DNA of 64,000 nt from Actinomycetes bacterium (GTDB taxonomy: Bacteria; Actinomycetota; Actinomycetes; Prado026). The DNA lies in contig JBBSAJ010000001.1 in the NCBI GenBank assembly GCA_038252405.1, positions 50,530 to 114,529 of the forward strand. Direction: 5' to 3'. A model generated the notes under the pieces. That model was given only the letters and a program-made list of their open reading frames with translations, ran no database searches and had not been told where the DNA came from. This document shows, piece by piece, positions 1 through 64,000 of this stretch. The position numbers were made by a program, and so were the translations under genes. Each line of letters starts with the position of its first letter. Within the stretch, counting starts at the first letter, position 1.

Positions 1-688
<688 letters not shown>

Positions 689-691
689 GCG

Positions 692-916
692 ATGGGCGCC
701 GTCGTGGCCATCGGAGCCCGCGCGCGGGTGCAGCCGTTCGCCCTCGCCGGGGTGGACTGGCGCGACGCGACGACGCCGGCCGACGTGCGGGCGGCGTGGA
801 CGGCGCTGCCCCAGGACACCGTGCTGGTCCTGCTCACCCCGGAGGCCCGCCAGGCGCTGGCCGACGAGCTGGCCGCGGTGACCAGCCGGCCGCTGTGGGT
901 GGAGCTGCCGCCGTGA
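692..916 (+). CDS. ntpF: A/V-type ATPase subunit F
   Basis: A 74-aa protein in the expected operon position between K and E, with composition and size consistent with subunit F. It is GTGA-coupled to the next gene. Confidence 0.55.
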   Translation: MGAVVAIGARARVQPFALAGVDWRDATTPADVRAAWTALPQDTVLVLLTPEARQALADELAAVTSRPLWVELPP

Positions 917-1428
917 GCACGGTGACCCAGCCGGGCGCAACGAACAGCCTGGTCGACGCGCTGGAGCCGGTGCGGGCCGAGCTGCTGCGGCAGGCCCACG
1001 AGGAGGCTGCGCAGCGGCTGCGGGACGCCACCACAGCTGCGCGGGAGAGCGTGCGCCAGGCCGAGGAGGAGGCCGCGCGGATCCTGGCCGAGGCGCGGGC
1101 CGAGGGGGCAGCGGACGCGGCCGCAGCCGCGGCCGCGCAGGAGGCCCGCAGCCGTCGGACGGCCCGCGCCGCCGTGCTGGCCGCCCGGTCCGAGGCCTAC
1201 GGCGAGCTGGTGCGGCGCAGCGCGGACGCGCTGCGCGGCGAGCCGGTCGACCGGCTGGTCGCGCTGGCCACCGGGCTGCTCGGCCAGCCGGTCCAGGTGA
1301 CCTCGGCCGAGGGCGGCGGGGTGGTCGCCACGGCCGGTGACCGCCGGGTTGACCTGTCGCTCGATGCGCTGGCCGAACGGGCCACCCGCCTGCTCGGACC
1401 CGACGTCGAGGGGCTGTGGCGGCCATGA
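913..1428 (+). CDS. ntpE: A/V-type ATPase subunit E
   Basis: GTG start at 913 in frame with the track ORF 796..1428. It is a coiled-coil, charged protein (LEPVRAELLRQAHEEAAQRLRDA...AEEEAARILAEARAEG) typical of subunit E. Its stop overlaps the ATG of subunit A (ATGA). Confidence 0.6.
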   Translation: MSTVTQPGATNSLVDALEPVRAELLRQAHEEAAQRLRDATTAARESVRQAEEEAARILAEARAEGAADAAAAAAAQEARSRRTARAAVLAARSEAYGELVRRSADALRGEPVDRLVALATGLLGQPVQVTSAEGGGVVATAGDRRVDLSLDALAERATRLLGPDVEGLWRP

Positions 1429-3155
1429 GCCGGCCTCCCGAGGTGCGCCGGGTCGTCGGCCCACTCGTCGAGCTGGAGCCCGCGGGCGACCTGGCCATGG
1501 CCGAGCTGGTGGAGCTGGGCCCGCTGCGGCTGCCGGGCGAGGTGGTCGGGCTGGACGCCGGGCGGGCCACGGTCCAGGCCTACGAGTACACCGGCGGGCT
1601 GCGACCCGGCGACGTCGCCCGGCCGCTGGGCCGGCCGCTGTCCGCGCGGCTCGGCCCGGGGCTGCTCGGCGGCATCTTCGACGGCCTGCTCAGGCCGCTG
1701 GCCGACGCGCCGTCCCGGCTCACGGCCGGCGGTCCGCGTGAGCCCGGGCCGGCGCGGCGGTGGCACTTCGTGCCGGCCGACGGGCTGTCGGCCGAGCTGG
1801 CCGTCGAGCTGCAGCCGGGCGACCTGCTCGGCACGGTGCGCACCGGCGGCCCGATCGAGCATCGGGTCCTGGTCCCGCCCGGTGTCGCCGGTGCGGTCAC
1901 GGGGTGCGCCGCCGAGGGGGACGTCGGGCCGGATGACGCCGTCGCCACCGTGGGGTCGACGCCCGTGGGACTGTTCGAGCACTGGCCGGTGCGGAACCCG
2001 CGGCCGGTGCGGGCCCGGCTGGACGACGTCGAGCCGCTGACCACGGGGCAGCGGGCCCTGGACCTGCTGTTCCCGATCGCCAGGGGCAGCACCGCCGCGG
2101 TCCCCGGCGGGTTCGGCACCGGCAAGACCGTGCTGCTGCAGCAGCTGGCCAAGTGGTGCGACGCCGACGTGATCGTCTACGTGGGCTGTGGCGAACGAGG
2201 CAACGAGATGGCCGACGTGGTGGCCGACCTGGGCAGCCTCGAGGACCCGCGCACCGGTGGTCGGCTCGCCGACCGCACCGTGGTCGTCGCGAACACGTCG
2301 GACATGCCGATGATGGCCCGCGAGGCCAGCATCTACACCGGCGTGACCGTGGCCGAGTACTACCGCGACATGGGCTACGACGTCGTCGTCATCGCCGACT
2401 CGACGTCCCGCTGGGCCGAGGCGCTGCGCGAGTTCGCCTCACGGACCGGCGCGCTGCCCGTCGAGGAGGGCTACCCCGCGGACCTGGCCTCGGCCCTGGC
2501 GGCCTTCTACGAGCGGGCCGCCCCGGTGACCACACTGGGTGGCCGGCACGGGTCGGTCACGGTGGTCGGCGCGGTGTCGCCGCCCGGCGGCGACCTGGCC
2601 GAGCCGGTCACCTCCCACACCCAACGGTTCGTGCGCTGCCTGTGGACCCTCGACCACGACCTGGCCTACGCCCGGCACTACCCGGCGGTGTCGTGGGCCG
2701 GCTCGTTCTCCCGGGACGTCGACGGGTTGGCCCGCTGGCATGCGCGCAACGGCGACACCAGCTGGGTGCGCCGGCGGGCCCGGGTCGCGGCGTTGCTGGC
2801 CGAGGCCGACCGGCTGTCCGACCTCGCGCAGCTCGTCGGCGAGGGCGCGCTCCCCGGTCGGGAGCGCATGGTGCTGCTCGCCGGACGGCTGGTCCGGGAG
2901 GCCGCCCTGCAGCAGAGCGCGCTGAGCCCCGTCGACGCGTCGTCCAGCCCGGCCAAGACCGCGGTGCTGGTGGACGCCGTGCTGGCCGTGGCCGACCGCT
3001 GCCAGCAGCTGGTCGACTCGGGGGTGCCCGCCGTCACGGTGGAGGAGGTCGACTTCGGCCCGCTGCTGCGGGCCCGGGAGGAGTCGGCCGATCCCGGGGT
3101 CGCGAAGGCACGGCTCGCCCTGATCCTCGAGCGGCTCGAGGGGCTGCTGCCATGA
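1425..3155 (+). CDS. ntpA: A/V-type ATPase catalytic subunit A
   Basis: Walker A motif GFGTGKTVLLQQLAKW, the V/A-ATPase A-subunit non-homologous insert region, and ...CGERGNEM. It is 576 aa long and ATGA-coupled at both ends. Confidence 0.9.
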   Translation: MSRPPEVRRVVGPLVELEPAGDLAMAELVELGPLRLPGEVVGLDAGRATVQAYEYTGGLRPGDVARPLGRPLSARLGPGLLGGIFDGLLRPLADAPSRLTAGGPREPGPARRWHFVPADGLSAELAVELQPGDLLGTVRTGGPIEHRVLVPPGVAGAVTGCAAEGDVGPDDAVATVGSTPVGLFEHWPVRNPRPVRARLDDVEPLTTGQRALDLLFPIARGSTAAVPGGFGTGKTVLLQQLAKWCDADVIVYVGCGERGNEMADVVADLGSLEDPRTGGRLADRTVVVANTSDMPMMAREASIYTGVTVAEYYRDMGYDVVVIADSTSRWAEALREFASRTGALPVEEGYPADLASALAAFYERAAPVTTLGGRHGSVTVVGAVSPPGGDLAEPVTSHTQRFVRCLWTLDHDLAYARHYPAVSWAGSFSRDVDGLARWHARNGDTSWVRRRARVAALLAEADRLSDLAQLVGEGALPGRERMVLLAGRLVREAALQQSALSPVDASSSPAKTAVLVDAVLAVADRCQQLVDSGVPAVTVEEVDFGPLLRAREESADPGVAKARLALILERLEGLLP

Positions 3156-4552
3156 GCGCGGTGTTCGGGGAGGTCGAGTACTCCCGGGTCCGTCGGCTCG
3201 ACGGGCCGCTGCTGGTCGTCGAGGGGGTGCGCGGAGTCGGCTGGGACGAGTACGCCCATGTGCGGCTCGACTCGGGGGCGACGCGACACGGCCTGGTGCT
3301 GGAGGTCGACCGCGACGTCGCGGTCCTGCAGGTGTTCGAGGGCACGGAGGGCATGGCGGCGACCCGCAGCTGGGTGGGATTCACCGCCGAGCCGCTGCGG
3401 ATCGCGGTGGGGCCGGGCTGGCTGGGCCGGGTGTGCAACGGCCGCGGCGAGCCGGTGGACGGCGGCCCGCCCGTGCTCGGCCGGACCAGGGCCACCATCA
3501 CCGGCGCCCCGCTCAACCCCACCTGGCGGGAGCCGCCGTCCGAGCCGGTGTTCACCGGGGTGTCCGCCGTCGACCTGCTCACCACGCTGGTCCGCGGGCA
3601 GAAGCTGCCGATCTTCTCGGTGGCCGGCCTGCCGCACCTGGACCTGGCCACCCAGATCGCCGCCCAGGCCAGCGCCGGCGGCGAGCCGTTCAGCGTCGTC
3701 TTCGTGGCGATGGGGCTCTCGCACGCGGACGCCGCCATGGTGCGCGACGCGCTGGAGGGTCGCTCGGCGGCCGGCGAGCTGGTGCTCGTGCTCAACACCG
3801 CGGACGAGCCGGTGATCGAGCGGATCCTCGCGCCGCGGGTGGGCCTGACCATCGCCGAGGAGCTGGCCTTCACGCAGGGACGGCACGTCCTCGTCGTACT
3901 GGCCGACATGACCAGCTACGCCGAGGCGCTGCGCGAGGTCTCGGCCGCCCGCGGCGAGATCCCGGCCCGCCGCGCCTACCCCGGCTACCTGTACAGCGAC
4001 CTGGCGTCGCTGTACGAGCGCTGCGGCCGGGTGCGGGGGATGGCCGGCTCGGTGACGATCGTGCCGGTACTCACCATGCCGTCGGGGGACATCACCCACC
4101 CGGTTCCGGACCTCACCGGCTACATCACCGAGGGCCAGATCGTGCTGTCCCCGGACGTGCACGCCCGCGGCGTGTACCCGCCCGTGGACGCCCTCGGCTC
4201 GCTGTCCCGGCTGATGCGCAAGGGCGCCGGCCCGAACCGGACCCGGGCCGACCACCTCGACCTGGCCGCCCAGCAGCTGGCCGCTCTGGCCCGGGCCCGC
4301 AACGTCCGGGACATCGCCGATCTCGTGGGCGTGGACGCGCTGAGCCGCACCGACCGGGCCTACCTGGACTTCCAGCGGGTGTTCGAGCAGGTGCTCGTGG
4401 ACCAGCGCCGGGACGAGAGCCGCTCGATGGAGGAGTCCCTCGACCGGGGCTGGACCGCGCTCGGTGCGCTGCCCCGGCGGGAGCTGACCATGCTGCCGCT
4501 GGCCGAGCTGGACAACCGCTACCCGGCCGGGTCCGGGGGTGAGCAGCAGTGA
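3152..4552 (+). CDS. ntpB: A/V-type ATPase subunit B
   Basis: The ATG at 3152 is in frame with the track ORF 2153..4552, whose N-terminal extension is R-rich wrong-frame-like sequence. The protein begins MSAVFGEVEYSRVRRLDGPLLVVEGV and contains ...FSVAGLPHLDLATQIAAQASA..., typical of the V/A-type B subunit. Confidence 0.9.
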   Translation: MSAVFGEVEYSRVRRLDGPLLVVEGVRGVGWDEYAHVRLDSGATRHGLVLEVDRDVAVLQVFEGTEGMAATRSWVGFTAEPLRIAVGPGWLGRVCNGRGEPVDGGPPVLGRTRATITGAPLNPTWREPPSEPVFTGVSAVDLLTTLVRGQKLPIFSVAGLPHLDLATQIAAQASAGGEPFSVVFVAMGLSHADAAMVRDALEGRSAAGELVLVLNTADEPVIERILAPRVGLTIAEELAFTQGRHVLVVLADMTSYAEALREVSAARGEIPARRAYPGYLYSDLASLYERCGRVRGMAGSVTIVPVLTMPSGDITHPVPDLTGYITEGQIVLSPDVHARGVYPPVDALGSLSRLMRKGAGPNRTRADHLDLAAQQLAALARARNVRDIADLVGVDALSRTDRAYLDFQRVFEQVLVDQRRDESRSMEESLDRGWTALGALPRRELTMLPLAELDNRYPAGSGGEQQ

Positions 4553-5169
4553 CCGGGGTACGGGTGCTGCCAGGACGGGCCGGCCGGCTGCGGCTGCGTC
4601 ACCAGCTGACCGTCGCCAGCCGCGGCGCGGACCTGCTGCAGCAGCGGCTGCAGATCCTGCGCCGGGAGGAGCAGCGGTTCCAGCTGCTGGTCGAGCGGAC
4701 CGAGCGGGAGTGGGCCCGGTCCTGCCGGGAGGCCGAGGAGTGGACGCTGCGGGCGGCGCTGGCCGGGGGCCAGCGCGGGCTGCGCCAGGCCGCTCCGTCC
4801 GGGTCGGTGCGGGCCGAGGTCCGCTGGAGCTCGACGATGGGGGTGAGCTACCCCGAGACCGTCGGCTGCACGATCCCGGAGCCACCGAGGACGACGCCGG
4901 TCTGCGGAGTGGCCACGCCCGAGGCGCAGCGTGCCGCCGCGGCCGCGCTGGAGGCCGGCGCCCGGCACGCCGCGGCGGAGGCGGCGGTCCGCATCCTGCA
5001 GGCCGAGGTCGCCGCGACCCGCCGCCGGCTGCGGGCGGTCACCCAGCGGCGCATCCCGGAGCTGACCGCGGCCCTCGCCGCGGTCGACGTCGGCCTGGAG
5101 GAGCAGGAGCGCGAGGACGGCGCGCGGCTGCGCTGGGCGCTCGACCAGCGGACCGGGGAGCCACCGTGA
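4549..5169 (+). CDS. ntpD: A/V-type ATPase subunit D
   Basis: The GTG at 4549 overlaps the B-subunit stop (GTGA). The 206-aa coiled-coil protein (LRLRHQLTVASRGADLLQQRLQILRREEQRF) is in the usual final operon position. Confidence 0.75.
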   Translation: MTGVRVLPGRAGRLRLRHQLTVASRGADLLQQRLQILRREEQRFQLLVERTEREWARSCREAEEWTLRAALAGGQRGLRQAAPSGSVRAEVRWSSTMGVSYPETVGCTIPEPPRTTPVCGVATPEAQRAAAAALEAGARHAAAEAAVRILQAEVAATRRRLRAVTQRRIPELTAALAAVDVGLEEQEREDGARLRWALDQRTGEPP

Positions 5170-5609
5170 TCAAGCGGATCCTGCTGGCCGTCGACGACTC
5201 CGAGGGCGCCCTGGCCGCCAGCCGGGTCGCCATCGACCTGGCGGACACCTACCAGGCGGTGCTGCGGGTCGTGTCGGTGGTCGTCGACGGGGTGCTGGCC
5301 GGGGCGCTGGCCGACGGCGCTCCCCTCGAGCCGGTCCGGCAGCGGCAGCTGGTGGCCTCCTCCTCCGTGCTGCGCTACGTGTCGCAGGCGGCTCGGCGCC
5401 GGGGGCTCACGGTCGAGGTGCGGCAGCTGGAGGGCCGGGCCGCGCAGCGGGTGCTGCACGAGGCGCAGGAGTGGTCGGCCGACGTGATCGTGGTGGGCCG
5501 CTCGGCCGTGCGGGGCGCCGGGCTGCCCTACGTCGGCAGCGTGACCGCTCACGTGCTGGAGTTCGCCGAGCAGCCGGTCCTCGTGGTGCCCCCGCCGGCT
5601 CGCCGGTAG
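5166..5609 (+). CDS. Universal stress protein (UspA family), translationally coupled to ntpD
   Basis: The GTG at 5166 overlaps the D-subunit stop. The protein begins VIKRILLAVDDSEGALAASRVAIDLA and ends ...VIVVGRSAVRGAGLPYVGSVTAHVLEFAEQPVLVV, which is the USP fold signature. Confidence 0.8.
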   Translation: MIKRILLAVDDSEGALAASRVAIDLADTYQAVLRVVSVVVDGVLAGALADGAPLEPVRQRQLVASSSVLRYVSQAARRRGLTVEVRQLEGRAAQRVLHEAQEWSADVIVVGRSAVRGAGLPYVGSVTAHVLEFAEQPVLVVPPPARR

Positions 5610-5675
5610 GCGCCACGTCGACGGGGTGCCGCCGGCCCACCGGTAACGTCAGGCGTGGACCCGAGGAGGACTGTT

Positions 5676-6473
5676 GTGAGCGCAGCGGGAATGGCCGATG
5701 TCCTGGTGCAGCACGACGGTGGCGTCGCGCTGGTCACGCTCAACCGTCCCGACAAGCTCAACGCGCTGACGCCGCAGATGCAGCGGCGCTACGTCGAGCT
5801 GCTGCGCGAGCTAGACGCCGACCCCGAGGTCCGGGTGGTCGTCGTCACCGGTGCCGGGCGCGGCTTCTGCTCCGGCGCCGACCTGGCTGCGCTCGCCGAC
5901 ACCGAGAAGCTGCTGTCCTTCGCGCCCGAGGCGGAGCAGCTGCCCCTGGTGGCGCTGGAGATCCGCAAGCCCGTGGTCGCCGCGGTCAACGGGCCGGTCG
6001 CCGGCATCGGCTTCGCGCTGATGCTCGCCTGCGACGTGCGCTTCGTGGCCGCCGGAGCGCGGATCGGGACGACGTTCTCCCGCCTGGGGCTGGTGGCCGA
6101 GTATGGGACGTCCTGGCTGCTACCCAGGATCGTCGGGACGGGCCGGGCCATGGAGCTGCTGCTCTCCGGCCGCGCCGTCGACGCCGACGAGGCGCTGCGG
6201 ATCGGACTGGTCCACGAGGTCGTCGCGGATCGCCCGGTGCTCGAGCGGGCGCTCCAGTGGGCGCACGAGGTCGCCGCGCAGTGCTCACCGCGGTCCCTGG
6301 CCACCATCAAGCGCCAGGTCTATGGCGACCAGGACCGGCCCAGGGACGAGGCGGTCGACCGTTCGGTCGCGCTGATGGTCGCCTCGTTCGGGTGGGGCGG
6401 ACTGCAGGAGGCGCTGACCGCACGGCTGGAGAACCGGCCGGCCGCGTTCCCGGGTCTGGGCCCGGACGACTGA
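5676..6473 (+). CDS. Enoyl-CoA hydratase/isomerase (crotonase) family protein
   Basis: GTG start with the RBS GAGGAGGA 6 nt upstream. The protein contains LVTLNRPDKLNALT...VVVTGAGRGFCSGADL, which is the crotonase signature. Confidence 0.85.
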   Translation: MSAAGMADVLVQHDGGVALVTLNRPDKLNALTPQMQRRYVELLRELDADPEVRVVVVTGAGRGFCSGADLAALADTEKLLSFAPEAEQLPLVALEIRKPVVAAVNGPVAGIGFALMLACDVRFVAAGARIGTTFSRLGLVAEYGTSWLLPRIVGTGRAMELLLSGRAVDADEALRIGLVHEVVADRPVLERALQWAHEVAAQCSPRSLATIKRQVYGDQDRPRDEAVDRSVALMVASFGWGGLQEALTARLENRPAAFPGLGPDD

Positions 6474-6501
6474 GCAGCCCGGCGAACGGAGGGGAGCTGC
6501 G

Positions 6502-9336
6502 GTGGCGCGCGTGGCCATCGGCTCCGACCCCTCGCTCATGGACGTGGGCGCGCTGCTCGGGCGGCTGGGGACGGACCCGGACCGGGGGCTGACCGTCCAG
6601 GAGGCGGCGCGTCGGCTGGCCGAGACGGGGCCGAACGAGATCGCCGCCGAACCCCCGGTGCCCTCGTGGCGCAAGCTCCTCGAGCAGTTCCGGGACCCGC
6701 TCATCTACCTGCTGTTCGCCGCGATCGTCATCTCGCTGGTGGCCTGGGCGGTCGAGGGTGCCTCCGGCTGGCCGTTCGACACGCTCGTGATCGCCGTCAT
6801 CGTCGTCCTGAACGCCGTGCTCGGCTACGCGCAGCAGGCACGGGCCGAGCACGCGGTCGAGGCGCTGCAGCGGATGAGCGCCACCACCGCGACCGTCGTG
6901 CGGGATGGACTCCAGCAGCGGGTGGCGACCCGCGAGCTGGTGCCCGGCGACCTGCTCGTCCTCGCCGAGGGTGACACCGTGGCCGCGGACGCCCGGCTGG
7001 TGTCCGCGGCCACGCTGAGGGTGTCGGAGGCGGCGCTCACCGGGGAGAGCGAGCCGGTGCTCAAGCACGCCCACACGTTGCCCGCGCCGGCCGCGCTCGG
7101 GGACCGGCTGGACATGGTCTTCAACGGCACCGCGGTCGCTCAGGGGGCGGGGCGCGCGGTCGTGACCGGCACCGGGATGGCGACCCAGATGGGCCGGATC
7201 GCCGGCCTGCTGCACGCCACCGTGGAGGAGCCGACGCCGCTGCAGCGGGAGATCGCGCGGGTGGGCCGGATGCTCGGGATCGCGGTCATCGTGATCGCCA
7301 TGATCGTGATGGCCACCATCGTCGTCTCCTTCGGCGTCCGCACCGCCCAGGACGTGGTCACGGCACTCCTGCTGGCCGTTTCGCTGGCCGTGGCCGCGGT
7401 CCCGGAGGGGCTGCCGGCCGTCTTGTCCGTCGTCCTCGCGCTGGGTGTCCAGCGGATGGCCGCGCATCGCGCGATCGTCAAGGAGCTGTCGTCGGTGGAG
7501 ACGCTCGGCTCGGCGTCGGTGGTCTGCTCGGACAAGACCGGCACCCTCACCAAGGGCGAGATGACCATCGGACGCGTGATCACGGCCGCGGGACTCGTCA
7601 CGGTCACCGGAGCCGGCTATCGGCCGGACGGGGGGATGGAGCACGACGGCGAGCCGCTGGAGGAGGGCGGCGCGATCTGGCGGCAGACGGCCCTCGTGCT
7701 CGCCGGCGGTGCGCTGGCGAACGACGCGACCCTGCGGGAGGCGGACGGCGAGTGGACCATCCAGAGCGACCCGACCGAGGCCGCGTTCCTCGTCGCCGAG
7801 ATCAAGCTCGGCATCCGGGACCGGCGGGCGGGGCGCTTCCGGCGGGTGGGCCACATCCCGTTCACCTCCGAGCGGATGATGATGACCAGCCTCGAGGCGG
7901 ACGCCGAACGGGCCGGCATGCTCTCGGTGGTCACCAAGGGCGCCCCCGACGTGCTGCTCGACCGGTGCTCCTCCGTGCAGGTCGGTGATCGGCTCGAACG
8001 CCTCGACGACGCGTGGCGGGCCCGGATCCTGGCCGACGTGGATCACCTCTCCGGTGAGGCGTTCCGGACGCTGGCCGTGGCCTACCGGCCGCTCGAGGTC
8101 ACCACACCACCGGAGCTGGACGACTCGCTGGAGCGGGACCTGGTCTACACGGGCCTGGTCGGCATCATCGACCCGCCGCGGCCCGAGGCGGCGGCCGCGA
8201 TCGCCGAGGCCCACCGCGCGGGGGTCCGGGTCGTGATGATCACGGGGGACCACCCGCGGACCGCGGGACGCATCGCCAGGGACCTGGGCATCGCCGAGCA
8301 CGAGACCGTGGCGGTGTCCGGGGCCGAGCTCGACCAGCTGGGTCCCGAGCAGTTCCGGCAGACGGTGCGCGAGCGGTCGGTGTACGCGCGGGTGACGCCG
8401 GAGCACAAGCTCCGCATCGTCGACGCACTCCAGGCCGACCACCAGGTGGTGGCCATGACCGGCGACGGCGTGAACGACGCGCCGGCACTGAAGTCGGCCG
8501 ACATTGGCATCGCCATGGGGCGCACCGGCACCGAGGTGACCAAGGAAGCCGCGAAGATGATCCTCGCCGACGACAACTTCGCGACCATCGTGGCGGCCAT
8601 CCGGGAGGGCCGCGGCATCTTCGAGAACATCAAGAAGTTCCTGCGCTACCTGCTCTCGTCGAACATGGGCGAGGTCCTCACGGTGTTCCTCGGTGTCGTC
8701 CTCGCCGGCGGCATCGGCCTGACCCACGGTGAGGGCTCCGTCGCGCTCCCGCTGCTGGCGACCCAGATCCTGTGGATCAATCTGCTCACCGACAGCGGTC
8801 CGGCGCTCGCGATGGGCGTGGACACCCAGACCGAGGACGTGATGAGCCGCCCGCCCCGCTCACTGACCGACCGGGTCATCGACCGTCGGATGCGGGCTGG
8901 CGTCCTGGTGATCGGCCTGGCCATGGCGGCCTCGACGCTCGCGACGATCGACCTGTACCTGCCTGGCGGCCTCATCGAGGGGACCCATTCGCTGGACAAC
9001 GCCCGAACCGCAGGGTTCACGGTGCTGGTGCTCGCCCAGCTGTTCAACTCCTTCAACGCGCGGTCGGAGACGGTGACTGCCTTCCACCGCGTCTTCGCCA
9101 ACCGCTGGCTGTGGGGCGCGGTCGGCTTGTCGGCGCTGCTGCAGGTCGCCGTCGTCCAGCTGCCGGTCTTCAACCGTGCGTTCACCACCACGCCGCTGTC
9201 GCTCGAGCAGTGGCTGGCCTGCCTCGCGATGGCCAGCGCGGTGCTGTGGGCCAGCGAGATCCGCAAGCTGTTCCTGCGGCTTGGCTCCCGCTCCGCCCCC
9301 GCCGTCCCCGATGGGAGTGGGGTGGGAGTGCCCTAG
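6502..9336 (+). CDS. Cation-transporting P-type ATPase (P2-type, Ca2+/Mg2+-like)
   Basis: DKTGTLT phosphorylation motif, [12 protein letters not shown] hinge motif, and ten-TM architecture. The N-terminus ...[19 protein letters not shown] is typical of P2A-type pumps. A GGAGGGGA RBS precedes the GTG start. Confidence 0.9.
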
Positions 9337-11000
9337 CTGGCCTGGTAGGCGGTGAAGGCGTCCATGAGGTTGGGGAAGATGTGGTCGGCGGCGAACTTGT
9401 CGAGCACCCCATAGGTCTTCAGGGTCTGCAGCAGGTGGTCGTCGGCTCGGGCGAGGCCGAACTGGGCCCCTTGCTGGTGGACGAAGTCGACGAGGCCGCT
9501 CAGGGCGATCCCGGCCGAGTAGTCGACGTCGTCGATGGCTGAGCAGTCCAGGACGAGCCAGCGCACCTTGTCGGGGGCAGCTTGGACGATCGCCTCGACG
9601 TCGTCGGTGAACCGGCTGACGTTGGCGTAGAAGAGCTGAGCGTCGAACCGGAAGACGACCAGGCCGGGCAGGCTCTGCGCGCCGGCGGTCGCCGGCACGT
9701 AGGTGGGGGCGCCCCCGATGCTCTCGCCGACGACGAAGTCGCTGGGCCGGTAGGCCCGGCGGATGATCTCCAGGATCGACAGCACGACCGCCAGGATGAT
9801 GCCCTGCTCGACGCCGACGCCGAAGACGACGAACCCGGTGGCGCAGGCGATCAGGAACTCGCTCACCCGGCGCCCGCGGATCCGCCGGAGGCCGGCCACG
9901 TCGATGAGGCTCACCCCGATCATGAACACGATGCCGGCCAGGGTCGCCTTGGGCATGGTGGTCAGCAGCCCGGTGGCGAAGAGCACGAACACCAGCACGA
10001 CCGCCGACATGGTCAGGTTCGCCAGCTGGGTCCGGCCCTTCTGCCCGTCCAGGATCTGGGTCTTGGTGGGGCTGCCGTTGACCACGAACGTGCCGCTGAG
10101 CCCGGCGGCGAAGCTGGCCCCGCTGAGCCCGAGGATGTCCCTGTTGATGTCCACCCGCTGTCCGTGCTTGGCGGCGAAGCTGCGTGACGTGGCCGCGCTC
10201 TGGGCGACGATGAGCACGAAGCAGGCGAACGCGATCGCGAGCACCTGCGGGACGTCGCTCCAGGTGATGCCCTTCGGCAGGCCGATCGGTGGGAAGCCTC
10301 CGGTCACCGCCCCGACCACCGCCACGCCGTGCGTGGAGGCGTCCACCGCCGTGGAGATGATGATCGACAGGACCACCGCCACCACCGCCCCTGGGACCCT
10401 GGGCAGGAACCGCTCGAACCCGATGATGATCAGCACCGTGCCCAGCGCGAACGCGAACGTCGCCAGGCTCGTGTCCGGGATGGACTGGACCATCGCCCAC
10501 TGCTGCTGGAACCAGTTGCCGGACCCCTTGGGCACCCCGAGCATGTCGGGGATCTGGCCGGTGAACACCTGGATGCCCACGCCGGTGAGGAACCCGATCA
10601 GCACCGAGGCGCTGAGGAAGTCACCGATGAACCCCAGCTTGAGCACCCGGGCGACCAGCAGCATGGCCCCGCACACCAGCGCCACCAGGCTGGTCCAGGC
10701 CACCCATTCAGCCGTGTTCGGGCTGAGCCCGGAGATGCCCAGCCCGGCCAGCCCGGCGGCCAGGATCGCCGCGGTCGCGGAGTCGGCTCCCACCACCAGC
10801 AGCCGGGACGAGCCGATCAACGCGAACATGATCGTCGGGAAGATCACCGTGTACAGGCCCGTCGCCAGCGGCGTCTGCGCGATCGAGGTGTACCCCATCA
10901 CCTCCGGGATCGCCACCGCCGCCAACGTCACACCTGCGACCACGTCGGTCGACAACCACGACCGCTGGTAGCCCTTCAGCCACTCCGGCAGCAGGCTCAT
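9333..11000 (-). CDS. SulP family inorganic anion transporter with C-terminal STAS domain
   Basis: The protein begins MSLLPEWLKGYQRSWLSTDVVAGVTLAAVAIPEVMGYTSIA and has a C-terminal STAS region (...WLVLDCSAIDDVDYSAG...). Its stop codon overlaps the converging P-type ATPase stop within CTAG at 9333-9336. Confidence 0.85.
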   Translation of the reverse strand: MSLLPEWLKGYQRSWLSTDVVAGVTLAAVAIPEVMGYTSIAQTPLATGLYTVIFPTIMFALIGSSRLLVVGADSATAAILAAGLAGLGISGLSPNTAEWVAWTSLVALVCGAMLLVARVLKLGFIGDFLSASVLIGFLTGVGIQVFTGQIPDMLGVPKGSGNWFQQQWAMVQSIPDTSLATFAFALGTVLIIIGFERFLPRVPGAVVAVVLSIIISTAVDASTHGVAVVGAVTGGFPPIGLPKGITWSDVPQVLAIAFACFVLIVAQSAATSRSFAAKHGQRVDINRDILGLSGASFAAGLSGTFVVNGSPTKTQILDGQKGRTQLANLTMSAVVLVFVLFATGLLTTMPKATLAGIVFMIGVSLIDVAGLRRIRGRRVSEFLIACATGFVVFGVGVEQGIILAVVLSILEIIRRAYRPSDFVVGESIGGAPTYVPATAGAQSLPGLVVFRFDAQLFYANVSRFTDDVEAIVQAAPDKVRWLVLDCSAIDDVDYSAGIALSGLVDFVHQQGAQFGLARADDHLLQTLKTYGVLDKFAADHIFPNLMDAFTAYQAS

Positions 11001-11132
11001 CTGGTGGTCCTCCTCCGCTGGGAGCGATCATGACCAGCATCGGTCCCCACGGTAGGGGTGGACGTCCCCCCGCGTGCACCTATCGACCCGGCGGGGCGGG
11101 CGGATGCGGATCGTGCTGCTCGAGCCGCGTAG

Positions 11133-12662
11133 TCAATTGCTGAGATCAGCGGGCAGGAGCAGGTACTTCCCCGAACGCTCAGCATCCGAGGCGTCGAGGA
11201 GCGCGTTGGTGCGCTCCAGGTCCAGCCTTGCCGCGGCGACCGTGGAGAAGTCGACCTGGGCCGACCAACGCCACGCGTTGGCCAGCACCCTGACGAGCAA
11301 CCCTGGATCGTCCTCGCGAGACAGTCGGCGTAACCCAGCCAGGTAGTCGCTTCGAGCGATCAGGGGGATGAGAACTCGGTGCTGCCCGGCGACGCTGAGC
11401 TCGGAGTTCATCGCCAACCGGGCCAGCCGGCCGTTCCCGTCATCGAACGGGTGGACCTCGGCGACGAGGAACATCATGAAGGCAGCGCGAGCGAAGGGCA
11501 GGGTCAGCTGGTCGCGGAAGGCTAGCCCGCGCTCCAGCGTGCCGGCCGTCAGCTCGGGGTCGACGAACTCGTAGGAGCCGAATCGATTGGGTTCAACCTT
11601 GAACTGTCCAGGCCTCTTGTCCGGCCGGGCTGCCATCAGTCGCGCATGACGAGCGCTGAGCTGCTCGATGAGCTCGGCCCCTGTGGCAGGCACCGTGCGC
11701 GCGTCGACCGGGTCGCTGATCAGCTGGTAGGTGCTGGTCACGTCATGCGCGTCGGCGGGTCGCGTGGGCGGCACGGTGTGGTCATAGACGATCGTGACAG
11801 CCTCGTCGAGGGTGAACTCGGTTCCTTCGATGAAGTTCGAAAGGTACGCCTCGAAGAACGGCTGCTCGCGCACCATCGCCGAGACCAGCACCGGCAAGTG
11901 GGCCGGGTCCGGATCGAAGTCACCGGTGGCGAGACGGTCGGCCAACGCGGCGAACCGGGCCAGCCTCGCGGTGTCCCAGCCGCGCCTCGCGCCGAGCGCG
12001 CCGAGCAGCCCCGAGCGGGGGATCGGCGCGGTGCCGAGCGCAGTCGCGAACAGTGCATCCAGCGCAGCGAAACGATCGGTGAGCCCGAGCTCGTCAGCCA
12101 GCTTCCGGGCTCGGTCCCGGAACCGGTTGAGTCGGGTAGGCGTGTATTGCTGGGACAGCAGCGCCATCCAGTCCGCGAGCTCGGCGTCTGTCAGCGTTCG
12201 TGCAACCCCTCCGCGGGCCCGGGAGGGTGCCAGGTTCTCCACGAGCGCCCGTGGGATCGAGGAGTGGCGCAGGCCGCCCATCCACGGCGGGTCGTCCGGA
12301 AACGGAGGATGCCCCCGGCGCACAGCGACCCGCAGCCCGGGCAGCATCAGGTCACGTGCCCGTGAGTTCGAGGCGATGAAAAGCGTGTCGCCGTCGAACA
12401 GGGTGGGCCCTGCAGACCGGTCGACGATGAGCGCGTCCGGCACCCATCGGGCGAGGATCTCCCAGACGCGGGTGCGCACCAGCCGGTCCAGCGGGGTGGT
12501 GAGGTCTGTGGTGTAGACGCCACGGACCACCTGCCGGGCCCGACCGGCGGCGACCGCCCGGCTGGGCCGCTCGCCGAGGCTGGCTGCGTCGAACGCGATC
12601 ACGGGTCGGGACGCTGGCCGCATGGACTCAACTGTGCCGGAGTGGACCGATGTTGGCAACAA
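11133..12662 (-). CDS. Fic/DOC family protein (AMPylase-type) with an N-terminal AbiEi-like regulatory domain
   Basis: Fic motif HPFDDGNGRLARLAMN and an upstream inhibitory motif SNFIEGT of the form (S/T)xxxE(G/N). GC3 is visibly lower than in neighbouring genes. TTG start per the ORF track, with an alternative ATG 39 nt downstream. Confidence 0.8.
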   Translation of the reverse strand: MLPTSVHSGTVESMRPASRPVIAFDAASLGERPSRAVAAGRARQVVRGVYTTDLTTPLDRLVRTRVWEILARWVPDALIVDRSAGPTLFDGDTLFIASNSRARDLMLPGLRVAVRRGHPPFPDDPPWMGGLRHSSIPRALVENLAPSRARGGVARTLTDAELADWMALLSQQYTPTRLNRFRDRARKLADELGLTDRFAALDALFATALGTAPIPRSGLLGALGARRGWDTARLARFAALADRLATGDFDPDPAHLPVLVSAMVREQPFFEAYLSNFIEGTEFTLDEAVTIVYDHTVPPTRPADAHDVTSTYQLISDPVDARTVPATGAELIEQLSARHARLMAARPDKRPGQFKVEPNRFGSYEFVDPELTAGTLERGLAFRDQLTLPFARAAFMMFLVAEVHPFDDGNGRLARLAMNSELSVAGQHRVLIPLIARSDYLAGLRRLSREDDPGLLVRVLANAWRWSAQVDFSTVAAARLDLERTNALLDASDAERSGKYLLLPADLSN

Positions 12663-12927
12663 GCGTCTGATATGATCTCGAATATGGCCTTAGACGTCTG
12701 ATAAGATTCAGGCCGATCGGACGAAATCTCGACTGGACTGCGCTATCGACATCGGCCCGGACGCCCCTTGCCCATCGGCACCGGACAGCACCAGAAGACA
12801 GCGCTCCGCAAGGCCTGACACCCCCCTCACGGGGGCACTTCCCTCATGGAGTGTGGGAAAAGTGTGGGTAAGATCAACTTCAGCGATCTTGTGAGGCCCG
12901 GCCATGGCCTGTGACCTGCGGTTTTGT

Positions 12928-13002
12928 GGGTGCCCCCGGCAGGATTCGAACCTGCGCCACCGCCTCCGGAGGGCGGTGCTCTATCCCCTGAGCTACGGGG
13001 GC
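12928..13002 (-). tRNA. tRNA-Arg (anticodon CCG)
   Basis: Minus-strand cloverleaf GCCCCCGTAGCTCAGGGGATAGAGCACCGCCCTCCGGAGGCGGTGGCGCAGGTTCGAATCCTGCCGGGGGCA. The anticodon loop is CTCCGGA, the T-loop is TTCGAAT, and the 3' CCA is not fully encoded. Confidence 0.85.
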
Positions 13003-13084
13003 CAGGGCGGCGTTCAGATTACCAGCCGCGCGCCATGGCGTTGGACGCGCTGCTGACGGGGGTGCACGGCCTAGCCTGGCGGGC

Positions 13085-13468
13085 ATGTCCCGGCCGCCGC
13101 GCGTGCTCGTCGTCGACGACAGCGACGCCGTCCGCAGCCTGATCCGGGTCAACCTCGAGCTCGAGGGGTTCGAGGTGGTCACCGTCTGTGACGGGCAGCA
13201 GGCCCTCGACGAGGTCGCCGCCGTCGATCCTGACCTGATCACGCTGGACGTCGTCATGCCGAACCTGGACGGGCTCAGCACGGCGACCGCTCTGCGGGCC
13301 CGGGCCGACACCTGGGACATCCCGCTGCTCATGGTGACCGCCCTGGCCCAGGAGTCGGACGTCACGCGGGGCAGGGCGGCCGGGGTGGACGCCTACCTGA
13401 CCAAGCCGTTCGACCCGGCTGAGCTGGTGGCCACCGTGCGCCGGCTGCTTGGCCTCGCCCAGGGCTGA
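13085..13468 (+). CDS. Stand-alone response-regulator receiver domain protein (CheY-like)
   Basis: The protein begins RVLVVDDSDAVRSLIRVNLELEGFEVVTVCDGQQALDE with ...DLITLDVVMPNLDGLS...LTKPFDPAEL, carrying the receiver Asp and Lys residues. It is 127 aa with no output domain. Confidence 0.85.
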   Translation: MSRPPRVLVVDDSDAVRSLIRVNLELEGFEVVTVCDGQQALDEVAAVDPDLITLDVVMPNLDGLSTATALRARADTWDIPLLMVTALAQESDVTRGRAAGVDAYLTKPFDPAELVATVRRLLGLAQG

Positions 13469-13527
13469 GCCGCCGGGCGAGGTGCCACCGGGCGATTCGG
13501 TTGGAGGGCGCCGATAGCCTTGACCGT

Positions 13528-15195
13528 GTGACCCCCGAGGAGCTTGCCGACGCGGTACTGGCCGCCGTCCGTTCCGCCGTGGCCGACGGCGTCTTGGCCC
13601 TGTCGCCCGATGACCTGCCCGCCTCGGTCTCGGTCGAGCGCCCGAAGGTCAGGGAGCACGGCGACTACGCGACCAACGTCGCGCTTCAGCTGGCCCGTCC
13701 GACCGGGCGGCCGCCGCGGGAGGTCGCCGAGCTGCTGGCCGGCCGGCTGGCCGGGCTCAGCGGGGTGGCCCGGGTGGACATCGCCGGCCCCGGGTTCCTC
13801 AACGTGGTGCTCGACGATGCGGCCCAGGGGGAGATCGCGCGGGTCGTGGTCCGGTCCGGTCCGGCGTTCGGCCAGGGCGACACACTCTCCGGCCAGCGGT
13901 TCAACATGGAGTTCATCAGCGCCAACCCGACCGGGCCGCTGCACCTCGGGCACACCCGGTGGGCGGCCGTGGGGGACGCGATCGCCCGGGTGCTGACCGC
14001 GGCGGGCGCCGAGGTCACCCGCGAGTTCTACGTCAACGACCGGGGCGTCCAGATGGACCGGTTCGGTGAGTCGATCATGGCGGCGGCGCACGGCCGGCCG
14101 GTGCCGGCCGAGGGGTACCACGGGGCGTACGTCACCGACCTGGCGGCGGCCATCGTGGCCGACCGGCCGGAGCTGCTGGACCTCCCGGAGTCCGCGCAGA
14201 TGGAGGCGTTCCGGGAGGAGGGCTACGAGCGGCAGCTGCGGCAGCAGCGGGAGGTCCTCGACCTGTTCCGGACGCATTTCGACGTCTGGTACTCCGAGCG
14301 TTCACTGCACTCGTCGGGAGCGGTCGAGCACGGGCTGGAGCGCCTGCGCGCCATGGGCCACGTGTTCGAGCAGGACGGCGCGGTGTGGCTGCGCACCACC
14401 GACTTCGACGACGACAAGGACCGGGTGCTGGTTCGGAGCAACGGTGAGCTCACCTACTTCGCGAGCGACACCGCCTACTACGTGGACAAGCGGGAGCGCG
14501 GGTTCGACGTCTGCATCTATCTGCTCGGGGCCGACCACCACGGCTACGTCAACCGGCTGCGGGCGGTGGCGGCGTGCGCGGGCGACGACCCGGACCGCAA
14601 CATCGAGGTCCTCATCGGGCAGCTCGTGAAGATCGTTCGGGGCGGCGAGGAGGTCAAGCTCTCCAAGCGGGCGGGGATGATCGTCACCTTGGAGGAGCTG
14701 GCCGAGGAGGTGGGCGTCGACGCCGCCCGGTACTCGCTCACCCGGTACCCGGTCGACTCGCCGCTGACGCTCGACATCCAGGTCATGACGGCGCGCACGA
14801 ACGACAACCCGGTCTACTACGTGCAGTACGCGCACGCTCGGATCGCCTCGGTGCTGCGCAACGCCGAGGAGCTGGGCATCTCGGTCGACCCGGACGCCTT
14901 CCACCCCGAGCTGCTCACCCACGACCGGGAGGGCGACCTGCTGGGCGCGCTGGGTGAGTTCCCCCGCGTGGTGGCCTCGTCGGCCGAGCTGCGCGAGCCG
15001 CACCGGGTGGCCCGCTACCTGGAGGACCTCGCGGGCACCTACCACCGGTTCTACGACGCCTGCCGGGTGCTGCCCATGGGCGATGAGCCGGTCACCGACC
15101 TCAACCAGGCCCGGCTGATGCTGTGCGCGGCCACCCGGCAGGTCATCGCCAACGGCCTCGACCTGCTCGGTGTCGAAGCCCCCGCCCGCATGTGA
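13528..15195 (+). CDS. argS: Arginine--tRNA ligase
   Basis: The GTG at 13528 ([14 protein letters not shown]...) is in frame with the track ORF. The protein is a class I aaRS of ~555 aa and ends ...[26 protein letters not shown]-like sequence. Confidence 0.85.
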
Positions 15196-15207
15196 CCGGT
15201 TCCTTCG

Positions 15208-15257
15208 CCATGAAGGTCCCGAAACTTCGGCTGTACGCACAGAAGGGACCCTTCATG
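15208..15257. repeat. REP-like palindromic unit (single 50-bp hairpin), copy A, 13 nt after the argS stop
   Basis: catgaaggtccc-[24 nt]-gggacccttcatg. The inner core gtacgcacagaagggacccttcatgc matches copies B and C. Confidence 0.75.
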
Positions 15258-15277
15258 CAGATGGGGGTGGCGGAGGA

Positions 15278-16699
15278 GTGAGGGCGCACCCGGCGGGGCC
15301 GCGGCACGCGGACGTGCTCGCCGAGCACGGGGCGCTGCCGCCGCCGGCGGACGTGAACGCACTCGACCCGGTGGTCTGGCCGACCACCACGCAGCGCCAG
15401 CCGGGGCACGGCGCGCTCCGGCTCGGCGGCGTCGACGTGCGCGACCTGGCCGAGACCTACGGCACGCCCGCGTACGTGCTCGACGAGGCCGACCTGCGGG
15501 CCCGGATGCGCGAGTGGCGGGCGGCCTGGCCGGACGCCGAGGTCTACTACGCGGCCAAGGCTTTCCTGTGCACGGCGATGGCTCGCTGGGTCGAGGAGGA
15601 GGGCCTCTCCCTCGACGTGAGCACTGGCGGCGAGCTGACCGTCGCCCTGGTCGCCGGCTTCCCGGCCGAGCGGATCATCGTGCACGGCAACAACAAGTCC
15701 GTCGCCGAGCTGGCCCAGGCCCTGGACGCCGGTGTGGCCCGCATCGTCCTCGACTCCTTCGAGGAGATCGCCCGGCTGGCCACGCTGGCCGAGCAGCGCG
15801 GGGTCCGGGCCAAGGTGCTGGTCCGGGTCACCGTCGGCGTCGAGGCGCACACCCACGAGTTCATCGCCACCGCTCACGAGGACCAGAAGTTCGGCTTCTC
15901 GCTGGCCAGCGGCGCGGCGGCCGAGGCGGTGCGCCGGGTGCTCGCGCTGCCCGCGCTGGAGCTCATGGGCCTGCACTCGCACATCGGCTCGCAGATCTTC
16001 GACACCTCGGGCTTCGAGGTGGCCGCTCACCGGGTGGTCGGGCTGGCCGCCGCCATCCGCGACGAGCACGGCGTCGAGCTGGCCGAGCTGGACCTGGGCG
16101 GTGGCCTGGGCGTCGCGTACGTCGAGGGCGACGACCCGATGCCGGCCGCGGACGTCGCCGAGCGGCTGCGCGCGATCGTCGACCGTGAGTGCGTGGCCGC
16201 CGGACTGGTCCGGCCGCGGCTGGCGGTCGAGCCGGGGCGGGCGATCGTCGGGCCGTCCATGGTCACCCTGTACGAGGTCGGCACCATCAAGGACGTCGAC
16301 GGGCTGCGCACCTACGTCAGCGTGGACGGCGGGATGTCCGACAACATCCGCACCGCCCTGTACGACGCCGACTACACGTGCGCCCTGGTGTCCCGGGTCT
16401 CGGCCGCGGCGCCGATGCTCTCCCGCGTGGTCGGCAAGCACTGCGAGAGCGGTGACATCGTCGTGCGCGACGTCCACCTGCCCGCCGACCTGGCCCCCGG
16501 TGACCTGCTCGCGGTGGCCGCCACCGGCGCCTACTGCCGGTCCATGGCGTCGAACTACAACCTGCTCGGCCGGCCCCCCGTCATCGCCGTCCTCGACGGC
16601 GTTGCCCGGGTGGTCATCCGCCGGGAGACGGTCGAGGACCTGCTGCGGCTGGAGGACGTGGGGGACTCGGACGACGGGCCGGTGGGTGCCGGGCGGTAG
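15278..16699 (+). CDS. lysA: Diaminopimelate decarboxylase
   Basis: The protein begins [20 protein letters not shown], the typical actinobacterial LysA N-terminus, and has a PLP fold (YAAKAF...HSHIGSQ). The start is uncertain; an ATG at 15170 is possible. Confidence 0.85.
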
Positions 16700-16776
16700 C
16701 CTGGCCAGCCGCGGCCGGCGACGCGAGCACTCGGGCACCACCACGCGGCCGCACACCACGAGGAACGGAGCAGGCG

Positions 16777-18066
16777 ATGGGCGGGCAGCCACTGCGGGTG
16801 GCGCTGCTGGGCTGCGGCGTCGTGGGCTCGGAGGTGGTCCGGCTGCTCCTCACCCAGGCGGAGGACCTCACCGCCCGGGTCGGCGCCCCGGTGGAGCTGG
16901 TCGGGATCGGCGTCCGCAACGCCGGCGCGGCGCGCGGGCCGGGCCTGCCCACCGAGCTGTTCACCGAGGACCTCGACGGCCTGGTCGACCGGCCGGACGT
17001 CGACGTCGTCGTCGAGGTCATGGGCGGGATCGAGCCGGCCCGGACGCTGCTGGGCCGGGCCCTGCGCCGCGGCGCCTCGGTGGTCACCGCGAACAAGGCC
17101 CTGCTCGCCGAGCACGGTGCGGAGCTGCACTCCGCGGCCGACGGGTCCGGTGCGGACCTCTACTACGAGGCCAGCGTGGCCGGCGCCATCCCGCTGCTGC
17201 GCCCGCTGCGCGAGTCGCTCGCCGGCGACACCGTCCTGCGGGTGCTCGGGATCGTCAACGGCACCACGAACTACATCCTCACCCGCATGGACGAGAGCGG
17301 CGCCGGCTTCGCCGAGGCGCTGGCCGAGGCGCAGCAGCTCGGTTACGCGGAGACCGACCCCACGGCCGACGTCGAGGGCTACGACGCCGCGGCGAAGGCG
17401 GCCATCCTGGCCGGTCTGGCGTTCCACACCCGGGTCCCGCTGGCCGCCGTCCACCGGGAGGGCATCACCGGCGTCGGCGCCTCCGACGTGGCCACCGCCC
17501 GCGCCATGGGTCACGTGGTCAAGCTGCTGGCGATCTGTGAGCGGTCCGAGGACGGCCGCGGCGTGACCGTGCGGGTGCACCCGGCCATGGTGCCGCGGAC
17601 CCATCCGCTGGCCGGCGTCCGGGAGGCCTACAACGCCGTGTTCGTGGAGACCGAGGCGGCCGGGCAGCTGATGTTCTACGGCCGTGGGGCCGGGGGCGCA
17701 CCCACGGCCAGCGCCGTGCTCGGCGACATCGTGGCGGTCGGTCGCAACCGGCTCTCCGGCGGCCACGGCCCGCGGGCCAGCACCTACGCCGACCTCGAGG
17801 TGCGCCCCGTGGACAGGGCACGCACCCGCTACTACATCGCGCTGGACGTCGCCGACAAGACCGGTGTGCTGGCCACGGTCGCCCAGGCGTTCGCGCGGCA
17901 CGACGTGTCCATCGAGACGCTGCGCCAGGACGGGCGCGGGGACGACGCCTCGTTGGTGGTGCTCACCCACAAGGGGAGCGAGGGTGCGCTCGCCGGTGTG
18001 GTCGAGGAGCTGCGGCAGCTGGACGTCGTCCGGGCGGTCGCTTCGGTGATGCGGGTGGAGGGCTGA
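16777..18066 (+). CDS. hom: Homoserine dehydrogenase
   Basis: The protein begins [19 protein letters not shown] and ends in a C-terminal ACT domain. Confidence 0.9.
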
Positions 18067-19142
18067 TGGCGATGGGGACCCGGACCCGGCTGTGGCGCGG
18101 GGTGATTGAGGAGTACCGCGACCGGCTGCCGGTCGACGTGGGCACTCCGGTCGTCACCCTGCTCGAGGGTGGGACGCCGCTGGTCCCGGCCGCCGCGCTG
18201 AGCGAGCTGACCGGCTGCGCGGTGCACCTGAAGGTCGAGGGGGCCAACCCGACCGGGTCCTTCAAGGACCGCGGCATGACCGTGGCGATCTCCAAGGCGG
18301 TCCAGGACGGGGCCAAGGCGGTCATCTGCGCCTCGACCGGCAACACCAGCGCGTCCGCGGCGGCCTACGCCGTGCGGGCCGGCGTCGTGTGCGCGGTCCT
18401 GGTCCCGCAGGGCAACATCGCGATGGGCAAGCTGTCCCAGGCGGTAGCGCACGGCGCGCGGATCCTCCAGGTGGACGGCAACTTCGACGACTGCCTGACC
18501 CTGGCCCGCGACCTCGCCGACTCCTACCAGGTGGCGCTGGTCAACAGTGTGAACCCGGCCCGGATCGAGGGGCAGAAGACGGCCGCCTTCGAGGTCGTGG
18601 ACGCGCTCGGCGACGCCCCGGACATCCACTGCCTGCCGGTCGGCAACGCCGGCAACATCACCGCCTACTGGCGCGGCTACACCGAGTACGCGGCCACGGG
18701 GCCGGCCGGCCGGCGGCCCCGGATGTGGGGGTTCCAGGCGGCGGGCGCGGCGCCGATCGTCCTCGGCGTACCCGTGGCCGAGCCGCAGACCATCGCCACG
18801 GCCATCCGGATCGGCAACCCCGCCTCGTGGGCGCAGGCCCTGGTGGCCCGGGACGAGTCCGGCGGCGTCATCGACTCCGTCACCGACGACCAGATCCTGG
18901 CGGCCCACAAGCTGCTGGCCGCGAGGGAGGGCGTTTTCGTGGAACCGGCGTCCGCAGCCGGAGTGGCCGGCCTGCTCCAGGCGCACGAGCGCGGGCTGCT
19001 CGACCCGGGGCAGACCGTGGTGTGCACCGTCACGGGGCACGGGCTGAAGGACCCGGACTGGGCGCTGTCCGGGGGCGCGCAGCCGCAGACGGTTCCGGCG
19101 GATGCCGCGGCCGCGGCTGCGCTCCTCGACCTGGCCGGTTGA
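18066..19142 (+). CDS. thrC: Threonine synthase
   Basis: The protein contains ...[14 protein letters not shown]...[19 protein letters not shown], the PLP-lysine motif. Its start overlaps the hom stop. Confidence 0.9.
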
Positions 19143-20080
19143 TGCGCGGGGTCATCTTCCGGCCCGGACCGGTGCGGGTACGGGTCCCCGCGACCAGCGC
19201 CAACCTCGGGCCGGGCTTCGACGCCTGCGGGCTTTCGCTGGCGCTGTACGACGACGTTGTTGTGCAGGCCACCGGCTCCGGGTTGCAGGTGGACGTCGAC
19301 GGTGAGGGCGTCGCGGCCGTGCCGCGCACCGAGAAGCACCTGGTCGTGCAGGCCGTGCGGGCCGGGCTCACCGCACTGGGCGGCCAGCCCGACGGTCTCG
19401 CGCTGAGCTGCACCAACCGGATCCCGCACGGGCGCGGACTGGGGTCCAGCGCCGCTGCCATCGTTGCCGGCCTGGTGGCGGCCAGGGCCATGGTCGTCGG
19501 CGGTCGGGAGCGACTGGACGACGACGCCCTGCTGCAGCTGGCCAACCGTATGGAGGGTCACCCGGACAACGTGGCGGCGTGCCTGTACGGCGCGTACACC
19601 GTGGCCTGGACGGGGGATGACGCGGTGGCGCACGCTCGCCGGCTGGACGTCGGGCCGGGACTGGTCCCGGTGGCCTTCGTGCCGCCCACCCAGGTCCGCA
19701 CCTCGAAGGCCCGCCGGCTGCTGCCCAGCACCGTGCCGTTCGCCGACGCGGCCCTGGACGCCGGACGCGCCGCGCTGCTCACCGCGGCGGTCACGGCGGA
19801 CCCGGTCGACCTCGAGGTCCTGCTCGCGGCCACCGAGGACCGGCTGCACCAGCCCTACCGAGCCGCGGCCATGCCCCGCTCCGCCGCCCTCGTCGAGCGG
19901 CTGCGGACCGAACGCGTCGCCGCGGTGATCTCCGGGGCGGGTCCCACCGTGCTTGCGCTGTGCGACCAGGCCAACGCGGCCCGGGTCTCGCGGCTGTCCG
20001 CGCGCGGGTTCTCCGTGCTTGTCTTGGGAATCGACCGTCTGGGAGCGCGGGTGATGCGACTGCGTTCGGTGCACCGCTAG
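19142..20080 (+). CDS. thrB: Homoserine kinase
   Basis: The ATG overlaps the thrC stop. The protein begins [27 protein letters not shown], the GHMP kinase signature. Confidence 0.9.
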
Positions 20081-20330
20081 GTCACGACCCGGACACGCCG
20101 GGGGTCCGGGAAGTATCTGTTCGCCGATGGTGTTAGTGTTCTTGATGCACCAGAAGCCTCACGGCCGGTGCTCCACGCCATTCATCTCCGCCTTGGTCGA
20201 TGCCCCGCACGAGCGCGGACGATCCGAATGGTCGTCTCTTCGCGGAGCCCGCACGTCGATCCGGCGTCGTCACGGCCTCCACGAGGCTCCACCGCACCAT
20301 CCCATTCCGCTCCGCAAAGGACATGCACAC

Positions 20331-22193
20331 GTGAGCGACACCATCACCAGCGACGTCGACGCCCGTCCGGCCGACCAGGCCAACGGCACCGGGTCGCACC
20401 CCGCGTCCGCATCGGACGCAACCGCCAACGCCGCCACCAAGGCTCGCCGCCGCCCGGCCGGGATGTCCGGCATGGTGCTGTCCGAGCTGCAGGAGCTGGC
20501 CTCCTCTCTCGGCATCAGTGGCACCGGCCGGATGCGCAAGGGTCAGCTGATCGAGGCGATCACCGCGGCCCAGTCCGGCGGCTCCGCGTCCGCCCCGCCG
20601 GCGGCCCCGGCCGCGCGGACCGCGCCGCGGACGCAGCCCGAGGAGCGCACCGTGGTGGCCGCTCCGAGTGCGGCTGCCCCCGAGACACCGTCCGAGGCGC
20701 CCGCGAGCGCGCCCGCCGCACCGGCCGCCGAGGCGGCGCCGGAGGGCCGCGAGCGCGCGGCGCGAGGTGATCGCCGGACCGAGCGCACGTCGCCCCAGCA
20801 GGGCGAGCGCCAGCAGCCGGGCGACCGTCCGCACAGTGGCGCACCTGCCCAGCACAGTGGCGCACCTGCCCAGCACAGTGGCGCACCTGCCCAGCAAGGT
20901 GGCGCACCTGCCCAGCAGAACCGCTACGACGAGGACGCCGACGGCGACCGCGGTCGCCGTCGGCGCCGTGGCCGCAACCGGGACCGTCGGCCGCGCGAGC
21001 GCGAGCGTTTCGGGGTCGAGGCCGAGCCGGTCGTCAGTGAGGACGACGTCCTCGTGCCGGTCGCCGGGATCCTCGACATCCTGGACAACTACGCGTTCGT
21101 CCGCACCACCGGCTACCTGCCCGGCCCCAACGATGTGTACGTCTCGCTCGCCCAGGTGCGCCGGTACAACCTGCGCAAGGGCGACGCGGTCACCGGCGCG
21201 GTCAAGCAGCAGCGGGAGGGCGAGCGCCGGGAGAAGTTCAACGCGCTGGTCCGGCTGGACACCATCAACGGGGCCGACCCCGAGGAGTCCCGCAGCCGGG
21301 TCGACTTCAACAAGCTGACCCCGCTGTACCCGCAGGAGCGGCTGCGCCTGGAGAGCGACCCGGGCAACCTGACCACCCGGGTCATCGACCTGGTCGCACC
21401 GATCGGCAAGGGCCAGCGTGGCCTGATCGTCTCGCCGCCCAAGGCCGGCAAGACCATGGTGCTGCAGTCGATCGCGAACGCGATCACCAAGAACAACCCC
21501 GAGGTGCACCTCATGGTCGTGCTCGTCGACGAGCGCCCCGAAGAGGTCACCGACATGCAGCGCACGGTCAAGGGCGAGGTCATCGCCTCGACCTTCGACC
21601 GTCCGGCCGAGGACCACACGACCGTCGCGGAGCTCGCCATCGAGCGGGCCAAGCGGCTGGTCGAGCTGGGGCACGACGTCGTGGTGCTGCTCGACTCGAT
21701 GACTCGGCTCGGCCGGGCCTACAACCTGGCCGCTCCGGCGTCCGGCCGGATCCTCTCCGGCGGCGTCGACTCCAGCGCGCTGTACCCGCCCAAGCGCTTC
21801 TTCGGTGCCGCGCGCAACATCGAGCACGGCGGCTCGCTGACCGTCCTGGCCACCGCGCTGGTCGAGACCGGCTCGAAGATGGACGAGGTCATCTTCGAGG
21901 AGTTCAAGGGCACCGGGAACATGGAGCTCAAGCTCGACCGGCGACTCGCGGACAAGCGGATCTTCCCGGCGGTGGACGTCGACTCGTCCGGCACCCGCAA
22001 GGAGGAGCTGCTGCTCGCCCCCGAGGAGCTCAAGATCACCTGGGGGCTGCGCCGGGTGCTGCACGCACTGGACTCCCAGCAGGCGATCGAGCTGCTGCTC
22101 AACAAGCTGCGTGAGACGTCCAGCAACTACGAGTTCCTGCTGCAGGTGCAGAAGACCACGCACCAGGCCGGCAACGGGAGCTCGAAGGACTGA
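20331..22193 (+). CDS. rho: Transcription termination factor Rho with a long actinobacterial N-terminal insertion domain
   Basis: GTG start with an AAGGA RBS 9 nt upstream. The N-terminus ...[30 protein letters not shown] is followed by an RG/Q-rich low-complexity insert and then the RecA-like ATPase domain ([13 protein letters not shown]). Confidence 0.9.
20832..20915 (+). repeat. 21-bp in-frame tandem repeat x4 (cacagtggcgcacctgcccag) inside the rho insertion domain, encoding (H)SGAPAQ units
   Basis: Three perfect 21-bp copies and one near-perfect copy lie head-to-tail, visible directly in the sequence. Confidence 0.9.
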
Positions 22194-22322
22194 GCGGGAA
22201 CACCGGCGCCTGCACCCGTGTTGGGGGGAGGCGACCGGTGCTGGCACACTGGTCAACCGGCCCGGTTCACGTGCTCGCGGCAGCGCTGGCACGACCCGGA
22301 CCCAGACGATGAGGAGAGGCCC

Positions 22323-22544
22323 GTGAAGCCCGAGATCCACCCCACGTACGCAGAGACGACGGTGACCTGCACCTGCGGGAACACCTTCGTCACGCGGAGC
22401 ACCGCCAAGAACGGTGTCATCCACGCGGACGTCTGCTCCGAGTGCCACCCGTTCTACACCGGCAAGCAGAAGCTGCTCGACGCCGGCGGTCGGGTGGCCC
22501 GGTTCGAGAAGCGGTTCGGCAAGAAGGCCGGCACCGCCTCCTAG
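22323..22544 (+). CDS. rpmE: 50S ribosomal protein L31 (Zn-ribbon C+ form)
   Basis: The protein begins [27 protein letters not shown] and continues ...[26 protein letters not shown] precedes the GTG start. Confidence 0.9.
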
Positions 22545-22632
22545 CCTCCTCGACGGCGCCGTCCCGGAATCTGTCCGGGACGGCGCCGTCGTGTCGTTCC
22601 AGCCCGCGCCATCCGTCCCCTTCGGAGGAACC

Positions 22633-23703
22633 GTGTTCGAGCACGTGGCCGAGCTGGTCGCTGAGCACGACGACCTCGAGCGCCAGCTGGCCTACCCCGC
22701 CGTCCACACCGACCAGGCCGTCGCCCGGCGCCTCGGCCGCCGGTACGCGCAGCTGGGTCCGGTGGTCGCGGCCTACCGTGGCTGGCTGCTCACCGGGGGC
22801 GACCTGAGCGCCGCCCGGGAGCTGGCCGGCGAGGACCCGGCGTTCGCCGAGGAGGCCGAGGCGTTGGCCGTCCGCCTGCACGAGCTGGCCGAGGAGCTCA
22901 CGGTGCTCCTGGTGCCGAGAGACCCGGCCGAGGACCGTGACGTGATCCTCGAGATCAAGGCGGGGGAGGGCGGCGACGAGTCCGCGCTGTTCGCCGGTGA
23001 CCTGCTGCGGATGTACCTGCGCTACGCCGAGCGGCGCGGCTGGAGCACCGAGGTCCTGGACGCGCAGGAGTCCGACCTGGGCGGCTTCCGCGACGTCGCG
23101 GTCGCTGTGAAGGCCAAGGGCACCCCTGGCCCCGGGGAGGCACCGTTCGCCCGACTGCAGTACGAAGGCGGCGTGCACCGGGTGCAGCGGGTCCCGGTCA
23201 CCGAGTCGCAGGGCCGCATCCACACGTCCGCGGCCGGCGTGCTCGTGCTGCCCGAGGCCGAGGAGGTGGACGTCGAGGTCAACGCGAACGACCTGCGCAT
23301 CGACGTGTTCCGCTCCTCCGGGCCGGGCGGGCAGAGCGTGAACACCACCGACTCAGCCGTCCGGATCACCCACCTGCCCACCGGCATCGTGGTCTCCTGT
23401 CAAAATGAGAAGTCCCAGCTGCAGAACAAGGAGCAGGCGCTGCGCATCCTGCGGGCCCGGCTGCTCGCCCACGCGCTCGAGCAGGCCAGCCAGGAGGCCT
23501 CGGACGTGCGCCGCAGCCAGGTGCGCACCGTGGACCGGTCGGAGCGGATCCGCACGTACAACTACCCGGAGAACCGGATTGCCGACCACCGGACCGGGTT
23601 CAAGGCCCACAACCTCGACCAGGTCCTGGACGGCGACCTCGACCCGGTGATCCAGTCGGCCGTGGACGCCGACCTGGCTGCGAAGCTGTCCGGCCAGGCG
23701 TGA
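22633..23703 (+). CDS. prfA: Peptide chain release factor 1
   Basis: GGQ motif ([24 protein letters not shown]) and the PVT tripeptide of RF1. A GGAGGA RBS precedes the GTG start. Confidence 0.9.
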
Positions 23704-24560
23704 CCGGACTTCGCGCGGCGATCGCCGAGGCCGGCCGGCGGCTGGCCGCCGCGGGCGTGCCCTCAGCGCGCCACGACGCCGAGCAGCTCGCGGCCCACGT
23801 GCTCGGGGTGTCCCGGGTGGGGCTGCTGCAGCACGACGAGATCGACGCCGAGGCCTACCAGCGGCTGGTCGCCCGGCGGGTGCGGCGTGAGCCGCTGCAG
23901 CACATTCTCGGCTGGGCCGCGTTCCGGCACGTCGAGCTGGCGGTAGGCCCGGGCGTCTTCGTCCCCCGCCCCGAGACCGAGGTGGTCGCCGGCTGGGCGA
24001 TCGACCGGGCCCGCGAGGTCGCCTCCACCGGCCGTCGTCCACTCGTCGTCGACCTGTGCACCGGGTCGGGGGCCATCGCCCTCGCGGTGGCCAGCGAGGT
24101 GCCCGATTCCGTCGTCCACGCGGTGGAGCTCGCCCCGGCGGCGCTGGTCTGGGCCGGCCGGAACCTGGCCGGCCGCTCGGTCGTCCTGCACGGGGGCGAC
24201 GCCGTGGTCGCGCTGCCCGAGCTGGACGGCACCGTCGACGTCGTCGTCTCCAACCCGCCGTACATCCCCGACGACGGGCTGGTGCGCGACCCGGAGGTGC
24301 TCGAGCACGACCCGGCCGAGGCGCTGTGGGGCGGGGGGCCGGACGGGCTGGACCTGATGCGCGGCGTCGCCGCCGCGGCCGGCCGGCTGCTGCGCGACGG
24401 CGGCTGGCTGGTCGTGGAGCACGCGGACGTGCAGGGCGAGTCCGTGCCGGCTCTGGTCGCGGCCGGGGGAGGATGGGCCGACGTCATGGACCACCACGAC
24501 CTGGCCGGTCGTGACCGGTTCTGCACCGCGAGGAGGACGGGACAGGTGACGACCGCGTGA
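23700..24560 (+). CDS. prmC: Release factor glutamine N5-methyltransferase (HemK/PrmC)
   Basis: NPPY motif (VVSNPPYIP) and the SAM-binding motif [12 protein letters not shown]. It is GTGA-coupled to prfA. Confidence 0.85.
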
Positions 24561-25204
24561 CCAGCCGGTTCGACTGCGACGACCCCGCCGAGCGGGTCCG
24601 TGGCCTGGAGCAGGCGGCGCAGGCGGCCCGCCGCGGTGAGCTGGTGGTGCTGCCGACCGACACCGTCTACGGCATCGGCGTGGACGCGTTCTCTCCTGGC
24701 GGGGTGGCGGCGCTGCTGGCCGCGAAGGGCCGCGGGCGGGACATGCCGGTGCCCGTGCTCGTCGGCTCCCCCCGCACCGTCGAGGGCCTGGCCACCGACA
24801 TCACCGACGCCGGGCGGCGGCTGGTCGAGGCGTTCTGGCCGGGCGCGCTGACCCTCGTGGTGAACCAGCAGCCCTCCCTCGCCTGGGACCTCGGCGACAC
24901 CGACGGCACGGTGGCGCTGCGGATGCCGCTGCACCCGGTGGCCATCGAGCTGCTGGTCATGGTCGGACCGATGGCCGTGAGCAGCGCGAACCGCAGCGGC
25001 GAGCTGCCGGCGACCACGTGCGACGAGGCGGTCGACCAGCTCGGCGACTCGGTGCGCGTCTACCTCGACGGGGGTCCGGCCGGCGACCCGGTGCCGTCGT
25101 CGATCGTCGACCTCACCGGTCCGGTCCCCCTGCTGCTCCGGTCCGGGGCGATCGACCTGGCGACTCTGCGCACCGTCGTCCCCGACCTGCAGGAGGTGCC
25201 GTGA
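24557..25204 (+). CDS. tsaC: L-threonylcarbamoyladenylate synthase (YrdC/Sua5/TsaC family)
   Basis: The protein contains LVVLPTDTVYGIGVDAF...LTLVVNQQPS...VSSANRSGE, the YrdC signature. It is GTGA-coupled at both ends. Confidence 0.85.
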   Translation: MTSRFDCDDPAERVRGLEQAAQAARRGELVVLPTDTVYGIGVDAFSPGGVAALLAAKGRGRDMPVPVLVGSPRTVEGLATDITDAGRRLVEAFWPGALTLVVNQQPSLAWDLGDTDGTVALRMPLHPVAIELLVMVGPMAVSSANRSGELPATTCDEAVDQLGDSVRVYLDGGPAGDPVPSSIVDLTGPVPLLLRSGAIDLATLRTVVPDLQEVP

Positions 25205-25785
25205 CCGACGGGTCGGTCTTCCGCGTCCTGCACGTGTGCACGGGCAACATCTGTCGCTCGCCGATGGCTCAGCAGATCATGCGGGCCGAGCTGGACCGCC
25301 ACTTCGGCCCCGCGGGGGCAGCGGTGGAGGTGACCAGCGCCGGCACCTACGGCGGGCACGCGGGCCAGCCGATGCACGCGCCCGCGGCGGCCGTGCTGGC
25401 CGGGCTGGACTACCCGGTGGACGGATTTCGGGCGACCTGGCTGCGCGAGCCGCTCGTCAACGCCGCCGACCTGGTGCTCGTGGCGACGGCCGACCACCGC
25501 CGGGCGGTCCTGCAGCTGCAGCCGCGGGCCCTGCGGCGCACCTTCACGCTCAAGGAGCTGGCCCGGCTGGCCGGCGGGCTGGACCCACGGTCGCTGCCCG
25601 CCGCCGGGCCGGCGCAGCGGTTCGAGGTCCTGGTCGAGCTGGCCGAGGACCGCCGGGGGCTGGTGGCCGGCACCGGGCACTTCGACGACGACGTGGAGGA
25701 CCCGTACGGCGGTCCGCCGGCGGCGTACCAGCAGGCCGCCGCGGAGATCCGGTCAGCGGTGCTGGCTGTTCTCGACCTGCTCTAG
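25201..25785 (+). CDS. Low-molecular-weight protein phosphatase (YwlE-like, CX5R)
   Basis: P-loop VLHVCTGNICRSPMAQ and the downstream D-P loop DVEDPYGG. The position after tsaC mirrors Bacillus ywlC-ywlE. Confidence 0.85.
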   Translation: MTDGSVFRVLHVCTGNICRSPMAQQIMRAELDRHFGPAGAAVEVTSAGTYGGHAGQPMHAPAAAVLAGLDYPVDGFRATWLREPLVNAADLVLVATADHRRAVLQLQPRALRRTFTLKELARLAGGLDPRSLPAAGPAQRFEVLVELAEDRRGLVAGTGHFDDDVEDPYGGPPAAYQQAAAEIRSAVLAVLDLL

Positions 25786-25850
25786 ACGGCGGTCCGGGCT
25801 GCTCCGCGTCGTAGACTCGGCCGCGCCGCCGATCCGTCAGGGAGAAGATC

Positions 25851-27119
25851 ATGACCGAGGTGCCCTTCTGGGGTCCCGACTTTGCCGAGCTCGAGCAAGA
25901 GGACCCGGAGATCGCGGCTGTGCTGCTCTCCGAGCTGGACCGGCTGCGGAGTGGCCTGCAGCTGATCGCCAGCGAGAACTTCACCTCGCCCGCCGTGCTC
26001 GCGGCACTCGGCTCGACCCTGTCGAACAAGTACGCCGAGGGCTATCCCGGACGCCGCTACTACGGCGGCTGCAGCGAGGTCGACAAGGCCGAGACGATCG
26101 GCATCGAGCGGGCCAAGGAGCTGTTCGGCGCGGAGCACGCCAACCTGCAGCCGCACTCCGGGGCCAGCGCGAACCTGGCCGCCTATGGCGCGTTCGTCAA
26201 GCCGGGCGAGACGGTGCTGGCCATGAGCCTGCCGCATGGCGGCCACCTGACCCACGGCGCCAAGGTCTCCTTCTCCGGCAAGTGGTTCAACCCCGTCCAC
26301 TACGGCGTCTCGCCGACCACTGAGGACATCGACTACGACCAGGTCCGTGACCTGGCCCTCGAGCACCGCCCGCGGATGATCATCTGTGGCGGCTCGGCGA
26401 TCCCGCGGCTGATCGACTTCGCTGCGTTCCGTTCGGTGGCCGACGAGGTCGGCGCGATCCTCATGGTGGACGCCGCGCACTTCATCGGCCTGGTCGCCGG
26501 CAAGGCGATCCCGAGCCCGGTGCCGTACGCCGACGTCGTCACGTTCACCACCCACAAGGTGCTGCGCGGCCCCCGCGGCGGGATGCTCGTGTCCAAGGCG
26601 GAGCACGCGGCCGCGCTGGACAAGGCGGTCTTCCCGATGATGCAGGGCGGCCCCCTCATGCACGCGGTCGCCGCCAAGGCGGTCGCGCTCAAGGAGGCCG
26701 CCACCCCGGCGTACCAGGCCTACACGCGTCAGGTGATCGCCAACTCCCAGGCGCTCACGTCGGGCCTGGCCGAGGAGGGCATGCGTCCGGTGACCGGCGG
26801 GACCGACACCCACCTGTCGCTCATCGACCTGCAGGGCCTCGGCGTCACCGGCGCCGACGCCGAGACGCGCTGCGACACCGCCGGCATCGTGCTGAACAAG
26901 AACGCCATCCCGTTCGACCCGCAGCCGCCGAGCATCGCCTCGGGCATCCGGGTGGGCACGCCGTCGGTGACCACGCAGGGCATGACCGAGACCGACATGA
27001 AGGAGATCGCCGGTCTGATCGGCCGGGCCGTGCGTGACTCCGACGGCTCGGCCGCGGCCGAGATCCGCGCGGTGGTGGGGACCCTGGTCTCCCGCCACCA
27101 GGCCTACCCCCGCGGGTAG
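25851..27119 (+). CDS. glyA: Serine hydroxymethyltransferase
   Basis: The protein contains ...LQLIASENFTSPAVLAALGS...TTHKVLRGPRGG, the PLP-lysine motif. Confidence 0.95.
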   Translation: MTEVPFWGPDFAELEQEDPEIAAVLLSELDRLRSGLQLIASENFTSPAVLAALGSTLSNKYAEGYPGRRYYGGCSEVDKAETIGIERAKELFGAEHANLQPHSGASANLAAYGAFVKPGETVLAMSLPHGGHLTHGAKVSFSGKWFNPVHYGVSPTTEDIDYDQVRDLALEHRPRMIICGGSAIPRLIDFAAFRSVADEVGAILMVDAAHFIGLVAGKAIPSPVPYADVVTFTTHKVLRGPRGGMLVSKAEHAAALDKAVFPMMQGGPLMHAVAAKAVALKEAATPAYQAYTRQVIANSQALTSGLAEEGMRPVTGGTDTHLSLIDLQGLGVTGADAETRCDTAGIVLNKNAIPFDPQPPSIASGIRVGTPSVTTQGMTETDMKEIAGLIGRAVRDSDGSAAAEIRAVVGTLVSRHQAYPRG

Positions 27120-27131
27120 CAGGCACGCGGG

Positions 27132-28247
27132 GTGCGCGAGTACCTGCTCACCACGTTCGTCGCGGCCGCGGTCACCTATCTGGTGGCCGGGCCGGTCCGG
27201 GCCGTCGCCGTCCGGTTCGGGGTGCTCGCCGAGGTGCGGGACCGGGACGTCCACGACGTGCCGATCCCCCGTCTCGGCGGGGTGGCCATGGTGGTCGGCC
27301 TGGGCGCGGCCCTGCTGGTCGCGAGCAAGATGCCCCTGCTGCGCAGCGTGTTCGCGACCGGGGACGAGCCCAAGGGCGTGCTGCTCGCCGCCGTGGTGAT
27401 CTGCCTGATCGGCGTGGTGGACGACGTCTGGGGGCTGGACGCCATCACCAAGCTGGCCGGCCAGTCCCTGGCCGCCGGGCTCATGGCGTTGCAGGGCGTC
27501 CAGCTGCTGTGGCTGCCGGGGCCGGGGCAGACCATCGCGCTCGGACCCGCTGAGGGCACCCTGATCACCGTCCTGGTCGTCGTCGTGACGGTCAACGCGG
27601 TGAACTTCGTCGACGGCCTCGACGGTCTGGCCGCCGGCATCGTGGGGATCAGCGCGAGTGCGTTCTTCCTGTTCTCCTACCTGCTCTCGGTGCAGAACGC
27701 GATCGAGCGGGCGCTGACCCCCTCCCTCATCTCGGCGGTCCTCGCCGGGGTCTGCGCCGGGTTCCTCGTGCACAACTTCAACCCGGCCCGCATCTTCATG
27801 GGCGACTCCGGCTCGATGGTCATCGGTCTGCTGCTCGCCGCGTCGTCGATCACGCTCACCGGGCGGCTGGACCCGGCGTCGTACTCGGGTCTGAACCTGT
27901 TCCCCACCCTGCTGCCGCTGCTGCTTCCGTTCGCCGTCCTGGCCGTGCCGTTCCTGGACCTGGTGCTGGCCGTGGTGCGGCGGACCAGGGCCCGGCGCTC
28001 GCCGTTCGCCGCCGACAAGCAGCACCTGCACCACCGGCTGCTGGAGATCGGCCACTCGCACCGCCGGGCGGTCCTGATCATGTACGGCTGGACCGCGCTG
28101 CTGGCCTACCTCGCCGTGGGGCTGGCGTTCCTGCCGACCTGGCTGGCGCTGACCCTCGCGGCGGTCGCGTTCGCCGCGCTCGTGGTCGTCGTCCGTGGTC
28201 CGCGGCGGGCCGCGCGAGCCGCGGCGGGGCGGGTCGGCCGCGGATAG
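27132..28247 (+). CDS. wecA: UDP-GlcNAc:polyprenyl-phosphate GlcNAc-1-phosphate transferase (WecA/Rfe, MraY-like GT4)
   Basis: A polytopic membrane protein in the MraY/WecA family (…VNAVNFVDGLDGLAAG…, …NFNPARIFMGDSGS…). Its position before the atp operon matches Mtb rfe (Rv1302). Confidence 0.85.
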   Translation: MREYLLTTFVAAAVTYLVAGPVRAVAVRFGVLAEVRDRDVHDVPIPRLGGVAMVVGLGAALLVASKMPLLRSVFATGDEPKGVLLAAVVICLIGVVDDVWGLDAITKLAGQSLAAGLMALQGVQLLWLPGPGQTIALGPAEGTLITVLVVVVTVNAVNFVDGLDGLAAGIVGISASAFFLFSYLLSVQNAIERALTPSLISAVLAGVCAGFLVHNFNPARIFMGDSGSMVIGLLLAASSITLTGRLDPASYSGLNLFPTLLPLLLPFAVLAVPFLDLVLAVVRRTRARRSPFAADKQHLHHRLLEIGHSHRRAVLIMYGWTALLAYLAVGLAFLPTWLALTLAAVAFAALVVVVRGPRRAARAAAGRVGRG

Positions 28248-28264
28248 CGGTAGCCTCCTAGACC

Positions 28265-28675
28265 ATGCACGAGCACGACGCCTCGATCCTGCGCGCCGCC
28301 CTGATCCCGACCGTGGTGGTGGGGCTGCTGGCCGTGGTCGTCGCGGCGTTCGTCGGCGGGGGCAAGGCGGCGCTCGGCGCCGCCCTCGGCGTGCTCGTCG
28401 TCGTGGTGTTCTTCACGGTGGGCCTGGTCGTGGTCGGGCGGGCCTCGCGGGTCTCGGCGTACGCGGCCATGAACGCCGCGATCCTGACCTACCTGGTCAA
28501 GATCGGGGTGCTGTTCGCGTTCATCGTGGCGTTCAAGGACACCACGCTCTTCGACACCAAGGTGTTCGGCCTGACGATCGTCGTGTGCACCCTGGTCTGG
28601 ACCGGGTTCGAGGTCCGCGGGTTCACCAGGCTGCAGATCCTCTACGTGGACCCGAAGGACGCCGACCGCCACTAG
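28265..28675 (+). CDS. Conserved hypothetical membrane protein preceding the atp operon (Rv1303-like)
   Basis: A 136-aa protein with four hydrophobic segments and high GC3, in the syntenic position. Confidence 0.6.
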   Translation: MHEHDASILRAALIPTVVVGLLAVVVAAFVGGGKAALGAALGVLVVVVFFTVGLVVVGRASRVSAYAAMNAAILTYLVKIGVLFAFIVAFKDTTLFDTKVFGLTIVVCTLVWTGFEVRGFTRLQILYVDPKDADRH

Positions 28676-28746
28676 GCCGCCGCGCGGGTGTTCAGACGGG
28701 ATCCCGATTTCCGGCCGTCACCCGGCCGCTGATAGGGTCGGCCGCG

Positions 28747-28977
28747 ATGGAAGGGGAGCGCCAGGACGCCCCGCGGACGAGTTCCTCGACCGCGAACGCT
28801 GCCTGGTCGATCATCAGCTATCTGCTCTCAGGCATCCTCGTCTGGGGTGGTCTGGGGTGGTTGATCGACCGGTGGCGCGGGGGTGGCCCGGTCTTCTTTC
28901 CCATCGGCGTCCTGGTGGGCGTCGTCGCAGCCTTGTATCTCGTGTTCGTCCGCATCCACAGCACGGACGGTCAATGA
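28747..28977 (+). CDS. AtpZ/AtpI-like small membrane protein (putative F-ATPase accessory protein)
   Basis: A 76-aa protein containing AAWSIISYLLSGILVWGGLGWLIDRW, the conserved motif of the ATPase_gene1 family. It lies directly upstream of atpB. Confidence 0.6.
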   Translation: MEGERQDAPRTSSSTANAAWSIISYLLSGILVWGGLGWLIDRWRGGGPVFFPIGVLVGVVAALYLVFVRIHSTDGQ

Positions 28978-29002
28978 CGACCGCCACCCGGAGGTACTCC
29001 GC

Positions 29003-29830
29003 GTGATCAGCGCCGCCGCCGTCACCCTCTCCGAGGGGGGCTGCCACCTCGGGTCCGGATGCGGGTTCCCGGCCCCCGACGCCGGAATCTTCCAGTTCGA
29101 TCCCTACGCGTCCTTCACCCTGTTCGGGATCACCTTCGACATCACCAAGTCGTCGCTGCTGGTGATCCTCGGGGCGGCCCTGATCGTCGTGTTCTTCCTG
29201 GTGGCCTTCGCCCGGCCGCGGCTCGTGCCGCGTCCCGTGCAGAACGTCGGCGAGATGGGCTACCTGTTCATCCGGGACCAGATCGCCCGCGACGTCATCG
29301 GCAAGGAGGGGGACAAGTTCGTCCCGTTCCTCGGGTCGCTGTTCTTCTTCGTCTGGATCATGAACATCTTCGGGATCATCCCGCTGGCGCAGTTCCCGCC
29401 GATGTCCCGGTTCGCGTTCCCGGTGACCCTCGCGGTGATGGTCTGGGTGCTCTACATGTACCTCGGGCTGAAGCACCAGGGGCCGGTCAAGTTCTTCACG
29501 AACATGATGTTCCCGCCCGGGATCCCCAAGCCGATCTACGTGATCCTCGCGCCGATCGAGCTGATCTCGAACATCCTGGTCCGGCCGTTCACGCTCGCCG
29601 TCCGTCTGTTCGCCAACATGTTCGCGGGGCACCTGCTGCTCACGGTGTTCACCGTGGGCGCCTGGTACCTGCTCTCGCCGTCCCTGATCGGGGCCCTCGG
29701 CTCGGCGACCTCGTTCCTCGTGACGGTCATCCTCACCGGGTTCGAGATGCTGATCCAGGCCTTGCAGGCGTTCATCTTCACCCTGCTCACCGCCGTCTAC
29801 ATCTCCGGTTCGCTGCACGCCGAGCACTGA
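29003..29830 (+). CDS. atpB: F0F1 ATP synthase subunit a
   Basis: GTG start after a GGAGG RBS. The protein contains ...LAVRLFANMFAGHLLL..., with the conserved Arg in TM4, and ends ...TLLTAVYISGSLHAEH. Confidence 0.9.
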   Translation: MISAAAVTLSEGGCHLGSGCGFPAPDAGIFQFDPYASFTLFGITFDITKSSLLVILGAALIVVFFLVAFARPRLVPRPVQNVGEMGYLFIRDQIARDVIGKEGDKFVPFLGSLFFFVWIMNIFGIIPLAQFPPMSRFAFPVTLAVMVWVLYMYLGLKHQGPVKFFTNMMFPPGIPKPIYVILAPIELISNILVRPFTLAVRLFANMFAGHLLLTVFTVGAWYLLSPSLIGALGSATSFLVTVILTGFEMLIQALQAFIFTLLTAVYISGSLHAEH

Positions 29831-30127
<297 letters not shown>

Positions 30128-30164
30128 CCGAGGCCGCAGCCATCACCACGAAGGGCGGAGCCAC

Positions 30165-30713
30165 GTGATCCACCTCGCGAGCGAAGCGACCAACCCCAAC
30201 GTCCTGCGGTTGCCGTTGGACGAGCTCATCATCGGCACGGTCGCCTTCTTCATCGTGTTCTTCGTGCTGGCCAAGTTCGCCTTCCCGAACATCAAGAAGA
30301 CCCTGGCCGAGCGGGTCGACAAGATCGAAGGTGGCATGGCCCGGGCCGACCAGGCCCAGGCCGAGGCGAACGCGCTGCTCGAGCAGTACCGGCAGCAGCT
30401 CGCGCAGGCTCGCAACGAGGCGGCCGAGATCCGGGCCCAGGCCCAGGCCGACCGGCAGGCCATCGTCGAGCAGGCGCGGGTCGAGGCGACGGCGGCGGCC
30501 GAGCAGGTCACCGCACGGGCGCAGGCGCAGCTCGCGGCCGACCAGCAGCAGATGCGCACCGACCTCATCCGTGAGGTCGGGTCGCTCTCGGTGAACCTCG
30601 CGGGCAAGATCGTCGGCGAGTCGCTGACCGACGACGCCCGGGTCAGCGCGACGGTAGACCGGTTCATCGTCGACCTCGAGCAGCTGTCCACCTCCACGGC
30701 GGAGCCGGTCTGA
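30165..30713 (+). CDS. atpF: F0F1 ATP synthase subunit b
   Basis: An N-terminal TM segment followed by a long Ala/Gln/Glu-rich coiled coil. Confidence 0.85.
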   Translation: MIHLASEATNPNVLRLPLDELIIGTVAFFIVFFVLAKFAFPNIKKTLAERVDKIEGGMARADQAQAEANALLEQYRQQLAQARNEAAEIRAQAQADRQAIVEQARVEATAAAEQVTARAQAQLAADQQQMRTDLIREVGSLSVNLAGKIVGESLTDDARVSATVDRFIVDLEQLSTSTAEPV

Positions 30714-31528
30714 TGCTCGGGGCCAGCCGACGTTCCCTCGACGAGGCCCGCGAGGCGCTGACCGCGCGCTCGCAGGCCGACGGCACCGCGGGCTATCCCA
30801 AGCTGGCCACCGAGCTGTTCTCGGTGGCCCGGCTGCTCGACGACAACCTCGAGCTGCGGCGGGTGCTGTCCGACAGCGGCACCGACCTCGGCCGGCGCAG
30901 CGCGCTGGTCAAGGAGCTGTTCACCGGGAAGCTGACGGGGGGCGCCGTCGAGGTCGTCGTGGACGTCGTCGGGCGGCGCTGGTCGGAGGCCAACGACCTC
31001 GCCGACGCCGTTGAGGCGCTGGGCGCCCAGGCGCTGTTCCTGGCGGCGGAGGCGGACGGCAGCCTCGACACCGTCGAGGACGAGCTGTACCGCCTGTCGC
31101 GGGTCGCCCAGGGCAGCGTGGAGCTGCGGACCACGATGTCCGACCGCTGGCTGCCGGCCGAGCGCAAGGTTGCGGTCGTGCGCGACCTGCTCGGCGGACG
31201 GGTGGCCGCGGCCACCCAGGTCGCCGTGGAGCAGGTGGTGGCCAGCCCGCGTGGCCGCCGGCTCGAGGACGCCCTGACCGAGCTGGCCCGGCTGGCCTCC
31301 GACCGTCACGGCGAGGTCATGGCCGAGGTGCACGTGGCCACCCCGATGACCGGCGAGCAGCCGGCCCGGCTGGCGGCCGCGCTGACCCGGATCTACGGCC
31401 GACCGGTCCGCATCGCCCAGGTCGTCGAGCCCGACCTGATCGGCGGGGTGAGGGTCGTCGTCGGTGACGAGGTCATCGACGGCACCGTCGCCCGCAGGCT
31501 CGAACAGGCCCGGCAGCAGCTGGCCTGA
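30713..31528 (+). CDS. atpH: F0F1 ATP synthase subunit delta
   Basis: Its position in the operon and the OSCP-like sequence (...[33 protein letters not shown]...). The ATG overlaps the atpF stop. Confidence 0.85.
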
Positions 31529-31607
31529 TGACCCCGTCCACCACGACCATGACCCGAACCGATCGCCCGGGGCACACACGGGCGCCGAGCAAGAGAGCAG
31601 GGAAGCA

Positions 31608-33245
31608 ATGGCCGAGCTGACGATCCGTCCGGACGAGATCCGGGCCGCGATCGAGCGGAACGTCGAGGCGTACGCGCCCGAGACCGCTCGCGAGGAGGTC
31701 GGGCGGGTCATGGAGACCGGCGACGGCATCGCCCGCGTCGAGGGCCTGCACTCGGCCATGACGAACGAGCTGCTGGAGTTCGAGGGTGGCCTGCTCGGCC
31801 TGGCCCTGAACCTCGACATCCGCGAGATCGGCGTCGTGCTGCTCGGCGACGGGTCGAAGATCGAAGAGGGGCAGGCGGTCCGCCGGACCGGCGAGATCCT
31901 CTCGGTCCCGGTCGGCGACGGCTACCTCGGCCGGGTCGTCGACCCGCTGGGCAACCCGATCGACGGCAAGGGCGAGATCGTCGCCGAGACCCGCCGGGCC
32001 CTGGAGCTGCAGGCGCCGTCCGTCGTGCAGCGGCAGCCGGTGAAGGAGCCGATGCAGACCGGCATCAAGGCGATCGACGCGATGACCGCGATCGGCCGTG
32101 GTCAGCGGCAGCTGATCATCGGCGACCGGCAGACAGGCAAGACCGCGGTCGCGATCGACACGATCATCAACCAGCGGGGCAACTGGGCCTCCGGTGACCC
32201 GACCCGCCAGGTCAAGTGCATCTACGTGGCCATCGGGCAGAAGGGGTCCACGATCGCGGCGGTCCGCGGCGCGCTCGAGGACGCCGGCGCGATGGACTAC
32301 ACCACCATCGTTGCGGCCCCGGCGTCCGACCCGGCCGGCTTCAAGTACCTCGCCCCGTACACGGGTTCTGCCATCGGCCAGCACTGGATGTATCAGGGCC
32401 AGCACGTCCTGATCATCTTCGACGACCTGTCCAAGCAGGCCGAGGCCTACCGCGCTGTCTCACTGCTGCTGCGCCGGCCGCCGGGCCGCGAGGCCTACCC
32501 CGGGGACGTCTTCTACCTGCACTCCCGGCTGCTCGAGCGCTGCGCGAAGCTGTCCGAGGACATGGGCGGCGGCTCCATGACCGGCTTGCCGATCATCGAG
32601 ACCAAGGCCAACGACGTGTCGGCGTACATCCCGACCAACGTCATCTCGATCACCGACGGCCAGTGCTTCCTCGAGTCGGACCTGTTCAACTCCGGCGTCC
32701 GGCCGGCGATCAACGTCGGGATCTCGGTCTCCCGGGTCGGTGGCTCGGCGCAGGTCAAGGCCATGCGGAAGGTGGCCGGCCGGCTGCGCCTGGAGCTCGC
32801 CCAGTACCGCGAGCTCGAGGCGTTCTCGGCGTTCGGCTCCGACCTGGACGCCGCGTCGAAGGCGCAGCTGGAGCGCGGTGCTCGGCTGGTCGAGCTGCTC
32901 AAGCAGCCCCAGTACACGCCGTTCCCGATGGAGCAGGAGGTCGTCTCGGTGTGGGCCGGCACGACCGGCAAGCTGGACGAGGTGCCGGTCGAGGACGTCC
33001 GCCGCTTCGAGTCGGAGTTCCTGGAGTTCCTCGGCCGTGAGGGCGCCGGAGTGCTGGCGGCGATCGCGTCGTCCAAGGACCTCCCCGACGAGACGGTCGG
33101 CCTGCTCGAGCGGGCCATGACGGCGTTCAAGGCGCAGTTCACGACCAGCTCGGGCGAGCTGCTGGTCAAGGACGAGCCGGTCGCGGCCCTGACGGAGGAG
33201 GACGTCGACCACGAGAAGATCACCCGTCGCGTCCGCCAGGCCTGA
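31608..33245 (+). CDS. atpA: F0F1 ATP synthase subunit alpha
   Basis: Walker A motif [18 protein letters not shown]. The N-terminus is [16 protein letters not shown]. Confidence 0.95.
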
Positions 33246-33278
33246 TGCCGGGTCCAGTGAAGGAAGGGGTCTGATCGC

Positions 33279-35709
<2,431 letters not shown>

Positions 35710-35710
35710 C

Positions 35711-36100
35711 ATGGCCGAGCTCAACGTCAAGATCGTCGCGGCCGACCGGCAGATCTGGCAGGGCCCGGCCACGATGGTCGTGGTCAAGACGGTCGAGGGC
35801 GAGATCGGCATCATGCCCGGACACGAGCCGGTGCTGGCCCTCCTCGTCGACGGGGTCGTCCGGGTCCACCTGGTGGACGGTGAGCGGCAGATCGCCGCCG
35901 TCCACCAGGGGTTCTTCTCGGTGGACTCCGACAATGTCGCGATCCTGGCCGAGACCGCCGAGCTCGCGTCCGAGATCGACGTCAAGCGGGCCGAGGCGGC
36001 GCTGGAGCGGGCGAAGGCCGCGGGGGAGACCGACGAGGCGGCGGTGCAGCGGGCCGAGGTCCGGCTCCGCGCAGCCGCCCACCCCGTCCCGCACACCTAA
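35711..36100 (+). CDS. atpC: F0F1 ATP synthase subunit epsilon
   Basis: The protein begins MAELNVKIVAADRQIWQGPATMVVVKTVEGEIGIMPGHEPVLALL. Its TAA stop sits immediately before the REP-like element. Confidence 0.9.
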   Translation: MAELNVKIVAADRQIWQGPATMVVVKTVEGEIGIMPGHEPVLALLVDGVVRVHLVDGERQIAAVHQGFFSVDSDNVAILAETAELASEIDVKRAEAALERAKAAGETDEAAVQRAEVRLRAAAHPVPHT

Positions 36101-36103
36101 TCC

Positions 36104-36210
36104 GCATGAAGGGCACCTTCTGTGCGCACTGCCGCACAAAGGCGCCCTTCATCGGTGCGGCATGAGGGGTGGACTGTTGCGGCCTTGCGCACAGAAGGTG
36201 CCCTTCATGC
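36104..36210. repeat. REP/BIME-like element, copy B: two ~50-bp hairpin units head-to-head (107 bp) between the converging atpC and adenosyltransferase genes
   Basis: The outer 25-nt arms are a perfect inverted repeat (gcatgaagggcaccttctgtgcgca / tgcgcacagaaggtgcccttcatgc). The element contains four CATGAAGG / CCTTCATG words. Confidence 0.85.
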
Positions 36211-36226
36211 AAGAAGGGGGTGGGGG

Positions 36227-36814
36227 TCAGGTGCGGGTGGCGCCGGGCTGCCAGAGCACGTCGCCGTCGCCTCCTGCCGCCGGGGTGTTGGCCACCCGGG
36301 ACAGGATGAACAGCAGGTCCGAGAGCCGGTTGAGGTAGCGCGCGGTCAGCGGGTTCATGGTGTCCGCGTACGTCTCCAACGCCGTCCAGGTCGAACGTTC
36401 GGCGCGGCGGACCACCGTGCGAGCCACGTGCAGCAGCGCCGTCCCCGCCGTGCCGCCCGGCAGCACGAACGAGCGCAGCGTGGGCAGCGGCTCGTTGTAG
36501 GTGTCGCAGGCGCGCTCGAGCCGGTCGACGTACTCGGGTTCGACCCGCAGCGGCGGGAACTTCGGGTCCGGGACGACGGGCGTGCACAGGTCGGCGCCCA
36601 CGTCGAACAGCTCGTTTTGGATCCGCAGCAGCAGCGCGCGGACGGCGTCGGGCAGCCCGCCCAGGGCCAGCGCCACCCCGAGGGCGGTGTTCGCCTCGTC
36701 CACGTCGGCGTAGGCCACCAGCCGGGGGTCGGTCTTGGACGTGCGGCTCAGGTCGCCGAGTGCGGTGGTGCCGTCGTCGCCGGTGCGGGTGTAGATGCGC
36801 GTGAGGTTGACCAC
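36227..36814 (-). CDS. Cob(I)yrinic acid a,c-diamide / cob(I)alamin adenosyltransferase (PduO-type)
   Basis: The protein begins [48 protein letters not shown], the PduO/MMAB family N-terminus. It is syntenic with Mtb Rv1314c. Confidence 0.85.
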
Positions 36815-36862
36815 GCCACGAGCCTAAGCCTCGGCCGGACCCGGCCGCCCTACCCTGGCCTG

Positions 36863-38143
36863 GTGGAGCGGTTGCGGGTCGAGGGCGGGGTGCGGCTCGC
36901 GGGCGAGGTCAGCGTCGCCGGGGCCAAGAACAGCGTGCTCAAGCTGATGGCCGCGACCCTGCTGGCGCAGGGCACCTCGACCCTGCACGAGGTGCCCGAC
37001 ATCGTCGACGTCGAGATCATGGCCGAGCTGCTGCGCCGGCTCGGCTGCACCGTCACCCACGACCGGGCCGCCGCGACCGTGTCCATCGACGTCCCGGAGC
37101 GGCTGGGGCACCAGGCCGACTACGACCTGGTCCGCCGGATGCGGGCCTCCATCTGCGTCCTGGGGCCGCTGGTGGCCCGCTGCGGGCAGGCGGACGTCGC
37201 CCGGCCCGGAGGGGACGCCATCGGGGTCCGGCCGCTTGACCTGCACGTGGACGGGCTGGTGCGGCTCGGGGCGACCGTCGAGACCGAGCACGGCTACATC
37301 GTGGCCAAGGCGCCGTCCGGGCTGGTCGGGGCGCCGATCTGGCTGGACTTCCCCAGCGTCGGCGCCACCGAGAACCTGCTGATGGCCGCGGTCCTCGCCA
37401 CGGGCACCACGGTGATCGACAACGCGGCCCGGGAGCCGGAGATCGTCGACCTGTGCCACCTGCTCACCGCCATGGGGGCGCGCATCGGCGGGGCGGGCAG
37501 CTCCACCCTGGAGGTGGAGGGGGTGCCGAGCCTGTACCCGGCCGAGCACACCACCGTGCCGGACCGCATCGTGGTCGGCACCTGGGCGATCGCCGCGGTG
37601 ATGACCAGGGGCGACGTCACGGTCCGCAACGCCCGCCCGGAGCACCTGGAGATGGTGCTGGACAAGCTGTCCAGCACCGGCGCGCAGATCGACCGGCTGG
37701 ACGACGGCGTGCGGGTGGCGTGCGAGCGCCGCCCGAGCGCGGTGGACGTCGTCACCCTGCCGTACCCCGGGTTCCCGACCGACCTGCAGCCGATGCTGCT
37801 GGCGCTGAACGCCGTCGCGGACGGCTCGGCCATGGTCACCGAGAACGTCTACGAGGCGCGCTTCGTGTTCGTGGACGAGCTGCAGCGGCTGGGCGCCGAC
37901 ATCCGCACCGACGGTCACCACGCCGTGGTCCGGGGCAGGGAGCGGCTGTCCGGGGCGCCGGTGCGGGCGACCGACATCCGGGCCGCGGCGGGCCTGGTCC
38001 TCGCCGGGCTGGTGGCCGACGGCGTGACGACGGTGGGCGAGGTGCACCACCTGGACCGCGGCTACCCCGACTTCGACGCTCAGCTGCGTGCCCTGGGCGC
38101 CGACGTCCGCCGCGAGCCGGACCCGCTGGGCGCGGTCGGCTGA
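36863..38143 (+). CDS. murA: UDP-N-acetylglucosamine 1-carboxyvinyltransferase
   Basis: The protein begins [35 protein letters not shown], the typical MurA start. GTG start; the upstream long ORF extension is rejected. Confidence 0.9.
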
Positions 38144-38886
38144 CCGCGCACGACACCGAGCCGCGCTCGCTGGTCGTCGGAGAGCGGCTTCACGGCCTCG
38201 CGCAGGGTCACCCCGGAGACCCGGGACACTCGCGGCACCAGCCACGCCACGACCTCGTCGGGCCGGGTCCGGGCCGTCTCCCGGAGCACCCAGCCGATGG
38301 CCTTGCGGATGAAGAACTCCTTCTCGTCGAGCATCCGGTCGGCGTGCCGAGCGAACCGGGAGAAGTCCCCGCCGTCACGCAGCAGCTTGAGCTCGGCGAG
38401 CAGTGCCGCCCGCCGCACCCAGAAGTCGTCGTCGGCCGCCCATCGGTCCAGCGTCGCGCCGACGACGGCGTCGTCCGGTGCCGCCCGAACGATCCGGCCG
38501 GCGACGTCGGCAGCCAGCCCGTCGACCAGGGCCCAGGTCTTCGACTCCCGCACGAGGCGTTCGACCCGACCCAGGTCGGCCGGGGAGAGTCGGTCCGGAT
38601 ACCGGTCGAGCACCTCGACCGCCAGCATCCGCCGCTCGTGCACCGGCGCCGACCACAGCGCCTCGACCAGTCGGACGACGTCGTCATGCCCCAGATCCGG
38701 GCGGCTGCCCTGCAGCCGGACGGCGGCCGCCCGGATCGCGGGCACCGACGTGCCGAAGTGCTCGAGCGAGCTCCTCAGGTAGGCCCGCTCCGTGGCGGCC
38801 CGCTCCGGCCCGCCCGCGGTCCGCAGCTCCTGCTCCAGCTCAGGGACGAGCGCAGTGACGTCCTCCCTGGCGGTTGGTCCGCTCAA
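38080..38886 (-). CDS. DNA alkylation repair enzyme (AlkD/AlkC-like HEAT-repeat glycosylase family)
   Basis: The protein contains ...[13 protein letters not shown]... and the WALVDGLA motif typical of PF08713. A TTG start is chosen just after the upstream gene's stop; the track ORF extends to 38940. The 3' end overlaps the murA 3' end by ~64 bp. Confidence 0.65.
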
Positions 38887-38887
38887 C

Positions 38888-39223
38888 CTAGGCTCCGGCC
38901 GGTGGGGGTTGCAGCAGCTCGCGGGCACGCTGTGCGTCACCGGGGAAGACCAGCACCCGCGGACCGGACTGGGTCACCGCGAGCGTCGCGCGCAGCCCGG
39001 CCTGCTCGAGGGCCTGGCGCTGCCGCTCACCCTCCGGGTAGTCGGGCGGGGCGGCCACCGGGACGAGCAGTCCGTAGTCCGAGGGATCGCCCGGTCGCAC
39101 CGGCCGGGCGACCAGCGAGCCGCCGTGCCCGAAGGCCCAGCGCAGCAACAGCACGAGCAGGCCGAGCCCGCCGAACGCCAGCAACGGCCCGAAGGCGTAC
39201 GAGTAGGCGTTCCAGCTGGCCAC
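38888..39223 (-). CDS. Hypothetical small membrane-anchored protein (N-terminal TM plus soluble domain)
   Basis: A 111-aa protein with very high GC3. The N-terminal hydrophobic segment is FGPLLAFGGLGLLVLLLRWAF. Confidence 0.5.
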   Translation of the reverse strand: MASWNAYSYAFGPLLAFGGLGLLVLLLRWAFGHGGSLVARPVRPGDPSDYGLLVPVAAPPDYPEGERQRQALEQAGLRATLAVTQSGPRVLVFPGDAQRARELLQPPPAGA

Positions 39224-39514
39224 GTCACCAGTGTGGCCCGCCCCGCGAGAGCCGGCACCCCAGCGCCAGGGTCGCCAGCGGGGCCGGGTGATGGGGCTGC
39301 GGATGGTCGCCGCGGGTGATCTCGGCCGCAGGACCGGGCGGGGCCTCGACCACTACGGCGGGTGAGCCGGACGCGCGCCCTGCGTGTCGCGCCCCCCGAG
39401 GCCGAAGCAGCCCCTAGCCTGTCGGCACCACAGTCGGTGGCGGTCCCTTCCCCTCCCGGCGACCCGCTGGCTCGCGGGTCGCTCGGTGTGTGGCCGCCCC
39501 CGGAGGGAGAGGCC

Positions 39515-39853
39515 ATGCGGGACGCAGGTGCGGGTTCGTCGCCGAGCGTGGATCTCCGGCTGCCCGAGCGGCTGGACGTGTCGACCGTGGCGTCGGTCCG
39601 AGACGCGCTGGGCTGTGCCCTGGCGGCCAGCCCCACGGGTGACGTCGTGGCGGACGTCTCCTTGGTCGAGGTCGTGGACGCCGTCGGGCTCGGGCTGCTG
39701 GTCACCACGCACCGCACCTGCGTCCGGCTGGGCGGACGGCTCGTCCTCGTCGACCCCCAGCCGCGGCTGCTGCGGCTGCTGGCGGTCACCCGGCTGCACC
39801 GGGTGCTCTACCTCGACCGGGAGGCCGCCGCCCGCGGGGCGGCCACCGCCTGA
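39515..39853 (+). CDS. STAS-domain protein (anti-sigma-factor antagonist-like)
   Basis: The ATG is preceded by a GGAGGGAGAGG RBS. The protein contains ...LDVSTVASVRDALGCALAASPTGDVVADVSLVEVVDAVGLGLLVTTHRTCVRLGGRLVLV, which is the SpoIIAA-like fold pattern. Confidence 0.7.
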   Translation: MRDAGAGSSPSVDLRLPERLDVSTVASVRDALGCALAASPTGDVVADVSLVEVVDAVGLGLLVTTHRTCVRLGGRLVLVDPQPRLLRLLAVTRLHRVLYLDREAAARGAATA

Positions 39854-39915
39854 CCCGACGCCGGTTACCGCTCAGTAGGCTCGTCTGGTGGGACGACGCG
39901 TGAGGGGTGCTCGCC

Positions 39916-41922
39916 ATGAGCGGTGACCGGGACAAGCCGTGGGTCATGCGGACGTACGCGGGGCACTCCTCGCCGGCGGCGTCCAACGCGCTGTACCGGC
40001 GCAACCTGGCCAAGGGGCAGACCGGGCTGTCGGTGGCCTTCGACCTGCCCACCCAGACCGGCTACGACCCGGACGACGCCCTGGCCCGTGGCGAGGTCGG
40101 CAAGGTCGGCGTCCCGGTCAGCCACCTCGGCGACCTGCGCGGGCTGTTCGACGGCATCCCGCTGGGCGAGATGAACACGTCGATGACCATCAACGCGACC
40201 GCCATGTGGCTGCTCGCGCTGTACCAGGTCAGCGCCGAGGAGCAGGGCGTCGACCCGGCCGTGCTGCAGGGCACCACCCAAAACGACATCGTCAAGGAGT
40301 ACCTGTCGCGGGGCACCTACGTCTTCCCGCCTGCGCCCTCGATGCGGCTGACCACGGACCTCATCGCGTACACGGTCAACCACCTGCCCAAGTGGAACCC
40401 GATCAACATCTGCAGCTACCACCTGCAGGAGGCCGGTGCCACGACGGTCCAGGAGATCGCCTACGCGCTGTCGACCGCGACCGCCGTGCTGGACGCCGTC
40501 CGCGACTCGGGGCAGGTCCCGCCCGAGCGGTTCGGCCAGGTGGTCGAGCGGATCTCGTTCTTCGTCAACGCCGGGGTGCGGTTCGTCGAGGAGCTGTGCA
40601 AGATGCGGGCCTTCGTGGTGCTGTGGGACGAGCTGACCCAGGAGCGCTACGGGGTCGTCGACGCGAAGCAGCGGCGGTTCCGGTACGGCGTCCAGGTGAA
40701 CTCACTCGGCCTGACCGAGGCCCAGCCGGAGAACAATGTGCAGCGGATCGTGCTGGAGATGCTCGGGGTCACCCTGAGCAGGGACGCCAGGGCCCGCGCC
40801 ATCCAGCTGCCCGCGTGGAACGAGGCGCTGGGCCTGCCCCGGCCGTGGGACCAGCAGTGGTCGCTGCGCATGCAGCAGGTGCTGGCCTACGAGTCGGACC
40901 TGCTGGAGTACGACGACCTGTTCGCCGGCTCGCACGTCGTGGCGGCCAAGACCGCGGAGCTGGTGGCCGCGGCGCGCGCCGAGATGGCCACGGTGGAGCA
41001 GCTGGGCGGCGCGGTGGTCGCCATCGACAGCGGCTACATGAAGCACGAGCTGGTCGCGGCGCACGCGGCCCGGCGGGCCCGCATCGAGTCCGGGCAGGAC
41101 GTGGTCGTCGGGGTCAACCAGTTCACCTCGACCGAGCCCAACCCGCTCACGGCGGACCTGCCGGCCGCGATCCAGACCATCGACCCGGCGGTCGAGCAGC
41201 ACGCGGTCGACGCGTTGGGGGAGTGGCGGGCGGCGCGGGACGCCGACGAGGTGGCGGCCGCGCTGGCCGAGCTGCGCAGCGTGGCGGCGGGCACCGCGAA
41301 CCTGATGCCGGCGACCCTGCGCTGCGCCACGGCGGGCGTCACCACGGGGGAGTGGGCCGGCGCGCTGCGCGCGGTCTTCGGGGAGTATCGGGCCCCCACC
41401 GGGGTGGCCGGCGTCGTGGGCATGTCGACGGCGAGCGACGAGCTGGTCGCCGTCCGGGAGGCCGTGCGGCGCACCGGGCAGGAGCTCGGTGGGAAGCTGC
41501 GGCTGCTGGTCGCCAAGCCCGGCCTGGACGGGCACTCGAACGGGGCCGAGCAGATCGCGGTACGCGCCAGGGACGCCGGCTTCGAGGTGGTCTACCAGGG
41601 CATCCGGTTGACCCCCGAGCAGATCGTCGCGGCCGCGGTCGCCGAGGACGTGCACTGCGTCGGGATCTCGATCCTGTCCGGCTCGCACCTGCAGCTGGTC
41701 CCGGAGATCGTCCAGGGGCTGCGGGCCGAGGGGCTCGTGGACGTCGCGGTGGTCGTGGGCGGCATCATCCCGGACGCCGACGCCGAGCAGCTCACCGCGC
41801 AGGGCGTGGCCGAGGTGTTCACCCCGAAGGACTTCGACATCACGGCGGTCATGGGGCGCATCGTCGAGCAGATCCGGCGGGCACACGGACTGCAGCCGCT
41901 GCTCGAGGGTGTCGGGCGCTGA
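39916..41922 (+). CDS. Methylmalonyl-CoA mutase family protein (fused substrate-binding TIM barrel plus C-terminal B12-binding domain; MCM/ICM/ethylmalonyl-CoA mutase type)
   Basis: The N-terminus is ...WVMRTYAGHSS.... The C-terminal region contains ...LLVAKPGLDGHSNGAEQIAVRARDAGFEVVYQGIRLTPEQIV, the DxHxxG B12-binding motif. Confidence 0.85.
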   Translation: MSGDRDKPWVMRTYAGHSSPAASNALYRRNLAKGQTGLSVAFDLPTQTGYDPDDALARGEVGKVGVPVSHLGDLRGLFDGIPLGEMNTSMTINATAMWLLALYQVSAEEQGVDPAVLQGTTQNDIVKEYLSRGTYVFPPAPSMRLTTDLIAYTVNHLPKWNPINICSYHLQEAGATTVQEIAYALSTATAVLDAVRDSGQVPPERFGQVVERISFFVNAGVRFVEELCKMRAFVVLWDELTQERYGVVDAKQRRFRYGVQVNSLGLTEAQPENNVQRIVLEMLGVTLSRDARARAIQLPAWNEALGLPRPWDQQWSLRMQQVLAYESDLLEYDDLFAGSHVVAAKTAELVAAARAEMATVEQLGGAVVAIDSGYMKHELVAAHAARRARIESGQDVVVGVNQFTSTEPNPLTADLPAAIQTIDPAVEQHAVDALGEWRAARDADEVAAALAELRSVAAGTANLMPATLRCATAGVTTGEWAGALRAVFGEYRAPTGVAGVVGMSTASDELVAVREAVRRTGQELGGKLRLLVAKPGLDGHSNGAEQIAVRARDAGFEVVYQGIRLTPEQIVAAAVAEDVHCVGISILSGSHLQLVPEIVQGLRAEGLVDVAVVVGGIIPDADAEQLTAQGVAEVFTPKDFDITAVMGRIVEQIRRAHGLQPLLEGVGR

Positions 41923-41929
41923 CCCGCGC

Positions 41930-42319
41930 TCAGTCCTCCGGGGGGTGCTCCTCGGTCGTCGGCTCGGTGGTCGGCTCGGTGGTCGGCTCCACCACGCGCT
42001 CGACCGTGTGCACGGCTGCAGGTGGCTCGCCGGCCGGCATCACACCGGGTGGGAACCCGACCCAGCCGTAGCGCTGGACGTGGTCGTCCAGCCGTTCCAA
42101 CGCCGCCTGCACCGCTCCCGGCTCACCGCCGCTGCGCTGCTCGCCGTAGTACGCGGCGCCGAGGTCGGCGAGCAGCCGGCTGGCATCGCGGCGCACCTGC
42201 CACTCGTCCAGCGCCTGCTGGCCGTGGGCCAGGGCGCTCTGCGCCTCCCGCACGACCTGCTGCGCTGCGGTCTTGGCCCGCTCGACGAGCTCCTCGTCCC
42301 ACTTCTTCGCGGTGTTCAT
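41930..42319 (-). CDS. Hypothetical acidic protein with C-terminal (EPTT)n tandem repeat; distal gene of the ABC-2 operon
   Basis: A 129-aa protein beginning MNTAKKWDEELVERAK... and ending ...VEPTTEPTTEPTTEEHPPED. GAGG RBS, high GC3, and a 12-bp DNA repeat x3.5 at 41955-41999. Confidence 0.55.
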   Translation of the reverse strand: MNTAKKWDEELVERAKTAAQQVVREAQSALAHGQQALDEWQVRRDASRLLADLGAAYYGEQRSGGEPGAVQAALERLDDHVQRYGWVGFPPGVMPAGEPPAAVHTVERVVEPTTEPTTEPTTEEHPPED

Positions 42320-42381
42320 GACCTCAGGGTAGGCCCGGACCGACTGGTGGGGCACCGGTCGTTCGACCCGCCGACGTCCGG

Positions 42382-43200
42382 TCAGACCTCCTCCCGGCGC
42401 TGCCAGCGGAAGCCGCGCAGGGCGAGGACGACGCCGACCACAGCCCACACGGTCAGCACGGCGGCCACCTTCCCCAGCTCCCAGCTGCCGGCCGGCTCCT
42501 GCCTGGCGAAGGACTCGGGCAGGAACACCGAACGCATCCCCTGGCACAGCCACTTGAGCGGGAAGAACGAGGACGCCACCTGCATCCAGTGCGGCAGCTG
42601 GGAGAACACGAAGAAGACGCCGGAGGTGAACTGCAGCACCAGGACGATCGGGGTGACCAGCGCGTTCGCCGTCCGGCCGGAGCGGACCGCGCCGGACATT
42701 GCGATCCCGAGCGACACGCACACGACCAGCCCGAGGGCGCTCACCCACAGCAAGGTGAACCACTGGGTGGCGGTGGCCGGCGGGCTGACGTCGAACAGCG
42801 CGGCCCCGATGAGCAGCAGCAGCACGACCTGACCGACGTAGCCGACCAGGACGACGCCGAACTTGCCGAGGAAGTAGGCGGCGGCCGGCATCGGGGTGCC
42901 GCGCAGCCGCTTGAGGGTGCCGTCGTCGCGCTCCATCGGGATCGCGAACGCGAGCTGCTGGAAGCCGCTGTAGACCAGGCCGGAGGCGATCATCCCGGCC
43001 AGGAAGTACTGCGCGAACGTGACGCTGCTGCCTTTGAAGACCGGGCCGGAGAAGACCGTGCCGAACACGAGCAGCAGCAGCATCGGGAACGAGAAGGTGA
43101 AGATCACCGTCTCGCGGCCACGGAAGAACGACTTGAGCTCGAGGAGGAACCGCTGCCAGCCGATGCTGCTGGTGCCCGGCAGGCGCGTGCTGGTGCTCAT
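42382..43200 (-). CDS. ABC-2 type transporter permease
   Basis: A six-TM protein beginning ...FRGRETVIFTFSFPMLLLLVFGTVFSG. Its ATG overlaps the ATPase stop (ATGA). Confidence 0.8.
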   Translation of the reverse strand: MSTSTRLPGTSSIGWQRFLLELKSFFRGRETVIFTFSFPMLLLLVFGTVFSGPVFKGSSVTFAQYFLAGMIASGLVYSGFQQLAFAIPMERDDGTLKRLRGTPMPAAAYFLGKFGVVLVGYVGQVVLLLLIGAALFDVSPPATATQWFTLLWVSALGLVVCVSLGIAMSGAVRSGRTANALVTPIVLVLQFTSGVFFVFSQLPHWMQVASSFFPLKWLCQGMRSVFLPESFARQEPAGSWELGKVAAVLTVWAVVGVVLALRGFRWQRREEV

Positions 43201-44060
43201 GGCGCCTCGTCGGACTCGGACGGCTGGGCCCCGACCAGCGTCAGGTAGACGTCCTCGAGGGTGGGTCGGCGGACGGCCAGCTCGGGGATCTCGCCGTCGA
43301 AGTGTGCCGCCAGCTCCTGCACGAACCGGGTGGGCTCGGAGGTCCGGGCCTCGCGGGGCTCACCGTCGCTCCAGGAGACCAGCGCCTTCGCCGTGCGGCG
43401 TCCGCCGAGGGTGGCGGGGTCGCCCAGAGCGGCGATGCGGCCGTCGACGATGACGGCGACCCGGTCGGCCAGGTGTTCGGCCTCCTCGAGGTAGTGCGTG
43501 GTCAGCAGGATGGTCGCGCCGTCGACCCGTAACGAGGCGATCAGGTCCCAGAACTCCCGCCGGGCCTCCGGGTCGAACCCGGTGGTCGGCTCGTCCAGGA
43601 ACAGCAGCTCGGGGCGGCCGATGATGCCGAGCGCGACGTCCAGCCGCCGGCGCTGGCCGCCGGACAGGTCGGTCACCTTCGACCGGCGCTTCTCGGTCAG
43701 CCCCACCGCGGCGATCACCTGGTCGGGGTCGCGGGGGTTCGGGTAGTACGTCGAGAAGTGCCCTACGACCTCGTCCACCCTGAGGTCGGCGAGGTCGGCG
43801 GCGGACTGCAGCACGATGCCGATCCGGGCCCGCCAGGCCGGCGTGGGATGGGACGGGTCCTCCCCGAGCACACGCACCGTGCCGGCGTCGGCGTGCCGGT
43901 ACCCCTCCAGGATCTCGACCGTCGTCGTCTTGCCGGCGCCGTTCGGACCGAGCAGCGCGAAGCACTCGCCGGGGTCGATCGCCAGGTCGATGCCGTCGAC
44001 CGCCTGGGTGTCCCCGTAGGCCTTGCGCAGGGAGCTCACCCGGATCGCTGACTCGGCCAT
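43197..44060 (-). CDS. ABC transporter ATP-binding protein
   Basis: The protein begins MAESAIRVSSLRKAYGDTQAVDGIDLAIDPGECFALLGPNGAGKTTT, with the signature LSGGQRRRL and the Walker B motif LLFLDEPTTG. Confidence 0.85.
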   Translation of the reverse strand: MAESAIRVSSLRKAYGDTQAVDGIDLAIDPGECFALLGPNGAGKTTTVEILEGYRHADAGTVRVLGEDPSHPTPAWRARIGIVLQSAADLADLRVDEVVGHFSTYYPNPRDPDQVIAAVGLTEKRRSKVTDLSGGQRRRLDVALGIIGRPELLFLDEPTTGFDPEARREFWDLIASLRVDGATILLTTHYLEEAEHLADRVAVIVDGRIAALGDPATLGGRRTAKALVSWSDGEPREARTSEPTRFVQELAAHFDGEIPELAVRRPTLEDVYLTLVGAQPSESDEAP

Positions 44061-44125
44061 GGCTCGATCGTGTCCGGCCTGGCCCGCTCGGTCAACGGGG
44101 CTGGCGCGGCGCCCGGCCGGCGGCC

Positions 44126-44800
44126 TCAGAACAGCCGCAGGCCGGGGTCGTCGTGCCCGCGCAGGGCGTCGTAATCGACGGTCAGGCACTCGATCCCGCG
44201 GTCGGTGGCCAGCACCCGGGCCTGTGCCTTGATCTCCTGTGCTGCGAAGACGCCGCGGACCGGCGCGAGGAGCGGGTCCCGGTTGAGCAGCTCGAGGTAG
44301 CGGGTCAGCTGCTCCACGCCGTCGATCTCGCCGCGCCGCTTGACCTCGACCGCGACCGTCGCGCCGGCGGCGTCCCGGCAGAGCAGGTCGACCGGGCCGA
44401 TGGCGGTCGGGTACTCACGACGAACCAGCCGCCAGCCGGCGCCGAAAGTCTCGACATGGGTGGCCAGCAGGTGCTGCAGGTGCGCCTCGACGCCGTCCTT
44501 GACCAGGCCCGGGTCGACGCCCAGCTCGTGGGCCGAGTCGTGCAGGACCTCCTCGATCGTGATCACCAGCTGCTCGGCGGCCTTGTTGACGACCGTCCAG
44601 GTACCGGCGCCGTCGTCGTCGACGTCCTCGCGGATGGCGCACGGCGGGCTCATCCAGTTCAGCGGCTTGTAGGCGCGGTCGTCGGCGTGGATCGACACCG
44701 ACCCGTCCGCCTTGACCAGCAGCAGCCGGGTGGCGCTGGGCAGGTGGGCGGTGAGCCGGCCGACGTAGTCGACGCTGCACCGGGCGATGACGAGCCGCAC
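44126..44800 (-). CDS. nucS: Endonuclease NucS (EndoMS, mismatch-specific)
   Basis: The N-terminus [54 protein letters not shown] matches the mycobacterial NucS N-terminus (MRLVIA...). Alternative GTG starts at 44809 and 44827 are possible. Confidence 0.85.
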
Positions 44801-44867
44801 GCAAGGCACCGTAGTCGACCTCCGCATCCGGCTGCCGACCGGCGCAACCCCGGCTAGCGTTTCGAGG

Positions 44868-46466
44868 ATGGACGAGCGGCGGACCTACGACTACGTGATC
44901 GTCGGCGCGGGCAGCGCGGGGTGCGTGCTGGCCTACCGGCTGGCCGAGAGCGGCGCCTCGGTGCTGGTGCTGGAGGCGGGGGGCGACGACGCCGGGATCG
45001 ACATGATCAAGATCCCGGCCGGATTCCCGAACCTGTTCAAGACGGAGGTCGACTGGGACTACTCCACGACCGAGCAGAAACACCTGCTCGGGCGCCGGCT
45101 GTACTGGCCGCGCGGCAAGGTCGTCGGTGGGTCGTCGTCCATCAACGCCCAGCTCTACGTTCGCGGGAACGCGCTCGACTACGACACCTGGCGCGACGAC
45201 CTGGGCTGCGCCGGCTGGGGGTACGCCGAGCTGCTGCCGTACTTCAAGCGGGCCGAGGACAACGAGCGGGGCGCGTCGGCCTACCACGGGGTCGGCGGCC
45301 CGCTGCGGGTCGAGGACCTGCGGTTCCGCCACGACCTGACCCAGGCGTTCGTGGAGTCGGCCGTCGCCTTCGGGCTGCCGCGCAACGACGACTTCAACGC
45401 GGCCGCCCAGGACGGCGCCGGCTTCTTCCAGGTCACCCAGCGGCGCGGGGCCCGGTGGTCGGCGGCCAGCGCCTACCTGCGCCCGGCACTGGCCACCGGG
45501 GGCGTGACCCTGACGACCGGCGCGCTGGTGACCCGGGTGGTGGTCGAGGGCGGCCGGGCGGTCGGGGTGGACTGGCTGCAGGACGGCGTGGAACGGGGGG
45601 CGGACGCCGGGGCGGAGGTGGTCCTCTCCGGAGGCGCGGTGAACAGCCCGCAGCTGCTCATGCTCTCCGGGATCGGCCCGGCGCCGCACCTGCGGGAGCT
45701 GGGCCTGGCCGTGGTGTCCGACCTGCCCGGGGTCGGTGGCAACCTGCAGGACCACCTGGCGATCCCCGTGGTGTGGCTGACCCGAGGCACCACGTCGTTG
45801 CACGACCACGAGAACGTGCGCCAGCTGCTGCGCTGGCAGGCCACCCGACGGGGCCCGTTCGCCTCGACCGTGGCGGAGTCGTGCGCCTTCGTGCGGACCC
45901 GGGCCGACCTGCCGGCTCCCGACATCCAGTTCCACGTCGCCGCCGCGGCGTTCTTCGACAACGGGCTGGGCGAGCCGCCGGGACCGGGGTTCACGATGGC
46001 GCCCACGCTGGTGTCGGTCGCGAGCGCGGGCCGGCTGCGGCTGGCCTCGGCCGACCCGCGGTGGCGGCCCTCGATCGACGCCGGCTACCTCACCGCGGAC
46101 GAGGACCTCGAGGCGCTGACGGCGGGGGTCCGGATGGCCAGGGAGATCGCCGCGGTCGGCCCGCTCGGGCCGTTCCTGGACCGGGAGTTCCTCCCCGGGC
46201 CGGACGCGTCCGGCCCGGATGACCTGCGCGAGCACGTACGGCGCTGGAGCCAGACCCTGTACCACCCGGTGGGGACCTGCGCGATGGGGGTCGGGGACGA
46301 CTCGGTGGTCGACCTCGAGTGCCGGGTGCGCGGCGTGGCCGGGCTGCGGGTCGTGGACGCCTCGATCATGCCGTCGGTGCCGCGGGGCAACACCAACGCC
46401 CCGACGATCGCGCTGGCCGAGAAGGCGGCCGACCTGATCCTGGCCCACCCCGCCCCCTCCGCATGA
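44868..46466 (+). CDS. GMC family oxidoreductase (choline dehydrogenase-like)
   Basis: The protein contains [21 protein letters not shown], the FAD-binding fold, and [11 protein letters not shown]..., with a C-terminal ...[14 protein letters not shown]. Confidence 0.9.
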
Positions 46467-46566
46467 AGGTGCCCTTCTGTGCGCAAGGCCGCAACAAGCC
46501 GCCCTTCATCGCCGTCCATGAAGGGTAGGAAGGTGCGGCAGTACGCACAGAAGGGCACCTTCATGC
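46461..46566. repeat. REP/BIME-like element, copy C: two hairpin units head-to-head (106 bp) between the converging GMC oxidoreductase and aldehyde dehydrogenase genes; the GMC stop codon lies inside the first arm
   Basis: Outer arms gcatgaaggtgcccttctgtgcgca / tacgcacagaagggcaccttcatgc, with the internal words cccttcatcg and catgaaggg. Confidence 0.85.
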
Positions 46567-46580
46567 GGATCGGGGGGAGG

Positions 46581-48086
46581 TCAGGGGCGGAGGCGGCGGC
46601 GCTTGCCGTGCAGGGCGGTGACCACCTTGACGATCATCTCCACCGACTCGGGTGTGCGGTCGAACGACGTGAGCGCCATCGGCAGCGCGAACCGCTGGCG
46701 GGTGATCGCCTTGGCCCGGCTGAACTCCTTGAGCCCGTCCGCACCGTGGATCCGACCGAACCCGGAGTCGGCGATGCCGCCGAACGGCAGCGCCGGCACG
46801 AACGCGAAGGACAGCGGCGCGTTCACCGACGTCATGCCCGAGCGGATCCGTCGGGCCAGCTCCATGCCCCGGCGCTTGGAGAACACCGCGGCACCTAGGC
46901 CGTAGGACGACGCGTTGGCCCGGTCCACGCCCTCGTCGGCGTCCCGCACCCGGGTCACCGACAGGGTCGGTCCGAACGTCTCCTCGGTCACGGCCGCGGA
47001 GTCCTCGGGGACGTCGAGCAGGACGACGGGGTCGACGTAGGGCGCCCGCACCGACTCGATCCCGCCGACCACCGCCCGGCCGCCGGTGGCGATCGCGTCC
47101 TCGATGTGCCGCCGGATGATGTCCACCTGCGCCGGCATGGTGATCGGGCCGTAGGACGCGCTGGCGTCCGAGCCGGGGCGCAGGTCCTTCACCTTGTGCA
47201 CCAGCTTCTCGACGAACGAGTCGTAGACGGCATCCGCGACGTACACCCGCTCGATGCCCACGCAGGTCTGCCCGGCGTTGGACATCCCGCCCCAGGCTGC
47301 GGCGTCCGCGGCGGCGTCGAGGTCGGCGTCGGCGTCCACGATGAGGGCGTCCTTGCCGCCGCACTCGATGAGCACCGGCGTGAGGGTCTTGGCGCACTCG
47401 GCCATCACCTTGCGCCCGGTCGCGGTCGAGCCGGTGAAGGCGACCTTCGCCACCCCGGAGCTGCACAGCGCCGCTCCGGTGGCCCCGAACCCGGTCACCA
47501 GCTGCAGCACCGGCTGCTCGGGCACCACCTGGGTGAACGCGTCCACCAGCCAGGCGCCGATCCCGGGGGTGTACTCCGACGGCTTGAAGACGACGGCGTT
47601 GCCGGCCGCCAGCGCGTAGGTGATCGACCCCAGCGGGGTGAACACCGGGTAGTTCCACGGCCCGATCACCCCGACCACCCCGAGCGGCTGGTACTCCAGC
47701 CAGGCCTGCTGGTTCGCCGAGAGCAGGCTCGGTCGGACCCTGCGCGGGCCGAGCACCGTGGGCGCGTGCTTGGCCGCCCAGTTGATGTGGTCGATCGCGA
47801 TGATGATCTCCAGGATCGCGTCGTCGACGGGCTTGCCGTTCTCCCGGTGCATCAGCTGGGCCAGCTGGGTCATCCGGCGGGTCACCACCCCCTTCCACGC
47901 CTGCAGCCGCTCGGCGCGGCCCCGGTAGCCGAGGTCGACCCACCACTGCGCCGCCACCCGGGCGCGGTCCACTGCCTCGCGCACCGCCTGCTCGTCGTGC
48001 ACCGGCCAGCTGGCGATCTCCTCACCGGTCGCGGGGTCCAGCGACGGGAACGTGTCCAGCGTGCGGCGGTCGTCGGCCAGGGTCAC
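46581..48086 (-). CDS. NAD(P)-dependent aldehyde dehydrogenase family protein
   Basis: The protein contains ...FTGSTATGRKVM... and ...LIECGGKDALIV..., carrying the catalytic Cys and Glu. GTG start with a GGAGG RBS. The track ORF 46581..48743 is an artefactual upstream extension. Confidence 0.85.
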   Translation of the reverse strand: MTLADDRRTLDTFPSLDPATGEEIASWPVHDEQAVREAVDRARVAAQWWVDLGYRGRAERLQAWKGVVTRRMTQLAQLMHRENGKPVDDAILEIIIAIDHINWAAKHAPTVLGPRRVRPSLLSANQQAWLEYQPLGVVGVIGPWNYPVFTPLGSITYALAAGNAVVFKPSEYTPGIGAWLVDAFTQVVPEQPVLQLVTGFGATGAALCSSGVAKVAFTGSTATGRKVMAECAKTLTPVLIECGGKDALIVDADADLDAAADAAAWGGMSNAGQTCVGIERVYVADAVYDSFVEKLVHKVKDLRPGSDASASYGPITMPAQVDIIRRHIEDAIATGGRAVVGGIESVRAPYVDPVVLLDVPEDSAAVTEETFGPTLSVTRVRDADEGVDRANASSYGLGAAVFSKRRGMELARRIRSGMTSVNAPLSFAFVPALPFGGIADSGFGRIHGADGLKEFSRAKAITRQRFALPMALTSFDRTPESVEMIVKVVTALHGKRRRLRP

Positions 48087-48168
48087 GGGGGCCTCCGGGG
48101 TCGGGTCGGGGACGATGCGACCAGTCTGGGACACTGACGAGCAGATCGTCACCCGGAAGGCGGATGAG

Positions 48169-49947
48169 ATGGCGCGCGTTTTCTCCTCGGTCGGCGTCGT
48201 GGGGCTGGGCACCATGGGTGCCGGGATCGTCGAGGTGTTCGCCCGCAACGGGCTCACGGTGGTGGGCGTCGAGCGCGACGACGCGGCGCTCGACCGTGGC
48301 CGGGAGCACCTGGAGGTGTCCACCGGCCGGGCGGTGTCCCGCGGGAAGATGTCCGAGCAGGACAAGCAGTCCCTTCTTGGCCGGGTCACCTTCACCACCT
48401 CGATGGATGACCTCAAGGACGTCGAGCTGGTCGTCGAGGCCGTCCCGGAGAGCCTGGACCTCAAGCGGTCGATCTTCGCGAGCCTGGACGCCGTGACGCC
48501 CCCGGACACCATCCTCGCGACCAACACCTCCTCGCTGTCGGTCACCGAGCTCTCGGTCTCGACGAACCGACCGTCCAGGGTCGTCGGGATGCACTTCTTC
48601 AACCCGGCGCCGGTCCTCAAGCTGGTCGAGGTCATCGGCACCGTGGTGACCGACGAGTCGGTGCTGGCCGACCTCAAGGACTTCGCCGAGCAGCTGGGCA
48701 AGATGCCGGTCGTGGTGGGGGACAAGGCCGGCTTCATCGCCAACGCCCTGCTCTTCGGCTACCTCAACCACGCGGTTTCGATGTACGAGTCTCGGTACGC
48801 CAGCCGCGAGGACATCGACGCGGCCATGCGGCTGGGCACCGGCTACCCCATGGGTCCGCTGGCACTGCTCGACCTGATCGGGCTGGACACGGCCTACGAG
48901 ATCCTGGACACGATGTACCGGCAGGGCCGGGACCGGCTGCACGCGCCCAACCCGCTGCTCAAGCAGATGGTCACGGCCGGGATGCTCGGCCGAAAGTCCG
49001 GCCGCGGCTTCTACACCTACGACGCGCCGAACTCGCCGACCGTGGTCGCCGACAAGATCACGCCGACCGACGGGGACGGCACGGACGGCGCCCGCCCGGT
49101 CCGCCGGGTCGGCGTGGTCGGCTCCGGGACGATGGCCACCGGCATGATCGAGGTGTTTGCCAAGGCCGGGTACGACACCGTGTTCGTGGCCCGCTCCGAC
49201 GCCAAGGTCGCCACGGTGCAGACCGCGCTGGCTCGCTCGCTGGACAAGGGCATCGCCCGCGGCAAGCTCACCGAGGAGGAACGGGACGCCACGATGGCGC
49301 GGGTCAGCGGCACCAGCCGGCTGGACGACCTGTCCGACGTCGACCTCGTCGTCGAGGCGGTGGTCGAGGACCTCGCCGTCAAGCAGACCCTGTTCGCGGC
49401 GCTGGACGACATCGTCAAGCCGGGCGCCGTGCTGGCCACGACGACGTCCAGCCTGCCGGTGATCGAGTGCGCCGCGGCGACCCGGCGCCCGAGCGACGTC
49501 GTGGGCATGCACTTCTTCAACCCGGCCCCGGTGATGAAGCTGGTGGAGATCGTCTCGACGGTCAGTACTGCCGCGGACGTCACCGCGACCGCCAAGGCCG
49601 TGTGCCAGCAGCTGGGCAAGCACGCGGTCAGCTGCGCGGACCGGGCCGGCTTCATCGTCAACGCGCTGCTGTTCCCCTACCTCAACGACGCGGTGCGGAT
49701 GCTCGAGGCGCACTACGCCACCGCCGACGACATCGACACCGCCATGAAGGTCGGCTGCGGCTACCCGATGGGCCCGTTCGAGCTGCTCGACGTCGTCGGC
49801 CTGGACGTGTCTTCGGCCATCCAGACCACGCTGTACCGGGAGTTCCGCGAGCGCGGGTTCGCCCCGGCGCCGCTGCTCGAGCACCTGGTCACCGCGGGGT
49901 ACCTGGGCCGCAAGACCGGGCGCGGCTTCCGGGTCTACGAGCGCTGA
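48169..49947 (+). CDS. 3-hydroxyacyl-CoA dehydrogenase, tandem-duplicated (two complete NAD-binding plus C-terminal domain repeats, 593 aa)
   Basis: Two GxGxMGxGI motifs (VGVVGLGTMGAGIVEVFA and VGVVGSGTMATGMIEVFA), each followed by ...HFFNPAPVMKLVE.... Confidence 0.85.
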   Translation: MARVFSSVGVVGLGTMGAGIVEVFARNGLTVVGVERDDAALDRGREHLEVSTGRAVSRGKMSEQDKQSLLGRVTFTTSMDDLKDVELVVEAVPESLDLKRSIFASLDAVTPPDTILATNTSSLSVTELSVSTNRPSRVVGMHFFNPAPVLKLVEVIGTVVTDESVLADLKDFAEQLGKMPVVVGDKAGFIANALLFGYLNHAVSMYESRYASREDIDAAMRLGTGYPMGPLALLDLIGLDTAYEILDTMYRQGRDRLHAPNPLLKQMVTAGMLGRKSGRGFYTYDAPNSPTVVADKITPTDGDGTDGARPVRRVGVVGSGTMATGMIEVFAKAGYDTVFVARSDAKVATVQTALARSLDKGIARGKLTEEERDATMARVSGTSRLDDLSDVDLVVEAVVEDLAVKQTLFAALDDIVKPGAVLATTTSSLPVIECAAATRRPSDVVGMHFFNPAPVMKLVEIVSTVSTAADVTATAKAVCQQLGKHAVSCADRAGFIVNALLFPYLNDAVRMLEAHYATADDIDTAMKVGCGYPMGPFELLDVVGLDVSSAIQTTLYREFRERGFAPAPLLEHLVTAGYLGRKTGRGFRVYER

Positions 49948-50969
49948 GCGCCGGCGAGCACTGAACGGACGCCGGCGACGAACGCGTCGACGTCCGCCTC
50001 GGTGGTGTCCCAGGAGCACATCCAGCGCACCGCGCCGGTCGCCTCGTCCCAGACGTAGAACGGTGACGTCGCCTGCAGCGGGGCGATCGCGTCCTTGGGC
50101 ACGCGGGCGAAGACCCCGTTGACCTCGGGCTCGCGCAGCAGCTCGACGCCGGGGACGTCCCGGACACCGTCGGCCAGCAGCCCGGCCATCCGGTTGGCGT
50201 GGCCCGCGTTGGCCAGCCACCGGCCGTCGGTGAGCAGCGCCTCGAACTGGGCCGCCACGTAGCGGGTCTTCGAGGGCAGCTGGCCGGCCTGCTTGCGCAG
50301 GAACCGGGCGGAGCGGGCCAGCTCGGGGTCGAACCACACGACCGCCTCGCCGTACATGGCGCCGTTCTTGGTGCCGCCGAAGGTGAGCACGTCGACCCCG
50401 GCGTCCGCGGTGACGCACCGGACGTCCCCGCCGAGCGCGGCAGCCGCGTTGGCGATGCGGGCCCCGTCGACGTGCAGGTACATCCCGTGGGCGTGCGCGA
50501 CCTCGGCCAGCGCGGCCATCTCGTCGGGGGAGTACACGGTGCCGAGCTCGGTGGACTGGGTGACGGACACCACCCGCGGCTGCACATGGTGCTGGTCGCC
50601 CACGGCGTGCAGCTGCTCGACGACCTGCTCGGGGCGCAGCTTGCCGTCGTCCACCGGCAGGTCGACCAGCTTGCAGCCGGTGAACCGCTCCGGTGCCCCG
50701 CACTCGTCGACGTTGATGTGGGCCGACTCCGGGCAGATCACCGCGTGCTGCGGTCCGAGCAGGGTCTGCAGCCCCACGACGTTGCCGCCGGTGCCACCCC
50801 AGACGAACAACACCTCGACGTCGCCGAGGAGGTCCCGGAAGGCCGCGGTGGCCCGCGCGGTCCACGGGTCCGCCCCGTAGGCCAGCGCATGGCCCTCGTT
50901 GGCCGCGGCGAGCGCGGCGAGGACGGCGGGGTGGACGCCGGATGAGTTGTCGCTGGCAAACAGGTGCAC
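49935..50969 (-). CDS. Low-specificity L-threonine aldolase (beta-eliminating lyase family, PLP)
   Basis: The protein begins MHLFASDNSSGVHPAVLAAL... and continues ...FGGTKNGAMYGEAVV. Its 3' end overlaps the previous gene by 13 bp. Confidence 0.8.
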   Translation of the reverse strand: MHLFASDNSSGVHPAVLAALAAANEGHALAYGADPWTARATAAFRDLLGDVEVLFVWGGTGGNVVGLQTLLGPQHAVICPESAHINVDECGAPERFTGCKLVDLPVDDGKLRPEQVVEQLHAVGDQHHVQPRVVSVTQSTELGTVYSPDEMAALAEVAHAHGMYLHVDGARIANAAAALGGDVRCVTADAGVDVLTFGGTKNGAMYGEAVVWFDPELARSARFLRKQAGQLPSKTRYVAAQFEALLTDGRWLANAGHANRMAGLLADGVRDVPGVELLREPEVNGVFARVPKDAIAPLQATSPFYVWDEATGAVRWMCSWDTTEADVDAFVAGVRSVLAGAQRS

Positions 50970-51010
50970 GCGTCCATCTTGCCCACTGCCTCGACGCCTA
51001 GAGTGGGCGG

Positions 51011-51325
51011 GTGAGCCCGCGGTCGAACCGGCGCCGCGCGGACGAGGTGCCCGAGCTCTCCGCGGGGCTGTCCGCTGAGCTGCCCGAGGAGGGGCCGGAC
51101 GGCGCCTGGATGGTCCGGCGGGTCACCGGCAGCGCGTCGACCAAGGTGTACCGCTGCCCCGGCTGCGACCAGGAGATCCGCCCGGCCACCCCGCACGTGG
51201 TGGCCTGGCCGGCCGACGGGCTCGGTGACCTGGGCGACCGCCGGCACTGGCACACGATGTGCTGGTCCGCGCGGACCCGGCGACGGCCCACGCAGCAGCG
51301 CGGCCGGGGCGGGTCCCGATACTGA
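51011..51325 (+). CDS. Hypothetical small Zn-ribbon-like protein
   Basis: A 104-aa protein with a CPGC...HWHTMC motif (YRCPGCDQEI...RRHWHTMCW). GTG start, high GC3. Confidence 0.45.
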   Translation: MSPRSNRRRADEVPELSAGLSAELPEEGPDGAWMVRRVTGSASTKVYRCPGCDQEIRPATPHVVAWPADGLGDLGDRRHWHTMCWSARTRRRPTQQRGRGGSRY

Positions 51326-51397
51326 TCCCCGACGGTCCCAGCGAGCTCCCAGCATTCGTTCATCAACCTCCCAGCGGCCGCTGGCCACACTCCGGGG

Positions 51398-52615
51398 GTG
51401 CGTACATGGATGCTCACCGGAGTTCTGGTCCTGGCCTTGCTGGGGGCGGGTCTGTTCTGGAGTACCCGCCACGGGGAGGCAGCCCAGACCCGCTACCTCA
51501 CGGCGGCGGTGACGCGAGGGACGGTGGCCGAGACGGTCGCCACGACCGGTTCGGTGCAGCCGCAGATCTCGGTGAGCCTGGCGTTCAGCGGGTCCACGTC
51601 GAGCGGCGCCGGCTCCTCGGGCGGCTCCGGCAGCGCTGGCGCCGGATCGGGCAGTGCCGGGGGATCGAACAGCTCAGCCGGGACCGGGAGCACGACGCAG
51701 AACGTGAGCAGCGGCGCGACCGTCGTGCGGACGGTGACCGCGAAGGTCGGTGAGCAGGCAGCCGCTGGTGCGGTGCTCGCCACGCTGGACGACACGGCCG
51801 CGCAGGCGCAGCTGAGCAGCGCCCAGGCTCAGCTGTCCAGCGCGAAGGCTCGGCAGGCCGCGGAACCGTCCGCACCGAGCGCGACGACGGTCGCGTCGGA
51901 CGCCGCCGCGGTGGCGCAGGCGGAGCAGCAGGTGCTCGGCGCGCAGCAGGCGGTGGCCGCGACCGTGTTGAAGGCACCCGTGGCCGGGGTGGTCACCGCC
52001 GTGAACGTCACGGTGGCCCTGCCCCCGCCCTCTCCCGCGATCACCATGCGGTCCAACGGCCTGGTGGTGGTCGCGTCGGTGCCAGAGGGTGCGATGACCA
52101 GTCTGCAGGCCGGGCAGCGGGCGACCGTGACCGTGCCGGCGCTGTCGAAGTCGGTGGCCGGAACGCTGGCGGCGCTGCCGACAGCGGCGTCGTCCAGCTC
52201 GGGGTCGGCCGTGACGTTCCCGGTGACGGTGAACCTGACCAGCCCGCCCGCGGACCTGCTCGCCGGGATGAGCGCGCAGGTCACGATCGTCATCGCGCAG
52301 CACGCCGACGTCCTGCAGGTGCCGACGAGCGCGATCCAGGGCTCGTCGACGGCACCGACGGTGCAGGTGCTGCAGTCCGGGGTCCCGGTGGGCAAGCCGG
52401 TGGAGATCGGGCTGAGCACGAACTCGAGCACCGAGATCGTCGCCGGGCTGAGTGAGGGCGAGACGGTGGTGGTCGGGGTGGTCAACCCGACAGTGCAGAC
52501 GTCGACCAGCACCACGGGTGGGCTCACCGGTGGCGGCGGCGGCCTCCGCGGTGCCGGGGGGCTGACCGGTGGCGGCGGCGGGTTCCGAGGCGGCGGCGGT
52601 GTCTCCGGTGGCTGA
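51398..52615 (+). CDS. Efflux transporter periplasmic adaptor (HlyD/MacA-type membrane fusion protein) with Gly-rich C-terminal tail
   Basis: An N-terminal TM segment, a biotinyl/lipoyl-like hairpin with a coiled coil (AQAQLSSAQAQLSSAKA), a beta-barrel domain, and a C-terminal GGLTGGGGGLRGAGGLTGGGGGFRGGGG tail. Confidence 0.8.
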   Translation: MRTWMLTGVLVLALLGAGLFWSTRHGEAAQTRYLTAAVTRGTVAETVATTGSVQPQISVSLAFSGSTSSGAGSSGGSGSAGAGSGSAGGSNSSAGTGSTTQNVSSGATVVRTVTAKVGEQAAAGAVLATLDDTAAQAQLSSAQAQLSSAKARQAAEPSAPSATTVASDAAAVAQAEQQVLGAQQAVAATVLKAPVAGVVTAVNVTVALPPPSPAITMRSNGLVVVASVPEGAMTSLQAGQRATVTVPALSKSVAGTLAALPTAASSSSGSAVTFPVTVNLTSPPADLLAGMSAQVTIVIAQHADVLQVPTSAIQGSSTAPTVQVLQSGVPVGKPVEIGLSTNSSTEIVAGLSEGETVVVGVVNPTVQTSTSTTGGLTGGGGGLRGAGGLTGGGGGFRGGGGVSGG

Positions 52616-52631
52616 GCCCGGGACGGCGTTG

Positions 52632-53315
52632 ATGGAGATCGAGAACCTGACCCGGGCGTACCGGATGGGTGAGGTCGACGTGTGGGCACTGCGCGGGGTG
52701 TCGTTCGCGATCCACCCGGGAGAGAACGTCGCGATCATGGGGCCCTCCGGGTCCGGGAAGTCCACCCTGCTGCACCTGCTGGGACTGTTGGACCGGCCGA
52801 CGTCCGGGTCCTACCGGTTCGCCGGCGTGGAGACGTCGACGTTGTCCGACGACAGCCAGGCCCGGCTGCGCAACAAGGTCATCGGGTTCGTCTTCCAGAG
52901 CTTCAACCTGGTGTCGGGGGAGTCAGCCCTGGAGAACGTGGCGTCCCCGCTGGTGTACGCGGGGGTGAAGCGGCGCGAGCGCCTGGACCGGGCGCGGGTC
53001 GCGCTGGAGCGGGTCGGTCTGGGAGACCGGCTGGGTCACGATCCGTCGCAGCTGTCCGGTGGGCAGCGACAGCGGGTGGCGGTGGCCCGGGCGCTGGTGA
53101 CCAACCCGCCGCTGCTGCTGGCTGACGAGCCGACTGGGAACCTGGACTCGGCCGCGTCCGCGGACATCTTGGCCCTGCTGGAGGGTCTGCACGCCTCCGG
53201 GCTGACCGTCGTCACCATCACCCACGACGTGGACATCGCGGCGAAGGCCCAGCGGGTGCTGCACATCGCCGACGGCCTGGTCGTCGGCGACGAGCGGGCG
53301 AGGGTGAGCGCGTGA
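52632..53315 (+). CDS. MacB-type ABC transporter ATP-binding protein
   Basis: The protein begins MEIENLTRAYRMGEVDVWALRGVSFAIHPGENVAIMGPSGSGKSTLL, with the signature LSGGQRQRVAVARAL and the Walker B motif LLLADEPTGNLD. Confidence 0.9.
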   Translation: MEIENLTRAYRMGEVDVWALRGVSFAIHPGENVAIMGPSGSGKSTLLHLLGLLDRPTSGSYRFAGVETSTLSDDSQARLRNKVIGFVFQSFNLVSGESALENVASPLVYAGVKRRERLDRARVALERVGLGDRLGHDPSQLSGGQRQRVAVARALVTNPPLLLADEPTGNLDSAASADILALLEGLHASGLTVVTITHDVDIAAKAQRVLHIADGLVVGDERARVSA

Positions 53316-54532
53316 GCTTCACCGAGGCGTTGCGGCTGGCGGTGCGGCGGCTGCGGACCAACCGGCTGCGGACCGCGCTGACCGCCCTGGGCGTGATCAT
53401 CGGGGTGGGCTCGCTGGTGGTGCTGCTGGCGATCGGCCAGGGCACGAAGGACCAGCTGACCGCGCGGATCGCGGGGCTGGGCACCAACCTGCTCAGCATC
53501 ACCGCCGGGTCGTCGTTCACCGGCCGGGTGCGCGGCGCCGCGGGGACCGCGTCGACGCTGACGGTGGGGGATGCGACCGCGGTGGCGGCGGTGTCGGGGG
53601 TGACCGCGGTCGCCCCGGAGATGCCGGTCAGCAACGTGGTGGTGGTGGACGGGCGGACCAACACCACGACGACCCTGACCGGGACCACACCGGCCGAGGC
53701 CACCGTGCGCAACTACCAGGTCCAGTACGGGACCTTCCTCACGCAGATGGAGACCGACAAGTCGCTGCGGGTGGCGGTGCTGGGGCCAGCCACGGTGACC
53801 GCGCTGGGCGCCACCCCGGCCACGATCGTGGGGTCGACCGTCGACGTCAGCGGGATCCCGTTCCGGGTCGTCGGGGTCACCCAGCCGAAGGGCGGCGCGA
53901 CCGGGTTCAACAACCCGGACGACTTCGTATACGCACCGATCACGGCGGTGCAGACACTGTTCACCGGCGCGACGACGTTGCGCTCCGTTGCCGTCTCGGT
54001 GTCGGACCCGACCCAGATCCCCTACGTGTCCAGCGCGATCACCTCGACGCTGCGGTACCGGCACGGGCTGTCCGGCAGCGCGACCGACGACTTCTCCCTC
54101 GCCAGCCAGGACCAGCTGCTGGCGGTCGCCGGGCAGCAGTCCGCGACGCTGCAGCGGTTCCTGATCGGGATCGCCGCCATCGCGATGGTCATGGGTGGGA
54201 TCGGGATCGCCAACACCATGCTCGTGTCGGTGCGGGAGCGGGTCCATGAGATCGGCACCCGCAAGGCCATCGGCGCGCGGCGGCGTGACATCGGTCGGCA
54301 GTTCCTGGTCGAGGCGGTGATCGTGACCCTGGGCGGCGCCCTGGTGGGCATCGTGCTCGGCGCGGCCGCGACCGTCCCGGTGGGGCACGCCGTCAACGTC
54401 ACCGCTGTCCCGTCGCTGGCCGCCATCGCCTTGGCCTTCGCGTCCGCACTGGTGGTCGGTGTGATCGCCGGCTACTGGCCGGCCCAGCAAGCCTCCCGGC
54501 TCGACCCCGTCGAAGCCCTCCGCTACGAGTGA
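53312..54532 (+). CDS. ABC transporter permease (MacB/FtsX family, four TM segments plus a large extracytoplasmic domain)
   Basis: The N-terminus is ...RLRTNRLRTALTALGVIIGVGSLVV and the C-terminal FtsX region is ...IGIANTMLVSVRERVHEIGTRKAIGA. It is GTGA-coupled. Confidence 0.9.
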   Translation: MSFTEALRLAVRRLRTNRLRTALTALGVIIGVGSLVVLLAIGQGTKDQLTARIAGLGTNLLSITAGSSFTGRVRGAAGTASTLTVGDATAVAAVSGVTAVAPEMPVSNVVVVDGRTNTTTTLTGTTPAEATVRNYQVQYGTFLTQMETDKSLRVAVLGPATVTALGATPATIVGSTVDVSGIPFRVVGVTQPKGGATGFNNPDDFVYAPITAVQTLFTGATTLRSVAVSVSDPTQIPYVSSAITSTLRYRHGLSGSATDDFSLASQDQLLAVAGQQSATLQRFLIGIAAIAMVMGGIGIANTMLVSVRERVHEIGTRKAIGARRRDIGRQFLVEAVIVTLGGALVGIVLGAAATVPVGHAVNVTAVPSLAAIALAFASALVVGVIAGYWPAQQASRLDPVEALRYE

Positions 54533-54548
54533 TGCAGGAGAACCACGT

Positions 54549-55235
54549 ATGTCCACGCCCCACGACCCGGCCCAGCCCGTCCCCCCGGTCCAGCCGGCGC
54601 TGCCGGACCTGTCGGAGTTCATCGCCAACCCCGGCAAGCCGCCCCGCGAGCCGAAGGTGGCCGGCGTGCGCACCTCGCTGTACGCGATCGGGGCGGTCGT
54701 CGGCGTCGTCCTGCTGGGAGCCGGCTACGCCATCGGTCACTACACCGCCAGCGGCCCGAGCACCCTGGTCGCTGCGGTCGCCGACGCCCAGGCCGGCAAG
54801 CTGCCCTGCGGCACCCCCTCGGCGGCCAGCGCCGGCGGCACCGGCGGCACCGGCGGCGCTGCGTCGAGCTTCCTGGTCGCCCGGCTGTGCCAAGGCTCCG
54901 CCAGCACCGGTGCTGGGACCGCGACCGGCACCGGTACGGGCGGCTTCCGCGGCGGCGGGTTCGCCGGTGGCGGCGGGGCGCTGGGCGGCCTGTTCGGTCC
55001 TGGCGCGGTGTCGGGGACGATCGCCTCGGTCGGCAACGGCAACCTGTCCCTGACCACTCGGGCCGGCACGGTCACCATCACCATCCCGTCGACCGCGAAG
55101 GTGACCAAGACCACCGCGGGGGCGCTGTCCGACCTGGCCAACGGCCAAAGCGTCGTGGTGACCACCACCACCAGCGGCACCAGCCGGACTGCCACGAGCA
55201 TCTTCGTGCTCCCGGCCGCGACCACGACCAGCTGA
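54549..55235 (+). CDS. Hypothetical membrane-anchored Gly-rich protein within the efflux cluster
   Basis: An N-terminal TM segment (LYAIGAVVGVVLLGAGYAIGHY), a GGFRGGGFAGGGG motif like the MFP tail, and a C-terminal beta-rich segment. Confidence 0.6.
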   Translation: MSTPHDPAQPVPPVQPALPDLSEFIANPGKPPREPKVAGVRTSLYAIGAVVGVVLLGAGYAIGHYTASGPSTLVAAVADAQAGKLPCGTPSAASAGGTGGTGGAASSFLVARLCQGSASTGAGTATGTGTGGFRGGGFAGGGGALGGLFGPGAVSGTIASVGNGNLSLTTRAGTVTITIPSTAKVTKTTAGALSDLANGQSVVVTTTTSGTSRTATSIFVLPAATTTS

Positions 55236-55236
55236 C

Positions 55237-56583
55237 GTGGCTCGCATCCGCATCCGCGTCTCGGCCGGCACGGTGCAGGTGGCCGCCGTCGTGGGTGCCG
55301 CGATCATCGCCGGGGTTCCGGCGGCCAACGGCGGGTCGACCTCGGCTGCCGCCATCAGCTACACGACCTCAGCGGCCACGGTCACGACGGTGACGGACCG
55401 GATCTCGGCCACCGGCACCGTCCAGCCGGCGAGCACCCTGAACCTGTCCTTCGGCACCAGCAGCCTGCCGGTCACGTCGGTCGCGGTGCATCCCGGACAG
55501 ACCGTTGTGGCCGGGCAGCAGCTGGCCACAATGGAGAGCACCGCAGCGGCGGCGGCCCTGGCCAGCGCTGAGGCCCAGCTTGCTGTGGCCGAAGCCCAGG
55601 CCAACGCAGCGGCCAGCCCGTCGCCGACGCCGAACACGACGACCACGAGGACGACGACCACGAGCACGACGACCACGAGGACGACGACGACCGCCAGGGT
55701 CGGCTCCGCGGCGGCCTGCACCACCGGGACGGGTGGACGGTCAGGTGCCTCCCCGTCCCCGTCCCCGACGGTGAGCCCGACGCCGTCCACCACCCCGACG
55801 CCCGTGTCGGGCCCGGCCGCGACCCCCACGGCCGCCCCGACGGCCAAGCCCACGACGGCGACAAGCACCGCAACGGCCAGCCCCTGCCCCTCGACCTCAA
55901 CCGGAACCGCCACTCCGGCCCGCTCGGCTTCGACCAGCAGTGGAAGCTCCAACGGAAGCCCGAGCGGGGGCGAGTCGGGTGGCACCACCTCGCTGGTCTC
56001 CGCCCAGGCTGCGGTGTCCCTGGCTCAGGCGACACTGGCGGCCGCGACCTTGACCGCCCCATCGGACGGCGTGGTGCAGTCGGTGAACCTCGTGGTCGGG
56101 ACGCTTCCGGGATCCCCCGCTGTGGTGCTGCGCGCGACTGGGTACCAGGTGGTGGTCGACGTCGCTGAGCAGGACGCGCCCTACATCACGGTCGGCCAGA
56201 CCGGACAGGCCAGCTTCACCGCCCTGGGCGCCACCGCACCGGTGGCCGTCGTCCAGGAGCCGACCGTTGGATCCGACGCCAGCTCGGCGGCCGGGGCGAC
56301 GGTGGTCTCGTTCCCGGTCACTCTCGCGATCACCGGTCCACCACCGGGGCTGCTGCCCGGCATGTCCGCCCAGGTCAGCTGGACCGCCGCAACGAAGACC
56401 AACGTCGTGGCCGTGCCGACCGGCGCGCTGCGCAGTGGCGACACCGGCGACGTCGTCCAGGTCCTCGTCAACGGCCAGCCGCAGACCACGGCAGTCAGCA
56501 TCGGGCTGTCCACGACGTCCCTGACCGAGATCACCTCGGGTCTGCGAGCGGGTGACGCCGTGGTCACTGGGACGACCGGGTGA
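55237..56583 (+). CDS. Second HlyD/MacA-type membrane fusion protein paralogue with long Thr/Pro/Ser low-complexity insert
   Basis: A coiled coil (ASAEAQLAVAEAQANA) and a C-terminal barrel region ...VPTGALRSGDTGDVVQVLVNGQPQTTAVSIGLSTTSLTEITSGLRAGD, similar to the first MFP. It also carries TTTRTTTTSTTTTRTTTT, encoded by a 15-bp repeat x4 at 55636-55695. Confidence 0.8.
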   Translation: MARIRIRVSAGTVQVAAVVGAAIIAGVPAANGGSTSAAAISYTTSAATVTTVTDRISATGTVQPASTLNLSFGTSSLPVTSVAVHPGQTVVAGQQLATMESTAAAAALASAEAQLAVAEAQANAAASPSPTPNTTTTRTTTTSTTTTRTTTTARVGSAAACTTGTGGRSGASPSPSPTVSPTPSTTPTPVSGPAATPTAAPTAKPTTATSTATASPCPSTSTGTATPARSASTSSGSSNGSPSGGESGGTTSLVSAQAAVSLAQATLAAATLTAPSDGVVQSVNLVVGTLPGSPAVVLRATGYQVVVDVAEQDAPYITVGQTGQASFTALGATAPVAVVQEPTVGSDASSAAGATVVSFPVTLAITGPPPGLLPGMSAQVSWTAATKTNVVAVPTGALRSGDTGDVVQVLVNGQPQTTAVSIGLSTTSLTEITSGLRAGDAVVTGTTG

Positions 56584-56662
56584 CCCCACCGGCAACCCCG
56601 GATCGGGCGCTCGCAAGGCTCGCTGGTTAGAGTCGGCGGACAATCGCCTGCCCCGAGGACCG

Positions 56663-57415
56663 ATGGCCGAGATCAAGTCGAACACCGTGCTGCCCGCGCG
56701 CCGGAAGCCGCTCGTGCTGCACACGGCGGACGGACTGCGGCTGGTCGGTGAGCTGGCCACGCCGGTGGACCGCTCCCCGGTCGCCACGCTGGTCTGTCTG
56801 CACCCGCTGCCCACGCACGGCGGGATGATGGACAGCCACGTGCTGCGCAAGGCGTCCTGGCGGCTGCCTGCCCTGGCCGGGATCGCGGTGCTCCGCTTCA
56901 ACACGCGCGGCACGAGCTCAGCCGCCGGCACCTCCGACGGCAGCTTCGGCGGCGGGACGGACGAGCGGCTCGACGTGGCCGCAGCCCTCGACTACGTCGA
57001 GCACCACGACCTGCCGCACCCATGGCTGCTGGGCTGGTCCTTCGGCACCGACCTGGCGCTGCGGTGGGGCTGCGACCCCGCCGTGGACGGCGCCATCCTG
57101 CTGTCGCCACCCCTGCGGTACTCGGTGGACGCCGACCTCGACACCTGGGCGGCGTCCGGCAAGCCGCTCGTGGCCCTGGTCCCTGAGCTGGACGACTACC
57201 TGCGACCGGAGGAGGCTCGGCACCGGTTCGCTCGGGTGCCCCAGGCCGACGTCGTGGGTGTCGAGGGCGCCCGGCACCTGTGGGTCGGGGAGGCCTACGT
57301 CCGCCGGGTGCTGGACGAGGTGGTGGTGCGGGTGGCCCCGGGGGAGGCGCCGCTGACCTGGGCGTGGGAGGGTCCCTCGCAGACGTGGAACGACCTGACC
57401 GGAGGGCTGCGATGA
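56663..57415 (+). CDS. Alpha/beta hydrolase
   Basis: A GWSFG nucleophile-elbow motif (LLGWSFGTDLA) within a 250-aa protein. GAGGA RBS. Confidence 0.75.
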   Translation: MAEIKSNTVLPARRKPLVLHTADGLRLVGELATPVDRSPVATLVCLHPLPTHGGMMDSHVLRKASWRLPALAGIAVLRFNTRGTSSAAGTSDGSFGGGTDERLDVAAALDYVEHHDLPHPWLLGWSFGTDLALRWGCDPAVDGAILLSPPLRYSVDADLDTWAASGKPLVALVPELDDYLRPEEARHRFARVPQADVVGVEGARHLWVGEAYVRRVLDEVVVRVAPGEAPLTWAWEGPSQTWNDLTGGLR

Positions 57416-58173
57416 GCATCGACCTGCAGGGCAAGACCGCACTGGTGACCAGTGCCTCCCGGGGCATCGGCCGGGCGATCGCCGAGGCCTACGCGGCAGC
57501 CGGCGCGGACGTCGCCGTCCTGGCCCGCAACGAGGAGCTGCTCAACGAGGTCGCGGCGGCCGTCGAGCGGCAGGGCCGGCGCGCCGTCGTCCTCGTCGCG
57601 GACGTGACCGACCAGGAGTCGGTCGAGGCCGCGGTGGGGCGGGCGCTGGACGAGCTCGGTCGGCTGGACGTCGTGGTCAACAACGCCGGCGGCAACAACT
57701 TCATGAGTCCCTTCGTGAGCATGCGCTTCGCCGGCTGGGAGAAGGCCCAGCGGCTCAACGTCGACTCGATCGTGCACGTGTGTCAGGCGGTGGGCCCGAG
57801 CATGCTGGCCCAGGGGTCCGGCTCGGTCATCAACGTGGCCTCGGTGGCCGGCGTCGCCTCGGTGCCGTTCATGGCGCACTACGGCGCCGCGAAGGCGGCG
57901 GTGATGTCCCTGACGCGGACCCTCGCCGTCGAGTGGGCGCACGCGAACGTCCGGGTGAACTCGCTGGTGCCCGGCTGGGTGTCCACCGACCTCACCGAGT
58001 TCGCCCGCGCGGGCGACGGCGCGGCCGGGCAGACGCTGATCTCGCGGGTGCCGATGCAGCGCTGGGCGCGGCCGGAGGAGATCGCCGGCCCCGCGGTCTT
58101 CCTGGCCAGCGACGCCTCCTCGTTCGTCACCGGTCAGGCACTCGTGGTGGACGGCGGGCTGACCGTCAGCTGA
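57412..58173 (+). CDS. SDR family oxidoreductase
   Basis: The protein contains GKTALVTSASRGIGRAIA (TGxxxGxG) and ...NNAG...YGAAKAA, the catalytic Tyr-Lys pair. It is ATGA-coupled. Confidence 0.9.
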   Translation: MSIDLQGKTALVTSASRGIGRAIAEAYAAAGADVAVLARNEELLNEVAAAVERQGRRAVVLVADVTDQESVEAAVGRALDELGRLDVVVNNAGGNNFMSPFVSMRFAGWEKAQRLNVDSIVHVCQAVGPSMLAQGSGSVINVASVAGVASVPFMAHYGAAKAAVMSLTRTLAVEWAHANVRVNSLVPGWVSTDLTEFARAGDGAAGQTLISRVPMQRWARPEEIAGPAVFLASDASSFVTGQALVVDGGLTVS

Positions 58174-58303
58174 CCCCCTCAGGGGCTGGATGATCATGCA
58201 GGGGGCCCGGATGACCTTCGACTCGGTCCAAGGGCCCTGTCGGTTCGACCCCCGGCGCGGTACGTGTTGATCGTCGAGATCGGCACGCTCCGAGGAGGTC
58301 GTC

Positions 58304-59413
58304 ATGGCGATGGTTGAGCTGCCCGAGGTGGATCGCTTCGGGCCCGAGCAGGTCATCGTGGTGAACGACCCGGCCGCCCACCTGCTGGGATACCTCGTGG
58401 TCGACAACCTCGCGGCCGGCCCCGCGATCGGCGGCCTGCGCATGGCCGCCGACGTCAGCGTGGTCGAGGTGGCCCGGCTGGCCAGGGCCATGACCTTGAA
58501 GAACGCCGCGGCCGGGCTGCCGCACGGCGGCGCGAAGGCCGGGATCGTCGCCGACCCGGGGCTGCCGTTCGAGGAGAAGGTACGTCTGGTTCGCGCGTTC
58601 GGACGCGCGATCCGAGACGTGGTGGGCTACATCCCCGGTCCCGACATGGGCTTGGACGAGCGGCTGATGGCGCACCTGCGGGACGCCTGCGGCCGGGCCG
58701 TCGGGCTGCCCGCGGTCCTGGGCGGCATCCCGCTCGACGTGCTGGGGGCCACCGGGTTCGGAGTGGCGATCGCCGCCGAGGTGGCCGCTGAGCGGGGGAT
58801 CGTGCAGCTGGCCGACGCCCGTGTGATCGTCCAGGGCTTCGGGTCGGTCGGGTCGCACGCGGCGCGGTTCCTCGTGCAGCGGGGTGCGCGGGTGGTGGCC
58901 GTGTCCGACCGTCGCGGCGCGGTGGCCAACGACGAGGGGCTGGACGTCGAGGCGCTGGTCGCGCACAAGGCGACCGGGGAGCCGGTGGCGACCTTCGCCG
59001 GCGGGTCTCCGGTCGCGCCAGCCGACCTGGTCGGCTGGCCCTGCGAGATCTGGGTCCCGGCGGCTCGGCCGGACGTCCTCACGGTCGAGAACGTCGCTGA
59101 CCTGACGGCCCGGCTGGTGCTCGAGGGCGCCAACATCCCGGCCAGCCGGGAGGCCGAGGAGAAGCTGCACGCGGCCGGCGTGGTCGTCGTCCCCGACTTC
59201 GTGGCCAATGCCGGTGGCGTCATCTGCGCGGCCGTCGAGCACGCGGGCGGCACGTCGGCGCAGGCCTTCGCCACGATCGAGGACAAGATCCGGACCAACA
59301 CCCGGCTGGTGCTGGACGGTGTGACCGCGAGCGGCGAGCCGCCGCGCCGGGTTGCCGAGCGCATCGCCGAGCAGCGGGTCGAGGAGGCGATGAGCTACCG
59401 GGCCGCTCCGTGA
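58304..59413 (+). CDS. Glu/Leu/Phe/Val dehydrogenase family protein
   Basis: The protein contains ...GGLRMAADVSVVEVARLARAMTLKNAAAGLPHGGAKAGI... and the NAD-binding motif VIVQGFGSVGSHAA. Confidence 0.8.
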   Translation: MAMVELPEVDRFGPEQVIVVNDPAAHLLGYLVVDNLAAGPAIGGLRMAADVSVVEVARLARAMTLKNAAAGLPHGGAKAGIVADPGLPFEEKVRLVRAFGRAIRDVVGYIPGPDMGLDERLMAHLRDACGRAVGLPAVLGGIPLDVLGATGFGVAIAAEVAAERGIVQLADARVIVQGFGSVGSHAARFLVQRGARVVAVSDRRGAVANDEGLDVEALVAHKATGEPVATFAGGSPVAPADLVGWPCEIWVPAARPDVLTVENVADLTARLVLEGANIPASREAEEKLHAAGVVVVPDFVANAGGVICAAVEHAGGTSAQAFATIEDKIRTNTRLVLDGVTASGEPPRRVAERIAEQRVEEAMSYRAAP

Positions 59414-59416
59414 GTC

Positions 59417-60145
59417 TCAGCCGGCCGCGACGAGTTCCTTGGTGACAGCGACGGCCGCGGCCTGGGAGAGCGCAGCGTTCCCGTCCTTGCGGGTCACCGC
59501 GACCGTGATGAACCGCTCGCCGGTGAGCAGCGCGACCTGGGCGTCGATGCCACCGGGCAGTGCCATGGTGAACGCCACCGCCTGCGGCAGCCCGCTCGGG
59601 AACGGCTTGGCCGGGGACCCTGACGACTGGGCGGCGGCCATCCGCGCCTGGATCGTCGAAATCATGATCGGGCCCATGGCGGCCGGCACCTTCTGCATGG
59701 TGTAGCCCAGCGATCCGCTGGTGTCGCTGAGGTACAGGCAGCCGTCCAGCTTCTGGACGCGGTCCTCGGACCCGCTGGCGTTGGAGTCGATCCCGGCCTT
59801 GACCGGGAAGCCGAGGAGGCCCGCTGCGGCGGCCCGGTCGATGGTGCGGCACGAGCCGGTGGCCGTGACTGCCGCGGGCGCGGTGGACGCCGGGGCGGTC
59901 GACGTCGGGGCGGCGGACGGCGGAGCGGTGGACGCCGGACCCGCGGCCGGCGTCGCGCCGCCCGCCGAGGTGGTCGTGCTCGCGGCGCTCGAGCAGCCGG
60001 CGACGCCGAGGACGGCGGTCAGCACGGTGGCGGCGGAGACGGCGAGGCGGTGCGTCAGGGTGACCTCCGGGTGCTGGCGCGGTGGGCCCTCACGCACAGG
60101 GGACCAGCCGGGGAACCCTGGTGGCGCCGGGTGAATCCCCGGCAC
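59417..60145 (-). CDS. Hypothetical lipoprotein (lipobox LGVAGC), Ala/Pro/Thr-rich linker
   Basis: A ...TAVLGVAGCSSAAS lipobox followed by a low-complexity linker and a ~150-aa domain containing a second Cys. The start is uncertain. Confidence 0.55.
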   Translation of the reverse strand: MPGIHPAPPGFPGWSPVREGPPRQHPEVTLTHRLAVSAATVLTAVLGVAGCSSAASTTTSAGGATPAAGPASTAPPSAAPTSTAPASTAPAAVTATGSCRTIDRAAAAGLLGFPVKAGIDSNASGSEDRVQKLDGCLYLSDTSGSLGYTMQKVPAAMGPIMISTIQARMAAAQSSGSPAKPFPSGLPQAVAFTMALPGGIDAQVALLTGERFITVAVTRKDGNAALSQAAAVAVTKELVAAG

Positions 60146-60158
60146 GGGAGGCTGCGCG

Positions 60159-62361
60159 TCAGTCTCCGGTGCTGACCCGCGAGTCGCGGTCGGCGGCCAC
60201 GAGGGCCAGTACGAGCTCGGAGCGGCTGCGGACGCCCAGCTTGCGGTAGATGCGACCCAGGTGGAACTCGACGGTCTTCCCGGACAGGAAGAGGGTGGCG
60301 GCGATCTCCTTGTTGGTCAGGCCGTCCGCGGCGCACCGGGCCACCCGAACCTCCGCGGCGGTCAGCGCGTCGTCCGGCGCGGCCCGGCTGCGCAGGGTCG
60401 CCCCGGAGGCGCGAAGCTCCTCGCGGGTTCGCGCCAGCCACGGGGCCGCACCCAGGGCGGTGAAGTCGCTCTCGGCGCCTCGCAACAGGTGTCTGGCCTC
60501 GACCCGCTGCCCCAGCCGGCGCCGCATCGCCCCCCCTGCGAGCAGCAGCCGCGCGCGGGAACACGTACTCGACGCCGTCCAGCTCGGCGGCGAGCTCCGC
60601 GGCCTCCGCCGCGAGCGGGGCCACCGTCTCGTCGATCGCCTCGCGCAGCCGCATCGGGCTCCCGGACCACATCGCGGCCTGCACCGTCATCTGCAGCAGG
60701 TCGGGGTGGGTCCGCAGCAGCCGGTCGCCCGCGATGGTCGCCAGCGCCTGTTCGAGGTGCCGTCGTCCGGCCTCGGTCTGGTCGGCGTTGAGCAGCGTGA
60801 ACCCTTGGACGGCGTGCGCGCGGACGGCCTGCACCGGGTCGTGGGGGTCGGCCGCACCGGCGATCTGTCCGGCCAGCCAGCGCAGCCGCTCCGGGTCGTC
60901 GAGGTGCAGCGCCGGGTTGAACGCGCTGGCCAGCGCCTGTACCTCCCGGTCCTGCCGTCCAGCTGCACGGGCCTCGTCGACCGCCCGGAGGAAGGCCTCC
61001 GACGCCTGCTGGGGTGCCGCCGTGGCCTGGGCGACCTGGCCCGCCGTCAACGACAGGCGCCAGCGCAGGTCCGGGTCCTCGACGGTCGGCAGGGCCTCCT
61101 CGATGAGCCGTGCGGCGGTGGCCGGGTCGTCGCCTGCCCAGGCGGCCAGCGCGGCCTCGCCCAGCCGTCGTGGGACGTTCGTCGGGTCGGTGCCCACCCG
61201 AGAGGCGACCTCGAACGCATGGGCCGCCGCCAGGTGGGCGCCGCGGGACGCCGCGGTCCTGGCCACCTCCTCCCGGGCGCCCGCGAGCCTCTCGTCGGGC
61301 CCGGTCGAGGCCTCGACCCGGTGCCAGACCACGGCGGGTGCGCTGACCTGCGCGCCACCGAGGGCATCGGCGAGGGCCGCGTGCACCTGCCGGCGCTCCG
61401 CAGGGCTCACCGCCGCTGCGGCGGCGCTGCGGGCCAGCGGATGACGCCAGGTCACGCCGCGAGGGCTGCACTGCACCAGTCCGGTGGGCTCCGCCACGGC
61501 CAACCGCCTGTGGTCGGTCCCCACCTCGTCGAGGGCGGCGGCGAGGACCCAGGCCGGCACGTTCCCGGCGATCGCGGCGGTGGCCGCCGCCAGGCGGACC
61601 GGCAGCGGCAGGGCGGCGAACGCGGTGGCGTAGACCTTGGCCGGGCTCGTCGCGGGGAGCGGGTCGGGGAGGGGAGCGGCTCCCCGTCGCTGGTCGTCGT
61701 CCAGCAACGTGGCCAGCTCGACCAGCGCCAGCGGGTTGCCGCCGCCCACCGCGGACAGCCGCTCGGCCACGGACCGCACCACGCCGTTGAGGGCCAGCAC
61801 CTCCAGCGCGGCCGCCGGCTCGAGCGACGGCAGGTCGTACCGGTCGACGCCCGGCAGCTCCGCGCCCTCCGACCGAGCAGCCAGGAGCAGCCCCACGGGG
61901 TCGTCGGCCAGCCGACGAGCAGCGAACCCGACCGCTTCCCTCGACTCGATGTCGACCCACTGGAGGTCGTCGATGAGGATCAGGAGGGGGGCGTCCGCGG
62001 CCGCGGCGTCGAGCACCGAGAGCACCGCCGCACCGACCAGCAACGGCGCCGGTGGCTCGCCGCTGAGGCCCCCCAGGGCCTGCTCGAGCGCGTTTCGCTG
62101 AGCGGGGACGAGCTCGCCCCAATGGCGCTGCAGCGGCCGGAGCAGCGCGTGGACGCCCGCGTACGGGAACTCGCGCTCATCCTGCGCGCCCGCGCAGCGG
62201 AGCACGGTCATGCCATCGGCGTCGGCGCGTGCCGCATCGAGCAGCGCGGACTTGCCGCTGCCCGGCTCGCCGCTCAGGAGGAGCGCACCACCGTGACCGG
62301 CGCGGGCGCCGGAGACTACCCACGCAATCCGCGCGAGCGCCTCCTCGCGGCCCACCAGCAC
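60159..62361 (-). pseudogene. LAL-type (large ATP-binding LuxR family) transcriptional regulator, interrupted by a +1 frameshift in a G7 (plus-strand C7) homopolymer at 60530-60536
   Basis: The N-terminal AAA/NACHT-like Walker A motif (LLLSGEPGSGKSALL) sits in frame 60537..62361. The C-terminal LuxR HTH (LTAAEVRVARCAADGLTNKEIAATLFLSGKTVEFHL) sits in the ORF 60159..60527. Deleting one G from the run joins the two frames. Confidence 0.8.
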
Positions 62362-62453
62362 CGCCCGAGTCTAGGGACGGGGGACGTCGCGCGGGCCCGC
62401 TGCCAGGGATTGCCTGGGCGCCACCCGCTCCGGTGTCGGGGGACGGTGGGTGC

Positions 62454-62846
62454 ATGACTCAGCCCGTCCCCGCGCAGGGCGAGTGGCGGCTCACCGTGCG
62501 CCGACTCGGACCCGGTCCGGGCCAGACCCCGGAGCAGGTGAATGTCGTTGTCCAGCTGGATGCGGGCGGTGGTCTGACCGCTGCGGTCGCGGGTCGAGTC
62601 GGCGGCCCGGGTCGCGGCACGTGGCGGAGCGCGGGACCCGGCCGGCTGGTTCTCGTGGTCGAGTGGCTCGTAATGGACGAGGCGGGTCGGGCCGACGGGC
62701 TGCTCGTGGTGCGGGCGGCAGCTGAGCTGTTCGACGGGGGTCGCCGGTGCTGGGCGCGGCTCCTCGGGCAGCGCATCCCTGCGGATGGTCGACCGCTGCA
62801 CCGGGCGGTGGCGGGAGAGGCCTCGGGGACGTGCGCCGAGCTCTGA
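62454..62846 (+). CDS. Possible small hypothetical protein (weak call)
   Basis: An ATG-initiated 130-codon ORF in the 510-bp gap between the LAL regulator and the hydrolase. GC3 is ~75%, noticeably below local gene-like values, and no family was recognised. Confidence 0.25.
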   Translation: MTQPVPAQGEWRLTVRRLGPGPGQTPEQVNVVVQLDAGGGLTAAVAGRVGGPGRGTWRSAGPGRLVLVVEWLVMDEAGRADGLLVVRAAAELFDGGRRCWARLLGQRIPADGRPLHRAVAGEASGTCAEL

Positions 62847-62872
62847 CCGCGATGCTCGGCTAGGTTCGGCCT

Positions 62873-63616
62873 GTGACTGTGACTCTGGTCCTGCTGCCCG
62901 CCTTCCCGCTGTGGTCGGCCATGTACGACGACGTCCGGCCGATGCTCGGCCACGGCCACGCCCTGGTGACTCCCGACCTGCGCGGCTTCGGTGGTGCTCC
63001 CCTCGGTGTTGCCGAGCCGTCGCTGGATGTCTACGCCGACGACGTCGTCCGGCTGCTCGACGACCGGGGCGTGGACCGGGCGGTGGTCGGCGGGACGTCG
63101 ATGGGCGGCTACGTGACGCTGGCCGTGCTGCGCAGGCACCCGGACCGGGTGGCCGGCGTGGTGCTCGTCGACACCGCGGCCGCCGCTGACGCCGAGCCGG
63201 CGCGGCAGAACCGGGAGCGGATCGCCCGGACCGTGCTCGAGGACGGCTCGGTGGAGGTGGTCCTCTCCGACGTGTTGCCCCGGCTGCTCGGCGACACCAC
63301 CGAGCAGTCTCGTCCGGACGTGGTCGAGCGGGTCCGTGGCTGGGTCGCGGCGGCCGCTCCCGAGTCCGTGGCCTTCGGGCAGCGGGCGATGGCGGCCCGC
63401 CCGGACTCGTTCGAGACGCTGCGCGCCGCCGATGTCCCCGGGCTGGTCATCGTGGGAGACGAGGACCGGATCACCAGCGTGGACGCCGCCCAGGCCATGG
63501 CCGAGGCGCTGCCGGGCGGGCAGCTCGCGGTGCTGCCGGGGTCCGGCCACCTCAGCCCGGTGGAGACCCCCGAGGCGTTCGCCTTCGCCGTCTCGGGGTG
63601 GCTGTCCGGGCTGTGA
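62873..63616 (+). CDS. Alpha/beta hydrolase
   Basis: A nucleophile elbow GGTSMGGYV within a 247-aa protein with the abhydrolase fold pattern. Confidence 0.75.
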   Translation: MTVTLVLLPAFPLWSAMYDDVRPMLGHGHALVTPDLRGFGGAPLGVAEPSLDVYADDVVRLLDDRGVDRAVVGGTSMGGYVTLAVLRRHPDRVAGVVLVDTAAAADAEPARQNRERIARTVLEDGSVEVVLSDVLPRLLGDTTEQSRPDVVERVRGWVAAAAPESVAFGQRAMAARPDSFETLRAADVPGLVIVGDEDRITSVDAAQAMAEALPGGQLAVLPGSGHLSPVETPEAFAFAVSGWLSGL

Positions 63617-63637
63617 ACCGGCGTCCGGTGGGTCCGG

Positions 63638-64000
63638 TCAGGTGCCCCGGAACCGGTTGATCTGCGGTAGGTGCCGCTCGCGCAGCTCCTCGTCGCGGAC
63701 GCCGAGCCCCTCCTCCGGCGCCAGGCAGAGCACGCCGATCTTGCCCTGGTGCAGGTTGCGGTGGACCTCGTACGCGGCCTGCCCGGTCTCGGCGAGCGGG
63801 AACGCCTTCGACAGCGTCGGGTGGATCTTGCCCCGCTGGATCAGCCGGTTCGCCTCCCAGGCCTCGCGATAGTTCGCGAAGTGCGAGCCGACGATGCGCT
63901 TGAGGTTCATCCACAGGTAGCGGTTGTCGTACTCGTGCAGGTAGCCCGAGGTCGAGGCGCAGGTGACGATCGTGCCGCCCTTGCGCGCGACGTAGACCGA
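63638..64000 (-). CDS. ccr: Crotonyl-CoA carboxylase/reductase (MDR superfamily), C-terminal fragment; the rest lies beyond the window
   Basis: The translation contains ...GGTIVTCASTSGYLHEYDNRYLWMNLKRIVGSHFANYREAWEANRLI...GKIGVLCLAPEEGLGVRD, the characteristic Ccr C-terminus. Confidence 0.75.
   Translation of the reverse strand, partial: SVYVARKGGTIVTCASTSGYLHEYDNRYLWMNLKRIVGSHFANYREAWEANRLIQRGKIHPTLSKAFPLAETGQAAYEVHRNLHQGKIGVLCLAPEEGLGVRDEELRERHLPQINRFRGT

Follow-up and report, generated by a model that had tools for sequence, protein, structure and literature searches.

Fic enzymes and AbiEi antitoxins have each been studied in depth, but always as separate stories. Precedents for AMPylation targets, from FicT, Doc and SoFic, include gyrase/topo IV and EF-Tu. 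In FicT/FicA, VbhT/VbhA and Doc/Phd, a Fic-fold toxin is inhibited and the antitoxin part autoregulates the promoter. These are two-gene systems, with inhibition in trans (class I). AbiEi and Rv2827c, for their part, bind to 23-bp repeats lying across the promoters of their own genes (PMC7319586). There are also single chains that carry both Fic and a DNA-binding domain, like the Fic-HTH fusions and CccR of Yersinia pseudotuberculosis; in the portions of PMC2686095 and PMC9755527 that were available, neither an AbiEi-type module nor an iteron-like array was encountered. CccR is a secreted T6SS effector.

The gene described here joins an AbiEi-like module to a Fic domain. The parts are known, and no description of their combination was found in the literature. 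Inhibition and autoregulation would be combined as in the two-gene systems, except that everything is in cis.

The gene was found in a stretch of 64,000 nt, here called the window, which spans positions 50,530-114,529 (forward strand) of contig JBBSAJ010000001.1 from assembly GCA_038252405.1. It was first called as an ORF of 509 aa, 11133-12662 (-). That ORF is present, but the protein is most likely 496 aa long and starts from the ATG at 12623, which makes the coding sequence 11133..12623 (-), with its stop codon at 11133-11135. This start is indicated by the homologues, which at full length measure 486-512 aa and all align from that ATG, and by the conserved promoter. The TTG start at 12662 was rejected: homologues begin at the ATG, and the TTG falls within the conserved promoter/operator, abutting an invariant -35-like hexamer in the second repeat unit. 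Compared to the closest relative, locus L171 (91% nucleotide identity), the dN/dS of the gene is 0.17. This is purifying selection, and it suggests that the gene is functional. The AF2 model of the full-length protein has a pLDDT of 93 and a pTM of 0.84.

The Fic half is easily recognised. Pfam Fic (PF02661) matches with 45.1 bits, where the cut-off is 24 (E 1.9e-11), and the protein has the Fic fold. The active-site motif, HPFDDGNGRLAR, is encoded at 11418..11453 (-) as residues 391-402 and follows the HxFx(D/E)GNGRxxR pattern; its H, P, D, G, N, G, R and R are invariant across 36 homologues. The inhibitory motif SNFIEGT, of the form (S/T)xxxE(G/N), is encoded at 11820..11840 (-). It covers residues 262-268, which in the 496-aa numbering makes its glutamate residue 266. 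In the same 36 homologues S, N, E, G and T are invariant, and F and I nearly so. In alignment, SNFIEGT falls on the inhibitory helix of FICD (TVAIEGN), and it lies N-terminal of the active site. A profile of the 36 homologues matches FICD with an E of 1.4e-14 and the inhibitory helices aligned, and there is a weak Fic_N match at the same position.

The original prediction had described a canonical Fic motif, HPFDDGNGRLARLAMN, together with SNFIEGT, and both are indeed there. It had also named the protein a self-inhibited Fic of class II or III. Since SNFIEGT lies N-terminal of the active site, class II holds and class III falls away. Judged by these motifs, the protein is a class II Fic, with an intramolecular inhibitory glutamate in the same chain. 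AMP transfer to a protein target is the predicted activity of the domain.

The N-terminal half is harder to place. It had been proposed to be AbiEi-like, and in structural models it does fold like an AbiEi antitoxin, as a shortened winged helix followed by a nucleotidyltransferase-like (NTase-like) alpha/beta domain. Residues ~8-40, encoded at 12504..12602 (-), are predicted to form two short helices and a beta-hairpin wing, ...PSRAVAAGRARQVVRGVYTT..., and are the proposed DNA-reading part. This winged helix is truncated, with only ~28 residues ahead of the wing. Residues ~45-135 (12219..12491 (-)) make up the alpha/beta domain, which resembles the AbiEi C-terminal domain and has the nucleotidyltransferase-like fold without a conserved DxD. 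A helical linker of residues ~146-245 (11889..12188 (-)), with helices at 146-233 in the models, joins the module to the Fic domain. In some homologues DUF7696 matches this linker below threshold.

The top Foldseek match of the module is 6Y8Q (prob 0.99), and the N-terminal half has the two-domain fold of 6Y8Q and 1ZEL. In a structure search with the full-length protein, AbiEi-type entries are the first matches that are not Fic. At the level of sequence the likeness is weaker. Pfam AbiEi_4 (PF13338), the HMM check that had been suggested, does not match the window protein at E<=1. It does match 13 of 22 homologues, below the cut-off of 25, at 13-22 bits. These matches span profile positions 26-47 only, the H3-wing segment, and leave positions 1-25 unmatched. 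An hhalign comparison with a 19-sequence AbiEi alignment likewise covers just the wing segment (21 columns, E 0.006, probability 6.5%), while with AbiEi and Rv2827c taken as single sequences (supplement of PMC7319586) it is not significant (E about 0.6). An N-terminal profile found no AbiEi in the PDB by sequence; it does find 1482 sequence clusters (50% identity) at E<=1e-3. By sequence, then, the module would not be counted as a member of the AbiEi family. Pfam also shows no AbiEii/DUF1814 partner in 11 homologous loci with gene calls (L001-L003, L165-L171). In the window, the neighbours of the gene are a SulP gene and a tRNA.

The N-terminal region might instead come from the toxin side, from a DUF1814/AbiEii/MenT-type nucleotidyltransferase, which would make the protein a fusion of two enzymes, or of an enzyme and a pseudo-enzyme. 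JHP933 (4OK0) is indeed matched by Foldseek with prob 0.97 over ~220 columns, and MenT3/TglT is also among the matches. AbiEi is however the top match in both methods and covers the winged-helix part. The sole sequence-level signal is to AbiEi_4, and the catalytic G[GS]...DxD pattern is not conserved in the family alignment. [quoted passage not shown] We consider a toxin-side origin very improbable.

The DNA just upstream of the gene holds three 21-nt direct repeats with an exact period of 31 bp, which is three helical turns. Unit 1, CTTATCAGACGTCTAAGGCCA, lies at 12685..12705 (-), or -82 to -62 from the ATG, is operator-like and has the same position in homologous loci. Unit 2, CATATCAGACGCTTGTTGCCA, at 12654..12674 (-), runs from -51 to -31 and ends in TTGCCA. 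Unit 3, ACTCCGGCACAGTTGAGTCCA, at 12623..12643 (-), runs from -20 to +1, holds the invariant GGCACAGT and is identical in L171. The repeats overlap both the start codon and an invariant pair of promoter-like hexamers. These are the -35-like TTGCCA at 12654-12659 (-), the last six bases of unit 2, and the -10-like CACAGT at 12631-12636 (-), 17 nt past TTGCCA and 7 nt ahead of the ATG.

A short direct repeat, CGTCTGATATGAT/CGTCTGATAAGAT, had been noted here earlier. It is present at 12664-12676 and 12695-12707 and turns out to be part of the three-unit array. By our own estimate, chance alone could produce an exact 9-nt repeat in a region of a few hundred bases. This repeat is significant because it is conserved across loci, and not otherwise. 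In 7 of 9 close loci the units stand at -82, -51 and -20, with flanks that are otherwise unrelated. Mean self-match is 0.39 at a shift of 31, compared to 0.19-0.29 at other shifts, and the best-matching shift falls at 30-32 in 16 of 26 loci, compared to 7.2% of random windows (binomial p about 1e-12). Homologues in unrelated contexts and phyla are preceded by the same layout, and the sequence of the unit varies by clade.

TTGCCA/CACAGT may well be the promoter, with a weak -10; a promoter consensus scan of the region returned no site at its thresholds. With CACAGT only 7 nt before the ATG, the mRNA is probably leaderless. The conserved repeats overlapping this putative promoter point to autoregulation by the protein through its own winged-helix remnant, and the array also fits the earlier idea of a regulator fused to an enzyme.

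A sigma-54 reading of GGCAC...TTG was considered and dropped, as the spacing misfits TGGCAC-N5-TTGC. Actinobacteria are also not known to have sigma-54. The letters TTGC are common to the AbiEi operator probe and the repeat units of this family, to which we give no weight.

On the other side of the array lies a tRNA. As had been predicted, tRNA-Arg(CCG), at 12929..13002 (-), has its 3' end toward the gene. It belongs to a conserved backbone, tRNA-(response regulator)-argS-lysA. Between tRNA and operator is a spacer, 12706..12928 (-), which is non-coding and lineage-specific, has a GC content of about 0.6, and is shared by the window, L004 and L171 alone. In L171, indels disrupt the frame of an ORF within it, 12708-12905 (-), which is not coding. 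The spacer also contains the CCCCCCTCACGGGGG hairpin at 12821-12835. The palindrome is there, but its fold is not conserved in L171. Nor does it have a T-tract, and a role as terminator or regulatory element is not supported. An Rfam scan reported only the tRNA, plus an antisense 'Plastid-ycf2' artefact on that tRNA.

Gene and upstream region had been described as AT-richer than the flanking genes. This holds for the 305-bp spacer upstream of the ATG (GC 0.58) and for GC3, which at 0.84 is the lowest in the window, where other credible genes have 0.88-1.0. It does not hold for overall GC, which at 0.691 is the 8.6th percentile of the window but matches the flanking SulP gene at 0.688.

In line with the insertion at the tRNA proposed in the original prediction, the gene might have come with a genomic island, as its cargo or as what is left of it, that integrated site-specifically in the 3' end of tRNA-Arg(CCG). 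Several observations are in favour of this. The gene is 305 bp from the tRNA 3' end and is missing from ~60 other loci with the same tRNA-argS backbone. GC3 and the GC of the spacer are low. In L171 an Xis-like HTH_17 gene follows the Fic stop codon, exactly where synteny with the window ends, and some family members lie beside a tRNA-Leu (L086) or a tmRNA att duplicate (L169). But no integrase was found by Pfam within 12 kb of the gene. Credible ORFs 266 to 11000 are matched as A/V-ATPase subunits, enoyl-CoA hydratase, P-type ATPase and SulP. Nowhere in the window is the tRNA 3' end repeated directly over at least 12 nt on the same strand, and blastn-short and k-mer searches with the 3' half of the tRNA gave only chance 10-11-mers on the tRNA strand. 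Most homologous loci have no tRNA nearby, and conservation does not extend past the stop codon on one side or about -85 on the other. This makes an island of this kind improbable. The tRNA is a synteny boundary, and not demonstrably an att site.

What survives of the insertion claim comes from comparing relatives. At the tRNA-argS junction the gene is absent in the ~60 more distant loci with this tRNA (ArgS 59-77% identical), while L171 has it at the same site, with a dS like that of the neighbour. The presence in L171 also speaks against a classic tRNA-site integration. Horizontal acquisition is nevertheless likely, because next to this absence there are homologues, 64-81% identical, in wholly different genomic contexts. 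In this genome the acquisition would predate the split from the L171 lineage, and the gene would now occupy the variable side of the tRNA-Arg/argS junction.

The contexts of these homologues have little in common. Across more than 10 homologous loci there is no conserved neighbour gene. Homology between loci reaches from about -85 to the stop codon and no further, which means that the gene moves alone and not as part of an island. Some homologues sit inside GTA/prophage tail clusters, and some adjoin SNF2 and a methylase, or SIR2-HerA and a SoFic-like gene. A metagenome scan found distant family members only.

Existing defence models recognise part of the protein. The PADLOC models SoFic and PDC-S04 match the Fic core only, SoFic with an E of 2.5e-13 over profile positions 59-212 of 361. 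The NCBIfam equivalog ProtAdlyltaseSoFic scores 12 bits where its cut-off is 550, so neither PADLOC nor NCBIfam yields a full-length SoFic match. This is a single gene, and the separate toxin and antitoxin genes of a type II, IV or VII system are not found.

On balance we lean towards a single-gene AbiEi-like/Fic toxin or defence module, which represses itself and moves together with ~85 bp of control DNA. The N-terminal winged helix would bind the three repeats, all on one face of the DNA, and thereby shut down its own promoter (probably a leaderless one), just as AbiEi and Rv2827c repress theirs. The Fic domain would be held off by Glu266, and possibly also by the packed AbiEi-like module. 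A trigger (phage infection and loss of repression are the most plausible) would then lead to AMPylation of an essential target and to growth arrest. The outcome would be a toxin or abortive-infection device made of one polypeptide.

A further step is to suppose that an AbiEi-type repressor swapped its NTase toxin for a fused Fic. The resulting self-repressing module, with the iteron-like three-repeat array of 31-bp period as its hallmark and the repeat sequence co-evolving with the protein, would have spread across several phyla as a bare cassette of one gene, entering chromosomes as well as prophages and GTA clusters. We offer this as a tentative idea, less likely than not. The NTase-fold domain may also control Fic in cis, by analogy with the auto-modification of AbiEii that AbiEi induces.

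The protein might also be no toxin at all. It could be a bifunctional AMPylase/deAMPylase whose N-terminal module serves ligand, substrate or oligomerisation, with the repeats being ordinary autoregulation. FICD and SoFic, which are class II and keep the inhibitory glutamate, are deAMPylases or switchable enzymes according to PDB entry names and a SoFic preprint abstract, and Fic-HTH fusions have long been suggested to be regulatory (PMC2686095). Vertical retention, purifying selection and housekeeping neighbours would suit such a role. The patchy distribution would not, and neither would a different context at every locus, the members in prophage/GTA tail clusters or beside defence genes, the atypical GC3, or the lack of a conserved partner or target gene nearby. 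A purely regulatory role seems unlikely to us, if less so than the other alternatives.

Some observations stand as counterpoints to the module we favour. In the lineage of the window, the gene is kept vertically and stably beside housekeeping genes. Class II Fic proteins that keep their glutamate, like FICD and SoFic, can be mainly deAMPylases or regulators. And the repeats here are direct, where those of AbiEi and Rv2827c are inverted.

If the toxin or defence reading is true, it adds a single-gene system to proteins now annotated merely as "Fic family protein". With a purely regulatory role, it would be one more ordinary example of the Fic-HTH theme. In addition, the fusion is a natural test of what the enigmatic AbiEi C-terminal domain does with a partner that is not an NTase. 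The three-site operator is compact and differs in sequence between clades, which allows direct study of protein-DNA specificity and of cooperative binding.

Compared to known systems, the Fic half is closest to the class II enzymes, like FICD of human and C. elegans, Bacteroides BT_2513 and Shewanella SoFic. It shares their HPFx(D/E)GNGRxxR active site, and the (S/T)xxxE(G/N) helix N-terminal of it in the same chain. SoFic is moreover a single-gene phage-defence entry with a winged helix. The accessory modules differ: TPR in FICD, DUF4172/Fic_N plus a C-terminal wHTH in SoFic, and an N-terminal AbiEi-like module here. With Fic-HTH fusions (PMC2686095) and CccR (PMC9755527), a Fic enzyme that is also a transcription factor, the protein shares the joining in one chain of Fic and a DNA-binding domain with a proposed or demonstrated role in regulating transcription, but the DNA-binding fold and its position are different. 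With AbiEi and MenA4 (Rv2827c; COG5340, AbiEi_4) it shares the two-domain fold of winged helix and NTase-like C-terminal domain, the ...G.h.Rh.RGhY signature of H3 and wing, and repeats of ~21-23 bp overlapping its own promoter and start. Unlike in AbiEi and MenA4, the winged helix is without its first helix. The repeats, spaced with a 31-bp period, are direct and do not form inverted pairs. A DUF1814 toxin gene of its own is also lacking, and the module is covalently joined to Fic instead.

The Fic gene lies on the minus strand at 11133-12662 and encodes 509 aa when counted from a TTG. Full-length homologues are all 486-512 aa long, and their alignment begins at the ATG at 12623; the TTG at 12662 falls within a conserved promoter element. 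For these two reasons the product most likely has 496 aa.

The canonical Fic active site of the original prediction is confirmed. The motif HPFDDGNGRLAR is present, and Pfam Fic matches at 45.1 bits (cut-off 24). The family alignment shows no variation at most positions of the catalytic motif (H, P, D, G, N, G, R, R), nor at S, N, E, G and T of the inhibitory motif. This motif, SNFIEGT, lies 125 residues upstream of HPFDDGNGRLAR. A profile built from 36 full-length homologues matches FICD (E 1.4e-14) and aligns the FICD inhibitory helix TVAIEGN with SNFIEGT. The choice between class II and class III had been left open; by sequence this is a class II Fic, with inhibition predicted to act in cis from a motif N-terminal to the active site, and not class III. 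The AlphaFold2 model is confident (pLDDT 93, pTM 0.84).

Residues 1-245 have no significant match in Pfam, NCBIfam or PADLOC. An AbiEi-like N-terminus had been proposed, and as a statement about fold this stands in the structure comparison, while AbiEi family membership by sequence is a weak link and not demonstrable. Foldseek ranks the AbiEi antitoxin-type protein 6Y8Q first (prob 0.99), and then JHP933, a DUF1814 protein. [quoted passage not shown] Since a DxD on the relevant strand is not conserved in the family alignment, we read the N-terminal alpha/beta domain as a non-catalytic nucleotidyltransferase-like fold. Scanned singly, 13 of 22 homologue N-termini match AbiEi_4, all below threshold (13-22 bits versus 25) and spanning profile positions 26-47 only, where the recognition helix ends and the wing follows. 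Using hhalign, the N-terminal profile matches a 19-member AbiEi alignment at E 0.006 over 21 columns, with a probability of only 6.5%; the aligned segments are SRAVxAGRxRRLxRGVYT and LTRLxxEGxIxRVxKGIY, respectively. Against single AbiEi-type sequences the profile does not reach significance. The winged helix is shortened, with about 28 residues preceding the wing.

The short direct repeat reported in the promoter region, ACGTCTGATA/GCGTCTGATA, is there, and belongs to a larger array of three units. The 5' flanks were aligned for nine loci, with proteins 64-81% identical to the window protein and unrelated surroundings. Invariant blocks are, in order, TTGCCA, 17 nt, GGCACAGT, 7 nt and ATG. The three 21-nt units (consensus CTTAnnn[G/C]AC[G/A]nnnnnn[G]CCA) start at -82, -51 and -20, an exact period of 31 bp; mean self-match is 0.39 at shift 31, versus 0.19-0.29 at all other shifts from 8 to 49. 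Unit 2 terminates with a -35-like hexamer. Unit 3 holds a -10-like CACAGT, and its last base is the A of the ATG. A generic consensus promoter scan found no site at its thresholds; from the layout we infer a promoter and a leaderless mRNA.

Distant members (31-45% identity, GC 35-59%, some from other phyla) have the same layout with other unit sequences, for example AATTAACAAAAGTTTGCA three times in one locus (L176) and TAATCTATAnATACCG in another (L097). In 16 of 26 loci the best self-similarity shift falls at 30-32; among random windows drawn from these loci, 7.2% do so (p ~1e-12, the loci being partly non-independent). In a few loci the shift is 41 bp, one helical turn more. Sites that lie on one face of the DNA, overlap the promoter and co-vary with the protein would be characteristic of autoregulation by the protein's own DNA-binding domain. 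Since homology between loci ends at about -85 on the 5' side and exactly at the stop codon on the 3' side, promoter, operator and ORF appear to move as a single unit.

The gene had been called AT-richer than its flanks. This holds for GC3 (0.84, versus 0.88-1.0 for the remaining credible window genes) and for the 305-bp upstream spacer (GC 0.58), but not for overall GC. The gene has 0.691 (window mean 0.726) and is at the 8.6th percentile among same-size windows, which is unremarkable because the flanking SulP gene has an equal GC of 0.688. The compositional signal of gene and spacer is real but modest.

The tRNA-Arg(CCG) gene (12929-13002, minus) is on the same strand as the Fic gene, with its 3' end toward it. 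An Rfam 'Plastid-ycf2' match at 12930-13002 on the plus strand (34.9 bits, threshold 65.7) is an artefact, the antisense of the tRNA. In the conserved actinomycete backbone here, tRNA-Arg(CCG) is followed by argS and lysA, in some cases with a response regulator between the tRNA and argS. Around 60 of 80 argS loci carry the tRNA in the same orientation, and within 8 kb none of these encodes a homologue of Fic, SulP or the P-type ATPase. Close Fic homologues sit elsewhere: between ribF and rpsO, near ABC transporters, near PIN or MazE genes, or adjoining a DUF2397/DUF2398/SbcC-like cluster. On both grounds the gene was likely gained horizontally. That much of the proposed insertion at the tRNA survives; classic integration is not supported, as neither an integrase on the tRNA's 3' side nor an att-like repeat of tRNA-Arg was found in the window. 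In one locus (L167, 6588-11497) a conserved gene cluster made up of DUF2397, DUF2398 and an SbcC-like ATPase comes after the Fic homologue.

Relatives bear on the insertion in both directions: absent from those backbone loci, the gene is present at the same site in the closest relative, L171 (a contig of GCA_021783045.1). The two are collinear at 91% nt identity from argS through tRNA, spacer and the entire Fic gene, whose proteins are 94% identical. Because dS is similar for Fic (0.18) and the adjoining response regulator (0.26), and Fic dN/dS is 0.17, the gene has probably been vertically inherited and kept functional since the split. Synteny stops exactly at the Fic stop codon, possibly the boundary of a mobile element. 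Beyond it the L171 contig encodes a 68-aa HTH_17 (excisionase-like) protein before ending (3391-3844), where the window has SulP. The first 60 nt past the tRNA 3' end (12869-12928) are identical to L171 at 59 positions, versus 91-93% for adjacent coding DNA, and about 21 nt also match beside the tRNA-Arg of another contig (L070). This stretch could be a tRNA trailer, a processing signal or another element.

A tRNA or tmRNA is near the Fic homologue in 2 of 17 other loci (L086, L169), suggestive of integration but not decisive. In L169, 44 nt at 6553-6596, 53-96 nt past the Fic-homologue stop, repeat the 3' end of the tmRNA with 97.7% identity, and the tmRNA gene itself is 3.1 kb further on (9685-10049). 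The arrangement indicates an island putatively integrated in ssrA directly beside the Fic homologue.

On the variable side of the window's tRNA are A/V-type ATPase subunits (c/K, A, D; 266-5169), and on the conserved side an F-type ATP synthase operon that looks complete (a, delta, alpha, gamma, beta; 28883-35709). In all, 64 kb of one actinomycete encode two rotary ATPases. In the rho gene, a 21-nt tandem repeat (20831-20917, 4.1 copies, 96% matches) precedes the parts that encode the Rho_N and RNA-binding domains.

A search with the profile of the N-terminal module finds 1482 clusters (50% identity) at E<=1e-3, and 1032 of them at E<=1e-10. Among the best 150 matches, most have the length of the full fusion, about 470-540 aa; the remainder are mostly 174-440 aa (fragments or stand-alone modules), and two are longer. 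The fusion is a self-contained module, as its loci have no conserved partner gene. Seven family members are on IMG/VR contigs, and two (L172 5790-7292, L174 5977-7488) lie between GTA/prophage tail genes. Their flanks are a baseplate-hub gene (Gp84_N/BR0599) and a GTA_TIM/Phage-tail_3 host-specificity gene, a moron-like placement. Another member (L175) is followed by SNF2 helicase and DNA methylase genes. In L177 (4120-11319) a SoFic-like Fic gene with Fic_N adjoins the AbiEi-like fusion, followed by SIR2_2 and HerA helicase genes; this looks like a defence island. The PADLOC SoFic and PDC-S04 models match the Fic core of the window protein. These phage and defence contexts, the PADLOC matches and the AbiEi ancestry favour a toxin or abortive-infection role. 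The protein may instead be a regulatory AMPylase/deAMPylase without toxicity, given that, according to the abstract of the SoFic preprint, class II enzymes are often switchable when they keep the glutamate.

Fic-HTH fusions in general have been described since Kinch et al. 2009 (PMC2686095), and CccR is a Fic enzyme doubling as a transcription factor (PMC9755527). AbiE/MenAT systems are well characterised, with a recent reinterpretation in terms of antitoxin-induced auto-phosphorylation of the toxin. AbiEi and Rv2827c bind 23-bp repeats that overlap their own promoters (PMC7319586); the repeats here likewise overlap the promoter, but are direct, whereas theirs are inverted. Full-text literature searches combining AbiEi and Fic turned up no account of an AbiEi-Fic fusion, nor was the 31-bp array met in the literature consulted on Fic and AbiEi/AbiE systems. 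Fic, Fic-HTH and AbiE/MenAT are known parts; what appears to be new is the AbiEi-like and Fic combination with its 31-bp array.

Follow-up and report, generated by a model that had tools for sequence, protein, structure and literature searches.

The three intergenic loci A, B and C of the 64,000-nucleotide stretch analysed here (the window) are, with a probability of roughly 70%, copies of a lineage-specific, non-autonomous palindromic repeat family of the REP/BIME/REPIN kind, carried by an uncultured high-GC actinomycete. The original prediction of a BIME-like dispersed repeat family was supported. Copying has carried the family to dozens of intergenic sites, and the comparison of orthologous sites shows that copies come and go, and change in form, over the time in which genomes diverge by a few percent. 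It adds a further member to a class of bacterial repeats already known (REP/BIME/REPIN, mycobacterial TRIT) and is no new kind of system.

Locus A (15208–15258, minus strand, nhmmer score of 54 bits) is a single unit, whose right end holds the conserved outer arm, GCATGAAGGGTCCCTTCTGTGCGTA in minus-strand reading, and whose left end holds the inner arm CATGAAGGTCCC. It lies in a tandem context, starting 13 nt past the TGA of argS (13501–15195, plus strand; Pfam DALR_1, Arg_tRNA_synt_N and tRNA-synt_1d) and ending about 20 nt ahead of a lysA-like diaminopimelate/ornithine decarboxylase gene (15278–16699, plus strand, start codon uncertain; Pfam Orn_Arg_deC_N and Orn_DAP_Arg_deC). The G-rich 3' flank AGATGGGGGTGGCGGAGGA (15259–15277, plus strand) reaches the candidate GTG start of lysA at 15278 and was kept in the relatives L027, L066 and L055. 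Locus B sits between atpC (35711–36100, plus strand; Pfam ATP-synt_DE_N and homologues) and a convergent cobalamin adenosyltransferase gene (36227–36814, minus strand; Pfam Cob_adeno_trans), 3 nt past the atpC TAA (short left flank tcc, 36101–36103, plus strand). Its left unit (36104–36154, plus strand, 57 bits) contains the outer arm at 36104–36128, the GCCGCA box and the inner arm CCCTTCATCG; the right unit is inverted (36160–36210, minus strand) and its outer arm, 36186–36210, is the perfect complement of 36104–36128. The G-rich 3' flank AAGAAGGGGGTGGGGG (36211–36226, plus strand) belongs to the insert and is missing from the empty orthologous site of L070. It pairs with the atpC 3' coding sequence 36083–36100, which serves as the C-rich part, in an inverted repeat with 70-nt arms. 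Locus C contains the last codons and the stop of a GMC oxidoreductase gene (44787–46466, plus strand; Pfam GMC_oxred_N/C) and is faced by a convergent aldehyde dehydrogenase gene (46581–48743, minus strand; Pfam Aldedh, residues 230–680), whose true start is probably further downstream than in this listed open reading frame. The C-rich 5' flank CACCCCGCCCCCTCC (46446–46460, plus strand) is translated as HPAPS, the last residues of the oxidoreductase; the L073 orthologue has a different end, LILAAR and then the stop. In the left unit (46461–46511, plus strand) the stop codon TGA, 46464–46466, lies inside GCATGA. The inverted right unit (46516–46566, minus strand) is followed by the G-rich 3' flank GGATCGGGGGGAGG (46567–46580, plus strand), which ends at TCA 46581–46583, the stop of the aldehyde dehydrogenase gene.

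The predicted layout was borne out on each of these points, with one unit at A and two head-to-head units at B and C, all three loci at the stops of genes that Pfam confirmed, B and C between converging genes, and the oxidoreductase TGA within locus C. The outer inverted repeats of 25 nt proved perfect at locus B (25/25) and nearly so at locus C (24/25). A unit of about 50 bp was seen as described, but the conserved element is longer, with additional C-rich upstream and G-rich downstream tracts.

The repeat copies were found at all three loci, and their core far exceeded chance. It reads CATGAAGG-NNN-CCTTCTGTGCG in 5/5 units of the window, where the 25-nt arm GCATGAAGGGCACCTTCTGTGCGCA occurred four times at up to 3 mismatches, with 0 matches in 100 dinucleotide-preserving shuffles. 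A 12-mer word occurred seven times in the window for 1.2 expected; the copy at 26649 is within a coding region and looks like a chance occurrence. An origin of the similarity by chance or as an assembly artefact, or a small-peptide gene (MKVPFCA...) beginning at the conserved ATGAAGG..., is extremely improbable and effectively refuted. An ATG does begin a short open reading frame in every unit, but no shuffle reproduced the arms, and the family recurred in independent assemblies from NCBI, ENA and JGI. Evidence against the peptide gene agrees with the earlier view of these mini-ORFs as spurious: a variable triplet alters residues 3–4 of the putative peptide, unit lengths shift by 1–3 nt, the reading frames are shorter than 25 codons, and conservation is symmetric on both strands.

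From the outside to the inside, a unit comprises a C-rich leader of about 10 nt, the 25-nt arm, the GCCGCA box, a variable heptamer and the inner arm CCCTTCATGG(ACGGCG). Within the arm, GCATGAAGG-NNN-CCTTCTGTGCGCA, lies the small palindrome GAAGG/CCTTC. Conservation reaches beyond the arm, as a logo of the flanks of 69 unique arms revealed, with a C-rich tract of about 10–15 nt upstream and a G-rich tract downstream lengthening the palindrome. Units measure about 50 nt (50–70 nt) and most copies are two units head-to-head, separated by 4–58 nt (139 nt in one case), for a doublet length of about 105–160 nt. As single-stranded DNA or RNA, the doublet is predicted to form one long imperfect hairpin. 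The folding check proposed with the original prediction gave a single long hairpin of -86.1 kcal/mol (z -9.7) at locus B and another of -90.9 kcal/mol (z -12.3) at locus C, with 0/200 shuffles as stable in either case; the hairpin of locus A is weak (-24.7 kcal/mol, z -2.9). Doublets of the family folded at -75 to -111 kcal/mol, and the RNAalifold consensus of 24 doublets was one long hairpin, with 94.2% of cells paired as compared to 90.9% in shuffles and 33–49% in slid-register controls. The covariation score was 0.108 against 0.058 in shuffles, none of 500 being as high. The central triplet was identical in both arms of 17/23 doublets (7.0 expected; 0/10,000 shuffles reached 17), and in a variant from L072 both arms were altered together, TGTGCGCA becoming TGTCAGT/ACTGACA. 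Probably the doublet is the copied unit, or else homogenisation takes place between its arms. The arm-to-arm covariation could stem from gene conversion within the element instead of doublet copying. Identity between copies was 0.90 in the outer arms and 0.66 in the inner parts. Two inner types were distinguished, CACAAAG.. and CA.CTTTCC.., which made up 13 mixed, 7 A/A and 0 T/T doublets.

One metagenome scan and HMM searching of metagenome and MAG contigs recovered the family at about 48 distinct sites, of which at least 27 are doublets and about 18 single-arm singlets. Nearly all of these sites belong to contigs of one lineage, that of the uncultured high-GC actinomycete, and seven contigs end no more than 12 nt from a copy. 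The family is dispersed beyond the window, with the inverted doublet as its usual form, is found in relatives, and is not recognisable as fragments of a known IS or MITE. Orthologous sites were polymorphic (empty, singlet, doublet or variant) across relatives at 87–98% AtpC identity. The atpC site holds doublets in the window, L017 and L072, each different, and a 39-nt hairpin in L011; it is empty in L070 (87% AtpC identity), where the spacer measures 5 nt (TAA-ccggg-TCA), and also in L073 (69% AtpC identity). The argS–lysA site holds a singlet in the window, L027 and L066 and a doublet in L055 (94% DNA identity). Among the compared copies, no two at different sites were near-identical along their whole length, so nothing points to a burst in the very recent past.

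Such presence/absence polymorphism, together with the length of 105–160 bp, the 25-bp terminal inverted repeats and the intergenic location, would suit ordinary MITEs, internally deleted IS copies moved by the DDE transposase of the IS. This origin is nevertheless very unlikely. No target-site duplication was visible at the filled versus empty atpC site or in the 69 flanks, and the flanks are inverted (C-rich, G-rich) rather than direct. No pair of inverted arms 0.7–3 kb apart, as expected of a parent IS, was present in any of 50 metagenome loci, and the plasmid, phage and viral collections gave no match. Single-arm singlets are common (about 18 sites), and every unit is itself a hairpin. For the favoured reading of a REP/BIME/REPIN-like family, a mobiliser was sought as a RAYT/Y1 transposase homologue; none was found in about 490 kb, a weak test with no complete genome and a profile from enterobacterial RAYTs only. 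The family also lacks a GTAG-type tetranucleotide.

Copies usually fill the entire, very short spacer beside a stop codon, which is at most 18 nt away from the element or else part of its GCATGA. The terminal GCATGA provides the stop of the neighbouring gene in about 15 sites, and many surviving copies have taken the place of the final codons of a gene, whose TGA they contribute. Convergent junctions account for 10 of the 26 resolved sites against a background of 17% (P = 0.007). The proposed location at gene 3' ends holds as a tendency across the family, but is not exclusive: about 5/26 sites, no fewer than background, lie between divergent genes. Because of these, a 3'-end role cannot apply to about one fifth of sites. 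No T-run or U-tract follows any window copy, as had been noted, and a terminator scan of 30–49 kb flagged none of them.

It could be argued that the hairpins are dedicated 3'-end signals under selection, either bidirectional terminators with sequence specificity or TRIT-type processing sites, with a lineage-specific factor binding the conserved double-stranded arm in a genome devoid of U-tract terminators. The narrow placement beside or over stop codons recalls that of TRIT around position -8 (PMC3152330). The arm conservation exceeds the needs of pairing (0.90 versus 0.66), the middle three bases of GAAGG-NNN-CCTTC vary freely, a pattern expected of a protein-contacted palindrome, and palindromic elements enriched at convergent junctions could serve both transcripts; canonical U-tract terminators were at chance level in the 30–49 kb scan. 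We consider this explanation unlikely, however. Most other convergent junctions of the lineage have a width of only -13 to +21 nt and no hairpin, and therefore the element is an optional insert. The atpC site varies even among relatives at 96–98% AtpC identity and is empty in two others, and the divergent sites fit poorly. A U-tract is described as required for intrinsic termination by mycobacterial RNA polymerase (PMC3993855), and TRITs themselves overlap few mapped 3' ends in M. tuberculosis (bioRxiv 10.1101/2022.06.01.494293). The G-U pairs of 11 copies in tandem context showed no sense-strand bias (28 sense versus 25 antisense). The TRIT mapping and the G-U result also count against the 3'-end role within the favoured reading.

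For a repeat family of the REP/BIME/REPIN kind, we propose that a putative transposase or binding protein probably recognises the strongly conserved outer arm. Transcripts from either side would probably carry a stable hairpin lacking a U-tract at their 3' end, termination itself being more likely Rho-dependent (the window contains a Rho gene). The hairpin would block 3'-to-5' exonucleases, as the analogy to E. coli REP/BIME, Neisseria Correia elements and mycobacterial TRIT suggests. With its 25-bp perfect stem it could serve as an RNase III substrate, and it might affect translation termination of the upstream gene, because it lies within 18 nt of the stop codon.

The family can be compared with several known systems. 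REPINs, the hairpin-forming REP doublets that RAYT transposases mobilise in Pseudomonas and Enterobacteria (PMC3116915), share the inverted, conserved sequences of about 25 nt around a less conserved spacer that still pairs, and the contrast between outer-arm and inner identity reported above is the REPIN pattern (PMC3116915). Compensatory changes between the two sides, a total length of about 100–130 nt, an extragenic location, singlets beside doublets and differences between close relatives are further likenesses. The present family differs in its actinomycete host, in that a weak test turned up no RAYT, and in the missing GTAG-like tetranucleotide, as well as in the C-rich and G-rich extensions of its termini and the very frequent overlap with stop codons. 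E. coli REP/BIME elements are likewise short imperfect palindromes that occur as inverted pairs at the 3' ends of genes and where genes converge, forming hairpins without a U-tract, and their two unit subtypes tend to pair, as the inner types do here. E. coli REP hairpins stabilise the upstream mRNA. There is no sequence similarity, the present unit is longer (about 50–70 nt versus about 35 nt), and no defined linker motif, for example an IHF site, was recognised. The Neisseria Correia and enterobacterial ERIC/IRU elements are MITE-like palindromic repeats of 100–150 bp, similar to the present family in size, in terminal inverted repeats of about 25 bp and in intergenic location; they can overlap ORF ends and form long hairpins upon transcription. 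These hairpins are substrates of RNase III or RNase E and alter mRNA stability. Neither group resembles the present family in sequence, and Correia elements have a TA target duplication, not seen here, as well as IHF sites and promoter elements. TRIT, the Tuberculosis Rho-independent terminator motif with 147 copies in M. tuberculosis, is a conserved, mostly bidirectional palindrome in an actinobacterial host, placed very narrowly at or overlapping the stop codon (PMC3152330). Its terminator role is itself unconfirmed (bioRxiv 10.1101/2022.06.01.494293). Compared by description, TRIT differs in being reported as restricted to Mycobacterium (PMC3152330), and the present family consists mostly of doublets of more than 100 nt. 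The claim of an undescribed, poorly catalogued element stands insofar as the Rfam, plasmid, phage and viral collections returned no match; the kind of element is not new to the phylum, TRIT being a close actinobacterial analogue (PMC3152330).

The 25-nt arm GCATGAAGGGCACCTTCTGTGCGCA was matched four times in the window at up to three mismatches and in none of 100 dinucleotide-preserving shuffles, and the motif CATGAAGG-NNN-CCTTCTGTGCG was common to all five units of the three loci. Locus A (15208–15258), located in tandem context after argS and before lysA, was a single unit whose fold was weak (−24.7 kcal/mol, z −2.9). Loci B (36104–36210) and C (46461–46566) each consisted of a head-to-head pair of units forming one long, stable hairpin (−86.1 kcal/mol, z −9.7 and −90.9 kcal/mol, z −12.3, respectively), and their opposite strands folded almost as well. 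The 25-nt terminal inverted arms of locus B were perfect. Pfam assignments, which also supported argS and lysA beside locus A, placed locus B between atpC and a convergent cobalamin adenosyltransferase gene, and locus C between a GMC oxidoreductase gene and a convergent aldehyde dehydrogenase gene, the TGA in the terminal GCATGA of locus C being the stop codon of the GMC oxidoreductase. The original prediction, which had recognised these three loci and proposed that their folding be checked, was essentially right in its overall reading and the finding is real.

The scan of species-representative genomes with a 19-base core returned only 10 hits, each of them single, so the window's own genome was not part of that collection. 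Eight of these hits fell in unrelated phyla and look like chance matches. The two others were a true singlet following a stop codon in a metagenome-assembled genome (MAG) labelled “Actinomycetes bacterium” (contig L005), and a doublet with which a chimeric contig (L009) begins, from a MAG that bears the label “Bacteroidales”. In that contig (positions 1–3500), approximately 3.5 kb at 76% GC are followed by sequence at about 30% GC, and since the high-GC end opens inside the doublet, the misjoin or contig break was probably caused by the repeat. The same core scan in JGI metagenomes yielded 50 loci, a few samples supplying most of them. Delineation by nhmmer, with an HMM built from eight units, gave 59 elements, corresponding after removal of redundant contigs to about 48 distinct sites, of which no fewer than 27 were doublets, approximately 18 were singlets and 3 were cut at contig ends. 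This count disposes of the possibility that the family is limited to three copies absent from relatives. Doublets are the majority of sites, the loci having been gathered by exact arm match, which biases any comparison of conservation between singlets and doublets. A contig end was situated within 12 nt of an element in seven contigs, as expected of a dispersed repeat. The AtpC protein of the window showed 96–98% identity only to MAG or metagenome proteins labelled “Actinomycetes bacterium”, the next relatives being at 73% or less, and an exact look-up of the protein gave no record. Relatives of the lineage include GCA_021795105.1 and GCA_036510875.1. The sequence family is previously undescribed and its lineage uncultured; the kind of repeat is already well known.

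Alignment of 69 non-redundant arms showed that conservation runs outward beyond the arm itself. On the 5' flank, C was present at 60–86% from position −14 through −6; next come YYCYG and CATGAAGG, the arms ending as YCYG-CATGAAGG, and a mirror-image G-rich tract was found on the opposite side of the element. The 25-nt arm is a GAAGG-N3-CCTTC palindrome lying between CATG and TGTGCGCA. Inward from it, the unit contains a GCCGCA box, a variable heptamer, the inner arm CCCTTCATGG and often ACGGCG, which in doublets pairs with CGCCGT in the other unit, a variable loop lying between the two. The RNAalifold consensus of 24 doublets was a single long hairpin, in which 94.2% of cells were paired as compared to 90.9% in shuffles and 33–49% in slid registers. 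The covariation score was 0.108 compared to 0.058 in shuffles, none of 500 shuffles scoring as high. The elements form a dispersed palindromic family, mostly of doublets, in which the terminal arm is strongly conserved, the arms co-vary and the interior, though less conserved, still pairs.

The two arms of a doublet vary together. The central triplet of GAAGG-NNN-CCTTC was TGC in 30 arms, GTC in 23, GCA in 12, GGC in 3 and GCT in 1, and the same triplet occupied both arms in 17 of 23 doublets (7.0 expected; 17 was never reached in 10,000 shuffles). Likewise, in the variant observed at the atpC site of contigs L072 and L071, both arms were altered together, TGTGCGCA being replaced by TGTCAGT/ACTGACA. 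A flip of the central triplet as a hairpin loop was rejected as an explanation: only TGC/GCA fits, and GTC, with its 23 arms, is almost without a GAC counterpart. Identity between copies was 0.90 in the outer arms and 0.66 in the inner parts, and no pair of copies at different sites was nearly identical over the whole length. The inner heptamers were of two types, CACAAAG.. (A) and CA.CTTTCC.. (T); as read by eye, 13 doublets were mixed, 7 were A/A and none T/T, a distribution that is not statistically firm. A 50-nt mini-doublet at L022:8503–8552 was reduced to two outer arms with a 9-nt loop between them, and the two converging genes on either side both stop at the TGA of its GCATGA ends.

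Two orthologous sites could be compared among related contigs. At the atpC site, doublets were present in the window, in L017–19 (98% AtpC identity) and in L072/L071 (96–97%), with differences in the inner units or in the arm variants. The L011–16 contigs (96%) possessed only a 39-nt hairpin, CCGCATGACGGGACCCTCATACGGAGGGTCGGCATGCGG, with C-rich and G-rich flanks (L011:10391–10446, and similarly in L012–L016) and with GCATG termini in common with the family; it may be either a decayed copy or a distinct short relative. The site was empty in L070 (87%), where the spacer was 5 nt long (TAA-ccggg-TCA), and the more distant L073 (69%) showed a 17-nt spacer. Bounded by TAA-cc on one side and gg-TCA on the other, the insert contains the G-rich flank as well, and no target-site duplication was visible when the empty and filled atpC sites were aligned. 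Locus B has its type-A inner unit, CTGCCGCACAAAGGCGCCCTTCATCG, on the left; at the same site in L017 (3274–3379) this unit stands reverse-complemented on the right, a difference consistent with either an inverted central segment between the 25-nt inverted arms or separate insertion events. At the argS-lysA site, the singlet of the window was also found in L027 and L066, and a full doublet was present in L055 (approximately 94% DNA identity), its right unit and G-rich flank being orthologous to the singlet. Elements have thus been gained, lost and remodelled at these two sites over short evolutionary distances.

Genes running toward an element had their stop codon within 18 nt of it or inside it, and the TGA of the terminal GCATGA was the stop of a gene at approximately 15 distinct sites, on either side. 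The GMC oxidoreductase orthologue of L073, a distant syntenic relative, ends in ...LILAAR* and the window protein ends differently, so the last codons and the stop of the window gene come from the C-rich flank and GCATGA. Junction orientation was assigned with a simple GC3-based gene caller, and the resulting counts are approximate. Both neighbours were resolved at 26 sites, of which 10 were convergent, 11 tandem and 5 divergent, compared to 25, 99 and 25, respectively, among 149 background junctions. Convergent junctions were enriched for elements (P = 0.007) and divergent junctions were not depleted. The placement at gene 3' ends proposed in the original prediction therefore holds for the genes that run toward an element, and does not extend to the 5 of 26 resolved sites lying between divergent genes.

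The genome of this lineage is very compact at 3' ends. Its other convergent junctions were −13 to +21 nt wide and hairpin-free, and such pairs, overlapping or at most 21 nt apart, were seen in the window at 9333–9336, 49935–49947 and 63616–63638, and in L011 at 12360–12368 and 16984–16992. A 631-aa ORF of the window (48052–49947) with two 3HCDH_N and two 3HCDH domains contained an internal duplication, 918 nt apart and with approximately 71% DNA identity (48382–48974 versus 49300–49892). The elements are optional inserts into otherwise minimal spacers, and this alone explains much of their narrow distance to the stop codon. Their occupancy is polymorphic, they are located in minimal spacers at gene ends, and the last codons are often rewritten. 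The native 3' end of argS (window 15178–15195, CCCCCGCCCGCATGTGA) resembles an element terminus, with a C-rich tract followed by GCATGA, and in L055 (reverse complement, around 2862–2880) the native argS end and the element terminus form a tandem of cccgcatgtaa and cccgcatgaagg. This likeness could be a coincidence or a hint of a target preference guided by microhomology.

The elements do not have the structure of canonical intrinsic terminators: the hairpin is present and the 3' flank is G-rich. As the original prediction had claimed, no T-run followed any copy, and the terminator scan of 30–49 kb flagged no element. Between 30 and 49 kb of the window, three hairpins with a U-tract were detected for 2.9 expected, the chance level, and none coincided with an element. 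Rfam at the gathering threshold gave no match to the elements in the window, the sole match being a tRNA gene on the minus strand (12931–13002), and a relaxed search with an E-value threshold returned only sub-threshold similarities to miRNA-precursor hairpins. Among the 11 copies in tandem context, the sense and antisense strands folded equally and G-U pairs numbered 28 and 25, respectively, so that nothing so far points to one strand being under selection as RNA (n = 11). The ORFs opening with ATGAAGG over the elements, already regarded as spurious in the original prediction, do not encode conserved small peptides, given their variable codons, their indels and the symmetry of the two strands.

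The identity of an ordinary miniature inverted-repeat transposable element (MITE) was weighed against these data. The 25-nt arms do constitute terminal inverted repeats. Target-site duplications were not found, the flanks of the 69 arms being inverted-complementary and not direct, and a search of the 50 metagenome loci, in which coverage of the lineage is incomplete, revealed no inverted arm pair 0.7–3 kb apart that might represent a parent IS. The plasmid, phage and viral collections contained no match to the family. On the grounds of the duplication and the parent IS, an ordinary MITE is judged improbable, and the copies did not prove to be fragments of a known IS or MITE. The search for an associated RAYT or IS200-like transposase, advised in the original prediction, was carried out and found no RAYT-like protein in the six-frame ORFs of approximately 490 kb of incomplete-genome DNA (phmmer with E. 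coli RayT, and an HMM of 121 enterobacterial sequences). The profile gained little in reach because the homologues collected were all at least 65% identical, and the result, coming from incomplete genomes, is weak negative evidence. Genes lying between nearby element pairs (in L022, L031, L037, L049 and L052) appeared, from their sequences, to be housekeeping genes and not transposases.

We propose that the doublet is the unit being copied, or that its arms are homogenised, the arm being a putative recognition site for an enzyme or a binding protein. Insertions would persist where damage is smallest, namely at gene 3' ends and above all at convergent junctions. When transcribed, the hairpin would provide a stable 3' end for the upstream mRNA, and the 25-bp perfect stem would be a plausible substrate of RNase III. 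A ribosome terminating at the stop codon would have to melt the base of the hairpin, because the element begins within 18 nt of that codon. REPs of E. coli located within 15 nt of the stop codon reportedly stall ribosomes and reduce expression (work of Liang, Rudd and Deutscher, 2015). Termination proper would more likely be Rho-dependent, given the presence of rho in the window (20127–22193) and the need of mycobacterial RNA polymerase for a U-tract, according to what PMC3993855 states on intrinsic terminators. The rho gene itself carries, between the Rho_N and RNA-binding domains, 4.1 tandem repeats of the 21-nt unit GCACAGTGGCGCACCTGCCCA with 96% identity (20831–20917).

A bolder and, in our estimation, rather improbable proposal is that the GAAGG-N3-CCTTC arm is bound by a dedicated protein peculiar to this lineage. 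The family may then be a REPIN-like replicator whose enzyme lies outside the known proteobacterial RAYT groups, or it may be a domesticated signal, factor-dependent and U-tract-independent, for 3'-end formation or translation termination. If the domesticated signal were true, it would help to explain how convergent transcription is punctuated in high-GC actinomycetes with few intrinsic terminators. A different palindromic element was found after the stop codon of the orthologous GMC oxidoreductase in L073 (GCA_038210415.1, 20125–20345). Its arms are GGCCACAAGGGTCCCCTGATGC and GCATGAGGGGACCCTTGTGGC, its left flank is C-rich and its right flank is a G-rich tandem, (GGGGGTGA)n. The modules GCATGA and GGGNCCC are common to this element and to the window family, in a different order, and their resemblance suggests a wider superfamily; if the arm were the site of a dedicated protein, the L073 element would speak for a larger superfamily of these signals within the clade.

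Copies of the family are numerous in this uncultured lineage of actinomycetes, where they rewrite gene 3' ends with stop codons and short Pro/Ala/Ser-rich tails, break metagenome assemblies and yield spurious mini-ORFs, so that recognising them should improve the annotation and binning of MAGs. The polymorphic sites, in genomes a few percent apart, offer natural with/without comparisons for effects on mRNA 3' ends.

REPINs are defined by inverted conserved ends and a less conserved hairpin spacer with compensatory changes; their singlets are probable remnants, and close strains differ (PMC3116915). The architecture of the present family matches this definition: an inverted conserved pair and its spacer form a hairpin at 27 or more of the approximately 48 sites, the ends are conserved, the spacer is less conserved, compensatory and still pairing, and close relatives differ at the atpC and argS-lysA sites. 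It differs in that no RAYT partner was found in the approximately 490 kb searched and that the GTAG-type or CGTC tag adjacent to the hairpin in E. coli-type REP/BIME was absent from the 69 arms. Because the architecture matches, and neither a RAYT partner nor the duplication and parent IS of a MITE were found, we file the family as REPIN/BIME-like only: it works like a repeat of this type and is not a proven member of a RAYT-REPIN system. No paper was found in the literature joining “repetitive extragenic palindromic”, Actinobacteria and RAYT, and the present family widens the range of REPIN/BIME-type doublet repeats to include a high-GC Gram-positive lineage without a known RAYT partner. The inverted pairs, with possibly two types of unit, recall the Y and Z units of the E. 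coli BIMEs. The TRIT element, restricted to Mycobacterium, comprises 147 palindromic and mostly bidirectional copies narrowly placed around the stop codon (PMC3152330), and its role as a terminator is itself doubtful (bioRxiv 10.1101/2022.06.01.494293). Compared by description, the two families are alike in being actinobacterial and in carrying a conserved palindromic motif narrowly at the stop codon, and the one presented here is the second actinobacterial case, after TRIT, of conserved palindromes on stop codons.

What the first reader, a model, noticed from the sequence alone, without database searches (positions are those of the whole stretch)
51326..56583. MacB-type ABC efflux cluster with two membrane-fusion-protein paralogues and a Gly-rich membrane protein sharing a GG(F/L)RGGG motif
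The gene order is MFP1 - ABC ATPase - FtsX-type permease - 228-aa Gly-rich TM protein - MFP2, tightly packed with a GTGA overlap at 53312. Both adaptors carry long low-complexity inserts. MFP1 ends in a tandem 'GGLTGGGGG(L/F)RG' tail. MFP2 has a TTTRTTTTSTTTTRTTTT segment plus PT-rich linker encoded by a 15-bp x4 DNA repeat at 55636-55695. The intervening protein repeats the same GGFRGGGFAGGGG motif, suggesting the three non-catalytic components interact or derive from one another. Dual adaptors in a monoderm (no outer membrane) are unexplained. They may span the thick wall or mycomembrane-free envelope, or export a peptide. Upstream, three copies of TCCCAGC (51336-51375) next to an AT-rich patch look like an operator.
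Basis: partly seen in the sequence, partly recalled or inferred. Interest (0 to 1): 0.55.

Follow-up and report, generated by a model that had tools for sequence, protein, structure and literature searches.

The report
Five-gene actinobacterial MacB-type transporter operon
This is a real five-gene operon for a MacB-type ABC exporter in an uncultured actinomycete, an unstudied variant of a known pump with two different adaptor proteins, a membrane-tethered OB-fold helper protein and a conserved response-regulator-type DNA box upstream; the shared glycine-rich motif that drew attention is ordinary low complexity.

Summary
Window 51398-56583 (+) carries MFP1, an ABC ATPase, a MacB/FtsX permease, a 228-aa Gly-rich membrane protein and MFP2. 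The gaps are 16, -4, 16 and 1 nt, and both DNA repeats sit where stated.

- MFP1 and MFP2 are true paralogues (42% identity, E 1e-26).
- MFP2 follows the Gly-protein gene within 1-16 nt in all six lineages of one subclade. It is absent from more distant relatives.
- The Gly-rich protein is not adaptor-derived. It has a cytoplasmic tail, one TM helix, a Cys-bracketed loop, a Gly linker and an OB-fold (divergent DUF5666).
- The same kind of fourth gene follows MFP-ABC-FtsX in cultured Nonomuraea, Micromonospora and Amycolatopsis.
- GG(F/L)RGGG is generic. MFP2 lacks it, 102 of 120 MFP1 homologues have Gly-rich tails, and the closest relative has no Arg there.
- MFP2 has a short alpha-hairpin with a disordered 120-residue Pro/Thr-rich loop at its tip.
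- The three TCCCAGC copies belong to a four-unit array of 7-bp direct repeats with 4-bp spacers. A strict two-unit test pattern matches in 9 of 11 independent related loci, some beside OmpR-type two-component genes.

Most likely this is a response-regulator-controlled envelope efflux or detoxification machine. Substrate unknown. It is a new variant of a known kind.

The parts
51336..51375 (+). Array of four 7-bp direct repeats with 4-bp spacers (11-bp register): TCCCAGC 51336, TCCCAGC 51347, degenerate GTTCATC 51358, TCCCAGC 51369. Putative OmpR/PhoB-type response-regulator box, 23-62 nt upstream of the MFP1 start.
   Evidence: Positions. A strict two-unit test pattern, CAG[GC]-N7-CAG[GC] on the coding strand within 100 nt of the MFP1 start, matches in 8/8 independent loci of the first set (background 0.02 per 100 nt) and in L019. 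Phased variants that fail the strict pattern occur in L023 and L027. Similar boxes occur in Nonomuraea L015, Micromonospora L016 and Amycolatopsis L032. Alignment A6 gives the consensus TCnCAGG-n4-GTTCAGC-n4-TCTCAGG.
51398..52615 (+). MFP1, a MacA-type membrane fusion (adaptor) protein of 405 aa. It has an N-terminal TM helix, a Ser/Gly-rich loop insert (about residues 64-107, nt 51587-51718), a short alpha-hairpin, and a Gly/Phe/Arg-rich C-terminal tail (residues 372-405, nt 52511-52612, encoded by a 39-bp x2.4 repeat). An alternative start is ATG 51410.
   Evidence: (HlyD_3 31.4 bits against GA 22.2; TIGR01730 90 bits against cut-off 94.9). Orthologue tails.
52632..53315 (+). ABC ATPase (NBD) of MacB/LolD type, 227 aa from ATG 52632. 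The open frame reaches back to GTG 52569, overlapping the MFP1 tail.
   Evidence: ABC_tran E 5e-34; best NCBIfam matches MacB 2e-75 and LolD 2e-69. The public gene call on L004 is 227 aa. Junction.
53312..54532 (+). MacB-type (type VII ABC) permease of 406 aa: four TM helices with a large extracytoplasmic MacB_PCD domain. GTGA start/stop overlap with the ATPase gene.
   Evidence: MacB_PCD 4.6e-36, FtsX 6.3e-20. (full-length match to solved MacB 5lil E 4e-56, 5gko, 5nik; S. pneumoniae Spr0695 5xu1_M E 2e-35).
54549..55235 (+). Accessory bitopic membrane protein of 228 aa. Parts in order: cytoplasmic N-tail with the conserved PDLS(D/E)(L/F)I..PGKPP; TM helix (residues about 43-65, nt 54675-54743); invariant Cys87/Cys114 bracketing a variable loop; Gly-rich linker (about 115-152, nt 54891-55004, containing GGFRGGGFAGGGG); OB-fold domain (153-222, nt 55005-55214), a divergent DUF5666.
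55237..56583 (+). MFP2, the second adaptor paralogue, 448 aa. It has an N-terminal TM helix and a confident lipoyl/beta-barrel/membrane-proximal core. Its short hairpin (helices 102-126 and 247-268) carries a disordered 120-residue Thr/Pro/Ser-rich insert at the tip (residues 127-246, nt 55615-55974) with two Cys. It has no Gly-rich tail.
   Evidence: 42% identity to MFP1 over 171 aa, E 1e-26; AF2; Foldseek: MacA 9qgy_G E 3e-16; also AcrA, MexA, BesA, Spr0693.
55636..55688 (+). 15-bp x3.5 tandem repeat (ACGACGACCACGAGG) encoding TTTRTTTTSTTTTRTTTT inside the MFP2 insert. Copy number differs in the closest relative (TTTTSTTTT in L010).

Best explanation
The region is one operon encoding a five-component, MacB-type (type VII, mechanotransmission) ABC export machine of an uncultured actinomycete.

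**Shown**
- The gene order is MFP1, ATPase, MacB-like permease, accessory protein, MFP2.
- The genes are tightly coupled.
- The first four genes form a module that recurs in the related metagenomic loci and in the three cultured actinomycetes sampled.
- MFP2 is a fixed fifth gene in one subclade.
- The accessory protein is a membrane-tethered OB-fold (DUF5666-like) on a Gly-rich leash.
- MFP2 has a short hairpin whose tip carries a long disordered Pro/Thr-rich loop.
- A direct-repeat box of OmpR/PhoB type is conserved upstream.

**Inferred**
- A response regulator encoded elsewhere in this genome binds the 7-bp/4-bp-spacer repeats near the -35 position and switches the operon on. The trigger is probably an envelope signal.
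- The ATPase and permease dimer use ATP-driven movements of the extracytoplasmic domain to push a membrane-surface or wall-zone substrate outward through an adaptor ring. The substrate is most likely an amphipathic peptide, antibiotic or similar compound.
- The ring is probably a mixed MFP1/MFP2 hexamer, as with TriA/TriB.
- MFP1 supplies a plain short hairpin and a flexible Gly/Phe/Arg tail near the membrane.
- MFP2 supplies Pro/Thr-rich, probably O-glycosylated, possibly disulfide-clamped loops that extend into the wall.
- The OB-fold protein acts as a tethered fourth subunit that binds substrate or modulates assembly or activity, comparable in role to YknW or CusF. Its conserved cytoplasmic tail may contact the ATPase or the kinase.
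For: **Domain identities:**

**Operon structure:**

**MFP paralogy:**

**Co-conservation**
- The Gly-protein gene always directly follows the permease gene.
- MFP2 lies 1-16 nt behind it in six lineages with unrelated flanks.

**Fourth component is general**
- Nonomuraea L015, Micromonospora L016 and Amycolatopsis L032 each have MFP-ABC-FtsX followed by a 180-192-aa protein with a TM helix, a Gly/Gln-rich linker and an OB-like domain.
- The family HMM hits the L015 and L016 small proteins at E 6.5e-12 and 8.3e-11.

**OB fold:**

**MFP2 hairpin-tip insert:**

**Response-regulator box**
-.
- OmpR-type regulator and kinase genes lie next to the module in L001, L012, L015 and L016.
- M. tuberculosis PhoP binds 7-bp direct repeats (TCACAGC) with a 4-bp spacer (PMC4832192).

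**Functional precedent**
- Gram-positive MacAB-like pumps protect against peptides, their adaptors form hexameric channels, and accessory membrane proteins exist (PMC5985334; PMC5768738).
- Two adaptors are required in TriABC, and a fused double adaptor exists in a Gram-positive (PMC4338810).
Against: - No substrate, expression or interaction data exist for any member.
- No regulator or kinase orthologue lies within the 64-kb window, so regulation rests on the box alone.
- The box pattern was generalised after seeing the data. The strict pattern fails in 2 of 11 independent loci (L023, L027), which show only relaxed phased versions.
- Hetero-oligomerisation of MFP1 and MFP2 is inferred by analogy.
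- O-glycosylation and disulfides are guesses from composition and conserved Cys.
- The window protein itself gives no Pfam DUF5666 hit even at E 10. The link is through its family profile and fold.
- The AF2 model of the accessory protein is only confident in the C-terminal domain (mean pLDDT 57).
- The envelope type of the organism (monoderm or mycolate outer membrane) is unknown.
Confidence: 0.6

Rival explanations
1. It is not an efflux pump but a mechanotransducer of the FtsEX/LolCDE kind. ATP-driven motions of the MacB-like permease are passed to extracytoplasmic partners, namely the OB-fold protein and the wall-reaching MFP2 loops. They would activate or move something in the envelope, such as a wall hydrolase, a lipid, a glycolipid or a lipoprotein, rather than expel a toxin.
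For: The MacB fold is shared by FtsEX and LolCDE, which do no trans-bilayer transport (PMC5985334; PMC5768738). The permease also scores on LolC/E and FtsX models. A dedicated tethered extracytoplasmic partner is conserved.
Against: Scores for FtsX and LolCE models are far below their cut-offs, while the MacB match is full-length. FtsEX and LolCDE work without adaptor proteins, whereas here one or two adaptors are always present. No hydrolase or lipoprotein-carrier gene is conserved next to the module.
Confidence: 0.2
2. MFP1 and MFP2 do not co-assemble. Each forms its own homo-hexamer on the same transporter, giving alternative pumps with different reach or substrates, or MFP2 serves another transporter.
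For: Relatives with a single adaptor function without MFP2. The MFP2 C-terminal half is closer to the single adaptor of MFP2-less relatives (50-52% identity) than to its own MFP1 (41-42%).
Against: MFP2 is always the last gene of the same operon, 1-16 nt behind the accessory gene, in six lineages. The two classes have complementary features: tail and N-terminal insert only in MFP1, hairpin-tip insert only in MFP2. That fits division of labour. TriA/TriB give a precedent for an obligatory pair.
Confidence: 0.15
3. One reading: the GG(F/L)RGGG motif is a specific shared module showing that MFP1, MFP2 and the Gly-rich protein derive from one another or dock through it.
For: The exact motif occurs only twice in six-frame translation of the window, both times in this operon. 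Gly/Phe-rich stretches in the MFP1 tail and the accessory-protein linker look alike within several genomes.
Against: MFP2 has no such motif. The exact motif is in 7/37 relatives of the accessory protein and absent in the closest one. 102/120 adaptor homologues across actinomycetes have Gly-rich tails. Profile-profile comparison of the two families aligns nothing, and BLASTP finds nothing. The longest shared DNA strings are no longer within genomes than between them. The folds differ.
Confidence: 0.05
4. It is a metal-efflux-like system in which the OB-fold protein is a CusF-type metallochaperone handing ions to the adaptor.
Confidence: 0.03

Closest known systems
Gram-positive MacAB-like pumps: S. 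pneumoniae Spr0693-0694-0695 and Bacillus YknWXYZ
   Same: Split ATPase plus MacB-type permease with an N-terminally anchored adaptor in a bacterium without TolC. The permease matches Spr0695 (5xu1_M, E 2e-35), and the MFP2 model matches Spr0693 (5xu0_B). As in YknWXYZ, an extra co-transcribed membrane protein is present (PMC5985334).
   Different: There are two adaptors instead of one. The extra protein is a single-pass OB-fold/DUF5666 protein, not the four-TM Yip1-like YknW. MFP2 carries a disordered Pro/Thr-rich loop at the hairpin tip. MFP1 has a Gly/Phe/Arg tail. The pump is probably controlled by an OmpR-type regulator box.
E. coli / A. actinomycetemcomitans MacAB-TolC
   Same: Full-length similarity of the permease to MacB (5lil E 4e-56). 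The adaptor fold is closest to MacA (9qgy_G, 5nik_D, 4dk0). The ATPase is best matched by the MacB NBD.
   Different: NBD and permease are separate genes. No outer-membrane factor gene is present. The MFP2 hairpin is short, with a disordered insert at the tip that docks TolC in MacA.
TriABC-OpmH of P. aeruginosa, and the fused double adaptor DSY0927 of Desulfitobacterium
   Same: Two diverged adaptor paralogues are encoded in one transporter operon. TriA/TriB share 36% identity and both are required. DSY0927 joins a coiled-coil-less adaptor to a conventional one in a Gram-positive ABC system (PMC4338810). Here the identity is 42% over the C-terminal half.
   Different: TriABC is an RND pump of a diderm with an outer-membrane channel. 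Here the transporter is MacB-type, the two adaptor genes are separated by three genes, and co-assembly is untested.
CusF with CusCBA (a small beta-barrel fourth component)
   Different: No metal-ligand residues. It is membrane-anchored through an N-terminal helix and a Gly-rich tether rather than soluble. The transporter class is different.
M. tuberculosis PhoP box and other OmpR/PhoB-family direct-repeat sites
   Same: 7-bp direct repeats separated by 4 bp (11-bp register), with a core close to TCACAGC (PMC4832192). Variants here are TCCCAGC, TCACAGG, TCTCAGC and ACACAGC.
   Different: The cognate regulator is unknown. Regulators adjacent to relatives are generic OmpR/PhoB members with no equivalog assignment. 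Binding is untested.

Membership tests
MacB-type (type VII) ABC transporter | Permease with FtsX-type four-helix membrane domain and a large extracytoplasmic (MacB_PCD) domain between TM1 and TM2 | tested here: met
   Pfam MacB_PCD 125.5 bits (GA 27) at residues 21-245 and FtsX 71.9 bits (GA 25.5) at 287-399. End-to-end phmmer match to solved MacB chains, E 4e-56.
MacB-type (type VII) ABC transporter | Cognate ABC ATPase of the MacB/LolD/FtsE group | tested here: met
   ABC_tran 118 bits. Best NCBIfam matches are the MacB NBD (2e-75), LolD (2e-69) and FtsE (2e-59). The ATPase is a separate gene with a GTGA overlap to the permease gene.
MacB-type (type VII) ABC transporter | Transport or mechanotransmission activity, and substrate | not testable with these tools
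   No functional data. Needs genetics and biochemistry.
Membrane fusion / periplasmic adaptor protein (MacA, HlyD, RND_mfp) | N-terminal anchor plus lipoyl, beta-barrel and membrane-proximal domains with an alpha-hairpin | tested here: met
   MFP2: TIGR01730 106.9 bits (cut-off 94.9). AF2 core pLDDT >90 with helices 102-126 and 247-268. Foldseek to MacA, AcrA and MexA at E 1e-13 to 3e-16. MFP1: HlyD_3 31.4 bits (GA 22.2), TIGR01730 90 bits (just under 94.9), 42% identical to MFP2.
YknWXYZ four-component system | Accessory protein YknW: four TM helices, Yip1 family | tested here: not met
   The accessory protein has one predicted TM helix and an OB-fold domain, with no Pfam hit at all. It is analogous in position only.
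DevBCA-type exporter | Adaptor of the DevB family (TIGR02971) and DevA-type ATPase (TIGR02982) reaching the family cut-offs | tested here: not met
   DevB model scores 40.6 and 42.5 bits against cut-off 129. DevA scores 176 against 295.8.
DUF5666 (PF18914) OB-like domain proteins | Match to the PF18914 model | tested here: inconclusive
   The window protein gives no hit even at E 10. Two orthologues carry PF18914 precomputed. P0013 scores 29.6 bits (GA 27) over the homologous residues. The family profile retrieves 4322 proteins. Of 10 proteins scanned (8 of them from that retrieved set), 8 carry PF18914 at E <= 0.01: 5 of 6 distant retrieved proteins, the orthologue P0013, and 1 of 2 closer full-length relatives. 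The fold is OB. It is best called a divergent DUF5666-like domain.
Dual-adaptor pumps (TriABC-like) | Both adaptors required and assembled in one hetero-oligomeric ring | not testable with these tools
   Only co-conservation and complementary features are shown. Multimer prediction or experiments are needed.
OmpR/PhoB-family response-regulator binding site | Tandem direct repeats in an 11-bp register (7-bp unit, 4-bp spacer) near the promoter, conserved across orthologous promoters | tested here: met
   Four units at 51336-51375. The phased CAGS-N7-CAGS pattern occurs in 8/8 loci of the first set against 0.02 expected per 100 nt. It is also present in L019, with relaxed versions in L023 and L027, and similar boxes occur in three cultured genera. 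Alignment A6.
OmpR/PhoB-family response-regulator binding site | Binding by a cognate regulator and an effect on transcription | not testable with these tools
   No regulator orthologue in the window. EMSA, ChIP or a reporter assay is needed.

The most novel reading that the evidence does not exclude
Actinomycetes may possess a so far undescribed standard architecture of MacB-type machine. A membrane-tethered DUF5666 OB-fold protein would be an obligatory fourth subunit. Flexible Gly/Phe/Arg-rich segments, namely the adaptor tails and the OB-protein leash, would form a cohesive contact around the adaptor ring. In the subclade represented here, a second adaptor would extend glycosylated, disulfide-clamped Pro/Thr-rich loops from its short hairpin. 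These loops would thread into the cell wall and do the job that TolC docking does in diderms. The whole would be driven by a dedicated PhoP-like regulator through a conserved direct-repeat box.
Probability: 0.15. Interest if true: 0.7.

Novelty: new variant of a known kind. Interest (0 to 1): 0.45.

Why it matters
What adaptor proteins do in bacteria that lack a TolC-type exit duct is an acknowledged gap (PMC4338810, PMC5985334). This locus and its relatives offer three handles.
- A conserved, unstudied fourth subunit (tethered OB-fold/DUF5666) is found next to MacAB-like pumps in culturable Nonomuraea, Micromonospora and Amycolatopsis, so it can be tested genetically.
- A natural pair of adaptors has divided features. 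One keeps a Gly-rich tail. The other carries a wall-directed disordered loop at the tip of a short hairpin.
- A conserved regulator box could identify the controlling two-component system and hence the inducing signal and substrate.

It also gives DUF5666 a first concrete genomic context. It further shows that public gene calls routinely break the low-complexity adaptor gene.

Tried and rejected
- **Homology between the Gly-rich protein and the adaptors.** BLASTP and hhalign of family alignments found nothing. Rejected.
- **Gene conversion between the MFP1-tail DNA and the linker DNA.** Longest common substrings are 8-19 nt within genomes and 8-20 nt between genomes. Rejected.
- **Pfam on the accessory protein.** No hit at E 10, whole protein or C-terminal part.
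- **Related loci in GTDB species representatives.** The first attempt failed because the alignment was too diverse. The second found only 2 loci. The family is rare and mostly metagenomic.
- **Cognate regulator or kinase in the window.** Only a receiver-domain hit at 13094-13438.
- **Sigma-70 consensus scan.** No promoter. One terminator-like site lies inside the MFP1 coding start and is probably chance.
- **Rfam over 50900-56800.** Nothing meaningful.
- **14-bp palindrome CCAGCGGCCGCTGG (51371-51384) as an alternative operator.** It is broken in the 95%-identical relative L010, so it is not favoured.
- **Antisense ORFs over the low-complexity regions (54740-55225 and 55359-55988, minus strand).** Considered as real genes. 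They share third-codon positions with the + frame. The + frame is intact and conserved across diverged loci. They are therefore treated as artefacts.
- **Literature.** Searches for DUF5666 (6 papers, none on transport) and for MacB with Streptomyces or Actinobacteria found no description of this module.

Full report
**1. What is in the sequence**

The region is 72-76% G+C. It carries five co-directional ORFs.
- MFP1, 51398-52615 (GTG; in-frame ATG at 51410).
- An ABC ATPase. Its ORF opens at 52569, but the likely start is ATG 52632, as in the public gene call (227 aa).
- A permease, 53312-54532.
- A 228-aa protein, 54549-55235.
- MFP2, 55237-56583.

The junctions are 16 nt, a GTGA overlap at 53312-53315, 16 nt (with AGGAGA before the ATG) and 1 nt. 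The neighbouring genes are separated by larger gaps. Upstream lies a 104-aa Rv1322-family protein ending at 51325. Downstream lies an alpha/beta-hydrolase starting at about 56663. Both are syntenic only in the closest relative.

Tandem Repeats Finder confirms the 39-bp x2.4 repeat encoding the MFP1 tail (52520-52612) and the 15-bp x3.5 repeat (55636-55688) encoding the Thr-rich run of MFP2. Third-position G+C is 0.88-0.96 in all five + frames.

**2. Identities**

The permease has MacB_PCD and FtsX domains. It aligns end to end with solved MacB proteins (5lil E 4e-56, 5gko, 5nik) and with S. pneumoniae Spr0695. The ATPase is best matched by the MacB NBD and by LolD.

Both flanking proteins are adaptors. 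MFP2 passes the RND_mfp cut-off. MFP1 passes HlyD_3 and falls just short on RND_mfp. They are 42% identical over the C-terminal 171 residues, E 1e-26. DevB and DevA models are far below their cut-offs.

**3. The Gly-rich protein**

It has no Pfam or NCBIfam hit, even at E 10. Only 37 relatives were found among 5.8 billion proteins, and only 2 loci in GTDB species representatives. The named relatives are 'Actinomycetes bacterium' MAGs.

The alignment shows these parts in order:
- a cytoplasmic N-tail with a conserved PDLSDLI..PGKPP;
- one TM helix;
- SGP.TL..AV...AGKLPCGTP, followed by a variable loop, followed by ARLC;
- a Gly-rich linker ending in a conserved GGLFGPGAV;
- a conserved C-terminal domain.

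The two Cys are present in 36 of 37 relatives.

A profile of the family finds 4322 proteins at E <= 0.001. Only 26 of them score at E <= 1e-30. Most match only the linker plus the C-terminal domain, often in 2-12 tandem copies. Of six distant retrieved proteins scanned, five are DUF5666 (PF18914) proteins. The orthologue P0013 passes the DUF5666 cut-off over the homologous residues. So the domain is a divergent DUF5666-type OB fold on a glycine leash.

**4. The module is general, and MFP2 is a clade-specific fifth gene**

In every related locus the Gly/OB gene directly follows the permease gene.

Three cultured actinomycetes were chosen only as distant MFP1 homologues: Nonomuraea L015, Micromonospora L016 and Amycolatopsis L032. 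All three have MFP-ABC-FtsX followed by a 180-192-aa protein with a TM helix, a Gly/Gln-rich linker and an OB-like domain. The family HMM hits the L015 and L016 small proteins at E 6.5e-12 and 8.3e-11.

MFP2 is present 1-16 nt behind the Gly/OB gene in all six lineages whose Gly/OB protein is at least 50% identical to the window's:
- window/L010/L017;
- L005 (the same contig as L024);
- L007;
- L011;
- L018-L021;
- L022/L023.

The genes flanking the operon differ among these lineages. MFP2 is absent in all lineages at 48% identity or below (L001/L029, L012, L013, L014, L025-L028, L030) and in the cultured genera.

Public gene calls break MFP2 into a 189-aa fragment plus an antisense ORF. The full frame is nevertheless intact: 480 aa in L010 and 494 aa in L007.

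**5. The two adaptor classes**

MFP1-type adaptors, including the single adaptor of MFP2-less relatives, share three features:
- a Ser/Gly-rich insert near the N-terminus;
- an alpha-helical hairpin, long in P0232 and short in the window;
- a Gly/Phe/Arg-rich C-terminal tail.

MFP2-type adaptors lack both the N-terminal insert and the tail. Between two short helices they carry a Thr/Pro/Ser-rich insert of 100-250 residues. In most members it is bracketed by Cys in T-rich contexts: TTVC(R/H)TTTVT ... RTCTTT.

The AlphaFold model of the window MFP2 has a confident core (249 residues at pLDDT >= 90). Helices 102-126 and 247-268 form a short hairpin, and residues 127-246 are disordered. Foldseek matches MacA in MacAB-TolC (E 3e-16), AcrA, MexA, hairpin-less BesA and Spr0693. 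The insert therefore sits at the tip that contacts TolC in diderms.

**6. The glycine motif**

GG[FL]RGGG occurs only twice in six-frame translation of the window, but several results show it is not a specific shared module.
- MFP2 lacks it.
- The exact motif is found in 7 of 37 relatives of the accessory protein.
- It is replaced by GGFAGGGGGFAGGGG in the closest relative.
- 102 of 120 MFP1 homologues, down to 28% identity and including Nonomuraea, Microbispora, Micromonospora and Amycolatopsis, have at least 40% Gly in their last 30 residues. 55 of them have GG[FL][RG]GG.
- hhalign aligns nothing between the two families.
- Shared DNA strings are no longer within genomes than between genomes.

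The motif is therefore recurrent low complexity. It is typical of this class of adaptor tails and of the Gly-rich linkers of the accessory-protein family. What such tails do is an open question for the whole class.

**7. The upstream element**

TCCCAGC is not enriched window-wide: 16 matches against 14.1 expected. The copies at 51336, 51347 and 51369, together with a degenerate GTTCATC at 51358, form four units in an 11-bp register. The repeat finder detects this as a 22-bp duplication.

The same architecture precedes the first adaptor gene in diverged loci.
- L007: TCTCAGG/TCTCAGC/CTTCAGG.
- L005: TCACAGG/TCGCAGG/GCTCAGT.
- Others are listed.

The pattern CAG[GC]-N7-CAG[GC] lies on the coding strand within 100 nt of the start in 8 of 8 independent loci of the first set. 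The background is 0.02 per 100 nt. It is also present in L019. L023 and L027 show only relaxed phased versions.

Cultured genera show it too.
- Nonomuraea: ACACAGC-gaac-GTTCAGC.
- Micromonospora: GCACAGG-ttcg-GCACAGT, placed before the regulator gene.
- Amycolatopsis: ACACAGC-tgcc-GCACAGG-caac-GAACAGT.

Alignment A6 gives the consensus TCnCAGG-n4-GTTCAGC-n4-TCTCAGG.

OmpR/PhoB-family regulator and kinase genes adjoin the module in L001, L012, L015 and L016. They are generic family members. M. tuberculosis PhoP binds 7-bp direct repeats (TCACAGC) with a 4-bp spacer (PMC4832192).

The pattern was generalised after inspection, so the nominal probability is optimistic. The conservation across orders is nevertheless hard to ascribe to chance. 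No such regulator is encoded in the window. A 14-bp palindrome overlapping the last unit is not conserved in L010.

**8. Mechanism**

Shown: an operon for a MacB-type ATPase and permease, two diverged adaptors, a tethered OB-fold protein, and a conserved regulator-type box.

Inferred:
- The operon is induced by a distant two-component system.
- ATP-driven mechanotransmission expels a membrane-surface or wall-zone compound through an adaptor ring. This is the model proposed for Gram-positive MacAB-like pumps, whose adaptor channels span the inner-wall zone and which protect against peptides such as LL-37 and SDP (PMC5768738; PMC5985334).
- The ring is a mixed MFP1/MFP2 assembly, by analogy with TriA/TriB and with the fused double adaptor DSY0927 (PMC4338810).
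- The Pro/Thr-rich MFP2 loops reach into the wall.
- The OB-fold protein acts as a substrate-binding or regulatory fourth subunit.

Rivals are a non-efflux mechanotransducer, alternative homo-oligomeric adaptor rings, the motif-based reading and a CusF-like metal chaperone. They are weighed in the rival section.

**9. Novelty and limits**

MacB-type pumps with adaptors in Gram-positives are known. This combination is not described in the searched literature:
- a conserved tethered DUF5666/OB fourth gene;
- a second adaptor with a short hairpin and a Pro/Thr-rich tip insert;
- a PhoP-like box.

Substrate, assembly, regulation and even the envelope type of the host are untested. I rate it a new variant of a known kind, of moderate interest, mainly because the four-gene core can be studied in cultured actinomycetes.

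Noticed in passing
L032:1-15299 (Amycolatopsis sp., GCA_040640995.1): The MFP-ABC-FtsX-OB module sits inside a haem/cytochrome-c locus. hemA-, hemC-, hemD- and hemB-like genes lie upstream. TspO, a hemL-like aminotransferase, a thioredoxin-like protein, CcdA and ResB lie downstream. MacAB and HrtAB have been linked to porphyrin or haem export, so a porphyrin substrate is conceivable. This is a single case.
   Followed up: no
L010:9950-11392, L007:8725-10209; public protein HEY5185242.1: Public gene callers split the MFP2 gene into a 177-199-aa C-terminal fragment. They also call an antisense ORF over the Pro/Thr-rich insert. The full 480- and 494-aa frames are intact. Low-complexity adaptor genes are probably under-annotated in MAGs.
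   Followed up: yes
L012:4221-4620: A 113-bp unit is repeated about 3.5 times between the histidine-kinase gene and the adaptor gene. Each copy holds the palindrome TGACCGACCATTCGGTCA. It may be an operator array or a small mobile repeat.
   Followed up: no
window:51371-51384: A perfect 14-bp palindrome, CCAGCGGCCGCTGG, overlaps the last heptamer of the repeat box. It is disrupted in the 95%-identical relative L010.
   Followed up: partly
window:51011-51325 (+): A 104-aa protein with CPGC...HWHTMCW, of Pfam family Rv1322 (PF27609) according to the public gene table. It lies directly upstream and is syntenic only in the closest relative, so it is not part of the module.
   Followed up: partly
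window:13085-13468 (+): A 127-aa ORF matches only the receiver domain of OmpR-type regulators (41-43% identity). It appears to be a stand-alone receiver protein, not the cognate regulator.
   Followed up: no
window 55636-55688 and 54900-54990, compared with L010:9238-9948 and L010:9950-11392: Low-complexity segments change length between close relatives. The T-rich run has 4 units in the window and 2 in L010. The Pro/Ser/Thr linker is 32 residues longer in L010. A (Gly-Thr)n run and the Gly linker are expanded in the L010 accessory protein.
   Followed up: partly
window MFP2 compared with L001, L012, L013 adaptors: The C-terminal half of MFP2 is more similar to the single adaptor of MFP2-less relatives (48-51% identity) than to the MFP1 of its own operon (41-42%). 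This suggests an old duplication followed by faster divergence of MFP1 in the dual systems.
   Followed up: no
window:54740-55225 (-) and 55359-55988 (-): Long antisense ORFs with high third-position G+C lie over the Gly-rich and Pro/Thr-rich coding stretches. This is typical of high-G+C low-complexity DNA, and they are treated as non-genes.
   Followed up: partly
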